Origin: a plasmid
DNA length: 64,000 nucleotides
Sequence record: NZ_CP033968.1
Strand: one strand, 5' to 3'
How positions within the stretch are numbered: the stretch's first letter is position 1; each line of letters begins with the position of its first letter. The translations under genes and the position numbers were made by a program. This document shows positions 1-64,000 of this stretch, in pieces. The notes under the pieces are model-generated. The model made no database searches, had not been told where the DNA came from, and saw only the letters and a list, made by a program, of their open reading frames with translations.

Positions 1-468
1 ACGCAGTATTGGGTAGAGTCATCCACGTTCGCCTTCAATATTCGGAATGTTAGCGAGGTTAAAACCTTTCTGTGGGAGTACACCTACGTCGATAATTGGA
101 TCTGGATTGCGATCAACGGGCAAAAGGTCGGCGTCCGAGCGAACAACGGAACACCCGCACAAGCTCAGTATGCCGATAAATTTGAACTCGGCTACTATAT
201 AAACGACCAAAACAACGCGCAATATCCCGACGGGACTATCGATCTTGGGGCGGGTGGAGTATGGGGCGTTGAGCGACCGAACAACTTTGAGATTGCGGAG
301 AACGTTGATTTGAAGCCATATCTCCGAAACGGCACCAATGTGATTGAGTTCAAGTTGGCCAACGGCGCAGGACCAGGCAACGGGAATATCCGAATTAATG
401 CGCAGCAATATTGCCCATGCACAGAGTATTGGGAAAATCAATGCACTTTGCTTGAGCAAAAATCATAA
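1..468 (+). CDS. Partial CDS (C-terminal end, no start in window). Tyr/Trp/Asn-rich protein ending in a Cys-rich tail (CPCTEYWENQC). Function unknown.
   Basis: Frame 1 is open from base 1 to TAA at 466-468 with no ATG/GTG, so it is absent from the supplied track. GC is lower than the rest of the window. Confidence 0.4.
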   Translation, partial: TQYWVESSTFAFNIRNVSEVKTFLWEYTYVDNWIWIAINGQKVGVRANNGTPAQAQYADKFELGYYINDQNNAQYPDGTIDLGAGGVWGVERPNNFEIAENVDLKPYLRNGTNVIEFKLANGAGPGNGNIRINAQQYCPCTEYWENQCTLLEQKS

Positions 469-485
469 TAAATTTGTGTTTTGTG

Positions 486-583
486 TCGCGCCATTAAGGT
501 CGGTACGTCGCGCCATTAAGGTCGGTACGCGGGGCTTTCAATCGCCCGCAAAGCCTTGCTGGAGGCGGCCGTACCGACCTTAT
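486..583. repeat. Two tandem 22-bp direct repeats (TCGCGCCATTAAGGTCGGTACG at 486-507 and 508-529) plus an inverted partial copy (CCGTACCGACCTTAT, 569-583) forming a long-loop hairpin.
   Basis: Read directly from the sequence. It lies immediately after the stop of the partial gene. Confidence 0.6.
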
Positions 584-835
584 CCATTTGTTGTTGCCGA
601 TTATTTGCCACGGATAACGACAAAAATATCATGAATTCTAATTGTCATTGTTGGTACAGATTGGCGCATTCGAGTGCTGACATCATCAAAACCTGATGTG
701 GGCCGTTTGCCGTTCGCTGACTAGTCCCTGCGCGGTGCTTTTGGCGCTTCCAGACAAATGTGCTGCATAACGTGAGGGCCAAGCTGATTGGACAACCGGC
801 GCTTGGCGATCAAGGCAAATAGAGGAGAGCAAGCT

Positions 836-1048
836 ATGATTGGAACACCGGTACTGCAGCGCAAGCCGATCATCATTCAACGATGGGCGGACGAATCCAC
901 CGCAAGCAGCATCCCCAGGAAGGACGCGGCATACATCCTTCGCGCGAACCGGAAGCAGCTCGGCAGGGCGCGTGTCGTGCGAACCCGGCTTAACGGGCGA
1001 ATCGAGATCCGTGGCTATGGGCGCACCATGATTCTGTGTCGGCTCTAG
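836..1048 (+). CDS. Small hypothetical protein (~70 aa).
   Basis: ATG at 836 preceded by AGGAGAG. Internal start of track ORF 788..1048. A terminator follows. Confidence 0.35.
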   Translation: MIGTPVLQRKPIIIQRWADESTASSIPRKDAAYILRANRKQLGRARVVRTRLNGRIEIRGYGRTMILCRL

Positions 1049-1109
1049 CGCAGGGGGCAGATCTCTCGGTGCAATTGCGATCGAGCGTTTCCCTGAGAAC
1101 GAGTATCAA

Positions 1110-1142
1110 GGCCCTCCGAGTACTTCGGATGGCCTTTTTTGT
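1110..1142 (+). terminator. Rho-independent terminator.
   Basis: GGCCCTCCGAgtacTTCGGATGGCC stem followed by TTTTTTG. Confidence 0.5.
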
Positions 1143-1245
1143 TGTCTGTGGTTGAACCGAGAGGGCTTGCGCTTCCCGTTGGGCGTTGCGCATATCTCCA
1201 TGTCCGGCCAATCCAATGGCTTTCCTCAGACTGGAGAACCCACTC

Positions 1246-1833
1246 ATGAACAACGCACGAAGCGAACTTGCACAAGCCGTCTCGCTGTACCACCTTGCAG
1301 ATCGAGCCCTGCACCTGCACTGTCGGTCCTGGCTGGCCTTGTCATCCTCCTTGCTGCCGGCGATCGAGCGGTTCTGGGCCGCGGAGCGCGTAGCTTTGCG
1401 TCCGGACTGGATTCCGGTTCAGGTGCGGGAGGAGGGTGAGTCAGCTCTTCGGCTTTGCAATGCTGCACAAGACCGGAAGGAGCGCCTAGCGGCAGTGCGA
1501 TTGGAGCGCCTCAGGGAGGTGTTCCGCGCCCTAGGGAGCTACTACGGTGCGATGATGGCTCGAGATGCAACAGGCAGCCTTGTCAGCCGATTCCAGCGGC
1601 ACCTGCGAGATGCATTGCGGGAGCGGCAGGAGAACGCCGATCGCGTGAAGGTCCGCCTTCGCGCAGTGACTGACGTCGAGCCGTTCGAAATGATGATCAC
1701 TTGGTCCCGCGCGCTTGGCTATCGCTCGCCGCGGGATTTCTTCGTGGATCTTCGGATCGAACTGGACATCCGCAGCGGCATCGAGCCGGTCGCTCTTGAA
1801 CAGGCAGCTCGCCTCGGGGTAATCGCGGCATAA
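1246..1833 (+). CDS. Hypothetical protein (195 aa).
   Basis: Start MNNARSEL with GGAGA RBS, inside track ORF 1186..1833. High GC3. Confidence 0.5.
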   Translation: MNNARSELAQAVSLYHLADRALHLHCRSWLALSSSLLPAIERFWAAERVALRPDWIPVQVREEGESALRLCNAAQDRKERLAAVRLERLREVFRALGSYYGAMMARDATGSLVSRFQRHLRDALRERQENADRVKVRLRAVTDVEPFEMMITWSRALGYRSPRDFFVDLRIELDIRSGIEPVALEQAARLGVIAA

Positions 1834-1942
1834 GCCCATCCCCATTCAACCGTCCGTGCCGCCCCACATCCATATGGGGCGGCATTCTTATTTGCACCGG
1901 TTCGTCATCTCCCAGTCATCAATGACAACGGGAGATGATCCT

Positions 1943-2692
1943 ATGGCTGGTGTTGTATCTCGACGAGCGTCCAAATCTGTGAAAGCGATCGCGGACGAGC
2001 TCGATGATGGCTATCGCCACCGAATGGCAGAAATGCTGAGGTTCATGCTGAGCGAAATCATGGTTATCTGGGGCTTCCCTGCGTGGGACCCGGTTCCGGA
2101 AGTTGTCCGCGGCAAGATCACCAACGCGATATCGGCCTACGATACGGCGGTTGCAGAAGAAGAGCCGTTCCTCGATCTCCTCGGCCCGCTCTACCAGGAG
2201 CTCTCGAGCCGTGGTGGCAAGCAGCAGCTCGGGCAGTTCTTCACGCCGTGGAACCTTGCAAAGCTGATGGCTCATTTGACTATTCCACCCGATCCCCAGG
2301 AGGACACAAGCGGCAGGCTTATCGCAACCTGTGATCCCACCTGTGGCAGCGGGGTGCTGATGCTCGCGGCAGCGAGTGCTGTCCTCGAGAAGGAAGGCGC
2401 CGCGGCTCTCCGGAAGTGGAGTTTCCATGGGTGCGACGTTGATCCGATCTGCGCGCGGATGATGGCCATTCAGTTCCTCGCGAACTGTGCGAGCCATCGC
2501 ATCGAGGTTGGTGAGGTGGTCGTGTTCCGGGGGGATAGTTTGAACCTCCAAGTGAAAAAGGAGCTGATCACGCACGCGAGTGCCCCGGGTCTGGCCGTCA
2601 TGCCAGCGAATGCACCAGGGCGACAAAAGCTGCTCGCGGACACCGCCCGCGGCGCCGGCGTGACGCCTGTCACCGCGGATTCCATGGAGTAA
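1943..2692 (+). CDS. SAM-dependent N6-adenine DNA methyltransferase-fold protein lacking the catalytic (D/N)PP(Y/F) motif.
   Basis: Motifs GQFFTPWNLAKLM and DPTCGSGVLML (AdoMet motif I) are present. The position expected for NPPF/Y reads FRGDSL. Protein is only ~250 aa. Start MAGVV has a GGGAGA RBS. Confidence 0.5.
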   Translation: MAGVVSRRASKSVKAIADELDDGYRHRMAEMLRFMLSEIMVIWGFPAWDPVPEVVRGKITNAISAYDTAVAEEEPFLDLLGPLYQELSSRGGKQQLGQFFTPWNLAKLMAHLTIPPDPQEDTSGRLIATCDPTCGSGVLMLAAASAVLEKEGAAALRKWSFHGCDVDPICARMMAIQFLANCASHRIEVGEVVVFRGDSLNLQVKKELITHASAPGLAVMPANAPGRQKLLADTARGAGVTPVTADSME

Positions 2693-2696
2693 TGCA

Positions 2697-2945
2697 ATGG
2701 AGCTGCATCCAACGGTACGAGACGGCCTGACCAACGCAGCGCAAGGTTGGCGGGAACAAGAGGAGCTGTACAGGCAGAAGAGTGCCAATGAAGGTGGCAA
2801 TCCCGCGGCACTGGCCATGGCCAAGGTCTGCGCGGACGCTGCCACAAGTCTGGAAATGCAAGCACAGGACGGAGTTCCCAGGTGCGCATGCTGTCTGAAG
2901 CCGATATGGACGGATCTCGATCTCCGCCCATACTGGAAACGATAG
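2697..2945 (+). CDS. Small hypothetical protein (82 aa), translationally coupled to the MTase-like gene.
   Basis: Its ATG lies 4 nt after the upstream stop (TAATGCAATG). A terminator follows. Confidence 0.4.
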   Translation: MELHPTVRDGLTNAAQGWREQEELYRQKSANEGGNPAALAMAKVCADAATSLEMQAQDGVPRCACCLKPIWTDLDLRPYWKR

Positions 2946-2962
2946 CTGATCTGCAACCCTCA

Positions 2963-2993
2963 CGACCACCTCTAGAGGTGGTCGTTTCTTTTT
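2963..2993 (+). terminator. Rho-independent terminator.
   Basis: Perfect palindrome CGACCACCTCTAGAGGTGGTCG followed by TTTCTTTTT. Confidence 0.6.
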
Positions 2994-3111
2994 GGGGTGT
3001 CGCCGTGCTTCCGTGTCTTGCTTCTCGCCTTGAACGGTATCCCCCAAAGCCGCTGTACACCTTCCTGTGCCACATCTCAGGCGTGATAGACAACCTCACA
3101 GGAGAGAACTC

Positions 3112-4197
3112 ATGGAAACAGTTTCGGAAGTCAGTGTGTTCGGAGTACTGCTGGCACTGCCGGGCTGGCTGCAGGAACGACTGTCCCAGGTCGAACGGCT
3201 GGAGGGCCGTGGCAACGCTTTGAGCTCCTCGGAGCCCAAAGCGGTTTGGCACCAGTTGAGTATGGACGGCGTGGCCCTGCTGGAAGGGGGCGCAGTAATC
3301 AGAGCCGTCGTGCTGGGTGCCGATCCCGCCAGTTTTGAGGGTGTGGCCATCGTGTTCATTGAAGGCGGCGCGGTGGATCGGATCGTCGTGCGGGGGAACT
3401 CCATCCAGGGCGTGCACTTTGAGGAGGCTGCCTATGTGGCGTTGGCCGAGTACCAAAAGTACTTGCCGAAGGCCCGCGCAGTCCCGATCATCAGCACGCT
3501 GTCCCAGCCTCGTGCTTCGACGCCGACGGCCGTCGCTGCATCGCCTGCCTATGTGGCTGAACTGGCGCCCCTGGCGCTGGGTGACTCAGCAGTTGACGCG
3601 AGCATCCGTGCGGCCATGTCAGCCGGCGTTGTCCTGAACTCAGTCGATGCTGACGAGATCAGGACGGCAATGGCCAAGTGCGATGATCTGACCAGGCGAG
3701 CGACGCGGCTGTTGCGCCTAGCGTCGGACCCGATGAGGAAGGGAAACGCGTTCCCCATGGGGGTCGGGTTCACGAAAATGACGAAGCGGGCATCCCAGCG
3801 TATCGACGCCTCTGTCCGACGTGCCGGCGAAGCGAGCGAGTTGCTTCGTCGAGCTGACAGCGCCCGCCGCTACGCGGAAGGCCTGCTGGCCGGGGAGAAC
3901 ACCTTTGCCGCTCGGCAGCGAGCGACCGCGGCGCAGGAAGAACTGCAGCGTCGGGTCGTTGGCGAACTTCTTCGGTGGGCCAAAGGGCGATCCATACTGA
4001 AGTTGGGCGTATTGCGCGTGAACCGCGATGGGGCGGGGTATCCCGTATCCTTTACGGTTTCTGGTGGCAATGTCTCGGCCGGCTTTGGCGACAAAGTTGA
4101 CGTCGTTCGCGCGTTCTTTCGCGGTAACAAAGAGGCGTTTTGCACTCTGGTTGACCAGTTGCGCGGGTCTGAGTTGGCTGGCGTAGGTCCGACCTAA
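3112..4197 (+). CDS. Hypothetical protein (361 aa).
   Basis: Start METVSEV with AGGAGAG RBS. Track ORF 3067..4197. Confidence 0.5.
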   Translation: METVSEVSVFGVLLALPGWLQERLSQVERLEGRGNALSSSEPKAVWHQLSMDGVALLEGGAVIRAVVLGADPASFEGVAIVFIEGGAVDRIVVRGNSIQGVHFEEAAYVALAEYQKYLPKARAVPIISTLSQPRASTPTAVAASPAYVAELAPLALGDSAVDASIRAAMSAGVVLNSVDADEIRTAMAKCDDLTRRATRLLRLASDPMRKGNAFPMGVGFTKMTKRASQRIDASVRRAGEASELLRRADSARRYAEGLLAGENTFAARQRATAAQEELQRRVVGELLRWAKGRSILKLGVLRVNRDGAGYPVSFTVSGGNVSAGFGDKVDVVRAFFRGNKEAFCTLVDQLRGSELAGVGPT

Positions 4198-4209
4198 CTA
4201 CCTGATGGC

Positions 4210-4243
4210 CACCGTATCCTCTCGATACGGTGCTTCTTTCTTC
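4210..4243 (+). terminator. Rho-independent terminator.
   Basis: CACCGTATCctctcGATACGGTG followed by CTTCTTTCTTC. Confidence 0.5.
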
Positions 4244-4346
4244 AAGGTTCGTGCTGTGCGTGCCGTGAACTTGACCAAAGATACAAGTGACATTTGATCA
4301 CGGCTGATTGCCATTACCTTGTACCAAGACAACGTGGAGCACCATC

Positions 4347-4823
4347 GTGAGGAAGATTCTGATTCTGGCAGTTAAGCTTGCAGGAGTACTTCTGTGCGGC
4401 CAGGCATTCGGAGCGTCGATCGACGAAACCGTAGGCATGGTTGCGCAGACTCGCCAGACGACGGTCGCGACCATCAACGGACGCGACGCCGAGATCATCT
4501 ATGTCGGTCGGTTCGGGGACTGTGACTCCGTGGCGGTGCGCTCGGGAAAGCACTATCAGCATTTTCGGGTGTGCAGCGGTAGAGTCCAGGCCCGTAATAC
4601 CGTGGCGCCAAGTTGGGCCGACGATCAGGGCAGCCAGCGAGTTTTGGCTGCAGTGGTTCGGAACGCGATCTTCTACGGCCAGTCTGCGCAAGTGGACGAG
4701 AACGGTTACCTCATTACCGCAAGGACGCTAGGGGCGGTAGAGGCCTCCTGCAAAAACGTTGAGGTCGTCATCAGTTATGATGGAGACCTGGTCGACAGAG
4801 GCCTCAAGCGGATCTGCGGCTGA
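4347..4823 (+). CDS. Small secreted or lipoprotein-like hypothetical protein.
   Basis: GTG start with GGAG RBS. N-terminus VRKILILAVKLAGVLLCGQAFGAS resembles a signal peptide. Track ORF 4308..4823. Confidence 0.45.
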   Translation: MRKILILAVKLAGVLLCGQAFGASIDETVGMVAQTRQTTVATINGRDAEIIYVGRFGDCDSVAVRSGKHYQHFRVCSGRVQARNTVAPSWADDQGSQRVLAAVVRNAIFYGQSAQVDENGYLITARTLGAVEASCKNVEVVISYDGDLVDRGLKRICG

Positions 4824-4848
4824 TATCCGCTAATTCCAAACCTGGAGT

Positions 4849-4887
4849 GCCCCTCACCACAACGGTTGAGGGGCATTTTCTTTTTTC
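4849..4887 (+). terminator. Rho-independent terminator.
   Basis: GCCCCTCAccacaacggtTGAGGGGC followed by ATTTTCTTTTTT. Confidence 0.6.
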
Positions 4888-4979
4888 CCTCCTCTAGAAC
4901 CCCTTGAGGGCCAGTCAATCTACGCACTCATGTCGAGCATCTCCTCCCTGCAAGAACAACCCTTACAGGAGCAGGCGTT

Positions 4980-5345
4980 ATGGCACAAAAAATTGTACGT
5001 TGGCGTTCCAACTATCGCGGCGAGGCCCGGTTCGACGTCGTTGCTGGACCTCTGGCCGGCGAGACGGTAGCGGTGCGGTTCCTGAAACCGGACTACTACG
5101 AAAAGGACTTCCGTGACAACGCTGGCGGCGTCTTCCTGCCGGACTGGGGGGTCTACACTCGAGAAGTGATGTCATCCGTTGGTATTGTCCGCAGCACGCT
5201 GCATCCCGCGGGTTTGCCGACTGATATCGTGGAAGCCGTGAACGCCGATTTCGACGATCTCCGGGCGTCTTCTGATCCCGGGATCTTCTTCGGCTCCTTC
5301 TTGAACGGTCGCTACGACCCGCAGGTTGGCTGGGTCGCTCACTGA
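4980..5345 (+). CDS. Hypothetical protein (121 aa).
   Basis: ATG with CAGGAGCAGG RBS. A hairpin plus T-run follows. Confidence 0.5.
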   Translation: MAQKIVRWRSNYRGEARFDVVAGPLAGETVAVRFLKPDYYEKDFRDNAGGVFLPDWGVYTREVMSSVGIVRSTLHPAGLPTDIVEAVNADFDDLRASSDPGIFFGSFLNGRYDPQVGWVAH

Positions 5346-5368
5346 TCCCGCCTTCGTAACCCCATCGA

Positions 5369-5405
5369 CCCACCAGGTGACTGCTGTCAACTGGTGGGGT
5401 TTTTC
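5369..5405 (+). terminator. Rho-independent terminator.
   Basis: CCCACCAGgtgactgctgtcaaCTGGTGGG followed by GTTTTTC. Confidence 0.5.
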
Positions 5406-5700
5406 ATTCGGCCGGCCACAGTGCGGCCGGGATCTTACTGCTGCTGTTCCACATCGCCGGACACTATCCAACCCGTCCATTCCCATCGCGTTCCGACTCA
5501 GGAACCGGTGGGCATTTTTTTATCTGTCGCGCACGACGCCCGCGAGCGCCTCGGCGCCGGGCGGATGGCTGGGCTCCCCGTCGCGGGGGGGGCGGCGGGC
5601 GGTGGTGGTCAACAATCAACGCGGGGGGCGGTGTTCAAGACTTAGTCGCGCCTGTTCCTCATCACTCCGGGCAAGTCCAACTTCCACCCGGAGATCCCAA

Positions 5701-6354
5701 ATGCAAGACCAGTTCTATGTTCTTTACTCGCCCACCGAAGCCGCGGCTCTGACCGATGCTACGCCTGGTGAGCACGGGGCCGGCTTCTGGTCGGCAGAGG
5801 ATGGCTGGTCGAGCTTTGACAAGGCGACCCGTTACGCTGCCGGCCTGCGCGAGATTCTTCCGTTCCCGAAGAGCCTTGGCGACGATGCAGGCTGGGTGCT
5901 CGTCGACAGCATCCTGTTCCTGGCGCTGGCGAAGCGCTACTCGGAAGATCCGCAGCTTTCCGAGCAGCTTGATCGCCTTGCCGATCGTTATGCCGACGAG
6001 GTTATCGGCGGTCACCCGGAGCGTTTCAACTCCGTGGAAATCCAAGGCGTACGCAATGAGCACTCTCCGCGAGATGCCGGCGGCGGCATCGTCGAGCTCG
6101 ACAACGTCGATCCCCAGTTCTATTCCGTCTATCTGCACTACAAGCCGGAAGAAGAATGTGGGAGCGATTGCGTCGGCGACTTCGCCACGTACGAAGGCGC
6201 GGTTGAGTATGCCAACGAACTCGCCGAAGAGAATGGATGGGCAATCCTTGATCTCGTCACCGAGGACGGCAGGACGCCGCGGTGGGAGCCAAGCCATTCC
6301 GTTCCGCGCGTGCTTCCTGTGCGCGGTCGTCATGACCTCTCCGTTCAAATCTAA
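5701..6354 (+). CDS. Acidic hypothetical protein (217 aa).
   Basis: Start MQDQFYVLY with GGAGA RBS. Internal start of track ORF 5326..6354. Many Asp/Glu residues. Confidence 0.5.
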   Translation: MQDQFYVLYSPTEAAALTDATPGEHGAGFWSAEDGWSSFDKATRYAAGLREILPFPKSLGDDAGWVLVDSILFLALAKRYSEDPQLSEQLDRLADRYADEVIGGHPERFNSVEIQGVRNEHSPRDAGGGIVELDNVDPQFYSVYLHYKPEEECGSDCVGDFATYEGAVEYANELAEENGWAILDLVTEDGRTPRWEPSHSVPRVLPVRGRHDLSVQI

Positions 6355-6392
6355 CCACCACACTCTTCCCAATCCTACATAGGAGCTTCATC

Positions 6393-7223
6393 ATGGCAAA
6401 CACCTACAGCACTTCCACGGGCGTTCTGATCCTCGACAAAGTCACGCCGATGATCATGGCACTCTTTGGCGCATTCGCACTGGACCCGATCACACCGGGG
6501 AATGGTGAGGTCTACATAGCCTCGACTCCCGAGGATGAACCGCACTGGGGGAAAGTCAACGATCGGGTGGCGGCGCTGAGGTCAGATCTGGGAGTCGAAC
6601 TCCCGGATGACACCAGTGAGGGCATCGCAATGGAGTTGTTCGCGCTGGCGGAGCACTTCGGCATCAACGACCCGGAGCTCTTCCAGCTTCTCGATCACCA
6701 TGAGTTCACGGAGGACGAAGATGCTGATCTGCAGGTTCTTTTCGATCTTGCGCAGTGGTTCGACGACGGCCACGGTCTGAAGGCGATCAAGTTCGAGGGG
6801 AGCTGGCGGTGCGACAAGCCACAGTTGTTCGAGTTCGGTGGCGCCGGCGACTTCATCGGTCGGCACATCTCGGTAAGGTCCAGCTCGGCCACGGCGATCG
6901 TGCTTGGCGCGGAACTGGATGCAGCGATCGAGATCGGCAACCTGGACGGCGTAGCTACCCGCTTCGTCACCCAGATCAACGGCATCCTCGCTGGCCTCAC
7001 GGACGGGGCGATCGCAGATCGCGTGCGCGTAAAGCTCGGTCGCTCCCTGGTCGACGCGTACGGAAAGCTCGAGGAGGGCTCCCCAGCCTGGCTGCGAGCG
7101 ACCTTCGACACTGAACACCCAGATCATCCCAGGTCGGCGTGGCGATCAGAGGTAGCAAACGATGACACCCTGCTCGGATATTGGGAATGGGTGTTCCACA
7201 GCATCGAAGGCGCAGCAGTCTGA
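6393..7223 (+). CDS. Acidic hypothetical protein (276 aa).
   Basis: ATG with AGGAGC RBS. No terminator separates it from the upstream gene, so the two are probably co-transcribed. Confidence 0.5.
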   Translation: MANTYSTSTGVLILDKVTPMIMALFGAFALDPITPGNGEVYIASTPEDEPHWGKVNDRVAALRSDLGVELPDDTSEGIAMELFALAEHFGINDPELFQLLDHHEFTEDEDADLQVLFDLAQWFDDGHGLKAIKFEGSWRCDKPQLFEFGGAGDFIGRHISVRSSSATAIVLGAELDAAIEIGNLDGVATRFVTQINGILAGLTDGAIADRVRVKLGRSLVDAYGKLEEGSPAWLRATFDTEHPDHPRSAWRSEVANDDTLLGYWEWVFHSIEGAAV

Positions 7224-7301
7224 GTCCGGGGCAAGCAGCCTGGAACCGCGGCTGAGGCACCCACCCGCAACATAACCACGTGCTGGCTACCAGCACACAC
7301 G

Positions 7302-7331
7302 GCCGCTCACTATGTGAGCGGCTATTTCTTT
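7302..7331 (+). terminator. Rho-independent terminator or attenuator.
   Basis: GCCGCTCACtatgTGAGCGGC followed by TATTTCTTT. Confidence 0.5.
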
Positions 7332-7434
7332 GCGCGTTCCTGATCTGCATTCCCTTCTGCAAGGGTTTCCCACTTAACCGCCAAATGCCTCCCACCCCGT
7401 GCGGGGCGAGCGGCTGGCTATCAGGAGCAAAGAA

Positions 7435-9228
7435 ATGGTTGACACAAAGACGATCGAGCTGTTCAGGCGTGACGAAATGGTCTTCACCGTGCAGGAACTG
7501 ATCGAGAAGGCCTTGGCAGCGATCGGGGCCCTGTTCGCCGGCGGCCATCCGATTATTGTGGCCTACAGCGGAGGGAAGGACAGTTCTGTGGTGGCTGCCT
7601 TGGTTCTCCACGCGGCAGTTTTGGCAAAGGCGTCTGGGGGCAATCCACTGGTCATCGTGACGACAGGGGATACTGGCGTCGAGTCACCTGAGTCCCAGTC
7701 CTTGTACCAAGCTGAGACGGCGAAGATGCGGCGGTTTGCGAAGGAACACGGCGTGCGGCTTCTTACGAAGACGGTTCAGCCCACGCTGCTCTCGACCTGG
7801 CAGTTGAAGATTCTGAGCGGCCGAGGCCTTCCAAGCTTCCCGGGCTCTCAAAGTGACTGTTCTGTCGATCTCAAGATCCATCCTCAGCGCATGTTCCGAC
7901 GCAAGCTGTTCAGAAAGCTTGCTCAGGAGAAGCTCCCCGAGCCCGTAACGTGTCTGGGCACCCGCCTGGACGAGGGCCAACGCCGCGCCGCTGCCATGCT
8001 TGTCCGCGGTGACCGCTCGGACGTGCCGGTTCGCAACAAGGACGGAGAGCTGATCCTCAGTCCGGTTCGGGTGTGGAGCACCGATGATATATGGGAGGCC
8101 ATCGCAATCTACGGCGGTCAGCAGTACCCATCGTTCTCGGACTTCGAAGAGACGAAACGTGTGTATGCACATTCCTCAGGCACATCGTGTGCCGTTGTCG
8201 CTGACGCAATCTATGAGGGCGGCGAGAAGCGAGGGAAGGGCGGCTGTGGTGCTCGGCTCGGGTGCCACGTGTGCCAAGTTGCGGAGGACAAATCGCTCGC
8301 CAACATGATCGAGTACGACGCGCGCTATGCTTACGCCAAAGGGCTGAACCAGCTGAACCGTTTCATCCGCAATACTCGGTATGACTGGCAGAAGCGGCAT
8401 TGGGTGGGGCGGACGATCAAAGAGGGTTGGGTCACGATCCAGCCGGATACGTACCATCCTTCAATGATTCGTGCGCTCACGCGATACATGCTGCAGTTGG
8501 ACTACGACGAAGAGTTGCGCGCAGCGAATGCTGGTGAGCGGCCGAAGTTCAGGCTGCTTCCGCTGGATGTCATGATCGCTGTGGACGCAATGCAATCTCT
8601 GAACGGCGTGGCTATGCCATTTTCGGTCTGGGCAGACCATCGGGACATCAGGCAACGAGGAGTCCGCTACGATGTGCCAGATGTGCCGACAGTCAAGCAA
8701 AGCCCGATACCTGTTGCGCGGTTCCTGCACGTTGGCAAGGAGTGGGATTCGACGGCTAGCAATGCAACATGGACTGGCCTGCGTGATCCGTACTTTGAGG
8801 CTCTCACCGAGAGAAGTGGGTGTGCGCCGGAGCTGACGACCCTAAAGGACGGAAAGCTGGCGTGGGCAGTGGAAACGGAGCCTACTTTCTCGGTGGACCT
8901 CGAGAGCGCCTGCTTTATCGAGGACTTCGAGGTGGACCGATTGCTCCAAATGCATGATCAGGGAGTGATGCCGGGCGGAGTTACCACAGGGTACCTTTGG
9001 TACTTGTCTTACGGGTGTCTCTCCCTGTCACACGCGCAGCAGAACGAACACGATGCGATCTGCCGTCGTACCGCACACAAGGATCGTCTCGGTATTACCT
9101 GTGAGTACGACATAGACGCACTCATTGGTCGGTCGGTCGGGTTTGCCGATTTACCGCCTGAAGCCCGGGTTGCATGGGGCGGGAAGGCGACAACGGCATC
9201 GGCACAAGTCGATCTCTTGTTCAATTAA
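7435..9228 (+). CDS. PAPS-reductase/DndC-like PP-loop ATP pyrophosphatase family protein (~597 aa).
   Basis: PP-loop VAYSGGKDSSVV near the N-terminus. A Cys cluster GGCGARLGCHVCQ is present. Size matches DndC/SspD-type enzymes. Start MVDTKT has an AGGAGC RBS. Internal start of track ORF 7399..9228. Confidence 0.6.
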   Translation: MVDTKTIELFRRDEMVFTVQELIEKALAAIGALFAGGHPIIVAYSGGKDSSVVAALVLHAAVLAKASGGNPLVIVTTGDTGVESPESQSLYQAETAKMRRFAKEHGVRLLTKTVQPTLLSTWQLKILSGRGLPSFPGSQSDCSVDLKIHPQRMFRRKLFRKLAQEKLPEPVTCLGTRLDEGQRRAAAMLVRGDRSDVPVRNKDGELILSPVRVWSTDDIWEAIAIYGGQQYPSFSDFEETKRVYAHSSGTSCAVVADAIYEGGEKRGKGGCGARLGCHVCQVAEDKSLANMIEYDARYAYAKGLNQLNRFIRNTRYDWQKRHWVGRTIKEGWVTIQPDTYHPSMIRALTRYMLQLDYDEELRAANAGERPKFRLLPLDVMIAVDAMQSLNGVAMPFSVWADHRDIRQRGVRYDVPDVPTVKQSPIPVARFLHVGKEWDSTASNATWTGLRDPYFEALTERSGCAPELTTLKDGKLAWAVETEPTFSVDLESACFIEDFEVDRLLQMHDQGVMPGGVTTGYLWYLSYGCLSLSHAQQNEHDAICRRTAHKDRLGITCEYDIDALIGRSVGFADLPPEARVAWGGKATTASAQVDLLFN

Positions 9229-9234
9229 ACACTC

Positions 9235-9274
9235 CCCGGGGGCGTATCCACGCTGCCCGGGGATTTTTCTTTTC
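9235..9274 (+). terminator. Rho-independent terminator.
   Basis: CCCCGGGggcgtatccacgctgCCCGGGG followed by ATTTTTCTTTT. Confidence 0.55.
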
Positions 9275-9404
9275 CGGTACGCTGTGGCGCGCATGGTGAT
9301 CGGGCAGCGGGCCGCCGCAGAGGAGGGTTACGGCAAGTTGGCGTCCCCTTTCTGTTCTCCTGGTGTACATCTCTTCTCGCAAGGACTTTCCAACAACCCC
9401 CAGG

Positions 9405-9411
9405 GCGTTCC
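9405..9411. repeat. Target-site duplication (GCGTTCC), left copy, of the IS21-family element.
   Basis: An identical 7-mer sits at 12110-12116, directly abutting the other IS end. Confidence 0.7.
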
Positions 9412-9689
9412 TGCGTATTTCGGGGCGCGTGATCAGCGATTTCGGGGGAACGTGATCACCTGTTTCGGGCGGATGCTGATCGCTGGTTTCGGCGGAACGT
9501 GATCACTTCGGCGATGCCGCCGAAATCGGTGATCAGCTTCCCGAAACGAGTGATCACGTTGCCGAAATAGGTGATCAAGCAGCCGAAATGGGTGATCACG
9601 CACCGCAATGGGGCCGGGGTTAGGGGTGGGACTGCGCATGGACTAGAACGCCGGCGATACGCTGCTTCCTTTTTCAAGGAAGCAAGCTG

Positions 9690-11243
9690 ATGCCGGCCAA
9701 CCGGATGACCATGCGCAAAATCAAGGAAGTGCTTCGCCTGAAGTGGGCGTGTGGCCTTTCGCACCGGCAGATCGCTAGGGCGACGGGTGTGAGTGTTGGC
9801 GCCGTTTCGCAGTACGCGGCAATGGCGAAGGCAGCGGGGCTGGATTGGCCGCAGGCGGACAGCCTGAACGAAGATACGCTGGAGCAGCGGCTGTTCGGCG
9901 CGCAGAAGCCGGCCAACAGCCCGGGCGGGCGGGTGATGCCGGACTTCCCCTATCTGCATCGCGAGTTGCGCCGCAAGGGCGTGACACTGCAGTTGCTGTG
10001 GGAGGAATACCTGGAGGCGAATCCAAACGTCCCCATTTACCAATACACGCAGTTCTGCTGCCGTTACCGGGACTGGGCAGCGACGCTCAAGCGGTCCATG
10101 CGCCAGCAGCACCGCGCCGGCGAGAAGCTGTTTGCTGACTTCGCCGGTCAGATGGTGCCGATTCTGGATGCGGAGGGCGGCATTGCCTTCGAAGCCAGCA
10201 TCTTCGTCGCTGTGCTCGGCGCTTCAAATTACACGTACGCGTGCGCCACCCGGGGGCAGACCACTGCCGACTGGATCGGGGGAATGGTCTGCGCGATGGA
10301 ATTCGCCGGCGGCGTGCCCGAGCTGCTTGTTCCGGACAACCCGCGCGCGCTGGTGGCTCGCCCTGACCGATACGAGCCAGTGCTGTCCCGAACTGCAGAA
10401 GACTTCGTTCATCACTACGGCACGGCCATGCTGCCAGCACGGCCACGCAAGCCGCAAGACAAGGCCAAGGTCGAGACTGGCGTACTGATCGTCGAGCGGT
10501 GGATCCTAGCGCGGCTGCGCAATCACCGCTTCTACAGCTTGGGCGAGCTCAACAAGGCTATCAAGAAGCTCGTCGCCGACCTGAACGACCGACCGTTCAA
10601 GAAGCTGCCTGGCACGCGCCGGGAGTGGTTCGAGCGGTTGGACCGGCCAGTGCTGCGACCGCTGCCGCCGCGGCGCTACGAAGTTGCAACGTTCAAACAG
10701 TGCCGCGTCAACGTCGACTACCACGTCGAGATCGACGGCCACTACTACAGCGTGCCGCATGCCCTGGTGCGCAAGGCGGTGGAGGCTCGCGTAACTCGCC
10801 ACACCATCGAGATCCTGTACGGCGGCAAACGGGTGGCGCTGCACGCGCGCAATACCCGCAAGGGCAGCCACAGCACGGTCAAGGAACACATGCCGGTGGC
10901 CCACCGCGCGCACCTCGAATGGACGCCCGGCCGGCTGCTCAACTGGGCAGCCTCGATTGGGCCCAACGTCGCCGTCATCGTCGAATACCAGCTCACCCAC
11001 AAGAGCCATCCCGAGATGGGCTATCGCGCCTGCCTGGGTCTGCTGAGTCTGGCCAAGAAGTACAGCAAGGAGCGGCTCGAAGCCGCTTGCGCCCGCGCCG
11101 TCGCCATTGGCTCGCTCACGCGTAAGTCTGTGGTCTCCATCCTTGAAAACCATCTGGACCGGCAAGCCACTCTGCCGGTATCGCAAACCGAGTGGCATTC
11201 CCCCATGCACGACAACGTGCGCGGACCCGACTACTACCATTAG
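9690..11243 (+). CDS. istA: IS21-family transposase IstA.
   Basis: N-terminal HTH ([37 protein letters not shown]) followed by a DDE region. AAGGAAG RBS. Confidence 0.9.
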
Positions 11244-11250
11244 GAAAACT

Positions 11251-12006
11251 ATGCTGATGCAACACACCGTCGGCCAGCTCAAGGCCCTGAAGCTCGACGG
11301 GATGGCGCGGGCCTTCGAGGAACAGTCTGCCCTGACCGCCAGCTCCAGCCTGCCGTTCGAAGAACGCTTCTCCATGCTGGTCGACCGGGAGATTGCTTGG
11401 CGTGACACCAGGCGCCTGGAGCGGCTGCTGCGCTCGGCCAAGCTCAAGCACGCCCAGGCATGCCTCGAGGATGTGGTCTATGACGGCAGCCGCGGTCTTG
11501 ACCAGCGGCTGGTCGCCAGCCTGGCCAGTTGCGACTGGATCCGCAATGCTCAGAGTCTCATCCTTACCGGGGCGACCGGTGCCGGCAAGTCCTGGCTGGC
11601 CTGTGCGTTTGCTCAGCAGGCCTGTCGGCAGGGATTCTCTGCGCTCTACCTGCGGGTGCCGCGACTGTTCGAGGAACTGCAGATCGCCCACGGCGACGGG
11701 AGCTTCACCCGCCGCCTGGCACAGCTCGCGCGCATCGATGTCCTGGTGCTGGACGACTGGGGCCTACAGGAGCCTTCTAAAAGCGCACGCGGCGATCTGC
11801 TGGAAGTTCTGGACGATCGCGTCGGCACCCGCTCGACCATCGTGACCAGCCAGCTCCCGATCGAGCATTGGCACCAGTGGTTGGATGATCCGACGCTGGC
11901 TGACGCCATTCTGGACCGGCTGGTCCACCAGGCGCACAAGGTATCGCTCAAAGGCGAATCCATGCGCAAGCGCTCGGCTACCGACGTCAAGAAACGGGCA
12001 TCGTGA
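11251..12006 (+). CDS. istB: IS21-family helper ATPase IstB.
   Basis: Walker A GATGAGKS and Walker [12 protein letters not shown] with AGGAAAA RBS 8 nt after the istA stop. Internal start of track ORF 11107..12006. Confidence 0.9.
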
Positions 12007-12147
12007 TCACCTACGCTACAATCTCCTGACCGCGCAGTACCACCTTCCTTCCCTGATCACGTTCGCCGAAACCGCTGATCACCTTCACCGAAATCCGCAG
12101 CGTTCCGTGCCTTTGGGGCGCGGGCGACTGGATATCAGGAGCATATT

Positions 12148-12576
12148 GTGCTGAATGCAATCTCGAACGAAACGACAGCTGGACTTGAACTGGCGGTTGC
12201 ACTGGAGCTGTTCTGTGTAACTCTGGACTGGCAGCCTGGCGACGACGAGCAAGGCGACTACTCGGTATCCGTCTGGGCAGTCGACGAGGACGATGCCATT
12301 CGTCAGGTGGCAGAAGAAATGGCTGACTCCGGCGAGAAGAGCTTCGAGACCGAGGCAGAACGTGTGGCGTACATCCAGTGCGTCATCGACGGAGCTGGAC
12401 AGTATGCCGCGGAACATGTCAAGAACAGGTTGCTCAGTGATCTCGACAATCTGCTGAGGAACGATCGTCCGGAAGCACTGAAGGCAATCAAGGCCATCTT
12501 GGATGGTGCAGATCCAGCTGGCAGCACGACGCCGGCGGCCGACGATGCAAAGCGGAGCGATCCGCCTGCGCAGTAG
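12148..12576 (+). CDS. Strongly acidic small protein (142 aa). Candidate DNA-mimic or anti-restriction type.
   Basis: GTG start with AGGAGC RBS. Very high Asp/Glu content. Own terminator downstream. Confidence 0.45.
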   Translation: MLNAISNETTAGLELAVALELFCVTLDWQPGDDEQGDYSVSVWAVDEDDAIRQVAEEMADSGEKSFETEAERVAYIQCVIDGAGQYAAEHVKNRLLSDLDNLLRNDRPEALKAIKAILDGADPAGSTTPAADDAKRSDPPAQ

Positions 12577-12634
12577 GCACTGCGCATTTCAAAACTCGTC
12601 GCATCGACTAGCACTCTAGTAGTGCAACTCAGAA

Positions 12635-12673
12635 CCCCGTTCATCCGAAAGATGAGCGGGGCTTTTTGTTTTT
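12635..12673 (+). terminator. Rho-independent terminator.
   Basis: CCCCGTTCATCcgaaaGATGAGCGGGG followed by CTTTTTGTTTTT. Confidence 0.6.
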
Positions 12674-12768
12674 GGCCGGAGCTTCTGGTTGTGGACGTGT
12701 GTGACTCATTCCCATTGGCAAGGACAAGGGGGAATGCCCCTACCAACCCTACCAATGGAGTAAACAGC

Positions 12769-13224
12769 ATGATCGAATCCGCAAACACCGAAGTGAATGG
12801 CTTTTCGTCAACAAAGCTGCCGGTCGACCGTGACCTGATCAAATCGCAGCGCCTTCTCAACATGATTGAGGTTGTGGAAGTCCTCCATGCCCCGGACGGT
12901 GAGCGAACGCTCTGGCAGATGCTGGTTGACGCCGGCGCTGACATCGATCGAATCATTTTCCGAGATGTCGATGACCTCCAGGCCGAACGGGCGCCTGCCC
13001 TGCAGTTTCGCGTGGATACCTCGAAACTGAAGGGTTTTTTGGTCCTCGAGCATGCCCCTGGTCAGCACGGACTCCGTATTTTGGTCCAGACTGAGGGAAC
13101 GATGGTGCTGAAGGTGGTCCATGCGGGGGTTCTCCTGCGCGACCTCGCGACGAAAATCGCTCACCTGATCGACGACGGTACCCGCCGGAACGAGCCCGCT
13201 AGCCGCGTGATCGTAAAGGAGTAA
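12769..13224 (+). CDS. Hypothetical protein (151 aa).
   Basis: ATG with GGAG RBS. Internal start of track ORF 12622..13224. Confidence 0.45.
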   Translation: MIESANTEVNGFSSTKLPVDRDLIKSQRLLNMIEVVEVLHAPDGERTLWQMLVDAGADIDRIIFRDVDDLQAERAPALQFRVDTSKLKGFLVLEHAPGQHGLRILVQTEGTMVLKVVHAGVLLRDLATKIAHLIDDGTRRNEPASRVIVKE

Positions 13225-13230
13225 CCCATG

Positions 13231-13265
13231 GCCCCGGCGCACATAGTGCCCGGGGTTTTTCTTTG
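13231..13265 (+). terminator. Rho-independent terminator.
   Basis: GCCCCGGcgcacatagtgCCCGGGG followed by TTTTTCTTT. Confidence 0.5.
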
Positions 13266-13397
13266 TCTGGAGCCATCGCGGCGGGGCGGCGGCTCCCTCC
13301 TGCGGCAACTCGTGCGTGCTGCCGGGTATGCCGCGATGTTGATCATCCCGGCATCTCAGGCCAGATCCGAGGCCTCAATTCTTCAGAAGGAACAAGA

Positions 13398-13877
13398 ATG
13401 TCTACCTCCAGGCAAGTCGATTTTCAGGAGCTTTGTCCTCATTGTGGGCAGGATTGCCTTGCAACGTTGTATGAGGACAATTTTGGGTACGAGTCCTCGG
13501 CGGCGCATTGTCACGGCTGCGGCTACCGAGTCGCGGTCGATATCGGAGATGGTGGCGGCGTAGACGCAAGTATCCAGACGAACAAGCTTGGCGGCATGAT
13601 CGTCTCAGGCTGCATCGTGGACGGAGAGTCATGCTGCTCGATGACGCTTGGGAGCCTGATCGGAGGACAGACAATGCGTGATCGCGAGATCATCAATGGC
13701 AGTCCCCCTGCCTGGTTCGCCTTTGTCGACGATGTTGGCGTAACGGTCCTTCGTGGCGCTCCCGCGGACGATCCGGCCTTTGCCGATATTGTCTTGGATG
13801 CGCGGAAACGGCTTGACGAGTTGGAAGTCGTCTCCGACGAGCAGCTCCAGGACATTCCTGAGCCTATAGCACTTTAA
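13398..13877 (+). CDS. Hypothetical protein with an N-terminal zinc-ribbon-like motif (CPHCG...CHGCG).
   Basis: ATG with AAGGAACAAG RBS. Internal start of track ORF 13263..13877. Confidence 0.45.
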   Translation: MSTSRQVDFQELCPHCGQDCLATLYEDNFGYESSAAHCHGCGYRVAVDIGDGGGVDASIQTNKLGGMIVSGCIVDGESCCSMTLGSLIGGQTMRDREIINGSPPAWFAFVDDVGVTVLRGAPADDPAFADIVLDARKRLDELEVVSDEQLQDIPEPIAL

Positions 13878-14014
13878 CCATCGACGGCCCGTCACACACT
13901 CGCGTGTAACGGGCCAGTTTCTTGTGATGACCGGTCGGCTTGTTTGCACCTGCGGTTCATATCAAGAGGCAAGGAATAGAGCCTGCACCAGGCTAGAATT
14001 TCTCGAACTGGAGA

Positions 14015-14341
14015 TTGGACATGGATCACACCTTTAAAACCGGCGCCGAGATCGACGGCTTTCTTCGATCGGAGGGCCTTACGGAAGCCTCAACCGGGGG
14101 AGGGTACTCGGGCTGGTTCCTCGAGCTCCAAGGCAAATCGGGCCCCTGGCAGGTCATGATCTCTGACTGGACTACCGATAGCACCAGCATGCAGCCGGGC
14201 AAACCCATTGGAATCGCGCTCTACGCGCCTGGTGGTGCCGAAACACAAGCGGAGGTGCTGCCGAATGCCGATGGCCTGCGGGATGCACTGAAGCGGTTCC
14301 GGGATGCCGGCGCGCAGCTGTTCGGTACCGCGCCGGGCTGA
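14015..14341 (+). CDS. Hypothetical protein (108 aa).
   Basis: ATG with GGAGATTGG RBS. Confidence 0.45.
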   Translation: MDMDHTFKTGAEIDGFLRSEGLTEASTGGGYSGWFLELQGKSGPWQVMISDWTTDSTSMQPGKPIGIALYAPGGAETQAEVLPNADGLRDALKRFRDAGAQLFGTAPG

Positions 14342-14351
14342 GGAGAAATGT

Positions 14352-14471
14352 ATGGGCATCCGAGCTAAGGCCGGCATGATGTTTGTCTACGAACTCAACG
14401 GCTGCCGCCTGACCGACCATCTGGTCAACGGAACGTGGGTCACCGTCAAGGTTGAACCGCTACCGGCATAA
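14352..14471 (+). CDS. Possible micro-ORF (39 aa, MGIRAKAGMMFVYELNGCRLTDHLVNGTWVTVKVEPLPA).
   Basis: Strong RBS GAGGAGAAATGT before the ATG, followed by a terminator. Below the length cut-off of the supplied track. Confidence 0.3.
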   Translation: MGIRAKAGMMFVYELNGCRLTDHLVNGTWVTVKVEPLPA

Positions 14472-14492
14472 CCTGATCGCACCGCGATCGCA

Positions 14493-14531
14493 GCCTCCAG
14501 CTCACGATGTGTGACTGGAGGCTTTTCTTTG
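14493..14531 (+). terminator. Rho-independent terminator.
   Basis: GCCTCCAGctcacgatgtgtgaCTGGAGGC followed by TTTTCTTT. Confidence 0.6.
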
Positions 14532-14603
14532 AGTACCGCTGCGTGTGAAACATCTCCTACCTGTCAGGCCATCGCAAGTGGCCTCTTACCCAGGAGATCG
14601 ATC

Positions 14604-15443
14604 ATGAGCCATTTTTCCAAAGCAGTAGACCGCCGTTCCCGCCCTGCGATGACGGAATTCTTGTCCTCGCACTTCCGCTACCACACCGCTGGCAGCCACA
14701 ACCGCAGTACTTCCTATGCCCACTGCATCAAGGTCGACCGAATTGGCCTGAACCGCGAGCAAACCGCTGCTGCGTACGACATGCTGGGGGCGGAGACGTA
14801 CTGGGATCGCATCAATGATCCCATTTGCGAGTTCACCCGCTCCATGCACGGGTTGTACACGATTGGGACGAACGGGCGATCCGGTGGCTATTTGGTCCTC
14901 TATCGCAGTGAGTACCAGAGCACGAAGCATCTGTCTTTTTGCCGGTCGTGCGGCCAGCGGAACTTCAGGCGAGTTGCTCCTACCTTGGAGGGCGCGGAGG
15001 GTATCATCGGCGCCGAGATCCTTCGCAATGGGGGCCTCTGGCACGACGACGTCTACCTCGATCAATCGGCAATCCAGGCGATCGCGCTCTCGGACACGGA
15101 AAAGCTGGCTATCGTTAGCAAGCTCAAACCGCTGTTGAAGGACTGTTCCGCGGACAACCGTTGTGGCGTCTGTTCGGCCACCGGCGATCGCGGGCGCGTG
15201 AACTACGAAAAGTCCCCGGTCACGCTTTCGCCCTGGCCGATGCGTCCCATCGATCAGGATATTGATTTCAGTGACATGAGCATGGACGAACTGCGCTCGC
15301 GCGTCGACGTCGTCACGGCGTTCGATGCTGCGTGCGATGAAATTCGCGAGAACTTCATTGAGTTGCTTTCCGACTTCGCGCCGGTTGAACGAACCATCAT
15401 GGTTCCCAAAACCGTCACCGTCCTCGAACGACGCGCGGTTTAA
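14604..15443 (+). CDS. Hypothetical protein (279 aa) with scattered Cys pairs (CRSCGQ, CGVCS).
   Basis: ATG with AGGAGA RBS. Internal start of track ORF 14511..15443. Confidence 0.5.
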   Translation: MSHFSKAVDRRSRPAMTEFLSSHFRYHTAGSHNRSTSYAHCIKVDRIGLNREQTAAAYDMLGAETYWDRINDPICEFTRSMHGLYTIGTNGRSGGYLVLYRSEYQSTKHLSFCRSCGQRNFRRVAPTLEGAEGIIGAEILRNGGLWHDDVYLDQSAIQAIALSDTEKLAIVSKLKPLLKDCSADNRCGVCSATGDRGRVNYEKSPVTLSPWPMRPIDQDIDFSDMSMDELRSRVDVVTAFDAACDEIRENFIELLSDFAPVERTIMVPKTVTVLERRAV

Positions 15444-15450
15444 TCGCCCA

Positions 15451-15488
15451 GCCCACCGGACCGATGTCTGGTGGGCTTTTTCTTTCTG
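15451..15488 (+). terminator. Rho-independent terminator.
   Basis: GCCCACCGGaccgatgtCTGGTGGGC followed by TTTTTCTTTCT. Confidence 0.6.
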
Positions 15489-15637
15489 ATCGGTGCAAGG
15501 CCCGGCGCCAAGCACGTAACCGGTAAGCATTTATGCGAAATGCGCGTGCAATGCGGCTTCGTGGGCATGACCGAGCGACAAGAGGGGGGGGCGCCCCTGG
15601 CTGCAGCAGGCCTGACCCGCTGTCTGATCCAAACCAA

Positions 15638-15676
15638 CCCCGGGTGCTCTCGCGAGCTGCCGGGGTTTTTCTTTTC
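15638..15676 (+). terminator. Second rho-independent terminator ~150 nt after the previous one, with no ORF in between.
   Basis: CCCCGGGtgctctcgcgagctgCCGGGG followed by TTTTTCTTTT. Confidence 0.5.
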
Positions 15677-16243
15677 CGACTAGCCCTACTTCGAGCCGCC
15701 TCGGTGCCCCTGAAAACTGCCGAGCCAGTTTGGGGTGAAGATCCTGGCAGATGGTGCGCGGCGGTAGACATGTGCGCGGTGCCAGGCCAGGTACCTTTGC
15801 ATAAATTTGTTCGGCTTCGGCCTGAGGTGTCCCGTGGCTAGGAAAGGGAGTTCACGCAGCTGGCAGTAGTCCCGAAACTCTGACGAGACTAACAGGGAGC
15901 CGTCATCATCGAACGAGACAAACCCGGGGCCGAACGCTTCGTCGATGTGTGCAGTGAGTACTAGGACGTTGGACAAATCCATCCTTTCCGCGTCCGAGGA
16001 GGCGGCCCACGACTTGATGTGTGTGACCCGAAGATGCGCTTGCTCCTGGAGCCCCGTCAATTGGCAGGATACGGCGTGCCGCCTCGAGAGCGCCCTCCAG
16101 AGCAAGTCTAGTCCGATCCGTTGTCTCGCATGCTGGTCGGCTACGGTGGCGTGGGTGATGCCTGCGGTTGCCTCCCGGTATTGATCCAGCAGCGATCTCG
16201 TGCTGACCTTGCCCCTGTTCCACGAATCCCATAACCGAGGGAA

Positions 16244-17137
16244 TTAGGCAGCCCGGTGTTGCTGAGCTGCGGACCAGTTTTTCTCGAACGTCATGGGGCT
16301 GACGTAGCCCAGCGTCGAGTGGAGTCGGCTGGCATTATAAAAGCCAAGCCAGTCAATTACCTCGTCCATTGCGGCGCGGCGGGTAGCGAACTGGCGACCG
16401 TGCAGGCGAGCGACCTTCAACGACCCCCACAGACTCTCAGTCGGCGCGTTGTCCCAGCAATCGCCCCTGCGGCTCATTGACGAGCGCATGCCATACGCCT
16501 TCAGGGCGTCTTGAAACAGATGGCTGCAATACTGGCTTCCCCGGTCGGTGTGCACAATCACACCGGCTTCCGGGCGGCGCCGGAACCAGGCCATGCGCAG
16601 CGCGTCCGTGACCAATTCGGCCTTCATGTGTGGTTGCATCGACCAGCCAACCACCTGCCGGCTGAACAGGTCGATGATGACCACCAGGTAGAGCCAGCCT
16701 TCGGCGGTCGCCACATAGGTTATGTCGCTCGTCCAGACTTGATTGGGTGCTGCTGGGCTAAAGTCGCGTTGCAGCAGATTGGGGGCCACCGGCAAATCGT
16801 GGTTCGAGTTGGTTGTCGCGATGTACTTGCGCTTGTGGCGGGCACGGATGCCGTGCAGCGCCATCAGCTTGCGAACACGCTCCTTGCCCACCCGCACCCC
16901 ACGCGCCAGCAGTTCCTTCCACATGCGCGGCCAGCCGTACTCCCCCTTGACCCCGGCGTGAATCGCCTTGATGTGGGCCAACAAGGCATCGTCACTGAGT
17001 CGGCCTCTATCTGGCCTGTCGGTGCTTACTGTGCGTTGCTTGCGCTGGTGATAGCCGCTGGGGCTGACCCCTAACAGCTCACACAGGACCGAGACCGGCC
17101 AGTAACGTCGGTTTCGCTCGATGAACGCATACCTCAC
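16244..17137 (-). CDS. IS3-family transposase OrfB (DDE integrase core).
   Basis: 297 aa with rve-like motifs (HTDRGSQY...). Overlaps orfA in the -1 frame. Confidence 0.85.
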   Translation of the reverse strand: MRYAFIERNRRYWPVSVLCELLGVSPSGYHQRKQRTVSTDRPDRGRLSDDALLAHIKAIHAGVKGEYGWPRMWKELLARGVRVGKERVRKLMALHGIRARHKRKYIATTNSNHDLPVAPNLLQRDFSPAAPNQVWTSDITYVATAEGWLYLVVIIDLFSRQVVGWSMQPHMKAELVTDALRMAWFRRRPEAGVIVHTDRGSQYCSHLFQDALKAYGMRSSMSRRGDCWDNAPTESLWGSLKVARLHGRQFATRRAAMDEVIDWLGFYNASRLHSTLGYVSPMTFEKNWSAAQQHRAA

Positions 17138-17433
17138 ACCGACTCCTTCGCAAAGTATGCTGCGGCTTTTTTTAAAATATCGCGCTCCATCTTCAAGCGC
17201 GCCACCTCCGCCCGAAGCCGGGCCAGCTCCATCTGCTCCGGGCTGACCGGCTTCATACCCGCACCAGTCAGCTTGCCTTCCCGCTCCGCCTTGACCCAGT
17301 TATGCAGCGTCTGCGCTCTGATGCCCAGGGTCGCGCTAACCACTGCCATGCTCTGCCCGCTCTTCACCAGCCGTACCGCTTCCAGCTTGAATTCCAGCGT
17401 GTACTGCGCCCGCTTTGTCTTGCTTGTCATCAC
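17134..17433 (-). CDS. IS3-family transposase OrfA (HTH).
   Basis: 99 aa, MMTSKTKRAQYTLEFKLEAVRLV... Slippery TTTTAAAAAAAG lies near the orfA/orfB overlap. Confidence 0.85.
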   Translation of the reverse strand: MMTSKTKRAQYTLEFKLEAVRLVKSGQSMAVVSATLGIRAQTLHNWVKAEREGKLTGAGMKPVSPEQMELARLRAEVARLKMERDILKKAAAYFAKESV

Positions 17434-18254
17434 ATCTCTCCTTGCTTCAGTTTAACCTCAGCAAGGGATTCGTTTTGCGGGGGCAAGCTCATGCCGTTAT
17501 CGGTCGGTTGGCCAAACGTAGCTGCGATATCACCCTCATCCAACCGAATCGTGGATCGCGACGGCACTAGCAATGCGCTCACTTCGGCCGGAGAGTGCGA
17601 CACGACTGGGCTAAGAACATCCGGATTGATCAGCCCTACGCGAACATCGTGGTAAAGCCTGAAGAAGTCCTGCGCCTCGCTCAATCCGGCAAAACCAATA
17701 TCGAGCCAGGTTGAGCCGTGCCTGTCATAGCGCCTGGCTGGAGCAAACTGCCGCCACACCCAGCCAATGATGCGCGGCTGTGGCATGGCCGAAGACTCGA
17801 TCCGATCGGAGCAAATGGCCACGTCGATGCCGTTCCCAGGCCGGGTATCTGGCCAGTCGATCGTGCATACGATTTTCCAGTCTCGGACCAAGCCAACCCC
17901 GCTTGGCCGCGCGCTTTTCGCCGCGGCCAAGAATGCGCGCTCGGCTCCCGCAACCGTGGCCTGCAGTCGGAGGGGGACGACGGGAGGAGAAGGCATTTGA
18001 CACCTTGTTCGGTCAGCTTACGTGTGCCGGCGCCGGCGATTGTTTCGGCCAATTCAGCGTATGGCTACAACCTATAGGCTGCAGAACAACCGACACCGGC
18101 CCACGAAAGCGTTGCAGATCTCCATCAATGCCGCGGACAAATAGGCAGATTTTGGCGGGGGAAAGGTCGAATATATGCCGTTATTCGCACCCCAATATAT
18201 AATGTAGCTAACAGTCAAGCGTGAAGGCCCCCTCCACATCTCCCGCGAGCGCAC

Positions 18255-19430
18255 ATGGCCAACAAGGAAATCTTCGAGCCGAAAGCCGTCGACTGGCAGA
18301 ACAACCCCGAACAAGCCTTTGACGGCTGGCTCTCAACGCTGAAGGGCCGCCGAAAGGATGCACCACAGCTGAAAGTCTCCTCAGTCGAGATCTACAAGCT
18401 GCAGTGGGGGAAATTCCTCTCATTCCTGCAAGAGCGGAAGGTCCGGGTCACCGAGACAACGGCGAAGGATGTCTCAGACTTTCTGTCGACGCTCGCGGAG
18501 ACAAACTCGTCAAGCCAGCGGGAACGATATCGTGCGCTCCTGGAACGGGTATTCAAGCACCTGCTTGGCGCCGATGCAACCACCAACGAGCGGCTCAATC
18601 CCGCTAGCTGTTCGGCCCAAGGGATAGAGCCGGGTAGAAAGAATTTATTGAATACATCGCTGCAAATGGGCTTCCTGCGCCGGTCTGAGTACGACGGGCT
18701 GGTCTCCCATCTGAACAGCGCACTCAAGCCAGCAAGCGACATCACCACGCACCGCAAACAGCTACGTGACCGAGCCATGGTGGCGGTGTTTCTCGGGGCC
18801 GGCCTGAAGGTTCACCAGGCACTGAGCTTGACTGTTAGCTGCATCGAGACAAAACGTGCCGTACAAATCACCGTTCAGGAGGAGGATTCGAAGTTCTTCC
18901 ACCAGGTGCGCGTCATGCCGTTCGCGGCGGATCTGCTCAAACGATGGTTGGCGCAGCGACGGAAGTGGGAGCGTGAATGTCTGAGGAAGGGCCGCAAGGT
19001 GGGCGATCTGGTCTTCCCGGCGGAGATTGTTGATCCCGACAGGCTGCAGGCCCTCGAGGAAGGTTCACCGGTGGCTATGCCCAGCTCCGGTTCATGGATC
19101 GACCTCCTCGAAGCAGGGAGCGCTGCAGGGATCTCCCGGCGTGGCCGCAATGGCACCGGTACCCGGTTGGTTGGGCGTGCGATGAACTCGGTCATGGCAC
19201 TGCGCGTCTGTGAGGCGGTCATGCAGGAGTCGGGGGTGTACACGAGCCGGGAGGGCGCCGCTGCCGAGAGCATCAGCCCCCAAATACTCCGGAACAGCTT
19301 TGCCGCGACTCTTTTTGCGTCAGGCGAAACGACGTTGGGCGTGCAGAACCAGCTGGGGTTTGCGGAAGAAATCTCCGCTGCGCGAGTGAAAGCCGCGTGG
19401 GATTCCTGGCGCAGCTTTGGCAATGACTAG
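18255..19430 (+). CDS. Tyrosine-recombinase (phage-integrase)-fold protein with degenerate catalytic residues. Probably non-catalytic.
   Basis: N-terminal SAM-like region. The C-terminal domain carries GLK where GLR is expected, QILRNSFAATL where HxLRHTFA is expected, and LGF where LGH is expected. No Tyr lies downstream of the LGF motif. Confidence 0.6.
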   Translation: MANKEIFEPKAVDWQNNPEQAFDGWLSTLKGRRKDAPQLKVSSVEIYKLQWGKFLSFLQERKVRVTETTAKDVSDFLSTLAETNSSSQRERYRALLERVFKHLLGADATTNERLNPASCSAQGIEPGRKNLLNTSLQMGFLRRSEYDGLVSHLNSALKPASDITTHRKQLRDRAMVAVFLGAGLKVHQALSLTVSCIETKRAVQITVQEEDSKFFHQVRVMPFAADLLKRWLAQRRKWERECLRKGRKVGDLVFPAEIVDPDRLQALEEGSPVAMPSSGSWIDLLEAGSAAGISRRGRNGTGTRLVGRAMNSVMALRVCEAVMQESGVYTSREGAAAESISPQILRNSFAATLFASGETTLGVQNQLGFAEEISAARVKAAWDSWRSFGND

Positions 19431-19567
19431 TGACTCGCCGGCAAGTCGCCGCCCCCCGTCCGGCGATCGCGGCAGCCACGACGCCACGTCATGCACACGA
19501 AATAGGCCAGCCGAGCGGATCAAAGCCGCGTGGGATAGCTGGCGCAGATTCTCGCCGGCCCGATTCT

Positions 19568-19657
19568 TCAGGGGTTGACGGCCGCCGGCGCGATCCCCCG
19601 TGCCAGTTCGGCGACGAGGGCGGCCATCCTGGAGCAATGCCCGCGCTTTTCTGGCGC
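19568..19657 (-). pseudogene. 3' fragment of a small secreted-protein gene split by the 25-kb Tn3-family transposon. The 5' fragment is at 44907-45180.
   Basis: Joining the two flanks after removing one AATAT copy gives a continuous frame ...RWASELADI/APEKRGHCSRMAALVAELARGIAPAAVNP*. Confidence 0.6.
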
Positions 19658-19662
19658 AATAT

Positions 19663-19708
19663 GAGGGTTGGCCGGGATTCGTGTATTTCTCGCCAGAATG
19701 ATCCTAAG
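19663..19708 (+). repeat. Left terminal inverted repeat (46 bp) of the Tn3-family transposon.
   Basis: See the transposon entry. Ends in TAAG on the inner side, as in Tn3-family IRs. Confidence 0.7.
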
Positions 19709-20254
19709 GCGATGATTCAAAAGGGAATTTCCGATCAAGATCGGATTTTGCGGCGTCATGCAGCACGAATCCGTATCAGATCGCCAAGCGCATCGGCGTC
19801 GCCCATTACAGGGCAGGAACGCTACTGAATCAGCAAAGGTGGCTGGTTGGTGCGCTGAGAGGCAGCTGGAGTTGACGAGACAGTCTTTCTGAGAGAGCTA
19901 ACGGAACACGTTGAATCCCATCTACCGGGCTTGCAGAAACGTGGCAACCGAAAAAAATGGAGAGGGGCTATAGAGGGGAGCTCTTCACGGATAGGTTCGG
20001 TTGCCTCGTGGGTCAAAGGTGCGTTTGCCGTTCGCCCCCACATGGAGAACCTTCAACGGCAACAAGTCCTCCAGGTCTTCTGGCGTCATGAATTGTGTCC
20101 ATCAAAATAGTGATGGACACAATCATCTGCCGCCTCCCGACTGGGGGCTACGTTTGGCTAAATTCGCGCTTACGTTGTACGTTTGCGTACGCCTTAGTAC
20201 GGCAGCATCTCCCATCAGTACATTCAACGCGATGCCATGCGCTACAATGCGCGC

Positions 20255-20725
20255 ATGTCACGTGCAACCCTAAGCATCTCGCTTCGGGCTGTGTTGCTGC
20301 TTCTTATCGTGTTGCTGCAGCTGCTGAGCCCACTTCTGCACGGCCATTTCGGAATTCCGAAACAGACTGGCCTGCACGTGCACACCGCGCTTTCTGGCGC
20401 GGTTGATTCTCATTTTCAATCCCTCGGATCTTCCCATCATCGAGCCTCCGCGCATGAGGGGTATGCTCTTGATCGCGAGCTGGCTCTGACGAGCAGGGAA
20501 CCCTTTGAGGTTGATGTAGAGCCCTCGATCGGTCCATCGGATCTCGCCGGATTTCTTTGGGCTGCTGCGGGGCCTGGGTTATCGGCACTCACCTTTCTTC
20601 TGCTGGCAGCGCTTGCCTGTTCAGCCATATCACGCCCAGTCTTTCGGCCAGCACCAATTCGCGCGCGCTGGCGCGATCGCATCAATCGAACGCCTCCAGC
20701 GCAGGCTCCCCCACCGGCCTGCTGA
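20255..20725 (+). CDS. Small His-rich protein with an N-terminal hydrophobic segment. Possibly a metal-handling accessory protein upstream of the RND operon.
   Basis: MSRATLSISLRAVLLLLIVLLQLLSPLLHGHFG... Several His residues. Position immediately 5' of the efflux operon. Confidence 0.35.
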   Translation: MSRATLSISLRAVLLLLIVLLQLLSPLLHGHFGIPKQTGLHVHTALSGAVDSHFQSLGSSHHRASAHEGYALDRELALTSREPFEVDVEPSIGPSDLAGFLWAAAGPGLSALTFLLLAALACSAISRPVFRPAPIRARWRDRINRTPPAQAPPPAC

Positions 20726-21033
20726 TCCTAAGCAGGCGGACGGCACGCGCGTCACGGTGCAGCAGAACACTCGTTGAGTTGATCTGCAACAGCCCCATCA
20801 CGCCCACCGTAGCGATCATGAATTCGTTAGGAGCATTGGCTTCTGACCCATCACGTTCGCTCGACGCCACAAGGCGGTAGCTGCATTGCTATCCGCTGGC
20901 CATCCACTGTTCCTACATTCTTGTTCGCGTCGCCTCGAAGCGCCACGCCGCAGTCGGTGTTCGTGCCGCTTCGGGAGGCGACGCAGTTGGAGGATGACGC
21001 CGACAGCGTTGCCTTCGTGGATTGGAGTCAGGC

Positions 21034-22119
21034 ATGTTTCTCAAACGAATTGTGGTGGTTGGCGCATCGATTGCACTGACCGCATTTCCTGTGCGTTGGG
21101 CTACTGCTCAACCGGCGGCACAGGCAGTGTCTCTGTCGGCCGAACAGGCGCGCGCACTGGGTGTGCGCTTTAGCTCGGTCGCAGCTTCTGGGGGCTTGGA
21201 AGTCGGCACCCACGCACGTGTCGTGTTCAAGCCGGATGCGCAATATGTGGTGGCGGCTCCGTACGCGGGCGTGGTGCCTCGCGCGCTGGTGTCACTGGGG
21301 CAGACCGTCCGCCCGAGTCAACCGCTGGCGAGTTTCCTGAGCCCGCAGCTCTTTGAAGCGAGCCGCGCGCTCACGGAGGCCAACTCGCAGGCGCGTTTGG
21401 CGCAGCAATCGCTCGCCCGCGATAAGGCGCTCTTTGATGACGGCATCATCGCCGGAAGCCGCTGGCAGGCAACGCAGGCGCGGGCCGCTGAGGCCAACGC
21501 CATGGCCATGGCGCGCCGGGCCGAACTGGCTTCCGCAGGTATCGCATTCGCTGGCGCGGGCGGCGAAGCGCAACTGATCGCGAATCATGGCGGCGTGGTG
21601 TCGGAGGTCAACGCTGTTCCGGGGGCGCGAGTTGAAGCGGCCGCGCCGCTTTTCCGGATCGTTGACCCGGCTGCGCTGGAGCTGGACCTGCTGGTTGGCC
21701 GCGATGTGCCCGTGCCAACCATAGGCGACCGCATCGAGATCGTGCCGCGCGGTGCAAGCGGTACGGTCATTGGCGTTGCGCCTTCGGGTGACGGTACGGC
21801 AGGGGTGCGTGTGCGGGCGTCGCTGGAGCGCCGTGGCGATCTGCGCGCCGGCGAGAGCGTCAACGTCACGCTCAAGCTGCGCGGCTCTAACGGCGCGGGC
21901 GCCTCGGGGCTGGTGCGGGTTCCGGCGGCCGCCTTGGCCTACGTGTCCGGCGTTCCGGGCGTGTTTGTCGCCACCGACAAAGGCTTCCGCTTCCAGGAGG
22001 TCGCCGTTGCCAGTACGGATGACGCCGTCGCTGTCCTGCGCGCCAATCTGCCTACAGGGACACGCGTAGCGGTTGCGGGCGTCGGTGCACTCAAGGGCTT
22101 GCTGGCGGGAGAACAGTGA
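21034..22119 (+). CDS. RND efflux periplasmic adaptor (membrane fusion protein, CzcB/ZneB-like).
   Basis: Signal peptide, HlyD-like length and composition. Stop overlaps the start of the RND pump (ATGA). Confidence 0.8.
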   Translation: MFLKRIVVVGASIALTAFPVRWATAQPAAQAVSLSAEQARALGVRFSSVAASGGLEVGTHARVVFKPDAQYVVAAPYAGVVPRALVSLGQTVRPSQPLASFLSPQLFEASRALTEANSQARLAQQSLARDKALFDDGIIAGSRWQATQARAAEANAMAMARRAELASAGIAFAGAGGEAQLIANHGGVVSEVNAVPGARVEAAAPLFRIVDPAALELDLLVGRDVPVPTIGDRIEIVPRGASGTVIGVAPSGDGTAGVRVRASLERRGDLRAGESVNVTLKLRGSNGAGASGLVRVPAAALAYVSGVPGVFVATDKGFRFQEVAVASTDDAVAVLRANLPTGTRVAVAGVGALKGLLAGEQ

Positions 22120-25100
22120 TGCTGCCCCGCCTGATTGAGTTTTCTTTGCGCCAGCGTGTACTGGTGCTGATCGCGGCCGGCGTGCTTGCTGCCGCTGGCG
22201 TCTGGGCTTACCTGAACCTGCCGATTGATGCGTTTCCCGATATCTCGCCGACGCAGGTCAAGGTCGTGCTCAAGGTGCCGGGCATGACGCCGGAAGAAGT
22301 CGAGCAGCGTGTCTCGACACCCATCGAGCAGGAACTGCTCGGCCTTCCGCATAAGACGATCGTGCGCTCGGTGTCCAAATACGGCATCAGCGACGTGACG
22401 GTCGATTTTGAAGAGGGTGTGGACGTCTACTGGGCACGCCAGCAAGTGTCGGAGCGCCTGGCAGGTCTTGCCCGCGACCTGCCGTCGACAGCCGTGGGCG
22501 GCCTAGCGCCGATCACCACGCCGCTGGGCGAGATGTTCATGTTCACCGTGGAGGGCGACGGCTACTCGCTGGCGGAGCGGCGCCGAGTGCTGGACTGGGT
22601 CATCCGGCCGGCGTTGCGCACCGTTCCTGGCGTGGCCGATGTAAACGCATTGGGTGGCGAGGTCCGCAGCTATGAGGTAACGCCCGATCCGGCACGCCTG
22701 CGTGCACGGGGGGTGACGCTGGAGCAGCTGCGCCAGGCGCTGGATGCCAACAATCGCAACGATGGTGCGGGCCGGCTTGATCGCGGTGACGAGCACTGGG
22801 TGGTCCGCGTGGAAGGCGGCGTGCGCGGGCTCGACGATCTGCGAGCGATTGTCGTGGTGCCAGCGCAGAGTCCGGCGTCCAACCCTGCCGTCACCGTGGG
22901 CGATGTGGCCACCGTGCAGCTGGGTGAGGCGACCCGCAACGGCGCTGTCAGCAAGGATGGCAACGGTGAGGTAGTCGAAGGGCTGGTGCTGGGCCTGCGC
23001 GGCAGCGATGCCCGCAAGCTGGTCGAGGCGGTACAGGAACGGTTGGACACGCTTGGCCCTCAACTGCCCAAGGGCATGTCGGCACACGTGTTCTACAACC
23101 GTGGCGAGCTGGTGACACGCGCAGCCAACACGGTGGTGCGTGCGCTGATTGAAGCCAGCGTGTTGGTGGTCATCACGCTGTACCTGTTCCTGGGCGGTGT
23201 GCGGGCGGCGCTGGTGGTGGCGGCCACGCTGCCGCTGTCGATGCTGGCGACCTTCCTGCTGATGCGCTACGTGGGCCTGACCGCCAACCTGATGAGCCTG
23301 GGTGGACTGGCCATTGCTCTGGGCATGCTGGTGGATGCGGCGGTCGTTGTGGTGGAGAACATCGAGACTGCCATGGCGCGTGCCCAAGACCACAAGACCG
23401 ATCCAGCGCTGCGCGGGGCCGTGATCCGTCACGCAGTGGCTACCGTTGCAGTGCCGATGCTCTCCGGCGTTTCCATCATCGCCATCGTGTTCCTGCCGCT
23501 GTTGTCATTGCAGGGGCTGGAGGGCAAGTTGTTCGGGCCGGTGGCGCTGACCATCGTGCTGGCACTGGCCTCGTCTGTGGTGATCGCCTTTACGGTCGTG
23601 CCGGCGTTGGCCTCCATGCTGCTGCTCGCGCATGCGGATGAGGCGCCTTGGCTGATGCGCAAGGTGGCGGGTGGCTTTGCCCGCCTACAGGCCTGGACCA
23701 CGGCGCGCCGCCGCATCGTGTTTGGCGTGGCGGGGGCGGCGCTGGTCGTGGCGGTGGTGCTGTACATGTCAGTCGGCAAGACGTTCATGCCGACCATGGA
23801 CGAAGGCGATCTGATTGTGCAGTTGCAAAAGGCGCCGTCTGTTTCCCTGGCAGCATCGCTGGACCTGGACCAACGCGTGCAGCAAGCGCTGCTCAAAGAG
23901 GTGCCCGAGATCCGCTCCATCGTGGCGCGCTCCGGCTCCGACGACCTGGGCCTGGACCCGATGGGTCTGAATGAGACCGACACCTTCCTGGTGCTCAAGC
24001 CCAAGGACCAGTGGCGCGGCAGCAAGGAGGACATCGCGACAGCCATTCGTCACGTGATGGAGCGCTTCCCCGGCGTGATCTATGGCTTCACGCAGCCGAT
24101 CGAGATGCGCGTGTCGGAGATGCTGACCGGTACGCGCGGGGATATCGCCATCAAGCTCTTCGGCAGCGATCTCGCCGCTATTGACGCGGCCGCACAGGCC
24201 ATTGCTGCCAAGGTGCGCTCCATCCGTGGCGCCGCCGAGGTGATCGCGCCCAGCAACAGTGGTGTGCAGTACCTGAAGGTCTCGCTGGATCGCGCGGCAG
24301 TCGGCCACGCTGGCTTTACCGGAGATGCCCTGCAAACGCAGTTGCGAGCCCTGATCGAAGGTGACCGGATTGGCGTAGTGCCCGAAGGCATTGTGCGTAC
24401 ACCGCTGATTCTGCGCGGCGGAGCGGGCCTGCGCCAAGCGCCGGAGAACCTCACCGGCCTCCTGGTGACGGCGCCAGATGGCAAAACTTGGCCGCTCTCG
24501 TCTCTTGCCCGCATCGAACGCGTGGACGGGCCGGTGCGCATCAACCATGAAGACGGAGCCCGGTTTGCTGTGATCCAGGCCAACGTTGAAGGCCGGGATC
24601 TGGCCGGCTTTGTGCAGGAAGCACAGGGTGCGGTTGGCAGCATCAGCACGCTGCCGAAAGGACTGCGTGTTGTCTGGGGCGGCCAGTTCGAGAATCAGCA
24701 ACGTGCGGCGGCGCGTCTAGCACTGGTCGTGCCGCTGGCCTTGGGCGCCATCTTTCTGCTGCTGATGCTCACGTTCCGCTCGGTGCGGCAGGCGGTGCTG
24801 GTCGTCGCCAACATTCCGTTTGCACTCGTAGGCGGCATCGCCGCGCTGCGGATATCGGGCGAGTACCTGTCGGTGCCGGCCTCCGTCGGCTTTATCGCGC
24901 TGCTCGGGATCGCGGTGCTCAATGGTGTGGTGCTGGTCTCGCACTTCAACACCTTGCTGGAGTCGGGCTCGAGCATGGCGGAAACCGTGCGTGTGGGCGT
25001 GCAAGACCGCCTGCGGCCGGTGCTGATGACAGCCTGCATTACCGCACTGGGGATGATTCCGCTGCTATTGGCGAGCGGGCCAGGGTCGGAGATTCAACGC

Positions 25101-25232
25101 CCGCTGGCGATCGTAGTGTCGGGCGGGTTGCTTTCTTCGACGGCACTGACGCTGCTCCTGCTCCCCTTGCTGTTTGAACGCTTTGGTATGCCCCGGGCCC
25201 GGACGGCCGACGGGCAGGGAGATTTGCAATGA
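22116..25232 (+). CDS. HME-type RND inner-membrane transporter (CzcA/CusA/ZneA family, 1038 aa).
   Basis: 12-TM RND architecture. TM4 region GGLAIALGMLVDAAVVVVEN is typical of heavy-metal-efflux RND pumps. Gene order B-A-C. Confidence 0.9.
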   Translation: MMLPRLIEFSLRQRVLVLIAAGVLAAAGVWAYLNLPIDAFPDISPTQVKVVLKVPGMTPEEVEQRVSTPIEQELLGLPHKTIVRSVSKYGISDVTVDFEEGVDVYWARQQVSERLAGLARDLPSTAVGGLAPITTPLGEMFMFTVEGDGYSLAERRRVLDWVIRPALRTVPGVADVNALGGEVRSYEVTPDPARLRARGVTLEQLRQALDANNRNDGAGRLDRGDEHWVVRVEGGVRGLDDLRAIVVVPAQSPASNPAVTVGDVATVQLGEATRNGAVSKDGNGEVVEGLVLGLRGSDARKLVEAVQERLDTLGPQLPKGMSAHVFYNRGELVTRAANTVVRALIEASVLVVITLYLFLGGVRAALVVAATLPLSMLATFLLMRYVGLTANLMSLGGLAIALGMLVDAAVVVVENIETAMARAQDHKTDPALRGAVIRHAVATVAVPMLSGVSIIAIVFLPLLSLQGLEGKLFGPVALTIVLALASSVVIAFTVVPALASMLLLAHADEAPWLMRKVAGGFARLQAWTTARRRIVFGVAGAALVVAVVLYMSVGKTFMPTMDEGDLIVQLQKAPSVSLAASLDLDQRVQQALLKEVPEIRSIVARSGSDDLGLDPMGLNETDTFLVLKPKDQWRGSKEDIATAIRHVMERFPGVIYGFTQPIEMRVSEMLTGTRGDIAIKLFGSDLAAIDAAAQAIAAKVRSIRGAAEVIAPSNSGVQYLKVSLDRAAVGHAGFTGDALQTQLRALIEGDRIGVVPEGIVRTPLILRGGAGLRQAPENLTGLLVTAPDGKTWPLSSLARIERVDGPVRINHEDGARFAVIQANVEGRDLAGFVQEAQGAVGSISTLPKGLRVVWGGQFENQQRAAARLALVVPLALGAIFLLLMLTFRSVRQAVLVVANIPFALVGGIAALRISGEYLSVPASVGFIALLGIAVLNGVVLVSHFNTLLESGSSMAETVRVGVQDRLRPVLMTACITALGMIPLLLASGPGSEIQRPLAIVVSGGLLSSTALTLLLLPLLFERFGMPRARTADGQGDLQ

Positions 25233-26485
25233 GGTTGAACATGTTTCGCTTCGCATTGGCCGGAGCCGGCGTGATGCTGCTTTGCGGCGCCACCGCCCAA
25301 GCGCAGAACACGCCGGGCTACCTACCCGCTGAGAGCTCGGTGCGTGAAGCGGTTGCGCAATCGCCCGAGGTGATGACGGCCGAAGCCCGGCGCGATGCCA
25401 CGCTGGCCCGTGCCGAAGGCATTCGAGCGGGGACGGCCGAGACTGTGGTGAGAGCGATCGGACAGGGGCGTCAGGTCCGAGATCCGTCTGAGCGACATGC
25501 GGAAGGGCAGATCGCCGTGGAGCGGCCGTTGAGGCTGTGGGGCAAGGCTCAAGCCGATGGCCAGCTTGCTGATGCGGCGGCCGAGGCTGGCCAACTTGCG
25601 GTGAAGGACGCACGCCACGAAGCATCGCGGCAGATCCTCTCGCTGTGGTTTGCTGCTGTGCGGGCTGGGCAAGCACGCCAGGCCGCTCAGGAGAATGCCC
25701 GGGCTGCGGCCGAGTTGGCGACGCTGACGGCCCGCCGGGTCCAGTTGGGTGACGCTTCGCGCTTGGACGGTGAACTGGCAGCAGCGGATCAGGCTCGCAT
25801 GCAAGCCGCACTGGCGACGGCCACTGCAGCCGAACAGGCCGCGCAGGCGGAACTGCAGGCCCGTTTTCCGGGGTTGCCCCGGCCCATGATGGCCGCTGAC
25901 ACCGCGCTGCCCGTGTTGCCGCAGGACCCACCGGAACGATTGCGCACGCAGTACATACAGGACAGCCACGAGTATCGGCTTGCCATGGCGGAAGAGGTGC
26001 AGGCACAGCAGATGGCCAAGCGGGCAGATCTGGAGCGCCGGCCCGATCCCACCGTCGGCATGTTCGTATCGGTGGAGCGTGGTGGTGCGGAACGCATCAT
26101 GGGAGTGAGCGTGGCGATGCCGCTCGGCTCGGCGCATCGCCGTACTGCCGCAGCAGCGGCCGCGGCCGATGCGGAAGCTGCAGCTCGCCGCAGACTCGGT
26201 GCAGAACGACGCCTGGGTGCGGAATTCGACGTGCTCTATCGTGACCTGCAAGGCAAAGGGGGAGCCGCGCAAGCACAGATCGAAGCGACTACGTTACAGA
26301 GACGCGCAGCCGACCGCGCCACCCGCGCGTTTCGCGCCGGCGAGTCCGGCTTGACCGAGCTGTTGGTGGCACGCCGCGGCCTTGCCGACGCAGTGTTGGC
26401 CGAGCGGCTCGCTCGGGTGAACGTACTGGAGGCGGACAGCCGGCTCCAGCTGGATCTGCATCGCATGTGGGATTTCGATGACTGA
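25229..26485 (+). CDS. Outer-membrane factor (TolC/CzcC-like) of the RND efflux system.
   Basis: Signal peptide. Ala/Gln/Arg-rich coiled-coil repeats typical of OMF proteins. Overlaps the pump stop. Confidence 0.8.
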   Translation: MRLNMFRFALAGAGVMLLCGATAQAQNTPGYLPAESSVREAVAQSPEVMTAEARRDATLARAEGIRAGTAETVVRAIGQGRQVRDPSERHAEGQIAVERPLRLWGKAQADGQLADAAAEAGQLAVKDARHEASRQILSLWFAAVRAGQARQAAQENARAAAELATLTARRVQLGDASRLDGELAAADQARMQAALATATAAEQAAQAELQARFPGLPRPMMAADTALPVLPQDPPERLRTQYIQDSHEYRLAMAEEVQAQQMAKRADLERRPDPTVGMFVSVERGGAERIMGVSVAMPLGSAHRRTAAAAAAADAEAAARRRLGAERRLGAEFDVLYRDLQGKGGAAQAQIEATTLQRRAADRATRAFRAGESGLTELLVARRGLADAVLAERLARVNVLEADSRLQLDLHRMWDFDD

Positions 26486-26598
26486 TCTTGAGCAACGCCT
26501 GACATGCCCCATGAATAGATAGCGATAACCATCAACGTGGGTGCGTTCGCAACGACCGAAGCAGCGGCGTACTCCACGTGTCCTAACGTAGATGAATC

Positions 26599-27525
26599 AT
26601 GCGACATCCCGAAGACCTCGATCTCAAAATCGACCTGGATACCGAAGACAGTGCGACCAAGCAGGCAGCCGCACGGCGCAGCACGCTGGTGAGCGTGGGC
26701 GTCAACCTGAGCTTGACCGTTGCACAAGTCGTGGCGGGCATCCTGGCCGGCTCCCAGGCGTTGGTGGCCGATGCCATCCACTCGTTGTCCGATTTGATCT
26801 CGGACTTCGTTGTGCTGTTTGCCAGCCACCACAGCCAGAAAGGGCCGGATGCAACTCACCACTATGGCCATCAGCGCTTCGAGAACGCCGCGTCGCTAGT
26901 GCTCGGATTGCTGTTGCTGGCCGTCGGCGTCGGCATGCTTTGGAATGCAGTAGTGAAGCTGGAGCACCCCGAGGCCATTCAGCCAGTCAAGCTCATCGGC
27001 CTGTGGGTCGCTCTCGGGGCGCTGGCGGCAAAGGAGCTGCTGTTCCGCTACATGCTGGCCGTTGCCGAGCGTGTGCGCTCCAGCATGCTGGTCGCCAACG
27101 CATGGCATGCACGCTCGGACGCCGCCTCGTCGCTGGTGGTGGCGCTCGGCATTGTGGGCAATGTGTTCGGCTACCGCCTGCTTGATCCTGTAGCGGCTCT
27201 GATCGTCGGCCTGATGGTGACGCGCATGGGTTGGCAGTTCGGGTGGGAGGCGCTGCACGATCTCATGGACCGTGCCGTCGACCAGGAAACCGTTGAGGCG
27301 ATCCACCAAACGATGCTGGAAACGCCCGGCGTGCACGGCGTACACGACGTCAAGACCCGCCGCATGGGCGACATGATCCTGGTCGATGTCCACCTGGAAG
27401 TCGATGCGCGTGCCAACGTGAGACAAGGCCACGACATTGCATTGGAAGCGCGGCGCCGCGTCATGCTGCGCCGCGATGTGCTCAACGTAATGACCCACGT
27501 GGACCCTGTGGAGGCGCCAACCTAA
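26599..27525 (+). CDS. Cation diffusion facilitator family divalent-metal efflux transporter (CzcD/FieF/DmeF-like).
   Basis: HSLSD motif in TM2, six TMs, His-rich C-terminal domain. Confidence 0.85.
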   Translation: MRHPEDLDLKIDLDTEDSATKQAAARRSTLVSVGVNLSLTVAQVVAGILAGSQALVADAIHSLSDLISDFVVLFASHHSQKGPDATHHYGHQRFENAASLVLGLLLLAVGVGMLWNAVVKLEHPEAIQPVKLIGLWVALGALAAKELLFRYMLAVAERVRSSMLVANAWHARSDAASSLVVALGIVGNVFGYRLLDPVAALIVGLMVTRMGWQFGWEALHDLMDRAVDQETVEAIHQTMLETPGVHGVHDVKTRRMGDMILVDVHLEVDARANVRQGHDIALEARRRVMLRRDVLNVMTHVDPVEAPT

Positions 27526-27670
27526 ACGCGAGGGAGGGCAGTTTTTTGATCTGCGACAACTGTTTTCCGTATCGCGGCGGCGATCGATCAGAAGTCGCTG
27601 CTCCGTAACGGGGCATGCGAGTACATAGATGTTGTACTGCGCAGCCATGATTCACACACTCCAATTTCTA

Positions 27671-28204
27671 GGTGGTTTTATGCGCTCTGAACAGAAGTAC
27701 TCCCTTGCCATGCGATCCCTGCATTGGCTGGTATTCCTGGCCGTCACGATTGCCGTGGTGGCGATCGAGATCCACGACTTTTTTCCCAAAGGCAGCACCG
27801 CGCGCACCGCGGCATTTGCGGTTCATCAGACCGCGGGGCTGTCCGTGCTCGCGTTGATGGTGCTGCGTTTATTTGTCCGCTGGGGAACCCAGCCGCCGGC
27901 ACCGGTCCCTGGCCCACAACTGCTGCAGCGTGCAGCATGCCTCACGCATGGCGTGCTCTACCTGTTGATGGTCGGGATGCCCATTCTTGGCGTGCTGGCG
28001 CTGGCCTGGGGTGGTAAGCCGATTCAGCCGTTCGGGCTGACTTTGACGCTCCCCCTTTTGCAGGACAAGAGCTTGGCGAGCCTCAGCAAGGAGGTGCATG
28101 AGTCAGGTGCCACGCTCGTGTACATCTTTGTTGGGCTGCATGCGGCCGCAGCGCTCTGGCATGAGTTCATGCTGAAAGACCGATTGTTGCGTCGCATGAT
28201 CTAG
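27671..28204 (+). CDS. Cytochrome b561 family protein (CybB-like).
   Basis: ~177 aa, four TMs with conserved His (LHWLVF..., HQTAG..., HGVLY..., LHAAAALWHE). Internal start of track ORF 27629..28204. Confidence 0.75.
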   Translation, partial: GGFMRSEQKYSLAMRSLHWLVFLAVTIAVVAIEIHDFFPKGSTARTAAFAVHQTAGLSVLALMVLRLFVRWGTQPPAPVPGPQLLQRAACLTHGVLYLLMVGMPILGVLALAWGGKPIQPFGLTLTLPLLQDKSLASLSKEVHESGATLVYIFVGLHAAAALWHEFMLKDRLLRRMI

Positions 28205-28251
28205 CGCAGCAAACGGTTCTTCCAGGTCGCTATTCGTGCAGGCCCATCGTT

Positions 28252-28416
28252 CATGGAATCCGGCTTCCGTCATCTCAATATAGCGCTGCTCGCTGTCTCG
28301 GCCGCGACGCTGGCGGCCGGATTGTTGGCGCGCTACCTGCGGGCCGACCAAGATAAGCCGACCCGCTATCATAAGCCTCTCGGTGATGAAGGCGGCGCTT
28401 GTTATTTCGTTTGGTA
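28252..28416 (+). CDS. Possible small membrane protein (54 aa).
   Basis: ATG-initiated ORF MESGFRHLNIALLAVSAATLAAGLLARYLRAD... with high GC3. Below the track cut-off. Weak RBS. Confidence 0.25.
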
Positions 28417-28424
28417 ATTAGGCG

Positions 28425-28670
28425 TCAGGCCGGTTTTGGCCGCTGGCCAGCGCGTCCAACTGGCGCTTTCTTCAACACATCTACCAACCGGCGCGTCGTT
28501 GCCGCCTCGGTCTCGGCGCGCTCAGCGCGTCGCAGCGCTTCCTGCAGCTGCAACTGAGTCTGCGCCAGTTGATCGGCCGCCGCGCGCAGCTGAGCCACGG
28601 CGGCGTCTGCCTGCTGCTGCGCCCCGCCCAGTTCCGCGCGCAAGGCGCCGATCGCGTTGGCGTGCTGAAC
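28425..28670 (-). pseudogene. C-terminal coiled-coil fragment of a gene truncated by IS1071.
   Basis: The frame is open right up to the IS1071 left IR with no start codon context. Ala/Gln-rich coiled-coil sequence with high GC3. Confidence 0.4.
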
Positions 28671-31600
28671 GGGGTCTCCTCGTTTTCAGTGCAATAAGTG
28701 ACGGTACGAAAAGCTAGCACTGGCGCGGAGGTGGTGTTGGTAGATCGTTGATTTCATTGACTTTCCTGTTCACTTTCAAATCTGCGATTCGTGGCGTCAA
28801 ACCGTGGTCGGTTTCATCCATTGGTGCCAGTTATCGATGCATTTGGCCGCGAAGGCAGGATTTGGTCAGCATAGCGGTCAACCGGGAAGCGAAACACACC
28901 CCGCAAGTTGATGCTCTCCAGCCTGGTGGGCGCAATCTTCCCGATCAGTTCCGGTGGAATGACCTGGCGGCGGTTCGACCAGCGATCCAGGACCGCCTGC
29001 ATCTGTGAGGTATTCCACGCCATCACGATGTTGGCCATCAGGCTCAACGCATCGGCCACAGCCTGCATTTCATCGACACGTTTGGCCTGCGCCGGGCTGA
29101 TCCGGCCGGTATAAATGGCGCGCTTGAGGGCGTTAACAGCCTCGCCCCGATTGAGCACCCGGCGCAACTCGTTCCTGAAAGCGTCCTTGACAAAGTAGTC
29201 AGCCAAAAACGCCGTACGCAGCAACCGCCCCAATTGCACGCCAGCCTCATAGATTGGATCGCCCTGGGCGGCAGAACCGAACCGCGCAAGAGCTGCCACC
29301 GCACTGGCATGTCCGCTCATGACCGAGGCTGCCAGGTGCACCAGACTATCCCAATGCTTTTCGATCAAAGCGACGTCGACATTGGCTTCGCACACCGCAG
29401 CGATTTCTGCGGGCACTTTGGTGCCGCGTGGCACAAAGAGGTGGCGCTGTTTGAGTTCCTTCAACCGCGGGCAAAGATCAAAACCAAGCAAACGGGCATG
29501 TGACATGGCAAAGTCGGTGTAGCCATGGGTATCCACAGCAAGCTGGCTGGTCTCCAGCTTTTCTTGGCGGATGACACCTTCAATGGCCACGCCCGCCTGG
29601 CGCTCATTGAGCACAAAGGGCTGCGCATGGAAGATGCCCCACCGGTCTTTTACATGGGAGTAGATTCCAATGGAAGGTGTGTTGCGCCGAGGATCAAGCC
29701 GGGCTTGCCACACCCGTTTGGTGGTCTCCATGCTCATCATGTCAGAAGATGCCAAATCGGACCGCCCCCAGGTGGCGGCAATCGGGTGTCGCTGCATGAA
29801 TTCCAGCACAGCCTGGCAGGCCTGGCTCAGACGCCGTTCGTCCCGCGCCCAGCGCATGGCCTGGCGAATGCTGGTGGCAGACAATTGCGGAATCATGCGC
29901 GCGCATTCGACCGCAGTCAGACTGGTGCCGTGGGCCATGATGCCGGCATAGACCATCAGCAGCTCGTCGGTAGAGCGCGGCTCACGTCCGAGCATGATCC
30001 AGCTAAAGCGCACCTGGGCGTCAACGGCCAGAATCACTTCCGGCAATTGAACCTCACCGATGCGGTGATCCAAAGCCGCGCGCAGCTTGGTCACTTCTGG
30101 GTCTTCGTCCTCTGCGGGCAATGGCGACAAATGGAGTTCATCATCCACGCGCAGTACGCCACTGCGGGCTGCAGCGGCCACCGCATCGACACCGGCAGTT
30201 ACTCTGGCCAGCAAAGGCTTCAAGAAAGTGGCAGCCTTGCTGGGTAACGATAGACGGGCATAGTGTTTCTTGGACTCTGCCTGCCAACGCTCGTCCGTGA
30301 AGAACAAGCGCGCACGACCCCGAAAGCTCAGGCTGTGCTCAATCCAGACCGAGCCATTGCGCACCGCGCGGCGCAGGGCAAACAGGGTGGCCACCTCCAA
30401 CGCCTGAAACGCCCGTTCCCGGTCTGGGCTGGAGATCGAAACCTGCCAGATCATTCCCAGACTTGGTGCCACCACTTCAACTGGCAGCTTTCTGGATCCT
30501 TTGAGATATAAAGCTTGCAGCTTGGCAAGGTACTCGATGGCAGGATGCTCGCCGGTGGCCTGCCAGGGCAGCTTTGCAATGGCGACGAGCAACGACCGCA
30601 CGGGGCGAATTCCATCAATCAATCCCTCGCGGACCAGGGAGGCCCTGCTCGGTGGTTTGCGTTTCTGGGTTTCGGTGATCAAGGCTTCAAGACGGGCACG
30701 CAACTCAGCATCTGGCACCGCACCTTGCGCGCTCAAGGCAACAAGTTCGCCGAGCAGCGTTTTGTACATTGCGGCCCAATTGACGGTAGCGGGGACATCG
30801 GCGGCAGCCTGACGCCACAGATCGGCGATCCGGCGCTGCACCATAAGGATCAACTGGTCTGTGGTGGTGAACAGGCAATACCGAAGAAAGCATGCGACCT
30901 CCACGGTGCGCGCTGGCTCTTTGATCTTGGCTCCGGCTGAGGGCGGCCTGGAGACAAGTCGGCGCGCGTAGCGGCGCAAGATGAGATCGGGGATGTCTGC
31001 CAGGTGCTTATGAACGTCCAGCGTGTAAAGCAGGTCGATGCGCTCCAGTACCTCGCTGATTTGGCGGGTTGAGTGTTTCGCCGGTGCAGCCCATAGCCAA
31101 CTCTGCTGGGTTTGTCCATCTGGGCGCAGCTCTGAAACTGAGGCTCGCCAGCGATCAAGTGTTGCTGGATCAACGCTGGCGGCGATGGCGGTGCCTGTTT
31201 CAACTTCAAGCTGGGCAAGTGCCGCCGCAATCAGTGTCCGAATTGCCCGCTCGTGCACGATCACCAGCTTGTTCTTGTACAGCCATTGACGCGCCCGCAC
31301 GAGTAGCTGATCGCGGTCGGCGCAGCGCGCCACTTCGTCGCGCAGTTCACGTACCAGTGAGCGGCGCTGGTGCTCGCTCATCCACTGGAATCCAAGGACC
31401 GTGCAGGCTACTTGTTGGTGATCGAATAGCGTGCGCCCGCGTTCATACATGGCTCTCAGCGAGGCGACTTCTGGTGCTGCAATGCCAAGCTCGTTGCCAA
31501 GGTGGCGCCACAAGGCTACTGGAATTACCCGAAAGGCACCGAGCAAACGCCCACTCATGCGCAGGAAACCAATATGGAGCGCCAGACCAAGCTTGTGGGA

Positions 31601-31874
31601 ATCACCTCGGCGTGCATTGATTGCGTCGCGCTCGGCACCATCGAAGGTGAAAAATGCCTTCATCTCGAAGTCGCTGATATCGCGGGGGAGCCCACGCATC
31701 CCCAAAAACGTTGTGTGCCAACCCTGCATCGTGAACCTCAAAAGTGGGAGGCCACCATACCCGTTTACAAAGCGAACAGGAAAGTCAATGAAATCAACGG
31801 TCTACCCAGACCACCCCCGCGCCAGTGCTAGCTTTGCGTACCGTCACTTATTGCACTGAAAACGAGGAGACCCC
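28671..31874 (-). mobile_element. IS1071 (Tn3-family IS, 3204 bp, ~110-bp terminal inverted repeats) with no target-site duplication.
   Basis: IRs begin GGGGTCTCCTCGTTTTCAGTGCAATAAGTGACGGTACG and match for ~105-110 bp. Encodes only tnpA. Flanking 5-mers differ (TGAAC vs CAATC). Confidence 0.85.
28814..31741 (-). CDS. tnpA: IS1071 Tn3-family transposase TnpA (975 aa).
   Basis: Tn3-family TnpA length with a DDE region. Bracketed by the long IRs. Confidence 0.9.
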   Translation of the reverse strand: MRFTMQGWHTTFLGMRGLPRDISDFEMKAFFTFDGAERDAINARRGDSHKLGLALHIGFLRMSGRLLGAFRVIPVALWRHLGNELGIAAPEVASLRAMYERGRTLFDHQQVACTVLGFQWMSEHQRRSLVRELRDEVARCADRDQLLVRARQWLYKNKLVIVHERAIRTLIAAALAQLEVETGTAIAASVDPATLDRWRASVSELRPDGQTQQSWLWAAPAKHSTRQISEVLERIDLLYTLDVHKHLADIPDLILRRYARRLVSRPPSAGAKIKEPARTVEVACFLRYCLFTTTDQLILMVQRRIADLWRQAAADVPATVNWAAMYKTLLGELVALSAQGAVPDAELRARLEALITETQKRKPPSRASLVREGLIDGIRPVRSLLVAIAKLPWQATGEHPAIEYLAKLQALYLKGSRKLPVEVVAPSLGMIWQVSISSPDRERAFQALEVATLFALRRAVRNGSVWIEHSLSFRGRARLFFTDERWQAESKKHYARLSLPSKAATFLKPLLARVTAGVDAVAAAARSGVLRVDDELHLSPLPAEDEDPEVTKLRAALDHRIGEVQLPEVILAVDAQVRFSWIMLGREPRSTDELLMVYAGIMAHGTSLTAVECARMIPQLSATSIRQAMRWARDERRLSQACQAVLEFMQRHPIAATWGRSDLASSDMMSMETTKRVWQARLDPRRNTPSIGIYSHVKDRWGIFHAQPFVLNERQAGVAIEGVIRQEKLETSQLAVDTHGYTDFAMSHARLLGFDLCPRLKELKQRHLFVPRGTKVPAEIAAVCEANVDVALIEKHWDSLVHLAASVMSGHASAVAALARFGSAAQGDPIYEAGVQLGRLLRTAFLADYFVKDAFRNELRRVLNRGEAVNALKRAIYTGRISPAQAKRVDEMQAVADALSLMANIVMAWNTSQMQAVLDRWSNRRQVIPPELIGKIAPTRLESINLRGVFRFPVDRYADQILPSRPNASITGTNG

Positions 31875-32101
31875 CAATCCGACAAGGCGATCAACTCGTT
31901 CAGTTCGTCGTCTGGGATCGAGAGCAACCAGGCACGTAGCTCATCCTCATTCATCTCGACCGGGTTCTTGTCGAGGTCTACGATGCGCCAACGCAACCGC
32001 TCGCGGGCTTCCACGTTGAGCGGTGGCGGAAGAATCGGATGCGAGTGCGAACCGCTCGCACCCGATTTCGGCCTCAGACGGAACCCATAAAAGGTCTTCA
32101 T
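31875..32101 (-). pseudogene. N-terminal fragment (~75 aa) of a gene abutting the IS1071 right end.
   Basis: The ORF runs into the IS IR. Sequence MKTFYGFRLRPKSG...DDELNELIALSDW. Confidence 0.35.
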
Positions 32102-32122
32102 TGCACTACCGACGGGCCGAGG

Positions 32123-32467
32123 TCAGTCCGTGAAACCGACCAGCCACTGATTGTCGTGGTCGAACAAGTAGGCCACCACGGTCCTATGCTTTTGGATCTG
32201 GGCCGCCTGCTTGGCGGCGCCGCGATAGTCTGCGAACACCTTGGCCAGGTCCGGGTTGGCACCATACCGATAGACCGTGACCCCGCGTTGGGACTCCATG
32301 GCATCGGCCAGGAATTCGTCGCTATCGGGCAGGTGCACGACGTAGCCCACGAACTTCGCGGACGCCGCAAAACCCATACTTTCGCGCATGGCCTCGGGGC
32401 TCGGTACCGCGCCAATGGCAGCCTCCACACGTTCTGTCTGACTGCCGCGCCGCTTGGCCTCACCCAT
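32123..32467 (-). CDS. Hypothetical protein (114 aa), paralogous at its N-terminus to the upstream gene.
   Basis: Start MGEAKRRGSQTERVEAA with GGAGG RBS. Internal start of track ORF 32123..32548. Confidence 0.45.
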   Translation of the reverse strand: MGEAKRRGSQTERVEAAIGAVPSPEAMRESMGFAASAKFVGYVVHLPDSDEFLADAMESQRGVTVYRYGANPDLAKVFADYRGAAKQAAQIQKHRTVVAYLFDHDNQWLVGFTD

Positions 32468-32813
32468 GGTGAGTACCTCCGGACGGGCCGTCGAGCGGGA
32501 GGTAGCGCCCATCGGACGATTGGCTGCCGACGACGCCTTCGCTGCCAATCATGTCCTGCCACGCAAGGATGGAATCGGCCACCGCATCGGAGTCGCCCTT
32601 GAATGCGACGACCGACTCCCCGCACGTCGGGCACGGCCCGCCAAAGGCCGCATCGATACCGGCCAGGCCGCGCGTGCCCAGCGCCTCAAACTCGGCAAAC
32701 GCCGTTTTGCAGCTGCCGCACACCAGCGTCTCCGGGCGCAGCGCCGCCAGTTTGGCGTGCGCTTGCGCCACCCGTTGTTCTTTGGTCCCGCGTTGTTTTG
32801 CTTGTCCCACCAT
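32460..32813 (-). CDS. Hypothetical zinc-ribbon protein (117 aa).
   Basis: MVGQAKQRGTKEQRVAQA..., CGSCKT...CPTCGE. AAGGGAGAA RBS. Confidence 0.45.
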   Translation of the reverse strand: MVGQAKQRGTKEQRVAQAHAKLAALRPETLVCGSCKTAFAEFEALGTRGLAGIDAAFGGPCPTCGESVVAFKGDSDAVADSILAWQDMIGSEGVVGSQSSDGRYLPLDGPSGGTHHG

Positions 32814-32869
32814 TTCTCCCTTGTTGATACGGCCTGAGCCGGCAAAGTCAGAGCGCGGTCAGCGGGCCG

Positions 32870-33529
32870 CTATTCTTCAGGCATCCAGTAAAACTCACCC
32901 GCATCCACGTCTTCCAAGATACGCGGCTCCGGCGCTCCCTTCTGCTCGACCGAGACAATCGTGCCGTGTCCGTACATGCGTTGGCCGACCTTTGGAAACT
33001 CCACGATCGCGATCACGGGTACCGCGAACGATGTTTCTTGGTTGTAGGCGTAGGCGTCCCCTGAAACCTCAATCCTCAGAATATCCGGCACTTGATCTTC
33101 GGCGCAATGGCAGCGGCTTGAGGTCGCTCTCTTGACATCCGGGTAACCGACCAATCGCTGGATGGCGTGGATTCGGGAATTGGACGTGTCCTCGAAAACA
33201 AGTTCAGCCGCGTTGTGCATGCCGCCGATGGTGGTCAGCCAAAATGGCGTAATGCCGCTGGGTCGAAGCGCCAAGGAAACGTCTCGCCACTGCGCTTCAG
33301 TCACGGCAAGTCCGAGGTCCTCCGCGCGTGCGAGTCCCGCCGCATCGTCGAACAGGACATAGTGGGGCTTGCCATTCAGGGTGTCGAGATCCGTCGCGCG
33401 AAGCGACGCGTACGTTCGGTGGCCGAGGCAGGCAGCGAGGAGCTGATGCACTTGGCCGAGTTTGATTTTGGGAGCTTGCTTGACAAGGAGGGCGTGCGCG
33501 ATGCCGCTCCAGCGGGAGAACTGGTCCAT
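32870..33529 (-). CDS. Hypothetical protein (219 aa), downstream in the tle1 operon. A candidate immunity or accessory protein.
   Basis: Track ORF, same strand as the T6SS module. Confidence 0.4.
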   Translation of the reverse strand: MDQFSRWSGIAHALLVKQAPKIKLGQVHQLLAACLGHRTYASLRATDLDTLNGKPHYVLFDDAAGLARAEDLGLAVTEAQWRDVSLALRPSGITPFWLTTIGGMHNAAELVFEDTSNSRIHAIQRLVGYPDVKRATSSRCHCAEDQVPDILRIEVSGDAYAYNQETSFAVPVIAIVEFPKVGQRMYGHGTIVSVEQKGAPEPRILEDVDAGEFYWMPEE

Positions 33530-33760
33530 GGTTGTCTCTCAGAGCACAGCGAACGTTGAGCGTTTAGCGTCCGCCGCCTTTGACAATCATGCGACGCGGA
33601 AGGAAGAGATGAATTCGTGCCAGTTTAAGCCGCTCAAAACTTGGGCTGGGAGCCCAGGCGGCGATGCGCGCCCGTGATGATTCTGCCATTGGTCCGAACC
33701 AAACGCAAACGCAGTCACGAAGATGGCAACGATGGTCTGCCCTCGGGCGGATCTAAACGA

Positions 33761-34147
33761 CTACTGCTCGATATAGGTGCCGAGCACCAGCACCTGTCCC
33801 GCCTCGGAAATCTCGAAAACGACGTTGCGACAGTTGAATTCAAAGCCGGTCCCATCGACGCCGTGCAGGTAGGAAACAACTCCGCCGCCTGCGAAGTGCA
33901 CCGTATGGGACACGGTGTCGTAGAGGCGGATGATGCTGTGTTTCACAACCTTCGAGAGATCGGCGATGGTGACTGCGCGGATAGCCGGCGTCCGCCCGTC
34001 GATGTCACCGTCGCGTGAGCAGTGAACCGTGGCGACGCCTGGCAACGTGACCATGAAGCTACCGTCGGGGTAGTCCATCCGCTGCCCACCTTGGCAGTCG
34101 ACAGCGGCGCGGGAATGTGGCGAAGGTGGGTCGGATCGGTCAGGCAT
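33761..34147 (-). CDS. Hypothetical protein (128 aa), downstream of tle1.
   Basis: Track ORF. Confidence 0.4.
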   Translation of the reverse strand: MPDRSDPPSPHSRAAVDCQGGQRMDYPDGSFMVTLPGVATVHCSRDGDIDGRTPAIRAVTIADLSKVVKHSIIRLYDTVSHTVHFAGGGVVSYLHGVDGTGFEFNCRNVVFEISEAGQVLVLGTYIEQ

Positions 34148-34443
34148 GGAGGTCTCTCGAAAACAGGACGGAAATGCTGTTTATGCGATCAAGGCGCCCC
34201 GGAGATTCCGACAACGCTGAAGACCAGCAACGGCAGCAGCATCAACCCTCCGATTCCCATGAAGACATAGGCGATTGCACGCAATACACGTCGCTGTGCG
34301 GCCATAGAGCGCAGCGCCTCCTCATCCGTGGAGGCACCCGTATCAGTCATCCCCATGGAAGCGAGCAGGCTCGCGATCCCGAGTCCGAGCAGGACGATTG
34401 GGAGGTCGAAGTCAGCTGAGGAAATGCCTGTTTCCTGGCTGCG

Positions 34444-36723
34444 TCAAAGCATGGGGACCCCGCCGCCTGAGTACTGCTCCAGGACGCGCTTCGCACCACG
34501 TTCCAGCGCGTCTTGGCCGGCAGACAAGAGCTTGCGAGCTGTGCTCGCTAGACCCTCTTCTGCGCTATGCGCGACTTCGCCGACCTTCTGGGAGACTGTG
34601 TCCGCTACCTTGCCAGGCACCGCCGCCACACGGTCCCACGCCGCTTGCGCACGCTCGCCCAGCGTCAGCTCCGGCGCGAAGTGTGTGCGCCAGCGTAGAT
34701 ACCCCCATACTGAACTGAACTCGCGTCCGGTTTTCTCCAACGGCAGCGTGCCGTCCTTCAGATAGCGGTCCAAATCGATGCGATCCTGACCCATAACTGG
34801 TGGCGGTGGCGGCGCGACTTCACCCTTGCCGCCGTCAGAAACCGGCGCATAGCGCTCGATCGTTCCGCGCGGGTCCCGCTGGAGGTCCGCGCTCATCTTC
34901 TGCCACTCCGCCTTCCATCTGGCGTTCCACTCGGCATCTTTGCGCTTGAGGTCTTCCAGCCGGTTTTTTTCCCTCAGCTTCCAGACCCCTTCATTGGTGG
35001 CGCCCATTGGCTTGAACCACGCACGCGAGTCGTGCACGTAGTCGTCAAAGAACTTGACGATCCTCGGGTCCAACGGCGACGTGTCATTCCAATACTCTTT
35101 GACCTCTCGCCACTGTGCAACTTTGTCGCCCCATATGGCACGGTGGAGTCTGATCAACGCCTCAGCGGCCACACCTGACCTGCGGAATACCGCCGCCATC
35201 CAGCCATCTGAGTACAGGATGGAGTTTTCCATCTCCGACATCGTCTTGGCTTCTTCGCGCAATTCTTCGTTTGCGCCGCTCAGATCCTGTGCGCACTGAG
35301 CACTGTAATTCTGTGCTCGCCTGAAAAAGGGTTGGTTCTCAAAGGCATCGGGTCCGCTGCCCAGGCGCAGCCGACGCCAACGCAGGTACAAGCCGTATTG
35401 CACGTGTGCTGCGCCAGTAGTTCCTCCGCCCTTCTTTTTGATAAGCGGATTCACCGCATCAACGTACGCGTTGTAGTCCTTGATCAGTTGGGGCGAGATC
35501 TTGAGTGCATCCAGAACCCGAGGTGGAAGATCCGCTGACGGCTTCAACGGCACGCCGGCAGCAACGGCTTCCCGATACATCTTGGCAAGTGTCACTTGCG
35601 AGAGCTTGGTGCTGTCGTCGGGTGTTCCGTCGGCCCTGCAACCACGGCCTTGGTCCCCTGGCCGGTATGCCCCGCCCACATCCGTGTGGACGCCTGGATA
35701 GGCGATTTCGAGCAGATCCCTGGCGACCGCCTTGTCCAACGGGAACGAGCCACGTATTTCGTGTGAGGAAATCAAGTGGACCGTCCGATTGACATATTTC
35801 GGAATGCGTAGGAATTCCTCTTGGCCCCACCCGCCGTGGCCGGTGGAGAACATGGAGCTTTGGGCGAACCCCACGGACGCGACAGTATCCAAGATTCCGA
35901 GGAAATCGAAGCTCACCTCGACACCAGCCAGCGTCATACCTGGGTCGAACGCATCTTCCAGCCAGTTGCTGAACACCCGAGCTTCCGCCGCGCCGCGTGA
36001 GAATCCGAACACGTACAGGCGAATGCGCTGGAGCTTCGGCTTGCGGTCGGCGATGAGTGCCTTCAGCTTTTGCGAAAGGAACTCGCGCCGCCGTTGCAAC
36101 TCCTGCTTGCGCGGAATGGCATTGGGAATGTTGTCCGCCGTGTCCAACGCGACGGCGAGCGTGCGCCCCGTCCCTGCGTCATTCAGTTGCTCCACTTCGT
36201 CTTTGATCTTCTGCGCCTCGTCGCGTGCGCCGGCTTCCGCGCGCTTATGTACAGGGAAGCTCAAATCGCCCGAGATTTTGCGAAGCACCTTCAGATCTTC
36301 GGTGCCCATCGCCCTACTCAGATCATCTCCGTAAAACAGCTGGTAAAGCGCATCGGTTAGTTTCAGCAATGCCCAATTGATGCGGGCTTCACCGCCCCAG
36401 CCCGCCATCAGCCCCGCCCGTGCGTCATAGCCGCGGCCGGTGTCGCCGATTTCTTTCTCGAACGGTGTCCCGATGCCGGGCACATAGAAGGCCACCTGAT
36501 TTTTCTTCCGCTCAAAGATGTCGTACAGCCGCGCTACGTTACTGTGGGCGTGCTTGGGTGCGTCCCGATCCTTGTTGTTGTTGGTGCCATCGAAGAAGAT
36601 CCCGATTCGCAATTCCTCGGTGCATTGCCCTGAGAAGGCCTCAATGTTGTTCGCCATGCACCGTCCCTTCTCGTCCAGCGTTAGGGCGAAGGGATTTGGC
36701 TGCAGTCGTTCGAGTTCGGCCAT
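34444..36723 (-). CDS. tle1: T6SS phospholipase effector of the Tle1 family (DUF2235 alpha/beta hydrolase, 759 aa).
   Basis: IGIFFDGTNNN start of the DUF2235 domain. GxSxG lipase motif in VFGFSRGAAEAR. Positioned after vgrG, DUF4123 and DUF3304. Confidence 0.8.
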   Translation of the reverse strand: MAELERLQPNPFALTLDEKGRCMANNIEAFSGQCTEELRIGIFFDGTNNNKDRDAPKHAHSNVARLYDIFERKKNQVAFYVPGIGTPFEKEIGDTGRGYDARAGLMAGWGGEARINWALLKLTDALYQLFYGDDLSRAMGTEDLKVLRKISGDLSFPVHKRAEAGARDEAQKIKDEVEQLNDAGTGRTLAVALDTADNIPNAIPRKQELQRRREFLSQKLKALIADRKPKLQRIRLYVFGFSRGAAEARVFSNWLEDAFDPGMTLAGVEVSFDFLGILDTVASVGFAQSSMFSTGHGGWGQEEFLRIPKYVNRTVHLISSHEIRGSFPLDKAVARDLLEIAYPGVHTDVGGAYRPGDQGRGCRADGTPDDSTKLSQVTLAKMYREAVAAGVPLKPSADLPPRVLDALKISPQLIKDYNAYVDAVNPLIKKKGGGTTGAAHVQYGLYLRWRRLRLGSGPDAFENQPFFRRAQNYSAQCAQDLSGANEELREEAKTMSEMENSILYSDGWMAAVFRRSGVAAEALIRLHRAIWGDKVAQWREVKEYWNDTSPLDPRIVKFFDDYVHDSRAWFKPMGATNEGVWKLREKNRLEDLKRKDAEWNARWKAEWQKMSADLQRDPRGTIERYAPVSDGGKGEVAPPPPPVMGQDRIDLDRYLKDGTLPLEKTGREFSSVWGYLRWRTHFAPELTLGERAQAAWDRVAAVPGKVADTVSQKVGEVAHSAEEGLASTARKLLSAGQDALERGAKRVLEQYSGGGVPML

Positions 36724-36724
36724 C

Positions 36725-37267
36725 TCATCGCTCCTGGCTGGATGACGCCATGCGCTCGGGATAGAACTTGGCGGCGCACGCCTTGTCCGCCATGCAAGCG
36801 TCTTCTGGATACTTCAGTCCGCCTGGAAATTTGGGATTGAGAGGCGTATAGCGCGAAGCAATGGCTCTTATCTTCTTGCCTGGGTAAAACGCTAGCCAAA
36901 GCGAACTTGGATCGCCGTCAGGATACGGCTCGACGGGGACCTGTGCCTTGTATGTCGCATCATGGTCCTTCCGGTAGAGCGTGTCGTCCTGCCATTCAAC
37001 TTCTACTGTAAGACCTGGATGCCACTTGCGTGGCACACCGATTGCCCCTGCAACACCAAAACCCCCTGCATGGCGCTTCTCACTTCCTACCCAAACGCCG
37101 TTTACATAAACGATGTCGAGTCCCTCATCCATGTAGTTGAGCACTCGGACCTCAAGGCCGAGGTCTTCATCTTGCTGGGCAGCATTCGCCTGCTCCGCAG
37201 GCTTGCAGCCGGCGCTGAGCGTGGCCAACACCACCAACACGAGTGCCATCCATGTTCGAATTTTCAT
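36725..37267 (-). CDS. DUF3304-like lipoprotein, a putative Tli1-type immunity protein.
   Basis: Lipobox LATLSAGC. ~180 aa periplasmic protein located between the adaptor and the effector. Confidence 0.5.
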   Translation of the reverse strand: MKIRTWMALVLVVLATLSAGCKPAEQANAAQQDEDLGLEVRVLNYMDEGLDIVYVNGVWVGSEKRHAGGFGVAGAIGVPRKWHPGLTVEVEWQDDTLYRKDHDATYKAQVPVEPYPDGDPSSLWLAFYPGKKIRAIASRYTPLNPKFPGGLKYPEDACMADKACAAKFYPERMASSSQER

Positions 37268-38115
37268 GACTGTTCCGTCGTTTCTTGCGACTGCAGCAAA
37301 CCAGCTTCACTCAATGCACCGGCGACTACTCGAAAAACCACTGCGTCATGCGCGCCCGCGTTGAACTCGGGGCTATCCAGCGCCATCCGAATGCAGCTAT
37401 GCGCCTGAGATGGTGTACCTGTTAGTTCTCCCCACCAATGCACGTTCGTCTGAATGAGTCTCAGCAGGCCATCCGGGCGAGCCAGCGCATCAAGACGATC
37501 CATCTGCTCCCGACTGAAGACATAGGGTTCGTCAGTCCGGTCGGCTGAAGCATCGTCAGGGTGACCGACAGCCTGCAACCTGCCATCGCGTCGGAAGTAC
37601 CACCACCGCAACCCATTCAGGAAGCGCTCACGCTGCGCGTCATCAAACACCTGCAGCAGCGCATCCAACGAGCGGGTATCCGCGAAGCGGATCAGGAACG
37701 CCTTCCCCTCATGGTCCACAGCTTCCATCTGGTCCTGGAGGTGCGCGACTGGATCAAGAGCCGACGCGATGCGATGCAAGAAGCTCAGCATCGGCTTGCC
37801 CGAAGTCTCATTCAGAACGAACTCAAGGAACGTACGCCGTTCGGATTCTTCAACCGGTATGCGGACCACGGAGGGGGCGATTTCTGCCAAGCCGGGCCCG
37901 TCATAGCGCCCCTCGTAGAGTGACTGCGGATGCAAGCCCGGAAACCGCGAGCGTAGCCGCTGCGCGAAACCGGTATCGAACGCGTTGTCGACCAAGGCAT
38001 ACACGTTCGCCTCCGGCAATGCGCCAAAAAGTTGTGCCAGAGCGCTATCCGGGAAATCGTTCACCCAAGCAGGTTCATCCGAGCGTCTGCGTTGAATCTG
38101 GAAACGGGTTGCCAT
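37264..38115 (-). CDS. DUF4123-family T6SS effector adaptor or chaperone.
   Basis: YALVDNAFD motif. Immediately downstream of vgrG. Track ORF 37264..38205 overlaps the vgrG 3' end, so an internal start was chosen. Confidence 0.6.
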   Translation of the reverse strand: MATRFQIQRRRSDEPAWVNDFPDSALAQLFGALPEANVYALVDNAFDTGFAQRLRSRFPGLHPQSLYEGRYDGPGLAEIAPSVVRIPVEESERRTFLEFVLNETSGKPMLSFLHRIASALDPVAHLQDQMEAVDHEGKAFLIRFADTRSLDALLQVFDDAQRERFLNGLRWWYFRRDGRLQAVGHPDDASADRTDEPYVFSREQMDRLDALARPDGLLRLIQTNVHWWGELTGTPSQAHSCIRMALDSPEFNAGAHDAVVFRVVAGALSEAGLLQSQETTEQS

Positions 38116-38143
38116 GGTGCCAATGACCTCGATGTCTGCTAAA

Positions 38144-41020
38144 TCAGCCGTTCCTGCTACCGAGCGAATGACCGCCAGCCATTGCGCGCAACATGCATTC
38201 GACACAGATGCTCTGTGGAAACGCCGGCAACGGATACGACTGGTTCACCGGCCCATCAAAGGTGCGCTGCGCGGCCTTGTAGGTAATCGGCCCGGAGCAC
38301 TCGACGGTGATGTTGCCGTCCTCCAGCGTAATGGCTGCACCGGCCGCCGTCGCCAGGCGAATCCGCTTGGCCGCCGCAAAATCCACGTTCATGTTGGCCG
38401 ACACTAATTTCAGGTCATCCTTGGCCATGAGCTTCAGCGTGTCGTGCTGCGCCTGAACGTCGATGTTGCCCTGGCCGGCGGTCAGTTGCAGGCCGATGTT
38501 GTTGTCACCCGCCTTGGACAGGCCCGCCGCCACGCCGATCGCTTGCCCAGCGTGCATGCGCGCCTGTTTGCCGACGGCGATGTTGGTGTCCTGGCCGCTG
38601 CCCAGGGCGATGCTCTCGCCGTTGGCCAACTGCAGATCCTGACCGGCCACCATGACCAACCCGGCGCGGCCGTTCGCATGCACCATCGCCTCGCCCTGGT
38701 GTGGCACCTTGCCCGGCGTGCTGGTGTTGCCGGCGCTGGCATCCTGCTTCGCCGCATCGAGCGCCTTGCCGTCCACCATGCCGGCGGCGGCCTTCTCCTG
38801 CTTGGCCAGCGGCGCATTCTCGTCCTTCGCCGACGACAGGCCAGCGGTCTGATGGGTGACGGCCCCTTGGCCCAGCGATTGGGTGAGCGCCTTGGCCTGC
38901 TTGATGAGGGCAATGCCGGCGGCGTTGTCGCCTGTGGGCACAGCTTTGCCGCTGGCGGCGTCGCGGTAGGTGGTCAGCAGCAGTCCGGCCTGGCCGCGCA
39001 CGGCGGCGTGGCCGTCGGTGCGCAGCTCGAAGCCCTGACCACGGAAGCTGCCGCGCCGGTTGTCCTGTTGGTGAACGAGGTGGCCAAGGTTGATCTGGCT
39101 GTGTAGCTGCGTGGTGGCAAGCTGCGTGCGCAACTGACCATCGCTGTCATCGAAGACGAGCTGGTTGTAGCCGCTGCCGCCGTGTTCGGCGCTCTTGAAG
39201 CCGGTGTGCGCAGCAGCGTTGCGGTGTCCGTCCGCGTCGGTGCCCATGCCGTGCCAGGCGGGGCTGTGGCCGCCCGCCACGTTACCCTGGGCGCTCGGGG
39301 CCGTATCGCTGCCTTGTTTGTAGAGTGCGGCCGTGTCCATTTGAGCTGCGGTTTGGCCGCCGGGCGTCGGCGCAACGCCGGCCTCGCCCTGACCGTTGTA
39401 GAGGGCACCAATGACGACCGGCTGGTCGACATCGTCTTCGCTGAACTTGACGAGCACTTCCTGCCCAATGCGCGGCAGCCATTGCCAGCCCATGCCGGAA
39501 CCGGCCTGCCGCTGCGCGACGCGTACCCAGCGGCTGCTTCGGTCATCTGCACGCTCGCCTTGTTGCCAGGGAAAGCGCACGCGGATTTCACCTGCGGGGC
39601 TGGCATGGTGCTCGCCGTCTCCGCCGGCTTGGGTCTGGCCGTCCGGGCCGACCACGATGGCGCTGTGTACGCCTTGCGCGGTGGGCGCCGCGTAGAGACG
39701 GCCGCAATCGGGTTCAGTCACGGCCGGGCGCCAGGGCCGGCGTGCGTCGCCGGCGCGGAAGACGCCAGCGTAACCGTGCGCGCGTGCTGCTTTGAGCAGA
39801 TCGCCAGTCGGCGTGCTGCGTTCGACGGGGCCTTCTGCTTCTTGGAAACCAAAAACGCCCGGGCCGGATTCCGGCGCGCTGGGCGGCGTATCGAATGCCA
39901 GCGCGGCATCGAGCCCGCCCAAACGCTGGCTGAGCGCGTTGTGCGTATCGACGGTCAGGTTGTTGATGCCGCAGTGCTCGACCAGATCCATCAACAGCGG
40001 ATAGGCGCCTTCCACGTCTTGCGGCAGGTGCGGGCAATCCACCACCTGCAGACGCGTACCGCTGCGCAGCGTGCGCACCGTGCCTCGCCCCGAGAACAGC
40101 AGTGCGCGCGCCTCCAGGCTTTCCATGACCTGCTCGGCAATGCGCTGGGCATTGGCGGAATCCGGCGCCAGCGACGGGCTGATGGACAGATACGCGTCGG
40201 GGCTGCCGGCGCTGGTGGCAAAGCGCGCGGGCGCATGGGCACGCACGCTGTGCTTGCCTTCCGGGTCCCACGCGGCCACGGCAACGCCGCCGGCAGTTGT
40301 GCGGGTGTGGCAGGCCAGTTGCTGGATGGCGTCGCGCTCTTCCAGGCTGTGCGCGCGGTGGAAGCGGATGCCGCCGGCCGCAGCCGACTCCGTGTCTTCC
40401 GGCAGCTGCGTGCTGTCGGCAAAGATCACCAGCGTGTGGCCGCCGTGCGCCTGGTCGTCTTCCACCGTGGTGAAGCCGAGCCCCGCCTCGGCGAGAAGGC
40501 GTGTGACGAAGTGGTAGTCCGTCTCGCGAAACTGCGCGATGTGCGCGCGTGTACCGAAATCGCTCATGCGTGCTTCGGCACCGGCCGCGTAGCGCCACGA
40601 GGCGTACGGCTCGTACGGCGACAGCATCTGCTCAATGATGTCAGCGAGCGGCCGATTCTGGAACACCTGGCTGTGGCGCTGCTGCGTGGTCAGCCAGAAC
40701 CATGGCACCACCGTCAGGCGATAGCGCGTGAGGCTGCCGTCCGCGCCGAGCTTCTCAGCCAGGCGGATCAGGCCCGTGCGCTTGGTCTGCGTACCATCGG
40801 CCAGCGTCGTGACCAGCGTGACCCGCTGGCCCAGCAATGATTTGAGCGCGATGCGCGCATTGGCGCTGACGGCCACCACGCGCCATTCGAACAGTTCGGA
40901 CAGTGCCTCGCGACCGAGCCAGGCTTCCACCGCCAGATCCGCAAGCGGCCCGTCGCCTTCCAGCGTGTACAGGCGGCGTGTGGGGGCGAAGAGGTTCTGA
41001 AGAAGGGTTGTGACTTCCAT
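38144..41020 (-). CDS. vgrG: T6SS spike protein VgrG (958 aa).
   Basis: gp27/gp5-like architecture. Its C-terminal half has Gly-rich beta-helix-like repeats. Confidence 0.9.
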   Translation of the reverse strand: MEVTTLLQNLFAPTRRLYTLEGDGPLADLAVEAWLGREALSELFEWRVVAVSANARIALKSLLGQRVTLVTTLADGTQTKRTGLIRLAEKLGADGSLTRYRLTVVPWFWLTTQQRHSQVFQNRPLADIIEQMLSPYEPYASWRYAAGAEARMSDFGTRAHIAQFRETDYHFVTRLLAEAGLGFTTVEDDQAHGGHTLVIFADSTQLPEDTESAAAGGIRFHRAHSLEERDAIQQLACHTRTTAGGVAVAAWDPEGKHSVRAHAPARFATSAGSPDAYLSISPSLAPDSANAQRIAEQVMESLEARALLFSGRGTVRTLRSGTRLQVVDCPHLPQDVEGAYPLLMDLVEHCGINNLTVDTHNALSQRLGGLDAALAFDTPPSAPESGPGVFGFQEAEGPVERSTPTGDLLKAARAHGYAGVFRAGDARRPWRPAVTEPDCGRLYAAPTAQGVHSAIVVGPDGQTQAGGDGEHHASPAGEIRVRFPWQQGERADDRSSRWVRVAQRQAGSGMGWQWLPRIGQEVLVKFSEDDVDQPVVIGALYNGQGEAGVAPTPGGQTAAQMDTAALYKQGSDTAPSAQGNVAGGHSPAWHGMGTDADGHRNAAAHTGFKSAEHGGSGYNQLVFDDSDGQLRTQLATTQLHSQINLGHLVHQQDNRRGSFRGQGFELRTDGHAAVRGQAGLLLTTYRDAASGKAVPTGDNAAGIALIKQAKALTQSLGQGAVTHQTAGLSSAKDENAPLAKQEKAAAGMVDGKALDAAKQDASAGNTSTPGKVPHQGEAMVHANGRAGLVMVAGQDLQLANGESIALGSGQDTNIAVGKQARMHAGQAIGVAAGLSKAGDNNIGLQLTAGQGNIDVQAQHDTLKLMAKDDLKLVSANMNVDFAAAKRIRLATAAGAAITLEDGNITVECSGPITYKAAQRTFDGPVNQSYPLPAFPQSICVECMLRAMAGGHSLGSRNG

Positions 41021-41035
41021 GCGGCGATCTGCCCG

Positions 41036-41530
41036 TTACAGGTGCAATGTCCAACCATCCACCGGCGGCTGCACGCGCGCAGGATCTGGGCGGGGGGATT
41101 TGTTTTCGAGAAGTTCGGTAATGGCATCGAACGCTGCTAGGCGCGCAGCCTCATCAGAGGCATAGCCCGTTTCTGCCCGACAGATTTCGGTTTGCCGGAT
41201 GGGGCGAATTTCGTAACGCCATCCGTTCTCCTGCCGCCACACCGTGGTCACATAGCCATCGGCCGGAAGCGACATGGGGCCATCGAAACTGCCGCCGCGC
41301 TTCCATGCGCGGGTCAGCCATAAGAGGCGCTTGGTCGCCCGGCTGCGCGGCGGCGGCTTCGGCTCGCTCTGTTGCGGTTTCACCCGCAACTCGCGGGAAC
41401 AGTCTTCGTCGACGCGCAGCACGCCGTGGTAGTTGTGATGACGTAATACGTGCACCGGCCCCGTGAACACGCCACGGCATCGGTCACACGTGCCGACACC
41501 GGCGTCGCCCTCGTCGGCAGCGACGCGAAT
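41036..41530 (-). CDS. Hypothetical protein upstream of vgrG with a Cys/His cluster (CDRCRG...HVLRHHNYH...DEDC). Start uncertain.
   Basis: High GC3 only in the 3' two-thirds of track ORF 41036..41656. Confidence 0.35.
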   Translation of the reverse strand: MRVAADEGDAGVGTCDRCRGVFTGPVHVLRHHNYHGVLRVDEDCSRELRVKPQQSEPKPPPRSRATKRLLWLTRAWKRGGSFDGPMSLPADGYVTTVWRQENGWRYEIRPIRQTEICRAETGYASDEAARLAAFDAITELLENKSPRPDPARVQPPVDGWTLHL

Positions 41531-41833
41531 CCACCCATCGCGCGGCAAGCCGGCCTTGATCCATCGGCCTTGCTCCCAGACAGTGGGCGGTCGGGTTCCG
41601 CGGGCTTTGCGGGGTGACCTGATTGACCTCATCGACGACCAGCACGGGTTGACCAAAACCCGGGATGGTAGAGCGGCTGTGGCCCGTTATCGCTGAAAAA
41701 TATCGAAATCAGACTTAAAAAGAACTGTCCACCAGACCCGATGCTGGCATTGCTTGCATGCGCGCTGACACGGTTTTCAGCCCGAGGCGGGGCCGATATC
41801 GCACCGGTCAGCCCTTATGATGCGTAGCCTGGC

Positions 41834-44800
41834 GTGACGAGACTCAAGACGCAAACATTCTCGGCGGTTGAGACGATGCAGCAGATCCATGACACGGCCT
41901 ACCCAATGCTGCCGGCCGAACTGGGGGAAACGGAACTGGCCACGGTGTTCACCCCGAGCCCGGCCGAAATCCGCTTTGTTGCCGACCAGTATCGGCAAGC
42001 GCCCACGCGCGCGCTGATCCTCGTCCAGCTCAAGCTGTACCAGCGGCTGGGCTACTGCCCGCCAGTTTCGGGCGTTCCGACGGCCATCGTGCATCACGTG
42101 TGTTCGGTGCTGCGCATCCGCCCACTGCTGCGCAGCGTGCTGGCACGATACGACCGTTCAGGAAGCAAATCCCGCCACCAAAAGCTCCTGCGCGACTTTA
42201 TCGGCATTCGCACCACGGACGCGCAGACACACGCGTGGCTTGCCGATGTGGCCGCGCACGCGGCGCGCATCAAAACGGAACTGCCTGACATCATCAACGT
42301 CCTGATCGAGGAGCTGATCCGGCACCGCTATGAATTGCCGCCGCTGGCCGCGCTGACCAGGATCGCTGCCCACGCCCGCAGTCAGGTCAACGAAACCATC
42401 TACCGCACGATCGTCGAGGCGCTGGGGCCCGACCTGATCGTCAGAATCGATGCGCTCTTCGACAACCGTGGCGGGCGCACCGGCTGGGATCAGGTCAAAC
42501 GGGAACCCAAGCGGCCCGCGCCACGGGAGATCGCCGGGTTCCTCAAGCACATCGAGGCGCTGCGTGTCTTGGCTGATGGCATGCCGGTGGCACCGGAGAT
42601 CCTCACCGCGCCAAAGTGCACGCAGTTGGTCACGGAAGCGCGCGCCCTGGATGTCCAGGAAATGCGGTCGCTCAAGCCCACCAAGCGCTATGCGTTGGCT
42701 GTCCTGTTCATCCTTGCGCAGTTGCAAAAAGCACTGGACGACGTGGCCGAGATCTTCATCAAGACGGTGCGCAACCTGGAACATACGGCCGAATTGCGCC
42801 TGCAGCAGTACCAATTAGCGCACGCGGACCAGCTTGAGGCCCTGGTCGGTCAGTTTCGAGACGTGCTCGGTGTGCTGCAGGACGACACGCTGCCGGCGGA
42901 AGCCCGTGTCGCGAAGATGCGCGCGGCGCTGGGCGGCGATCCCGATGGGGTACTGACCCGCTGCAATGAACACATCGCCTACGCGGGAAACCATACGTTT
43001 CCCTTCATGCTGCGTCCGTATCGGAACCTGCGGGCGCTGCTGTTCCAGTGCCTCGATCTGCTATCGCTCAGGGCCAGCTCGCAAGACGATGCGCTCCTGC
43101 GAGCGCTGGACTGGATGCGCAGCTACAGGACCTCGCACCGCGAATACCTGATGCTCAGCGACCGTGACGCGGCCAACCTACCGCTGGGCTGGATACCGGA
43201 CAAGTGGGAGAAGCCGATTTTCCCGAATGGCAAGAGCGGCCGGCTGATGCACCGCAAGTACTTCGAGCTGTGCGTATTCAGCCAAATCATGCGGGAGTTG
43301 AAATCGGGTGACATCTATGTGGAGAACAGTGACCAGTACGACGATCCACGTGTGCACCAGGTGTCGTGGGAGGAGTTCCGGGCGGAACTACCGCGCTACA
43401 GCGAGCTGGTCAATTTCCCGGTCGACGGCAAGGCATTCGTCCAGGCGTTGAAAGAAGAATTGGGTACGCTCGCTGACGCGGTGGACTCTGAGTTCCCTGC
43501 CAACGACCATGTGGAGATCAGCGAACAGGGGCTCATCCTGCATCGGCTGGAGAAAGATCCCGATCCGCCCAACAAGCTGCTGATCGATCAGGCCATCACC
43601 GCGTCGATGCCACCGGTGAGCATTCTGGACATCCTGATCGAGACCGAGCGGTGGCTCGACTTGCACAAGCTGTTCGGTCCGCTGTCGGGGTTCGAAGCCA
43701 AGATCGACGATCCGCGCAAGCGGTTCATCACAACGCTGTTCTGTTATGGCTGCAATCTCGGACCGAGCCAGACCGCGCGCTCGGTGAAGAACCTGAGCCG
43801 CAAGCAGGTCGCCTGGCTGAATCTGCGACACGTCACCGAGGAGCGCCTGGACAAAGCCATCGTGCAGGTCATCAATGCCTACAACCGGTTCGCTTTGCCG
43901 AAGTTCTGGGGTTCCGGCAAGCGGGTGTCGGCCGACGGCACGAAGTGGAACCTCTACGAGCAGAACCTGCTGTCGGAATATCACATCCGGTACGGTGGCT
44001 ATGGCGGCATCGGTTACTACCATGTCTCCGACATGTACATCGCGCTGTTCAGCCACTTCATTCCCTGCGGCGTGCACGAGGCCGTCTACATCCTGGATGG
44101 GTTGCTCAAGAATGCCTCCAGCGTGCAGCCCGACACCGTCCATGGCGACACGCAGGCGCAGAGCGGGCCGGTGTTCGGCTTGGCACATCTACTGGGGATC
44201 AACCTGATGCCGCGCATCCGAAACATCAAGGATCTGGTGTTCTACAAGGCCGACCGGCGCCGGCGCTACAAAAACATCGATTCGCTGTTCCGGGGCACCA
44301 TCGACTGGGCACTGATCGAGCGGCATTTCCCGGACATGCTGCGCGTGGCCATCTCGATTAAGGTCGGCCGTATGACGCCGTCGACGATCCTCCGGCGCCT
44401 CGGCTCCGAGAGCCGCAAGAACAAGCTGTACTTCGCTTTCCGAGAGTTGGGCCGCGTCATCCGTACGATGTTCCTGCTGAAGTACATCAGCAACCCCGAC
44501 ATGCGACGGGCCATCCATGCGGCCACCAACAAGAGCGAGCAGTTCAACGACTACGCGCAGTGGCTGATGTTCGGGGGAGAGGGCGTCATCGCCGAGAACA
44601 TCCGGCACGAGCAGCGCAAGGTCATCAAGTACAACCAACTCGTGGCCAACATGGTCATCCTGTACAACGTGCAGTGGATGTCGCGCAAGCTCAAGGAGCT
44701 TCAGGAGAAGGGGTTGCCGATCGACGCCGAAGTGCTGAAGGTGCTGTCGCCTTACCGGAAGGACCACATCAACCGGTTCGGCGATTACTTGATGGACCTG

Positions 44801-44860
44801 CACAAGAAGGTGCCGCCGCTTGATCCGACGATCGATTTCTCTTTCAAATCAGCCGCTTAG
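41834..44860 (+). CDS. tnpA: Tn3-family transposase TnpA (1008 aa) of the 25-kb transposon.
   Basis: Tn3-family TnpA length and C-terminal DDE region. Its stop codon lies within IR-R (CTTAG). Confidence 0.9.
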   Translation: MTRLKTQTFSAVETMQQIHDTAYPMLPAELGETELATVFTPSPAEIRFVADQYRQAPTRALILVQLKLYQRLGYCPPVSGVPTAIVHHVCSVLRIRPLLRSVLARYDRSGSKSRHQKLLRDFIGIRTTDAQTHAWLADVAAHAARIKTELPDIINVLIEELIRHRYELPPLAALTRIAAHARSQVNETIYRTIVEALGPDLIVRIDALFDNRGGRTGWDQVKREPKRPAPREIAGFLKHIEALRVLADGMPVAPEILTAPKCTQLVTEARALDVQEMRSLKPTKRYALAVLFILAQLQKALDDVAEIFIKTVRNLEHTAELRLQQYQLAHADQLEALVGQFRDVLGVLQDDTLPAEARVAKMRAALGGDPDGVLTRCNEHIAYAGNHTFPFMLRPYRNLRALLFQCLDLLSLRASSQDDALLRALDWMRSYRTSHREYLMLSDRDAANLPLGWIPDKWEKPIFPNGKSGRLMHRKYFELCVFSQIMRELKSGDIYVENSDQYDDPRVHQVSWEEFRAELPRYSELVNFPVDGKAFVQALKEELGTLADAVDSEFPANDHVEISEQGLILHRLEKDPDPPNKLLIDQAITASMPPVSILDILIETERWLDLHKLFGPLSGFEAKIDDPRKRFITTLFCYGCNLGPSQTARSVKNLSRKQVAWLNLRHVTEERLDKAIVQVINAYNRFALPKFWGSGKRVSADGTKWNLYEQNLLSEYHIRYGGYGGIGYYHVSDMYIALFSHFIPCGVHEAVYILDGLLKNASSVQPDTVHGDTQAQSGPVFGLAHLLGINLMPRIRNIKDLVFYKADRRRRYKNIDSLFRGTIDWALIERHFPDMLRVAISIKVGRMTPSTILRRLGSESRKNKLYFAFRELGRVIRTMFLLKYISNPDMRRAIHAATNKSEQFNDYAQWLMFGGEGVIAENIRHEQRKVIKYNQLVANMVILYNVQWMSRKLKELQEKGLPIDAEVLKVLSPYRKDHINRFGDYLMDLHKKVPPLDPTIDFSFKSAA

Positions 44861-44901
44861 ACTCATTCTGGCGGAAATTTTACGAATCCCGGCCGACCCT
44901 C
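44856..44901 (-). repeat. Right terminal inverted repeat (46 bp) of the Tn3-family transposon.
   Basis: See the transposon entry. Confidence 0.7.
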
Positions 44902-44906
44902 AATAT

Positions 44907-45180
44907 CCGCCAGTTCCGACGCCCATCGCTTGTAGCGAATGAATGTAGACGGCTTCAATGCAGCGAGCCTTTCCATCGGACCCGAGTCCGAGACCACGAC
45001 CGCGCTGACGATGCCATCGCCCAAGAGCGAGGCAATGCCGTAGTCCTCAAGCTCCGCGCTCTCATCGTTGAGCAGCCTACTTGGGGCTCGTTTGCCTGGA
45101 AGGGTAGTTCCCAAGCCGGCCCAAATGATATCTATCGTCAGGCCCGCAGCAAGGAATGCCGCGAAGGCTAGCTTTTTCAT
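44907..45180 (-). pseudogene. 5' fragment (signal peptide plus ~90 aa) of the secreted-protein gene split by the transposon.
   Basis: MKKLAFAAFLAAGLT... The track ORF continues into the IR. It pairs in frame with 19568-19657. Confidence 0.6.
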
Positions 45181-45302
45181 CGTGACTGACTCCGTTATCT
45201 GTTACCTCGGAGATGCGGTACGCGACCTTGTATCTCGATTGCAGGTGGGTGATCTGCATAGCCAAGCATCACGCAAACGCTCCCCACCTCAAGGAGATAC
45301 AG

Positions 45303-45833
45303 ATGAATGAAGCCCTTCCCACCAAGCACGAACTTCGCCGTCAGATGCATGAAGCGCTGGGCAGTTGGCTGTATGCCCGTCGCGCGACGAGTAAAACCAA
45401 GCAGGAGCGAGCCGAACACGTCCTCGACTACCGTCGCCGGCGGAATCAGCTTGCGGCAGGGATGTACCGCGAGGAAGTCAATGCACGCGGGAATACCGTC
45501 CATCGCGATCTGGATGCGGATCTGGCGCTCGGGTTTGTTGGCCGGGATCGATACGTGTATGACAGCAAACTCTGCGGCGCCGGCTGGCAACAGTACGACA
45601 CCGACCAGGATGCCCCTTACTTCGGGTGCTGGGTCAACCTCGAAAAGCGTTGGACCATGTGCTACGCCGAAGGCGACCGGATTCTGGTGAAATGCCCCAG
45701 CGAGGAATCGCTGAAGGCCGAGCTCGCCGACATGGATCGGTTCTATGGCCGGGCTCCTGCCGCGTTCACCTTGTTTGCCTCCGGTGGGCAGGTAACCCAG
45801 CTCGTATGCGAACGACCATCGGTCACACCCTGA
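45303..45833 (+). CDS. Hypothetical protein (176 aa).
   Basis: Start MNEALPTK with AAGGAGA RBS. Internal start of track ORF 45213..45833. Confidence 0.5.
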   Translation: MNEALPTKHELRRQMHEALGSWLYARRATSKTKQERAEHVLDYRRRRNQLAAGMYREEVNARGNTVHRDLDADLALGFVGRDRYVYDSKLCGAGWQQYDTDQDAPYFGCWVNLEKRWTMCYAEGDRILVKCPSEESLKAELADMDRFYGRAPAAFTLFASGGQVTQLVCERPSVTP

Positions 45834-45850
45834 TCCGTCAAGCCTCTACG

Positions 45851-45882
45851 CCCCCGTGTTATTCACGGGGGTTTTGTTTTTC
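45851..45882 (+). terminator. Rho-independent terminator.
   Basis: CCCCCGTGttattCACGGGGG followed by TTTTGTTTTT. Confidence 0.6.
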
Positions 45883-46379
45883 TGCGGGCCATTAGCTGAC
45901 GCTGTGAGCCATACCCGATCACAGACCAACGCAAAGGAGGCTTTCGTGATCACCTGGCCTGACCTCAGGATTCCCCCCATCAACCTCTGGAATGCCCCCA
46001 GGGTGCAGCTCCCCAGCACCGTTCCCACACATAGGGCGCAACCGACCAACGGGCACCGAGGGCAGTTTCGCCCCGTCACTGCGGAGATCCAACAGCTGCT
46101 CAAAGCCCGATGACCTGCCATATCAATGAACTGCACCACCGACGCCCTGGCTAGCAAGACAGCCGGGGCGTTTCCTTTTCCATCCACCCCATAGCCCCGT
46201 CACCAGCTGCCGCCTTCTGCCCTATGCGCACTGCGCATTGCGTGCGCTGGCCGTGGATACCCGACCCGCCTCCGCGTCCTGCCCGACCTCCCACCGCTCA
46301 CCAGGTTACAGCCACCTGGTGGTCATCACCTGGCGTACGGCCATCGCAAGTGGCTCCTTTCAACCTCAGGAGATGACAC

Positions 46380-47816
46380 ATGAGCAAGCAATTGGAAACA
46401 ATGGAGATTCGGACTCTCGGCGAGAGGCGCGGCAACCCACGCCTCTGGATCGATGGGGACCAAGCCATGAGGGGAGGTTTTGCCCCGGGCGTGGAGTTCA
46501 ACCCCAAGGTCGACAAGGAACGGTGCATGCTCACACTCGAAGTCGTTACGAGCGGCGGCGAGCGTGTGGTTTCCAAGAAGATCGTCCGCGATCGTGAGAT
46601 CCCGGTAATCGACATCAACAACAGCGACCTTCTCGGGATGTTCGTGAAGCTGGGTTTGACGGCAGTTCGCATCGTCGTCAAGTACCATCGGATCTTCATC
46701 CTACCCATCGCCTCGGAGCTCCGTGCCATGGAGCGCCTGGAGCGCCTGAAGGCAAAGCTCGATGCAGGTGAGCCGTTGCTGATTGGCTCGTTCTCCGCTG
46801 GCATTGGCATCCTGGATCGTGCTGCGCACGAGGGGCTGGAAGCGGCGGGCGTCGCATCCAGGCTTGCAGTTGCCAACGAGATCCGAGCGGATTGCATGGC
46901 GCATGCCGTCGAGCGCAACCCTGTCTACGATGCCAAGACGATTTTGCTCACGGCACCGATGCAGGAGGTGGTGTTCGATTCGTGGCTAATGTCCCAGCTT
47001 CCGAAGCTGGACGGCATCGTCATTGGAATTCCGTGCAGCGGAGCATCCAGCGCAGGGCGAAGTAAGCTCAAGCTGACGCATCCCGAAGACCATCCTGACG
47101 TCGGCCATCTGGTCGTTCCGTTCCTCGCGGCCGTGGCTCAGACGTCGCCGGCGTTCGTGGTAATCGAGTGCGTGCCAAACTGGCTGAAAACGGCTTCCGC
47201 CTCCATTTCGCGATCGATGCTGAGGGATCTCGGCTACGTTGTTCACGAGACTGTGCTCAATGCCGCGGACTTCAACATGCTCGAGCATCGGCAGCGGATG
47301 GCTATGGTCGCGGTCACCAACCCACTGTCATTCGACTTTGACATGGTGGAGGTGCCTGTTCCCCAGGAGCATTGCTTCGCCGAAATCATGGACGACGTGC
47401 CGCTTGACGACAAATCGTGGAGCCGTCTTGACTACCTGAAGGAGAAGGAAATTCGCGACAAAGCCGCTAATAAGGGCTTTAGCATGACGGTGATCGATGG
47501 CACCGCAACCAAGCTACCAACCCTGAACAAGACGCTCGCGAAGCGCCAAAGCACGGGGACGTTCATTCAACATCCGATCGATCCCGACCTGCTGCGTATC
47601 CCTACGGTGGCCGAACATGGTCGCGCGAAGGGAATCTGGACGGAAATGGTGGATGGAACCACGCAGACGTTTGGACACGAAGTTTGTGGCCAGGCCATCA
47701 GCGTGCCGCCGTGGATTGCTGTCTTCAAAGCAATCGGCAAGACGCTCATCTCCTTCAAGGAGAGCGCAACGCTGACGTTCTCATCCTTCGTCAGGCCCGA
47801 GCTGAAAGCCGCTTAA
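46380..47816 (+). CDS. DNA cytosine-5 methyltransferase-like protein with a ~130 aa N-terminal extension. No obvious cognate endonuclease.
   Basis: Motif I-like GSFSAGIGIL. PC motif GIPCSGAS. ENV-like VVIECVPN. QRR motif EHRQRMAMVAV. Confidence 0.6.
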   Translation: MSKQLETMEIRTLGERRGNPRLWIDGDQAMRGGFAPGVEFNPKVDKERCMLTLEVVTSGGERVVSKKIVRDREIPVIDINNSDLLGMFVKLGLTAVRIVVKYHRIFILPIASELRAMERLERLKAKLDAGEPLLIGSFSAGIGILDRAAHEGLEAAGVASRLAVANEIRADCMAHAVERNPVYDAKTILLTAPMQEVVFDSWLMSQLPKLDGIVIGIPCSGASSAGRSKLKLTHPEDHPDVGHLVVPFLAAVAQTSPAFVVIECVPNWLKTASASISRSMLRDLGYVVHETVLNAADFNMLEHRQRMAMVAVTNPLSFDFDMVEVPVPQEHCFAEIMDDVPLDDKSWSRLDYLKEKEIRDKAANKGFSMTVIDGTATKLPTLNKTLAKRQSTGTFIQHPIDPDLLRIPTVAEHGRAKGIWTEMVDGTTQTFGHEVCGQAISVPPWIAVFKAIGKTLISFKESATLTFSSFVRPELKAA

Positions 47817-47822
47817 CCCCCA

Positions 47823-47857
47823 CGCCACCGACTACACATCGGTGGCGTTTTTCTTTT
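47823..47857 (+). terminator. Rho-independent terminator.
   Basis: CGCCACCGactacacatCGGTGGCG followed by TTTTTCTTTT. Confidence 0.6.
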
Positions 47858-47869
47858 GGGAGGGTTGGT

Positions 47870-48598
47870 TCAACGGGGCCCGGCAAGCCCCGCGTGGGTT
47901 TGGCGCCAGAAGGACGCCGCAGCGACGATTGAACGCTGATAGTTCGCTTCCGCAACGAGCGCCGCGGCGCGATCGGGAGCTTCATAGCGTGCATGGGTAG
48001 CGTCCGCATCCATCGCTGCGGCAGCCACAGTGCGAGCGGCACACGCTTCCTCTGCGAGGTGCTCGACGAGCTCCCAAACCAGCGACCTATGTCGCGGTCT
48101 GCCGGTGCCAATGATTCTGCCCTGCGCATCCACGAGTTCAACCCAGTCGATCGCCCCTGCAGTCTCGTCCTCGTCAAGCGTTGCGGCGAGATGCTCCGCC
48201 CACAGAAACTCGACGCGCTCGGCCGTCAGGACTCGCCGCGCTGACTCCAATGTCGCACCCTGAATACTGATCAAGGCCCTTGCTTTGCGCGAAAGGTTGG
48301 CCGCGCTCGAGTGCTGCCCAAATGTGGCGACATCGACGAAACCATGAACTCGAATCCACCGGCCCACGGCTTTCAGCCTGGCCTCAAGTTGGGCAAGTGC
48401 ATTCTGTGCGGACACATCGTCGCGCCCCAGCGTCGCCTTGCCGCGAACCAGAGCCGACAGAAGGTGATACTCAACCCTCTCTCTAAACGCCGCATAGAGC
48501 AATTCCGTACGCCCTTCAGTCACGTGCTGTCCCTCAAATCCGTAGCCAGTGAATGCAGTTCTCCCGGCGGGGGGCCAGGGTGAAGCTGCTCTATCCAA
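47870..48598 (-). CDS. Hypothetical protein (242 aa), convergent with the MTase.
   Basis: Track ORF with high GC3. Confidence 0.45.
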   Translation of the reverse strand: MDRAASPWPPAGRTAFTGYGFEGQHVTEGRTELLYAAFRERVEYHLLSALVRGKATLGRDDVSAQNALAQLEARLKAVGRWIRVHGFVDVATFGQHSSAANLSRKARALISIQGATLESARRVLTAERVEFLWAEHLAATLDEDETAGAIDWVELVDAQGRIIGTGRPRHRSLVWELVEHLAEEACAARTVAAAAMDADATHARYEAPDRAAALVAEANYQRSIVAAASFWRQTHAGLAGPR

Positions 48599-48882
48599 GA
48601 TGATGCCTTGTGGAGGGCAGGGGACGCTCCGGCGAGCAAAAGGAGATTTTCACGCCAATTCAGCCGCGCCGGCCAGATTTGCATCCACCAAGCGCCATGC
48701 CGATGTGCCTCATTCGCCCCACCAACGCCCTCCACGACGTCAAATTATACAGAAGACGCCAATTCAATACATAACGTGTATAGTTACGTGTGATGCATCT
48801 TCATTGATCGCAGGACGCGGGCAACCGAAGATCCGATCGTATTTGGATACACCTTCCGACAACTGAACCTGAGGGAACACGA

Positions 48883-49599
48883 ATGAAAAAGATTGCTGCT
48901 GCTCTGGCCTTTGCCGCCATGTCCATCGCTGCCCATGCTTCGCCTGAGACCGACAGCGTGATGGCGACACTGAAGATCAAGTATCCCAACACGAACTTCA
49001 CCAGCGTCGAGGCCACCCCGATTCCGGGGATCTACGAGCTCACCATGGGCAAGAACATCGCGTACACCGACAAGGAAGGGCACTACTTCCTCTTCGGCAG
49101 CATGTACGACATGGAGAAGCGCCAGGATCTCACCGCCTCAAAACGCGAAGCCGCCAACAAGATCGACGTCAGCAAGCTGCCCATTCAGGACGCGATCGTG
49201 CGCGTGAAAGGCAAGGGCACGCGCAAGCTCTACCTCTTCTCTGACCCCGACTGCCCGTATTGCAAGCAGCTCGAAGCGCAAGCGTTCCCACAGCTGGATG
49301 ACGTGACCATCTATACGTTCATGTTCCCGCTCGACTCACTGCACCCGCAGGCGAGTGCCAAGTCGGAGTCGATCTGGTGCCTGCCGGCCGCACAACGCGC
49401 TGCTGCGTGGGACAAGCTCGTCACCCAGAACGTCCCGGCGCCGGCGGCGAAGTGCGACAACCCGATCAAGCGTATTGCTGCACTGGGCGACGGCCTCGGC
49501 GTGCGGGGCACCCCGACCCTGTTCAGCGCCGATGGCCGCATCTTGCCGGGCGCCGCTGACGCTGCGCGAATCGACGCGTGGCTCAATGGTGCGAAGTAA
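48883..49599 (+). CDS. dsbC: DsbC/DsbG-like thiol:disulfide interchange protein of the conjugation module.
   Basis: Signal peptide. CPYC thioredoxin active site. GAGGGAAC RBS. Confidence 0.75.
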   Translation: MKKIAAALAFAAMSIAAHASPETDSVMATLKIKYPNTNFTSVEATPIPGIYELTMGKNIAYTDKEGHYFLFGSMYDMEKRQDLTASKREAANKIDVSKLPIQDAIVRVKGKGTRKLYLFSDPDCPYCKQLEAQAFPQLDDVTIYTFMFPLDSLHPQASAKSESIWCLPAAQRAAAWDKLVTQNVPAPAAKCDNPIKRIAALGDGLGVRGTPTLFSADGRILPGAADAARIDAWLNGAK

Positions 49600-49700
49600 T
49601 CAGGTGTCTCCCAACCACTCGCCTTCACGGTGAGTGGCGCATCGAAAGCCGCGGCCAAGGTCGCGGTTTTGTGCTATCTACTTCGTTGATCGGAGCCCAT

Positions 49701-50333
49701 ATGAAGGTAAGCCGCCGCACTACAGCGCTCTTCCTTGGCTTGGCACTCTCTACCATCGCCTGCGCGTCGTTTGCCGAGTCTCTCGGCCGATACGGCAATA
49801 CCTGGGACATCCAGGAGCAGGACGCTGTCGACATGATCAAAGGTCGGTTGACCAACATGGAGAAGCAGGGCCAGCTGAAGAAGTTCTGGGAAGACTACAG
49901 GAACAAGCAGCTCTCCAACCTGGAAAATCCCCCTCCAGTTCCGGGTATATCGACCGCAACCGGTCCAAAGGTGTGGACGTTTGATCCTACCTATACCTAC
50001 CCTGACAACGTGAAGGATCACCTGGGCAATGTTCTCGTTCCCGCGGGGACCAAACTCAATCCGCTCGATTTCACTGCTCTGTCGAAGGCCATCGTGTTCA
50101 TCGACGGCCGCGACCCGAAGCAAGTCCAGTACGCCAAGAAGCGCATCGACGAGAATCCCCGCGACAAGGTCGTTCTCGTCGCGGGCTCTTTCCTGAAACT
50201 AGATCGCGAATGGAAGCGACCGGTCTACTTTGACCAGCAGGGCATCCTGACTCAGCACTTTGGCATCAAGCGGGTCCCGGCAGTGCTTTCCCAGAAGGGG
50301 AAAATGCTGCAGGTCGAGGAGTTCGCGCCATGA
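49701..50333 (+). CDS. traW: F-type conjugative pilus assembly protein TraW-like.
   Basis: ~210 aa secreted protein. Collinear similarity to F TraW as recalled (LG.YG..W...E.D....I..RL ... HFGIKRVPAVL ... EEFAP). Internal start of track ORF 49578..50333. Confidence 0.7.
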   Translation: MKVSRRTTALFLGLALSTIACASFAESLGRYGNTWDIQEQDAVDMIKGRLTNMEKQGQLKKFWEDYRNKQLSNLENPPPVPGISTATGPKVWTFDPTYTYPDNVKDHLGNVLVPAGTKLNPLDFTALSKAIVFIDGRDPKQVQYAKKRIDENPRDKVVLVAGSFLKLDREWKRPVYFDQQGILTQHFGIKRVPAVLSQKGKMLQVEEFAP

Positions 50334-51364
50334 AGAAACTCATCTCAGCGGCCCTCCTGCTCGCCGGTGCACTCTTCGGTTCTGGCACTGCGAACGCCGA
50401 CGCGCTTTGCACGGGCAAGTTTCCCAACCTGATCTCCGACGTGTGCTGGTCATGCATGATGCCGATCAAGTTGTTCGGCACCGCGACTCTTCTCGGGGGC
50501 GGCCAGGACGACTTCGATTCTGGCCCCGTGAACCCGGTCTGCTTTTGCCAGAACCCGCCGAAAGTCGGCATCCCGACGTCATTCTGGGAGTTCGACATGA
50601 TGACGGATGTGACTGCCGTTCCAGGCTGCTTCCCGCTGCTCGGTGGGGTGAGGGTGAACACTGGCGTGAATGCCGATGCCTTCGGCCAGATCTCCGATGA
50701 CCAGTCGGGGGAGATCGGGTCTACCCGGACGTCGTTCATGCAGGTGAACCTCTACATCAATCCGGCACTGTACGTCATGGGCGCGATTCTGGACGATTCC
50801 TGTCTGGACCAGCGGGGCATTGACATCCCTTGGGTGTCCTTCGCCGACCCGACGCACAACGATGATGAGCTCGCCGGCATCATCGCGCCTTACGCGTTCC
50901 CGTTCGGAGGGATGGTTGCCATCGGCGCAATGTCAGCCGATGCAGTGGCGGCTACTGCAGGCTTTCCGATCCCAGAGATCTTCTGGGCCGCGGGCGCCTA
51001 CGGGCACATGTATCCCCTGACAGGGAATAATGAGGCTCACCTGAGCATGGAGCAGACTGCGCGGCTCCAGACGACGCGCGTTCTGGCCAAACTCCATGCC
51101 GCCGGAACGCAGTGGTCAGCGTTCGGCAGCGATGCCATGTGCGGCTACTACCCGCAGATCATCATGGATAAGCGGCAGTACAAGTTCACGCGCCTGTACC
51201 CAATTCCGCAGACCGTCAAGATCGCCGGCAAATGCTGCGACCCGATCGGGCGATCGCCCATTCTTACCCAAACAAACACTGAATTGCCCATGCCGGGCTG
51301 GAGGGACTTTGGCTATGCGATATTCCGCAAACGTGATTGCTGCAGCGGCGCTTCTCCTGGCTAA
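50330..51364 (+). CDS. traU: F-type conjugative transfer protein TraU-like.
   Basis: Signal peptide. The conserved Cys pattern CTGKFPNLISDVCWSCMMPIKLFG matches the TraU N-terminus. Confidence 0.8.
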   Translation: MKKLISAALLLAGALFGSGTANADALCTGKFPNLISDVCWSCMMPIKLFGTATLLGGGQDDFDSGPVNPVCFCQNPPKVGIPTSFWEFDMMTDVTAVPGCFPLLGGVRVNTGVNADAFGQISDDQSGEIGSTRTSFMQVNLYINPALYVMGAILDDSCLDQRGIDIPWVSFADPTHNDDELAGIIAPYAFPFGGMVAIGAMSADAVAATAGFPIPEIFWAAGAYGHMYPLTGNNEAHLSMEQTARLQTTRVLAKLHAAGTQWSAFGSDAMCGYYPQIIMDKRQYKFTRLYPIPQTVKIAGKCCDPIGRSPILTQTNTELPMPGWRDFGYAIFRKRDCCSGASPG

Positions 51365-52049
51365 TGGCTGGGCTGGCACGGCCATCGCTCAGTCGCTCTC
51401 GCTACCACCCGAAGCCGAGATCCAGACAGAAATGGCCAAGCACCGAGAAGAGGCGGCAGCAGTCCTTGGACAGAACATCAAGCCGGTGAAGCCGGGTACG
51501 TTCAAGGTCGAGGTCCCCACGATTAAGGCACCGCCGCCAGTGCGAACGCAGAGTCTGGACGACATCATGCAGCAGTATGCAGAGGCCAAGAAGGGTGGCC
51601 CAGCACCGGCAAAGCGGGGGGCGAACGACCTCATCATCTTTGTCTCGTTCTCGATGCCAAAGCCCGTCCTTACTGAGCTGGCTCGACAGGCCAAGGAGAC
51701 GGGCGCCGTTATGGTGGTCCGCGGTTTCAAGGACGGGTCGCTCAAAGCAACCAAGCTCGCCGCGCTCGAAGTCAACCGAGCGGGCGCCCCATGGGAGATC
51801 CATCCGGACCTCTTCAAGGCGTTCAAGGTAACCGCAGTGCCGACGTTTGTGGTTGCGAGTGCGGAGGCCGAATCCGTGCTTGAGGACGGCTGCTCGCCGG
51901 AGACAGCCTACTCTGCGGTGGCCGGCAACATGTCCGTCGAGCTAGCCCTGGACACGATCCGCCGGCGGGCGCAGCCAACGATCGCAAAGCTCGCTGAGAA
52001 CCGCCTCGCGGCCATCCGAGCCAAGAATCAGCCCGGCACATTGCGATGA
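51315..52049 (+). CDS. trbC: TrbC-like thioredoxin-fold conjugal transfer protein (periplasmic).
   Basis: Signal peptide. Position after traU as in F (traW-traU-trbC). LIIFVSFSMP region. Internal start of track ORF 51096..52049. Confidence 0.5.
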   Translation: MRYSANVIAAAALLLANGWAGTAIAQSLSLPPEAEIQTEMAKHREEAAAVLGQNIKPVKPGTFKVEVPTIKAPPPVRTQSLDDIMQQYAEAKKGGPAPAKRGANDLIIFVSFSMPKPVLTELARQAKETGAVMVVRGFKDGSLKATKLAALEVNRAGAPWEIHPDLFKAFKVTAVPTFVVASAEAESVLEDGCSPETAYSAVAGNMSVELALDTIRRRAQPTIAKLAENRLAAIRAKNQPGTLR

Positions 52050-52152
52050 ACGGGCCTTGCTGGCGGGACGGCACCGGTCCGACCGCCAGCGGGGCTTGAG
52101 CCCAGGACATCAGCCTCCAAACCCGGTTCTTGTGGTTACCAAGGAGAAAATT

Positions 52153-52926
52153 ATGCAGAAAATGCTTGGCATGGCCGTGGCCATGTCGACCCTATCCCTC
52201 TCCGCGATCGCCGGCGGTACTACGACGGTGAAATCGACTTTCCCGAACGTTGTACCTGTCGAGCAGGTTCGCCCGGCGGTCGAGCGCATCAATGGCGCCG
52301 ACGGGGTCAAACCCGGCGACACACGTACCGCCGCACCAGGTGCAAAGCTCATGGAGTTCACGGTCTCGACCAAGACGACCACGCCGCTCCTGGAGGTTGT
52401 CCGAGAGGTGAAGCTCGAGGCCGGCGACGCTTCCCTGTCCCTCAAGGCTGGCGCCCGCGTTGCGCCGGCGGCAAAGATCGTCGACAAGGAGGGGAGGACC
52501 TTCTATCTGGTCAAGGCCGCCCCTGAGAGCAGCTCGCTCTTCGCCCGGAATCGCTACTTCGCCATTACGGACACCGGCGCAGTACTCGAGAACGCACTGA
52601 AGGCGACGGGAGATACCTACGAGATGCAGGAACCTGTCTCGATCACCCCGGGCGACATGGTGATCACCAAGTCTCGGACGAGCGGGCCAGCACTCTGCGG
52701 CATCTCAACCGTATTCCTTGGCGCCAACGACGGCGTGGCGAAGTACCGCGTCCTTCGGACCGATGCTTCCGGCCGAATCCGCGGCTCGCGCGACTTGGCA
52801 TACATGAATGATCTGCGGCTGATTTCGATGGCCGGCACCCATCTCGCGATCGACAAGGTCGAGCCGAACTCGGTAAGTGTCCGTATCGTTGGCTCCACGC
52901 CGGCGGCCTGCAGTACCGCGATCTAG
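52153..52926 (+). CDS. Secreted hypothetical protein (257 aa) at the end of the traW-traU-trbC operon.
   Basis: AAGGAGAAAATT RBS, signal peptide, terminator downstream. Internal start of track ORF 52057..52926. Confidence 0.5.
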   Translation: MQKMLGMAVAMSTLSLSAIAGGTTTVKSTFPNVVPVEQVRPAVERINGADGVKPGDTRTAAPGAKLMEFTVSTKTTTPLLEVVREVKLEAGDASLSLKAGARVAPAAKIVDKEGRTFYLVKAAPESSSLFARNRYFAITDTGAVLENALKATGDTYEMQEPVSITPGDMVITKSRTSGPALCGISTVFLGANDGVAKYRVLRTDASGRIRGSRDLAYMNDLRLISMAGTHLAIDKVEPNSVSVRIVGSTPAACSTAI

Positions 52927-52964
52927 TTCCGACGACCACCACTCGAGCGCACCTGGAGGGCGAA

Positions 52965-53006
52965 AGTAAAAAGGCGGCACCGGTATCCGGGCCGCCTTTA
53001 TTTCTA
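52965..53006. terminator. Bidirectional rho-independent terminator between convergent genes.
   Basis: AAAAAGGCGGCACcggtatccGGGCCGCCTTTATTTCT. Confidence 0.6.
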
Positions 53007-53252
53007 TGTTCCACGCGACTCAGCAGCTCGCGCGGCCAGGCGTGTGAACACCTCGGCCATTTGATTGAGCACGCGCTGATCGCTGGGAATCTGCATGAGG
53101 CATCGCGCAGGCACCCCGCGCGACGTCAAAGGCTGCATTTCAATGTAGCCGTCGAGGTCACGGATCAGAAGGCCGCTTGTTTTGACCTCTCCATTACGAC
53201 CCAGGCACAATTCCAGCGACTCAAACTTCACCTCTTGCTCTTGAACTTGCAT
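53004..53252 (-). CDS. Small hypothetical protein (82 aa).
   Basis: Start MQVQEQE with GGAG RBS. Internal start of track ORF 53004..53312. Confidence 0.4.
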   Translation of the reverse strand: MQVQEQEVKFESLELCLGRNGEVKTSGLLIRDLDGYIEMQPLTSRGVPARCLMQIPSDQRVLNQMAEVFTRLAARAAESRGT

Positions 53253-53377
53253 GACGATACTCCGGACATTGGTTGAGTGTGCATTTGCATTGCCCTTTGG
53301 TATGGCACGCAATGACGCGTAAGAAAAAGGGTCCGCATCGATAGACGCGGACCCTTTCTGTGCAGTTGATTCCGATA

Positions 53378-53704
53378 CTAGTGGCCGTCGTGGCTATTCA
53401 CGGACAGCGCCGGAAGGGCGGCGGTGTCAAACACCCCGGCCTCCTCGCGGCTTTGCTCCAGTCGCTCGCGCGTGGCCTTCCATTCCTGGTCGGTCATGCG
53501 TTGACGGTGCTTGGTCCGAACTTCACCATTGAGAACATGACGGAAACGGACGATGAAGTATCCGGGCGTGACGCTCGGCGTTCCTTCATACTCATAGATG
53601 TTGAAGCCCTTGGGGTCTTTCCCTGTGGTCGACACGGTCTGAGAACGAAAGAGACGGTTCACAAACGCCAGTGCGGCGAGTTTGAGGATATGCAGGATTG
53701 CCAT
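53378..53704 (-). CDS. Small hypothetical protein (108 aa).
   Basis: Start MAILHILK with AGGAGA RBS. Internal start of track ORF 53378..53839. Confidence 0.45.
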   Translation of the reverse strand: MAILHILKLAALAFVNRLFRSQTVSTTGKDPKGFNIYEYEGTPSVTPGYFIVRFRHVLNGEVRTKHRQRMTDQEWKATRERLEQSREEAGVFDTAALPALSVNSHDGH

Positions 53705-53763
53705 GTTTGATCTCCTAGTGGATGTCGGACCCTTGCGATGACCTGACATAGGGGAGATGGAGA

Positions 53764-54076
53764 TCATGAGAGCGGAAGAGCCTCCTGCTGCGATGGTGGG
53801 TCCCGTCGTTGCGCGACGGGCTCCCCAAGGCAATTCCACAGACGAACGTTGCCGTTTGCAGCAAACTGGACTTCAGCCGGTATCACGGCCAGAATCCGCG
53901 CATCCGATGAGCCCTCCATTTCGCGCATGGCCAGCGTCTCGGTGGCATGGAAGTTGATCAGACCCCAGTCCTGTACTTCGAAACGCCGTCCTGCCAGAGC
54001 AAAACCGACCTCCATTCGGCGTCCAATACCCTTCAACTCGGTCTCAAAGGCTTTCCGAGCTTGCTGTTGATGATTC
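53764..54076 (-). CDS. Small hypothetical protein (103 aa).
   Basis: Start MNHQQQARK with GGAG RBS. Internal start of track ORF 53764..54144. Confidence 0.4.
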
Positions 54077-54216
54077 ATGTCAGATCTCCATTCTGGGTTG
54101 ATTTGCGATCGGATATGCGTCACAGCAAGTAGTAGGGCCTTCACGGACGCGTGCTGCCGGCAAAAGAAAAGCCCGCGATGCGGGCTGAGAAGAGTCGGCG
54201 GGAGGAGGAGGGCGGC

Positions 54217-54642
54217 TTAGATGAACGTGCTATCTCCCTGGTTGCCATCGTCTGCATACCCCTGCTCTTGGGGGGGCGGACCGTCATCGTGTCCGTCCGC
54301 GCCCCCTTGCCGGCCGCCCAGCATTTGCATTTGGTCCGCAATGATCTCGGTGCTGTACTTGTCCTGGCCAGACTGATCCTGCCACTTCCGCGTGCGGATG
54401 CGGCCTTCGATGTAGACCGACGAACCCTTCCGCAGGTACTGACCTGCAATGTCAGCCAGCTTCCCGAAAAAGGCGACACGGTGCCATTCGGTGGCTTCCT
54501 TGAACTCGCCAGACTGCTTGTCCTTGTAGCGGTCGGTCGTCGCCAGCCGGATATTGGTCACGGCATCGCCGCTGGGCATGTAGCGGGTTTCCGGGTCCGC
54601 ACCGAGGTTCCCGACCAGAATCACCTTGTTTACCGATGCCAT
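54217..54642 (-). CDS. ssb: Single-stranded DNA-binding protein.
   Basis: OB-fold sequence [39 protein letters not shown].. and an acidic Gly/Gln-rich C-terminal tail. Confidence 0.9.
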
Positions 54643-54800
54643 CAAACGCTTCCTTTCAATACCCCCAGTCGGAGGCTCAACGACGAATTGAGTGATGGTG
54701 CATTCCTGACTTCCCACCACCCGCTATGACCAGCAGCTCGCTCATGCGCTGCCACCGATGTCCGGCCTCTGGTGCCCCCGGGCATTGCTGCCCGCCGCGG

Positions 54801-55706
54801 TCACTCTGCAACGTACTCCGCTTCGCCTCCCAGGCTCTCTATGAGATCCGGGAGAAAACGTGACAGCTCACCTGTCATGATGGCAAAAGAGGACTGGAAC
54901 ACGGCCTCAGCGTCCTCCCCATCGAGATTGACCTCTCCCATCACGGCGTCGAGGAACGCAATCCGCTTAACCTGGCACTTATCTGTGAGGATGAAGCTAA
55001 CGCGGTCAGTCCACGTCATCGCCAGCTTGGTGGGACGCTTTCCCTCGAGGATGTGCTGCCGGATCTCGTCTCGCTCCAAAGAAAGGCGCGTGTACTTGAC
55101 CGTTGGCTTCTCTGCGTCTGTGCCCTTCAGCTCGCACTCGCGATCGACCGTGAAGTTGTACGGTGCTTCGTTCGAGGTTAGCCAGTCGGACATCGCCTGG
55201 GCCGGCGAGAGATTCGTTTGGGCCAGCGCGATCGGGATCGTTTCAGCCGTTCGAATCAGATCGCTAACCACGTCGTCGGCCTTGGACGGAGTCGAGGTAT
55301 CCATCGCGACCCATCCATCGGCGGCATTGATCCACACCTGAATCGTCGCCTGCTTTGGGAATGCCCGTGGCAATAGCTCCGTGAGGGCCTGCTCTTTCAT
55401 CTCCTTGAGCACCTTGCGGCCCGGCTTATAGCCGTTTCGCTCCTCATACTCACGTGCCCGTTGCTCGACCAACTTCCGGATGGCCTCCCCGGGCACCGAT
55501 TTCGTCTCAATGCGGAGGGCAACCAACCACTGCTTCCCATGGGCATGAACAAGCGGGCCATTGTCCCGCGGGCTGACCCAACCGGATGACTTCATATCCT
55601 GGCTGCCGCATGGATGAAATGGCCGCTTCTTCAGCAAGGCTTCGAGGCCGTCTGATGTCATGGGCCAATCCTTGGTCAGGCGGTAAAGGTGCAGGTTTGA
55701 GAACAA
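54801..55706 (-). CDS. rdgC: Recombination-associated protein RdgC-like.
   Basis: ~300 aa. N-terminus MFSNLHLYRL resembles the RdgC start. Confidence 0.7.
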   Translation of the reverse strand: MFSNLHLYRLTKDWPMTSDGLEALLKKRPFHPCGSQDMKSSGWVSPRDNGPLVHAHGKQWLVALRIETKSVPGEAIRKLVEQRAREYEERNGYKPGRKVLKEMKEQALTELLPRAFPKQATIQVWINAADGWVAMDTSTPSKADDVVSDLIRTAETIPIALAQTNLSPAQAMSDWLTSNEAPYNFTVDRECELKGTDAEKPTVKYTRLSLERDEIRQHILEGKRPTKLAMTWTDRVSFILTDKCQVKRIAFLDAVMGEVNLDGEDAEAVFQSSFAIMTGELSRFLPDLIESLGGEAEYVAE

Positions 55707-55790
55707 GGACTCTCCTCTGAATGGTGACTCTGCAGCTGTGTTGATGCGGCCCGCCGGCGGGGAACAGCCGGGTGCCGGCGAGACGTCAGC

Positions 55791-56117
55791 TTAGATGGGC
55801 GATTGGCCAGGCGGCGAGCCGGGAAGGGCCAGGATGGCGGGGGGCAAGCGCCCGAGCTCGGCCGCGGTCAGCTGGTCCACGGAAAGACCGAGGCGCAGTG
55901 CCGCGGCAACCGCAGACTCCTTGTGCGCAAACCGCATTTGGCGGTGCGACCTACCGATCGCAATCCAGCGGCATTGCTCGTCTGTTATCGTGCCAACTCC
56001 GTCACATTGCGGGCAGGGAGCCGTTCTTGTCAGACGGAGCCTTCCCGTAGAGTCCGTAACGAAACCGCTCACCCGCTTCTTGCCCTCACACGAGGGACAG
56101 GAATGATGTATGTCCAT
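55791..56117 (-). CDS. Small zinc-ribbon protein with a possible HTH (CPSCEGKK...CPQCDG).
   Basis: Track ORF, 108 aa. Confidence 0.4.
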   Translation of the reverse strand: MDIHHSCPSCEGKKRVSGFVTDSTGRLRLTRTAPCPQCDGVGTITDEQCRWIAIGRSHRQMRFAHKESAVAAALRLGLSVDQLTAAELGRLPPAILALPGSPPGQSPI

Positions 56118-56248
56118 AGGCTCGGTCCCTGGTCAATTCGGCGCTCGCAATCGCATCGTCACGCCATATCACGTATGCATACCTTCATTGTATCTTAATG
56201 ACGCAAAACACAGGCGTGCAATATGTTGTCTGGTAGCCTCAGTGACCA

Positions 56249-56293
56249 CAAAAAAGGCAAGGCCCCTCGACATCTCACTGTCGAGGGGCCTTG
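56249..56293 (-). terminator. Strong hairpin (perfect 15-bp inverted repeat) with a T-run on the minus strand.
   Basis: CAAGGCCCCTCGACAtctcacTGTCGAGGGGCCTTG preceded on the top strand by AAAAAAGG. Confidence 0.55.
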
Positions 56294-56414
56294 CCCACTT
56301 CACGGTTCGAGAGCGTCCCCTCGATGTCGCACCGTTGGCGTTTCAGTTCAACCTGTTACCCCGTCCGGAACGCACCTGACACGAGGGTATGAAACGCTTA
56401 TTCTGATAAAGCTC

Positions 56415-56618
56415 TCACACCCTCAAAAGGGCAGCGTACGCCTGATCATTCATGACATTCACCATGTCGACCGCTGCGGATTCGTCCACCGCAAGTACTC
56501 GGACCGTCTCGACCAGATCGAGGCCGCGATCGACAACGACGTGATGCGGCACCTCCTCGAGCTCTGCTGAGCATCGCACTCGCATTGCAACCGCCTGTAC
56601 CGCGCATCGATAGTCCAT
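56415..56618 (-). CDS. Small hypothetical protein (67 aa) divergent from the primase gene.
   Basis: ATG with perfect AAGGAGG RBS. Internal start of track ORF 56415..56651. Confidence 0.4.
   Translation of the reverse strand: MDYRCAVQAVAMRVRCSAELEEVPHHVVVDRGLDLVETVRVLAVDESAAVDMVNVMNDQAYAALLRV

Positions 56619-64000: not shown

Follow-up and report, generated by a model that had tools for sequence, protein, structure and literature searches.

The window that we analysed is a 64,000-nucleotide stretch of a plasmid (NZ_CP033968.1). A large segment of it is bracketed by two 46-bp inverted repeats, IRL and IRR, each flanked on its outer side by the same five nucleotides, AATAT. From left to right the features are:

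19568..19662, minus strand: target ORF, 3' part; the ORF is uninterrupted in L145, L146 and L148
19658..19662, no strand: left copy of the target site duplication (TSD), AATAT; a single AATAT in empty sites
19663..19708, plus strand: IRL, 46 bp, GAGGGTTGGCCGGGATTCG...CCTAAG; identical in sister copies
20174..28338, plus strand: metal-efflux passenger module, 8.2 kb (Pfam)
20237-20725, plus strand: ORF162, in the metal module
21034-22119, plus strand: RND adaptor, HlyD-type (Pfam)
22119-25232, plus strand: ZneA-like HME-RND pump (ACR_tran, E 6e-274)
25229-26485, plus strand: outer-membrane factor, OEP (Pfam)
26599-27525, plus strand: CDF transporter, Cation_efflux (Pfam)
27680-28204, plus strand: cytochrome b561 (Pfam)
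28425..28670, minus strand: 3' remnant of a KfrA_N (TnpT-like) gene, 246 nt, 82 codons, cut by IS1071; aligns to L001 16757-17002
28671..31874, minus strand: IS1071, 3204 bp, 106-nt terminal repeats, tnpA at 28814-31741; no flanking duplication
31875..34078, minus strand: truncated 84-aa ORF, then four small conserved ORFs (32123-32467, 32460-32813, 32870-33529, 33761-34078); called in every sister copy
34444..36723, minus strand: Tle1-family T6SS phospholipase effector (DUF2235), GFSRG serine motif (Pfam T6SS_Tle1-like_cat)
36725..37267, minus strand: DUF3304 lipoprotein, lipobox LSAGC, Tli1-type immunity candidate (Pfam)
37264..38205, minus strand: DUF4123 adaptor/chaperone of the Tla1/Tap/TEC type (Pfam); PGAP and gene callers start it at 38115
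38144..41020, minus strand: VgrG spike, 958 aa (Pfam Phage_GPD, Phage_base_V, T6SS_Vgr, DUF2345)
41036..41548, minus strand: conserved hypothetical ORF of about 170 aa between vgrG and tnpA; called in all sister copies
41876..44860, plus strand: TnpA, 994 aa (1008 aa from a GTG at 41834; Pfam, NCBIfam)
44856..44901, minus strand: IRR, 46 bp; identical in L125-L134 and BS1 p1
44902..44906, no strand: right TSD copy, AATAT, matching the left copy
44907..45180, minus strand: target ORF, 5' part; holds an intact AAGTA at 45078-45082, the site occupied in BS1 p1

Searches of the cargo genes against Pfam, NCBIfam and PDB sequences showed that the first-pass annotation had named them correctly: VgrG, DUF4123, DUF3304, Tle1, the RND operon, the CDF transporter, cytochrome b561 and IS1071 were all found. 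A predicted CusA/CzcA-family pump, its adaptor and its outer-membrane factor lie in one operon, as in HME-RND systems, and the closest solved structure to the pump is ZneA (4k0e, E 1.8e-184). The pumps would give the carriers a separate selective advantage. The 8.2-kb metal module was also seen at 98.5% identity in two loci without transposon ends (L135 and L141). The four small ORFs have no signal peptide and no Pfam or NCBIfam match, and the ORF at 41036-41548 likewise gave no family match in these two collections.

All the members expected of a Tle1-type T6SS effector island, a VgrG, a DUF4123 protein, a lipase with a GXSXG motif and a DUF3304 lipoprotein, are present. The lipase matches PDB 9j3f (E 1.9e-174, with GFSRG aligned) and P. 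aeruginosa Tle1 (4o5p, E 1.6e-46), and the immunity proteins of Tle1 in P. aeruginosa and other species are DUF3304 lipoproteins (PMC13133936). The gene order and the families are those of the P. aeruginosa vgrG4a island (PA3294-PA3290: vgrG4a-tla1-tli1b-tli1a-tle1), but there they form an auxiliary cluster fixed in the chromosome, whereas here the island is a transposon passenger with a single DUF3304 gene. The island would arm and protect recipients that already have a compatible T6SS core. Ralstonia carriers own an i4b-type T6SS cluster, in two assemblies the transposon lies in or beside that cluster, and the transposon's VgrG and the chromosomal one next to it share only 31% identity.

Repeats of Tn3-family elements are about 38-48 bp long, with a G-rich outer tip, an inner TAAG and a tnpA gene that ends within the repeat. 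IRL and the reverse complement of IRR are alike in 38 of 46 bases, as had been described together with the AATAT flanks at 19658-19662 and 44902-44906, and both have the outer tip GAGGGT (GAGGG, not GGGG) and the inner end CTAAG. The tnpA stop codon, at 44858-44860, does lie within IRR. In a repeat search the pair ranked as the second-longest inverted repeat in the window, with a match extending to 77 nt because the target is itself a small palindrome, CTGGCG-CAATATC-CGCCAG. Without a mismatch, IRL was found in 13 public-assembly loci (L136-L140, L142-L144, L150, L152, L153, L155-L157) and in BS1 p1.

The search for the empty site in relatives was successful. The junction 40-mer with a single AATAT is uninterrupted in six related records, among them C. 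metallidurans BS1 p1 (NZ_CP037902.1) and pMOL30. The interrupted ORF, 122 aa long, is what remains of a gene of the GSU2403 family with a nucleotidyltransferase fold; this gene is annotated in pMOL30, where it has 645 aa, and in EM10 p352-2. The backbone is that of a pMOL30-type conjugative megaplasmid (MPF_F, MOBP), and comparison with the empty sites places the insertion in this gene remnant on such a megaplasmid. A tyrosine recombinase gene just beyond the left end (18255-19430) belongs to the plasmid backbone and not to the transposon.

Both ends also travel together elsewhere, as expected if the segment is one Tn3-family transposon, and with different duplications: in BS1 p1 the same transposon lies at a distance of 175 bp, points the other way and has a TSD of its own, AAGTA, and in the chromosome PJEY01000001.1 the ends lie 26,337 bp apart between matching copies of CTCGA. 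Judged from these junctions, the two 46-bp ends and the bracketed TnpA act as one mobile unit which makes 5-bp duplications at AT-rich targets. From the comparison of sequences we are highly confident that 19663-44901 is one copy, 25,239 bp long, of a unit transposon of the replicative Tn3 family. The canonical form of this transposon is about 26.33 kb and has three passenger blocks, the metal module, a putative resolution and stability module and the T6SS island, the second of which has been swapped for IS1071 in the window.

The transposase has the full DDE_Tnp_Tn3 profile (PF01526, E 5.9e-149) together with DUF4158 (PF13700), and scores 716.9 bits in NF033527 against a cutoff of 500. A DDE transposase, 46-bp repeats with the tnpA stop inside and 5-bp duplications as compared to empty sites together identify a member of the Tn3 family. 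The closest named relative of the protein is the TnpA of TnXax1, with 53% identity over 99% of the length, as compared to 24-28% for the TnpA proteins of Tn3, TnAs1, TnAs3 and ISPa38. This pairwise identity places the transposon, putatively, in the Tn4651 subgroup.

The first-pass annotation saw no tnpR or tnpS/tnpT resolvase, and between the ends at 19663 and 44901 there is indeed no resolvase gene, only the TnpT-like remnant. The loss is secondary. In sister copies the TnpT-like gene is full-length, with a KfrA_N domain (E 9.8e-18), and belongs to a putative resolution/stability module of the canonical element, along with a tyrosine recombinase gene, DUF2807, parDE and DUF6904; BS1 and at least 10 other loci keep the 4.3 kb that the window copy lacks. 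Alignment to these copies indicates that IS1071 has replaced the 4.3-kb tnpT-like/parDE/tyrosine-recombinase module, which explains the missing resolvase. The inserted element has the 3.2-kb length, the terminal repeats of about 110 bp and the Tn3-family tnpA of IS1071, its arms are 94% complementary, and it is 99.7-100% identical to annotated IS1071 on many plasmids. No 5-bp duplication was found at its junctions, and the module was likely lost by an adjacent deletion associated with IS1071. A putative system for resolving its own cointegrates is lacking in the window copy and present in the sister copies, and since the loss is secondary and concerns one copy only it does not bar the element from the Tn3 family.

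Over 92% of its length, the tyrosine recombinase found in intact copies shares 36% identity with a protein that NCBI names 'Tn3-like element Tn4401 family resolvase TnpR'. The KfrA_N gene is divergent from the recombinase gene, with four genes between them and no short rst region, and pairwise BLASTP gave no significant similarity of either protein to TnpS/TnpT of TnXax1. With this gap and this lack of similarity, we infer a role in resolution for the two proteins only tentatively. Two short palindromes, CAATCA-CTA-TGATTG and AATCA-CAA-TGATT, were noticed by eye upstream of the DUF2807 gene.

TnXax1, a member of the Tn4651 subgroup from pXAC64 of Xanthomonas citri, resembles the transposon in making 5-bp duplications and in having a tnpT gene with a KfrA_N domain that is divergent from a tyrosine recombinase, as in the intact copies. 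Its passengers are also secretion-system effectors and it is also carried on conjugative plasmids (PMC4337579, PMC7157771). In contrast to the 26.3 kb of the canonical transposon described here TnXax1 is only about 7 kb, its cargo is T3SS effectors and a lytic transglycosylase, with no T6SS island or metal pumps, and its tnpT and tnpS are next to each other and to tnpA, whereas the KfrA_N and recombinase genes of the intact copies have DUF2807, parDE and DUF6904 between them and are about 10 kb from tnpA. Elements of the Tn4651/Tn4401 type are, by their description, similar in having repeats of the 46-bp class and a tyrosine recombinase in place of a serine TnpR, but the window copy has no recombinase, and their cargo of catabolic xyl genes or blaKPC is entirely different. 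Toxin-antitoxin pairs within the resolution module are known from 39 Tn3-family elements (Lima-Mendez et al. 2020, PMC7157771), and the RHH/ParE pair of the intact copies has such a position. The only tnpS/tnpT element with a pair in that survey is TnHdN1.1, which has PIN_3/RHH_6 between tnpS and tnpA (PMC7157771); here the ParE/RHH pair lies instead between the divergent tnpT-like and recombinase genes, and is absent from the window copy.

With the resolution module deleted, the window copy could conceivably be a relic that is decaying and no longer moves, retained just for its metal resistance, with an inert T6SS island in a host without a matching T6SS. There are no T6SS core genes in the 64-kb window, the presence of a T6SS varies between strains of C. 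metallidurans (PMC12481858), and another copy of the transposon, L154, is truncated by IS1071, which shows that erosion is ongoing. We consider this possible but rather unlikely, as all four T6SS genes are intact, with 100% identity to BS1, TnpA matches the allele that has spread widely at 100% identity, and the two repeats are the same as in intact copies. Furthermore, Tn3-family elements that lack a resolvase still move, forming cointegrates. The identity of TnpA and both ends to the copies that have spread suggests that transposition by the copy-in (cointegrate) route is probably still open to the window copy. This copy would not resolve its own cointegrates, which would need homologous recombination by the host or the resolvase of a sister copy acting in trans.

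The window plasmid and BS1 p1 each keep the target of the other uninterrupted, and more than 12 kb of their backbones match at 100% identity. Between the two copies the leftmost 9 kb of the element differs by 0.63%, and in the window copy this part is 100% identical to L143 and L144, which, on identical backbones, argues for independent insertions. The backbone identity, together with two sites only 175 bp apart and opposite orientations, could also be explained by an intramolecular rearrangement (replicative transposition/inversion) that interconverted the two arrangements. This is improbable, since an inversion would flip the 175-bp spacer, which is oriented alike relative to both flanks in both plasmids, and would leave two inverted copies, while each plasmid has one; neither the 0.63% difference nor the empty backbones known among relatives fit it.

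In the genomes of Ralstonia and Cupriavidus, near-identical copies of the transposon occupy a dozen or more sites, with at least 12 distinct insertion contexts. Ten distinct flanks were seen at the right end and eight more at the left end, with 0 mismatches in the repeats throughout, and there is a probable fourth matched pair of duplications, CTGTT (L156/L130). The 5-mers at the junctions are 63% A+T, compared to 37% in the flanks (p about 1e-7). In two records, the JGI contig L129/L137 and CBCPKM01, where the ends are 87 kb apart, both ends are present but the flanks do not match, which suggests that some copies were rearranged after insertion. An index of public assemblies has the identical TnpA protein in 413 blocks, and in 10 of the 10 places listed the vgrG-tle1 module adjoins it.

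The chance that the two repeats instead come from unrelated elements, a solo end at 19663 and a 3.2-kb IS-like tnpA element, with AATAT flanks matching by coincidence, is practically nil: AATAT is a short, AT-rich word and minimal IS-like members of the family are known (L036, with two such ends about 3.4 kb apart), but the 12-nt core of the repeats, GGCCGGGATTCG, occurs at two sites in the 64 kb, both in IRL/IRR, so that there is no third end near 41663, which the first-pass annotation had named as a possible boundary of an independent element. In BS1 p1 and PJEY01 the same two ends co-travel at a distance of about 26.3 kb, each time with a matching 5-bp duplication, and six records have the exact site unoccupied, with one AATAT. 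This explanation was rejected.

A search of the literature for a description of the 26.3-kb transposon found none, and it is apparently an unnamed Tn3-family element with an unusual cargo and a canonical mechanism. The combination had been called unusual, which holds for the cargo, but it is not unique and the mechanism is predicted to be that of an ordinary Tn3-family element; comparison with its relatives shows that the 26.3-kb element is widespread and that the window holds one of its copies in a decayed state, not a one-off. The proposal that it spreads by conjugation and then by transposition fits the distribution seen across the genomes compared, and the backbone of the window is that of a conjugative megaplasmid.

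The two 46-bp terminal inverted repeats of the transposon, IRL (19663-19708) and, read on the reverse strand, IRR (44856-44901), have 38 of 46 bases in common, with GAGGGT as the outer and CTAAG as the inner end, and the repeat search ranked them as the second-longest inverted repeat of the window. AATAT is present at both tips (19658-19662 and 44902-44906). When the whole 64 kb was searched, the repeat core GGCCGGGATTCG was absent beyond IRL and IRR and no end was seen near 41663, which means that there is no hidden third end at that position. The insertion struck a small palindrome, CTGGCG-CAATATC-CGCCAG, and this symmetry of the target stretches the repeat match to 77 nt. The palindrome (19651-19669 joined to 44895-44913) is found about 230 bp downstream of a tyrosine-recombinase gene of the plasmid backbone, and might be a recombinase or resolution site, or a terminator.

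The same transposon, 99.4-100% identical, was found on the plasmid p1 of C. metallidurans BS1 (NZ_CP037902.1; 364 kb, conjugative, MPF_F). The two backbones are 100% identical in blastn and the transposon sits at different positions, the order being B'-Tn-X'-A' in the window and, on the same strand, B'-X'-Tn(inverted)-A' in BS1, where X' is 175 bp. BS1 p1 has an unbroken ...TTCTGGCGCAATATCCGCCAGTT... with one AATAT, and its own copy is bordered by AAGTA. The window in turn has at 45078-45082 an unbroken ...CCCCAAGTAGGCTG..., the AAGTA site used in BS1 p1, so that each plasmid is the empty site of the other. The AATAT site is also uninterrupted in pMOL30, in Cupriavidus sp. EM10 p352-2 and in three transposon-free contigs (L145, L146 and L148) encoding an identical neighbouring recombinase. 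A third duplication, CTCGA, was found in PJEY01000001.1, where the ends are 26,337 bp apart. The first-pass annotation had taken the AATAT-bracketed repeats to be the ends of one unit, and had proposed looking for empty sites and for copies with other 5-bp duplications; ends, duplication, empty sites and several other contexts, all directly observed together with an intact TnpA allele, agree with this. Its observation is confirmed and its interpretation supported, with the additions described here.

The left 9 kb of the transposon differs by 0.63% between the window and BS1, and is 100% identical between the window and two other loci (L143 and L144). Different alleles on identical backbones make two independent insertions the simplest history. 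The two copies lie 175 bp apart in opposite orientations, on a plasmid of more than 300 kb. Both interrupt what is left, 122 codons, of a GSU2403-family nucleotidyltransferase-fold gene that encodes 645 aa in pMOL30. This suggests that pMOL30-type plasmids offer the transposon a 'safe harbour' or regional hot spot in this pseudogene.

Every gene named in the first-pass annotation was recovered by Pfam, NCBIfam and PDB sequence searches, and the main features are as follows.

20174-28338, metal block (8.2 kb) with RND pump, adaptor, outer-membrane factor, CDF transporter and cytochrome b561 (Pfam)
28671-31874, IS1071, complete
34444-36723, Tle1 (Pfam; PDB sequence match 9j3f, E 1.9e-174)
36725-37267, DUF3304 protein with lipoprotein signal LSAGC (Pfam)
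37264-38205, DUF4123 adaptor (Pfam)
38144-41020, VgrG (Pfam)
41876-44860 (or from a GTG start at 41834), TnpA (DDE_Tnp_Tn3 and DUF4158; NF033527, 716.9 bits)

The stop codon of tnpA falls within IRR. The GFSRG serine motif of Tle1 aligns with that of the solved Tle1 phospholipase 9j3f, and in P. aeruginosa and other species the immunity protein of Tle1, Tli1, is a DUF3304 lipoprotein (PMC13133936). The P. aeruginosa PA3294-PA3290 island has the same gene order as the transposon, vgrG-DUF4123-DUF3304-tle1 (PMC13133936). The closest solved relative of the RND pump in the PDB sequence search is ZneA (E 1.8e-184). The metal block recurs at 98.5% identity without transposon ends in L135 and L141 (3576-11741), where it is located in the chromosome between Usp/OprB/Nramp and ferritin/catalase (KatG) genes. 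It is therefore a captured passenger, and these two loci likely represent the donor-type locus of the RND/CDF/cytochrome b561 block.

Intact copies have a further 4.3 kb, absent from the window, that separates cytochrome b561 from the small ORFs which follow tle1. It carries the following genes.

minus strand, KfrA_N 'DNA-binding' gene
DUF2807 gene
RHH/ParE toxin-antitoxin pair
DUF6904 gene
tyrosine recombinase gene (398 aa)

The recombinase is 36% identical, over 92% of its length, to a protein named 'Tn3-like element Tn4401 family resolvase TnpR' at NCBI. The IS1071 of the window stands exactly where the BS1 copy (L001) has 17003-21304; of the KfrA_N gene 246 nt remain, and an 84-aa ORF is cut. 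No 5-bp duplication was found at this IS1071, which has TGAAC on one side and CAATC on the other. It is likely that the 4.3-kb block was lost by an IS1071-associated deletion, and the lack of a resolvase reported in the first-pass annotation holds for the window copy, with the presumed resolution module replaced by IS1071 and retained in intact copies. The tyrosine recombinase outside IRL (18255-19430) was considered as the missing resolvase and rejected, as it has no similarity to the transposon's own recombinase; it is a backbone gene conserved in pMOL30, EM10 p352-2 and the transposon-free contigs. An independent IS1071, 100% identical to that of the window, cuts another copy of the transposon within the RND gene (L154, 2424-5627). 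Further copies are interrupted by different 975-aa Tn3-family transposases (L144, L155 and L156).

TnpA is 53% identical to that of TnXax1, the Tn3-family transposon of Xanthomonas citri, and only 24-28% identical to the Tn3 and Tn21-type enzymes. The helper protein TnpT of TnXax1 has a KfrA_N domain, as does the product of the transposon's KfrA_N gene. Neither the KfrA_N protein nor the recombinase had a significant BLASTP match to TnpT and TnpS, respectively, of TnXax1, and the link to these proteins is one of shared Pfam domains only. The KfrA_N and recombinase genes of intact copies are, moreover, parted by four genes. These two points keep the assignment of the 4.3-kb block as a TnpS/TnpT-type resolution module of the Tn4651 subgroup, well supported as it is, short of a demonstration. 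No convincing rst-like repeats were found in the resolution region of BS1 with the repeat search. Two palindromes, CAATCA-CTA-TGATTG and AATCA-CAA-TGATT, occur at 17960-18015 of L001, in the 254 bp between the KfrA_N and DUF2807 genes, and are candidates for a resolution site or a ParD operator; this intergenic region is deleted in the window.

From established Tn3-family biology, the transposon would move by copy-in transposition via a cointegrate, which intact copies would resolve with their own recombinase module. The window copy probably still transposes, and would depend on RecA or on a sister copy to resolve its cointegrates.

The index of public assemblies has 413 blocks with exactly this 994-aa TnpA, and at all 10 places listed among these it adjoins the same vgrG-tle1 module, with right flanks that are all different. 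Eight more left-flank contexts and the canonical architecture of the transposon came from look-ups of the CDF and cytochrome b561 proteins, and at all fetched loci the ends had no mismatches to those of the window. The 20 junction 5-mers have 63% A+T as compared to 37% in the flanks (p about 1e-7); Tn3-family elements are expected to prefer AT-rich targets. Flank BLAST identified three carriers as non-solanacearum Ralstonia, 83-94% identical to R. wenshanensis chromosome 2. CP011258.1 may be R. mannitolilytica chromosome 2. Two specific repeat patterns gave no match among metagenome contigs, yet one JGI contig does carry the transposon. Metagenome counts may be too high, since Ralstonia often contaminates reagents. 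A loose repeat pattern, GAGGNNNGGCCGGGATTCG, returned 120 stretches from genome contigs, most of them chance matches; it revealed a family of related ends in Burkholderiales and no second copy of the transposon.

In two records, CBCPKM010000001.1 (L150/L125) and JGI Ga0136260_100042 (L137/L129), both ends are present and the flanking 5-mers are unequal; in one of them the ends are 87 kb apart, with mer genes and another KfrA_N gene after the recombinase. Rearrangement or expansion of these copies followed their insertion. A 4.5-kb contig of Cupriavidus necator EM36 (L036, 98-3511) has two repeats of the same family about 3.4 kb apart, which suggests that minimal, IS-like members of the lineage may exist.

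Two of the 10 right-flank contexts listed are in or beside a Ralstonia T6SS core cluster (the transposon abuts the core in two Ralstonia assemblies, at L130 and L131, both 13027-22985, and L156, 1-189). One insertion splits a resident DUF4123 adaptor gene next to chromosomal vgrG-clpV-tssGFE-hcp, with CTGTT on both flanks, and the other adjoins tagF-tssM-PAAR. L156 and L130 are probably the two sides of one CTGTT insertion. An association of the transposon with T6SS loci is possible. The Ralstonia carriers have a T6SS core, and the presence of a T6SS in C. metallidurans varies between strains (PMC12481858). The island would give spike, adaptor, lipoprotein immunity and a periplasm-acting lipase to cells with a compatible core. 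We consider it rather unlikely, though conceivable, that the transposon is a self-mobile 'plug-in weapon' for the T6SS. In this picture a single transposition would bring the spike together with its adaptor, immunity and toxin, and the element would pass back and forth from chromosome to conjugative plasmid throughout Ralstonia and Cupriavidus, with a preference, at insertion or in retention, for positions within or next to T6SS loci. Should such targeting or co-regulation prove real, it would be a new route of effector-repertoire turnover, in which an incoming module displaces the resident one, and the transposon would be the first Tn3-family element with T6SS cargo among those found.

The machinery of the transposon is canonical, its cargo unusual and its spread wide, and its nearest known counterparts are TnXax1 and the vgrG4a-tle1 island on the P. 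aeruginosa chromosome. Horizontal movement of T6SS effector-immunity modules is established, but what carries them is usually deduced only from integrases or transposases in the vicinity. For the present module the carrier is delimited to the base pair, as a Tn3-family transposon whose ends, duplications and empty sites are verified. With its complete VgrG-adaptor-immunity-Tle1 kit it is found on conjugative megaplasmids as well as at many sites in chromosomes. A parallel exists in Xanthomonas, where TnXax1, also of the Tn3 family, has T3SS effectors as passengers and resides on conjugative plasmids (PMC4337579, PMC7157771), and the present element extends it to antibacterial weaponry. As the weapon is linked to metal efflux, exposure to metals, in mines or water systems for instance, could co-select interbacterial weapons. 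The copy in the window is also an example of element decay, its putative resolution module having been removed by IS1071. In a search of the literature, which did not extend to ISfinder, TnCentral and the Transposon Registry, we found no description of this transposon or of any other Tn3-family transposon that carries a VgrG-effector island, and the BS1 genome paper does not mention the transposon. A survey of transposable elements in Ralstonia, including R. pickettii, R. mannitolilytica and R. insidiosa, lists no Tn3-family elements other than six small ones, 5.1-8.5 kb in length.

It was also possible to observe other mobile elements in these plasmids. An IS3-family IS at 16203-17488 (orfA, HTH_Tnp_1, 17134-17433; orfB, rve, 16244-17137) interrupts an HNH-endonuclease gene of the window and is not present in the otherwise identical BS1 p1 backbone. 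ISRme9 (IS21-like, istA/istB; 9410-12106) is also present, at 99.9-100% identity, on pMOL28 and other Cupriavidus plasmids. BS1 p1 has a second Tn3-family element (L001, 38579-42030; inverted repeat GAGGCCTGGCCGGGATTCG...), the tnpA of which has 70-85% nucleotide identity to that of the transposon and a phage-integrase gene just upstream. The window is uninterrupted at about 14300 and is thus the empty site of this second element.

Follow-up and report, generated by a model that had tools for sequence, protein, structure and literature searches.

A T6SS Tle1 cassette as a predicted passenger of a Tn3-family transposon with metal-efflux genes

The window analysed here, a 64-kb stretch (64,000 nucleotides) of the plasmid NZ_CP033968.1, contains a run of genes resembling a T6SS effector locus, which raises the question of what this locus is, how it is carried and which secretion system could use it. 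The original prediction described an orphan island of ten co-directional minus-strand ORFs, with vgrG, adaptor, lipoprotein and phospholipase genes and five small genes downstream. All ten ORFs are present at the positions given for them, but the island is not free-standing: it lies inside a Tn3-family transposon as part of the cargo. We consider it highly probable that the locus is a complete T6SS weapon cassette riding as a passenger of a mobile 25.2-kb transposon of this family, together with metal efflux.

The vgrG-tla1-tli1-tle1 cassette

The cassette consists of four contiguous genes, with neighbours packed closely or overlapping:

38144-41020, minus strand: vgrG, 958-aa T6SS spike protein containing DUF2345 and ending in a 34-aa tail (Pfam, TIGR03361)
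37264-38115, minus strand: tla1, DUF4123 adaptor/chaperone, 283 aa, ORF extendable to 38205 (Pfam DUF4123)
36725-37267, minus strand: tli1, DUF3304 lipoprotein, predicted outer-membrane immunity protein (Pfam, lipobox)
34444-36723, minus strand: tle1, Tle1-family (DUF2235) phospholipase effector, 759 aa (Pfam, PDB matches, motifs)

The domain calls made earlier for the four products (VgrG, DUF4123, DUF3304 and Tle1) were borne out by Pfam matches, all of which exceed the gathering scores. VgrG matches Phage_GPD (206 bits), T6SS_Vgr (111 bits), DUF2345 (125 bits) and Phage_base_V (57 bits), passes the NCBIfam TIGR03361 cutoff and is 87% identical to the VgrG of an auxiliary cluster in Ralstonia sp. 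R-29. The adaptor gene, which sits between vgrG and the effector gene, matches DUF4123 (PF13503, 52.1 bits for the ORF 37264-38205) and scores 59 bits against the NCBIfam Tla1 model, below the 200-bit cutoff; its start is most likely at 38115, the gene call in all related loci. It shares an ATGA overlap with tli1, whose product matches DUF3304 (PF11745, 60.6 bits) and reaches 53 bits against NCBIfam Tli1a_fam, below the 110-bit cutoff, so that it is a relative of this family and not an equivalog. Tli1 begins with a hydrophobic segment and a lipobox (LSAG/C21, with Lys at +2; sequence MKIRTWMALVLVVLATLSAG/C), which is the sole signal-peptide-like N-terminus in the region. The placement of 34444-36723 in the DUF2235/Tle1 family, named in the original prediction as a point on which it could fail, was upheld by a match to T6SS_Tle1-like_cat (PF09994, 88.7 bits, cutoff 27) and by the PDB Tle1 structures 9j3f (E 1.9e-174), 4o5p (E 1.6e-46) and 6sjl (E 1.2e-11). 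The two motifs that had suggested it are found at residues 43-50 (FFDGTNNN) and 240-244 (GFSRG, of the GxSxG type). Ser242 lies in GFSRG, Asp279 in LDTVASVG and His346 in GVHTDVGG, and from family knowledge we take Asp279 and His346 to be catalytic residues.

The linkage that marks the Tle1 family, vgrG and a periplasm-facing immunity gene alongside tle1, is present here. A decayed cassette was ruled out, as every ORF is intact and has the same sequence in the different copies. Judged from sequence, 34444-41020 can be described as a complete auxiliary T6SS weapon cassette of predicted function, for which we infer export, phospholipase A activity, toxicity and immunity. A promoter and terminator consensus scan of 31800-42000 gave no promoter-like sites and terminator-like sites at chance level, and neither Rfam nor a tRNA search gave a match anywhere in the window.

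The position of the lipoprotein gene between adaptor and effector, previously regarded as odd, is in fact canonical for Tle1 loci, as seen in P. aeruginosa and in a Ralstonia relative. The P. aeruginosa genes PA3294-PA3290 form the island vgrG4a-tla1-tli1b-tli1a-tle1, in which the roles were shown experimentally and the lipoprotein is the immunity protein; there, Tle1 acts in the periplasm, and the known Tli1 proteins are lipoproteins (PMC13133936). [quoted passage not shown] In contrast to P. aeruginosa, there is one tli1 gene and not two, Tle1 has 759 aa compared with ~882 aa and is nearer to PDB 9j3f than to the P. aeruginosa structure 4o5p, VgrG has a DUF2345 region and is far longer than VgrG4a, the Tla1 and Tli1a scores lie below the NCBIfam equivalog cutoffs, and the cassette lies within a transposon, whereas the vgrG4a island is fixed on the chromosome. 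An independent chromosomal locus in Ralstonia sp. R-29 has the same order (vgrG 87%, tla1 67%, two tli1 copies, tle1 80%), and a search of genome contigs with Tle1 returned a single relative, at 80%. As a T6SS cassette, the locus is one more Tle1 locus, and an ordinary one.

Genes on either side of the cassette

Five small genes (d1-d5) lie downstream of tle1, and one ORF lies upstream of vgrG:

33761-34147, minus strand: d1, 128 aa, predicted all-beta and cytoplasmic
32870-33529, minus strand: d2, 219 aa, betaproteobacterial family of mobile elements without T6SS genes
32460-32813, minus strand: d3, 117 aa, N-terminal GQAKQRG motif and CxxC...CxxC
32123-32467, minus strand: d4, 114 aa, N-terminal GEAKRRG motif
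31844-32101, minus strand: d5, 85 aa, chimeric ORF
41036-41632, minus strand: upstream ORF, 198-aa form (longer form to 41656)

The original prediction had grouped the five downstream genes with the island as one block and looked among them for immunity candidates. Only d1 is syntenic with Tle1 in the independent Ralstonia sp. R-29 locus, from which d2-d5 are missing, and homologues of d2 occur in unrelated mobile-element contexts with no T6SS genes there. In d5, the last 8 native residues are swapped for 9 encoded by the end of an IS1071 inverted repeat. From the contexts of homologues and the independent Tle1 locus, d2-d5 and the upstream gene were rejected as T6SS components.

Since the DUF3304 lipoprotein is the expected immunity protein, there is no need to seek one downstream, and it is very unlikely that these genes include extra or alternative Tle1 immunity proteins. 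The best candidate would be d1, which comes after tle1 in this locus as well as in that of Ralstonia sp. R-29 and is kept in a small Ralstonia/Burkholderia family. However, the five products were searched for signal peptides, lipoboxes and membrane segments, and none has any, whereas Tle1 acts in the periplasm and the known Tli1 proteins are lipoproteins; the absence of d2-d5 from the independent locus and the contexts of d2 homologues argue in the same direction, and there were no informative fold matches. AlphaFold2 modelling of d1 (pLDDT 68) and the upstream ORF (pLDDT 65, C-terminal domain ~90) gave nothing significant against PDB folds (best E 0.04-0.09).

As for the paralogous N-termini previously proposed for d3 and d4, the quoted strings exist, but they align over 17 residues only, at 47% identity (E ~0.08 in a ten-protein comparison). 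Over its first ~20 positions, the phage family phrog_35223 is matched by both of them (E 4.5e-4 and 6.9e-3), and these weak N-terminal matches were the only ones returned by PHROGs and PADLOC for the six unassigned ORFs. Judged from these alignments, the two N-termini represent a common short motif, and paralogy is not demonstrated. The Cys/His cluster pointed out earlier in 41036-41656 is present; it lies in a variable N-terminal region and is conserved among close homologues only, whereas the C-terminal beta4-alpha domain is conserved. Distant homologues of this ORF are located at prophage ends and not at T6SS loci. The modelled domain bears a weak PUR/Whirly/Sub1-like beta4-alpha resemblance, which may serve as a lead only.

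The Tn3-family transposon and its other cargo

The cassette is bounded on one side by a transposase gene and on the other, in the window copy, by an IS1071 insertion/deletion. The transposon extends from 19663 to 44901 (25.2 kb; intact copies ~26.3 kb) and contains the following features:

19663-19708: IR-L, inverted repeat, 46 bp, preceded by the AATAT target duplication at 19658-19662
20174-28338, plus strand: metal-efflux module (Pfam and NCBIfam)
21034-22119, plus strand: membrane-fusion protein
22116-25232, plus strand: CzcA/CusA-type RND pump
25229-26485, plus strand: outer-membrane factor
26599-27525, plus strand: CDF transporter
27629-28204, plus strand: cytochrome b561
28425-28670, minus strand: 3′ remnant of a KfrA_N-type DNA-binding gene cut by IS1071 (alignment to the BS1 plasmid copy)
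28671-31874, minus strand: IS1071, Tn3-like IS, secondary insertion (tnpA 28814-31741)
41876-44860, plus strand: tnpA, Tn3-family DDE transposase, 994 aa
44856-44901: IR-R, inverted repeat, 46 bp, followed by AATAT at 44902-44906

The two repeats are identical at 38/46 positions (8/46 differ) and of the GAGGG...TAAG type, and the stop codon of tnpA lies inside the inner TAAG motif of IR-R; the same 19-nt repeat tip occurs in Burkholderia relatives. TnpA matches DDE_Tnp_Tn3 (PF01526, 496 bits), DUF4158 and NCBIfam NF033527 (717 bits, equivalog cutoff 500). The window copy lies within a gene of the GSU2403-family nucleotidyltransferase fold on a pMOL30-like conjugative plasmid, and a C. campinensis MJ1 plasmid has the uninterrupted target with a single pentamer. 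The 5-bp target duplication reads AATAT for the window copy; for the copy of C. metallidurans BS1 it reads AAGTA. Among four full-length copies with both ends readable, the flanking pentamers match in two and do not match in the other two, so simple insertion does not account for every copy. The flanks diverge exactly at IR-L in 14 different left-junction sequences, and 12 different sequences abut IR-R. By its predicted transposase, its terminal repeats and its 5-bp duplication, the element is of the Tn3 family.

IS1071, with 106-nt inverted repeats and at least 99.8% identity to IS1071 on many plasmids, has no target duplication in the window. Compared with intact copies, it replaces 4.3 kb containing DUF2807, RHH-ParE, DUF6904 and a 398-aa tyrosine recombinase, whereas intact copies carry the RHH-ParE toxin-antitoxin pair and the recombinase. 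The resolution and toxin-antitoxin module has been lost to IS1071 in this way, and with the tyrosine recombinase deleted, the window copy lacks what is expected for Tn3 cointegrate resolution. No res site was identified in any copy. The window copy keeps tnpA and both ends, and the transposon is presumably still mobile. The metal-efflux module is 98.5% identical over 8.17 kb to a chromosomal locus outside the transposon.

Tn3 elements of the Tn4651 group and those bearing toxin-antitoxin genes have 46-bp repeats, a tyrosine recombinase with a divergent DNA-binding gene, and a toxin-antitoxin pair beside the recombinase. The layout found here resembles this group by description, the recombinase/KfrA_N module being deleted in the window copy. 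That mobile elements move vgrG-linked clusters is already established in principle: in the Ralstonia solanacearum species complex, aux clusters that are vgrG-linked and encode Tle1 toxins (aux6, aux11) have prophages, conjugative plasmids and composite transposons of IS1021 as their vehicles (PMC11481896). The cassette is likewise a vgrG-linked cluster of toxin and immunity genes, and it comes from the same bacterial family. Unlike these vehicles, the element described here belongs to the unit transposons of the Tn3 family: it has a TnpA of its own, terminal repeats, 5-bp duplications and metal efflux, and this type is absent from the vehicles listed in PMC11481896. Tn3-family transposons of the TnXax1 type in Xanthomonas, as summarised in PMC13390648 (citing Ferreira et al. 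2015), have type III effectors as passengers. According to that summary, they share with our element a Tn3-family TnpA, short terminal repeats, 5-bp duplications, resolution genes of the tyrosine-recombinase type and secreted-effector passengers that need a secretion machine encoded elsewhere; on the same account, they differ in carrying T3SS effectors and not a T6SS spike-adaptor-immunity-effector set, and our element is much larger, with metal efflux and a toxin-antitoxin pair in addition. The transposon vehicle appears to be undescribed in the literature searched.

Spread of the transposon and predicted use of the cassette

The copies of the transposon are essentially identical and were seen in Ralstonia-like chromids, Cupriavidus plasmids and metagenomes, with at least 12 different right-end junctions among them; one copy has a Ralstonia-chromid-like flank. 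The exact TnpA protein occurs in 413 collection blocks and the exact Tle1 protein in 507, and the vgrG module lies beside the exact TnpA in all 10 of the places listed. A scan of metagenome contigs with the 40-nt IR-R gave no match. Two copies are inserted within T6SS clusters of their hosts, where they adjoin VgrG-ClpV-TssG or OmpA-TagF-TssM; these make up 2 of 12 distinct junctions read at the right end, and there may be a landing bias in or beside T6SS loci.

As originally predicted, no T6SS core genes (tssA-M, hcp) were found in the 64-kb window, either in the annotated near-identical plasmid regions or among the transposon genes (Pfam), so the cassette must rely on a T6SS encoded elsewhere, which supports the earlier view of a vgrG-linked auxiliary module. 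VgrG would form the spike, and the DUF4123 Tla1-like adaptor would load the Tle1 phospholipase on its C-terminus; a T6SS encoded elsewhere would inject both into nearby Gram-negative cells, and there Tle1 would hydrolyse membrane phospholipids from the periplasm, and the DUF3304 Tli1-like outer-membrane lipoprotein would protect the carrier and its kin. TnpA would move the whole unit, including the CzcCBA-like RND pump and the CDF transporter, so that weapon, antidote and metal resistance would travel jointly, passing between chromids of Ralstonia and conjugative megaplasmids of Cupriavidus. We assume that the transposon VgrG is compatible with the host T6SS, which would then presumably use the cassette; in one T6SS-positive host, the VgrG encoded by the cluster is only 31% identical to it, a value that is uninformative on compatibility.

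The window's host may lack any system that could fire the cassette. It is possible, though not probable, that it is a silent hitch-hiker there, with the transposon selected for metal efflux, no compatible T6SS and at most passive protection by Tli1. The window comes from a pMOL30-like Cupriavidus plasmid of a metal-resistance lineage and is without T6SS core genes, reports of T6SS clusters in C. metallidurans concern only some isolates, and the near-identity of the copies points to recent spread rather than long per-gene selection, all of which would fit a silent passenger; against this, all four ORFs of the cassette are intact, and copies in T6SS-positive hosts have the same sequences. It is rather unlikely that the cassette is a selfish maintenance or drive module, with carriers killing transposon-free siblings and neighbours in the way that the ParE toxin-antitoxin pair stabilises the element within the cell. 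Such a role is consistent with effector and immunity genes lying inside the transposon beside tnpA in every copy inspected, with RHH-ParE as a second addiction-type module in intact copies and with the wide occurrence of the element in near-identical form, but it is argued by inference throughout and requires a working host T6SS, and the same data are explained by ordinary host benefit in interbacterial competition. Unlikely, too, is an 'armed' transposon, whose new carriers would kill contact neighbours lacking it and so drive both the transposon and metal resistance, maybe with a landing bias towards T6SS loci.

In the preferred reading, a complete cassette carried by a mobile Tn3-family transposon, the vehicle matters more than the cassette: one transposition would deliver weapon, antidote and heavy-metal efflux, and metal co-selection would be linked to the spread of contact-dependent killing. 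Near-identical copies already occupy many sites on chromids of Ralstonia, on conjugative megaplasmids of Cupriavidus and in numerous public assemblies, and the unit has been overlooked because pipelines label its genes only as DUF proteins or 'Tn3 family transposase'. It offers a natural, well-bounded system for asking whether T6SS effector/immunity pairs may be inter-cellular addiction modules for mobile DNA.

Boundaries and insertion of the transposon

The cassette region is bracketed by two Tn3-type transposases, that of IS1071 (28671-31874) on one side and TnpA on the other. TnpA (41876-44860, plus strand, 994 aa) scores 717 bits against the NCBIfam Tn3 equivalog model, for which the cutoff is 500, and its stop codon is contained in the inner TAAG of a 46-bp repeat at 44856-44901 (IR-R, GAGGGTCGGCCGGGATTCGTAAAATTTCCGCCAGAATGAGTCTAAG). 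An inverted partner (IR-L, GAGGGTTGGCCGGGATTCGTGTATTTCTCGCCAGAATGATCCTAAG) lies at 19663-19708, with an identity of 38/46, and the pentamer AATAT forms a direct repeat just outside both ends. In a related plasmid of C. campinensis MJ1, the target is uninterrupted, and the sequence up to window position 19662 is joined to that from 44903 via a single GATAT. The interrupted gene belongs to the plasmid backbone and encodes a GSU2403-family nucleotidyltransferase fold (19658-19662 / 44902-45090; compared in the related loci L058 and L013). Plasmid p1 of C. metallidurans BS1 carries a copy that is 100% identical over 31874-44903 and sits 190 bp from the window site, in the opposite orientation, with AAGTA on each side. 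In summary, the inverted repeats, the AATAT duplication, the MJ1 empty site and the BS1 copy show that 19663-44901 (25,239 bp) is a bona fide Tn3-family transposon inserted as a whole, and that the cassette island is its cargo. The ends, the duplications and the empty site show movement of the whole unit by TnpA, and we infer that TnpA can still mobilise it at present.

In the assembly collection, the exact Tle1 protein occurs in 507 blocks, against 413 for the exact TnpA; among the places listed, the vgrG cassette lies beside the exact TnpA in 10/10. Sequence divergence starts exactly at the repeat tips, with twelve distinct sequences abutting IR-R and fourteen abutting IR-L. Some copies lie on 1.1-2.4 Mb contigs, others on contigs of plasmid size or on metagenome scaffolds; the flank of one is 82-84% identical to Ralstonia chromids, and the backbone in the window is that of a pMOL30-like conjugative Cupriavidus plasmid. 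Relatives of TnpA on Burkholderia plasmids (75-78% nucleotide identity) have the same repeat tip and different cargo, for example arsenosugar genes.

Two other full-length copies of 26.3 kb, readable at both ends, have flanking pentamers that differ (AACAA/TCCTT in L005/L038, JGI 3300010214; ATCAA/TGTAT in L009/L053, GCA_054403015.1), which suggests that copies recombined with one another later or that transposition was intramolecular. Nested insertions or truncations are present in further copies; the transposon has been repeatedly rearranged after insertion. In one copy (L002), the last small gene (about window 31967) contains a distinct 975-aa Tn3-type element that has DUF6429 and an integrase, and in two others (L007 and L010, about window 43467) tnpA is interrupted by an element with a bactofilin gene.

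Elsewhere in the window, an IS21-like ISRme9 (istA/istB, 9410-12106) is 99.9% identical to copies in pMOL28-type plasmid records of C. metallidurans CH34, and a C-5 cytosine DNA methyltransferase gene of the backbone (46380-47816) precedes F-type transfer genes (TraU, TrbC, TraW and the coupling protein). Rearrangement breakpoints relative to BS1 p1 lie at window positions 14300, 16203, 17488 and 19662, and a second, 80%-related Tn3-family transposon in BS1 abuts the sequence matching position 14300. The window and BS1 p1 insertions are two hits within one small target.

The vgrG-tla1-tli1-tle1 cassette

As originally predicted, the ten ORFs at 31844-41656 are co-directional on the minus strand. 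Four of them score well above the Pfam gathering thresholds, and Pfam and NCBIfam agree on the domains that had been proposed for them.

Genes of the cassette (window positions)
38144-41020, minus strand: VgrG (Pfam Phage_GPD, Phage_base_V, T6SS_Vgr and DUF2345)
37264-38205, minus strand: ORF of the DUF4123 adaptor (Pfam DUF4123)
36725-37267, minus strand: DUF3304 protein (Pfam DUF3304)
34444-36723, minus strand: Tle1 effector (Pfam T6SS_Tle1-like catalytic domain)

VgrG exceeds the TIGR03361 cutoff, and since the matches to the NCBIfam "Tla1" chaperone and "Tli1a family immunity" models are below their curated cutoffs, the adaptor and the DUF3304 protein are relatives rather than equivalogs. 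Among solved structures, Tle1 matches 9j3f, a 779-residue "Tle1 phospholipase domain-containing protein" (E 1.9e-174, aligned residues 9-735), as well as the Tle1 proteins of P. aeruginosa (4o5p, E 1.6e-46) and enteroaggregative E. coli (6sjl, E 1.2e-11). Both motifs from which the family was first recognised are present, FFDGTNNN at residues 43-50 and the GxSxG motif GFSRG, with Ser242 as the predicted nucleophile, together with the Asp and His motifs of the family, LDTVASVG (Asp279) and GVHTDVGG (His346).

The four genes are tightly packed, with 29 nt between the vgrG stop and the tla1 ATG, an ATGA overlap of tla1 and tli1, and 1 nt between the tli1 stop and the tle1 start; gene calls in every related locus give an adaptor of 283 aa, starting at 38115. 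The DUF3304 protein has a lipoprotein signal (MKIRTWMALVLVVLATLSAG|CK, with Lys at +2), and no other N-terminus in the region is strongly hydrophobic. The original prediction held its position between adaptor and effector to be unusual; this order is in fact canonical. The characterised P. aeruginosa locus reads vgrG4a-tla1-tli1b-tli1a-tle1, and its DUF3304 proteins are outer-membrane lipoproteins (PMC13133936). Ralstonia sp. R-29 has, on its chromosome, an independent cluster with a gene order identical to that of the cassette (VgrG 87%, adaptor 67% and Tle1 80% identical), but with two DUF3304 paralogues, 72% and 65% identical to tli1, where the window has one. Because these loci share their order with the cassette, 36725-37267 is the expected immunity gene, by analogy. 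In P. aeruginosa, Tle1 is bound by Tli1a, its assigned immunity protein, and co-production of Tli1a failed to rescue Tle1 toxicity; DUF3304 immunity to Tle1 has likewise been reported in Burkholderia, Klebsiella and Vibrio (PMC13133936).

A signal-peptide check had been proposed as a way to find immunity candidates among the five small downstream ORFs (d1-d5), and none was positive; neither they nor the ORF upstream of vgrG (41036-41656) has a signal-peptide-like or membrane segment. Only d1 (33761-34147) has a homologue after tle1 in the R-29 cluster (51% identity); we treat it as a possible accessory of the cassette. Its tiny family (9 clusters, Ralstonia and Burkholderia) favours a 128-aa form, and its AlphaFold2 model, all-beta and of moderate confidence, has no significant match in the PDB. 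We treat d2-d5 and the upstream ORF as mobile-element cargo. Members of the d2 family (32870-33529; about 220 aa, betaproteobacterial, 46 clusters) are found next to phage-like genes, integrases and other Tn3-type transposases, with no T6SS genes nearby. The N-termini of the overlapping d3 (32460-32813) and d4 (32123-32467), suggested to be paralogous, have no more in common than a short motif of 17 residues (47% identical, E about 0.08); this motif, G-x-A-K-x-R-G-[ST]-x3-R-V, also heads phrog_35223, a phage family to which both proteins align over its first ~20 positions. A CxxC...CxxC pattern in d3 looks like a zinc ribbon. The upstream ORF, for which homologue alignment favours a 198-aa form, does have the Cys/His cluster noted earlier, at its N-terminus, kept in close relatives only; what is conserved is the C-terminal domain, confidently modelled as strands 128-165 and helix 168-186, with no significant fold match for the model. 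Its distant homologues lie at R. solanacearum prophage ends.

Efflux cargo and IS1071 damage

From the left end, the transposon carries the efflux module and, in intact copies, a KfrA_N DNA-binding gene and, diverging from it, DUF2807, RHH-ParE, DUF6904 and a 398-aa tyrosine recombinase, followed by d5 to d1, the Tle1 cassette, the upstream ORF and tnpA.

Left part of the transposon (window positions)
20174-28338: efflux module (membrane-fusion protein, CzcA/CusA-type RND pump, outer-membrane factor, CDF transporter and cytochrome b561)
28671-31874: IS1071 (106-nt inverted repeats; many plasmids have copies with an identity of at least 99.8%)

Over 8.17 kb, the efflux module shares 98.5% identity with a chromosomal locus without transposon ends (L055, CP049132.1; L052), which, judged by sequence, is likely its source or a recombination partner. 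OprB/Usp and ferritin/catalase genes border this chromosomal locus (L055, L052, L046). In some copies, the efflux half diverges by ~1.5% while the T6SS half is identical (98.5% and 100% in copy L003 against the window), which suggests exchange of the efflux half with resident efflux loci.

In the window, IS1071 stands in place of a 4.3-kb stretch that begins within the KfrA_N gene and ends shortly after the recombinase, so that the KfrA_N 5′ part, DUF2807, RHH-ParE, DUF6904 and the recombinase are lost. It also makes d5 (31844-32101) chimeric, its final eight native residues, which read THPDDKAG in intact copies, being swapped for nine encoded in the IS1071 end. The absence of a 5-bp target duplication at this copy indicates an IS1071-associated deletion or recombination. 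The window transposon has kept tnpA and both ends, without a resolution or TA module.

T6SS in carriers and place among known systems

Of the 12 distinct right-end junctions, two fall within T6SS clusters of the host, hence at least some carriers have the machine that the cassette needs. One is ~240 bp downstream of the cluster vgrG, followed by clpV and tssG (L031, ENA ERZ23491427 scaffold_9), and the other adjoins ompA-tagF-tssM (L032, GCA_013391365.1, JACAWZ010000005.1); this may reflect a target or selection bias. In C. metallidurans, T6SS clusters are reported in some isolates only (PMC12481858; PMC6612558). The P. aeruginosa DUF4123 protein bridges the Tle1 catalytic domain and the VgrG C-terminus (PMC13133936). 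By homology with that system, the adaptor would load Tle1 on the VgrG C-terminal region in the cytoplasm, a T6SS encoded elsewhere would fire the spike, Tle1 would attack target phospholipids from the periplasm, and the outer-membrane DUF3304 lipoprotein would protect carriers.

Clusters of this type, with vgrG-linked Tle1, are already well known, and in plant-pathogenic Ralstonia they lie on prophages, conjugative plasmids and IS-flanked composite transposons (PMC11481896). Secreted-effector passengers of Tn3-family transposons are known for type III effectors (TnXax1, as cited in PMC13390648), whereas the passenger here is a vgrG-Tle1 cassette; no description of a Tn3-family unit transposon with a vgrG-effector passenger was found in the full text of the literature searched. 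We place the cassette among the Tle1 auxiliary clusters, for which the transposon is, within that literature, a previously unremarked vehicle. If the window host has no T6SS, the cassette would be a hitch-hiker of which the immunity gene alone is potentially useful. The main interest, a moderate one, is that a weapon, an antidote and metal resistance are co-mobilised.
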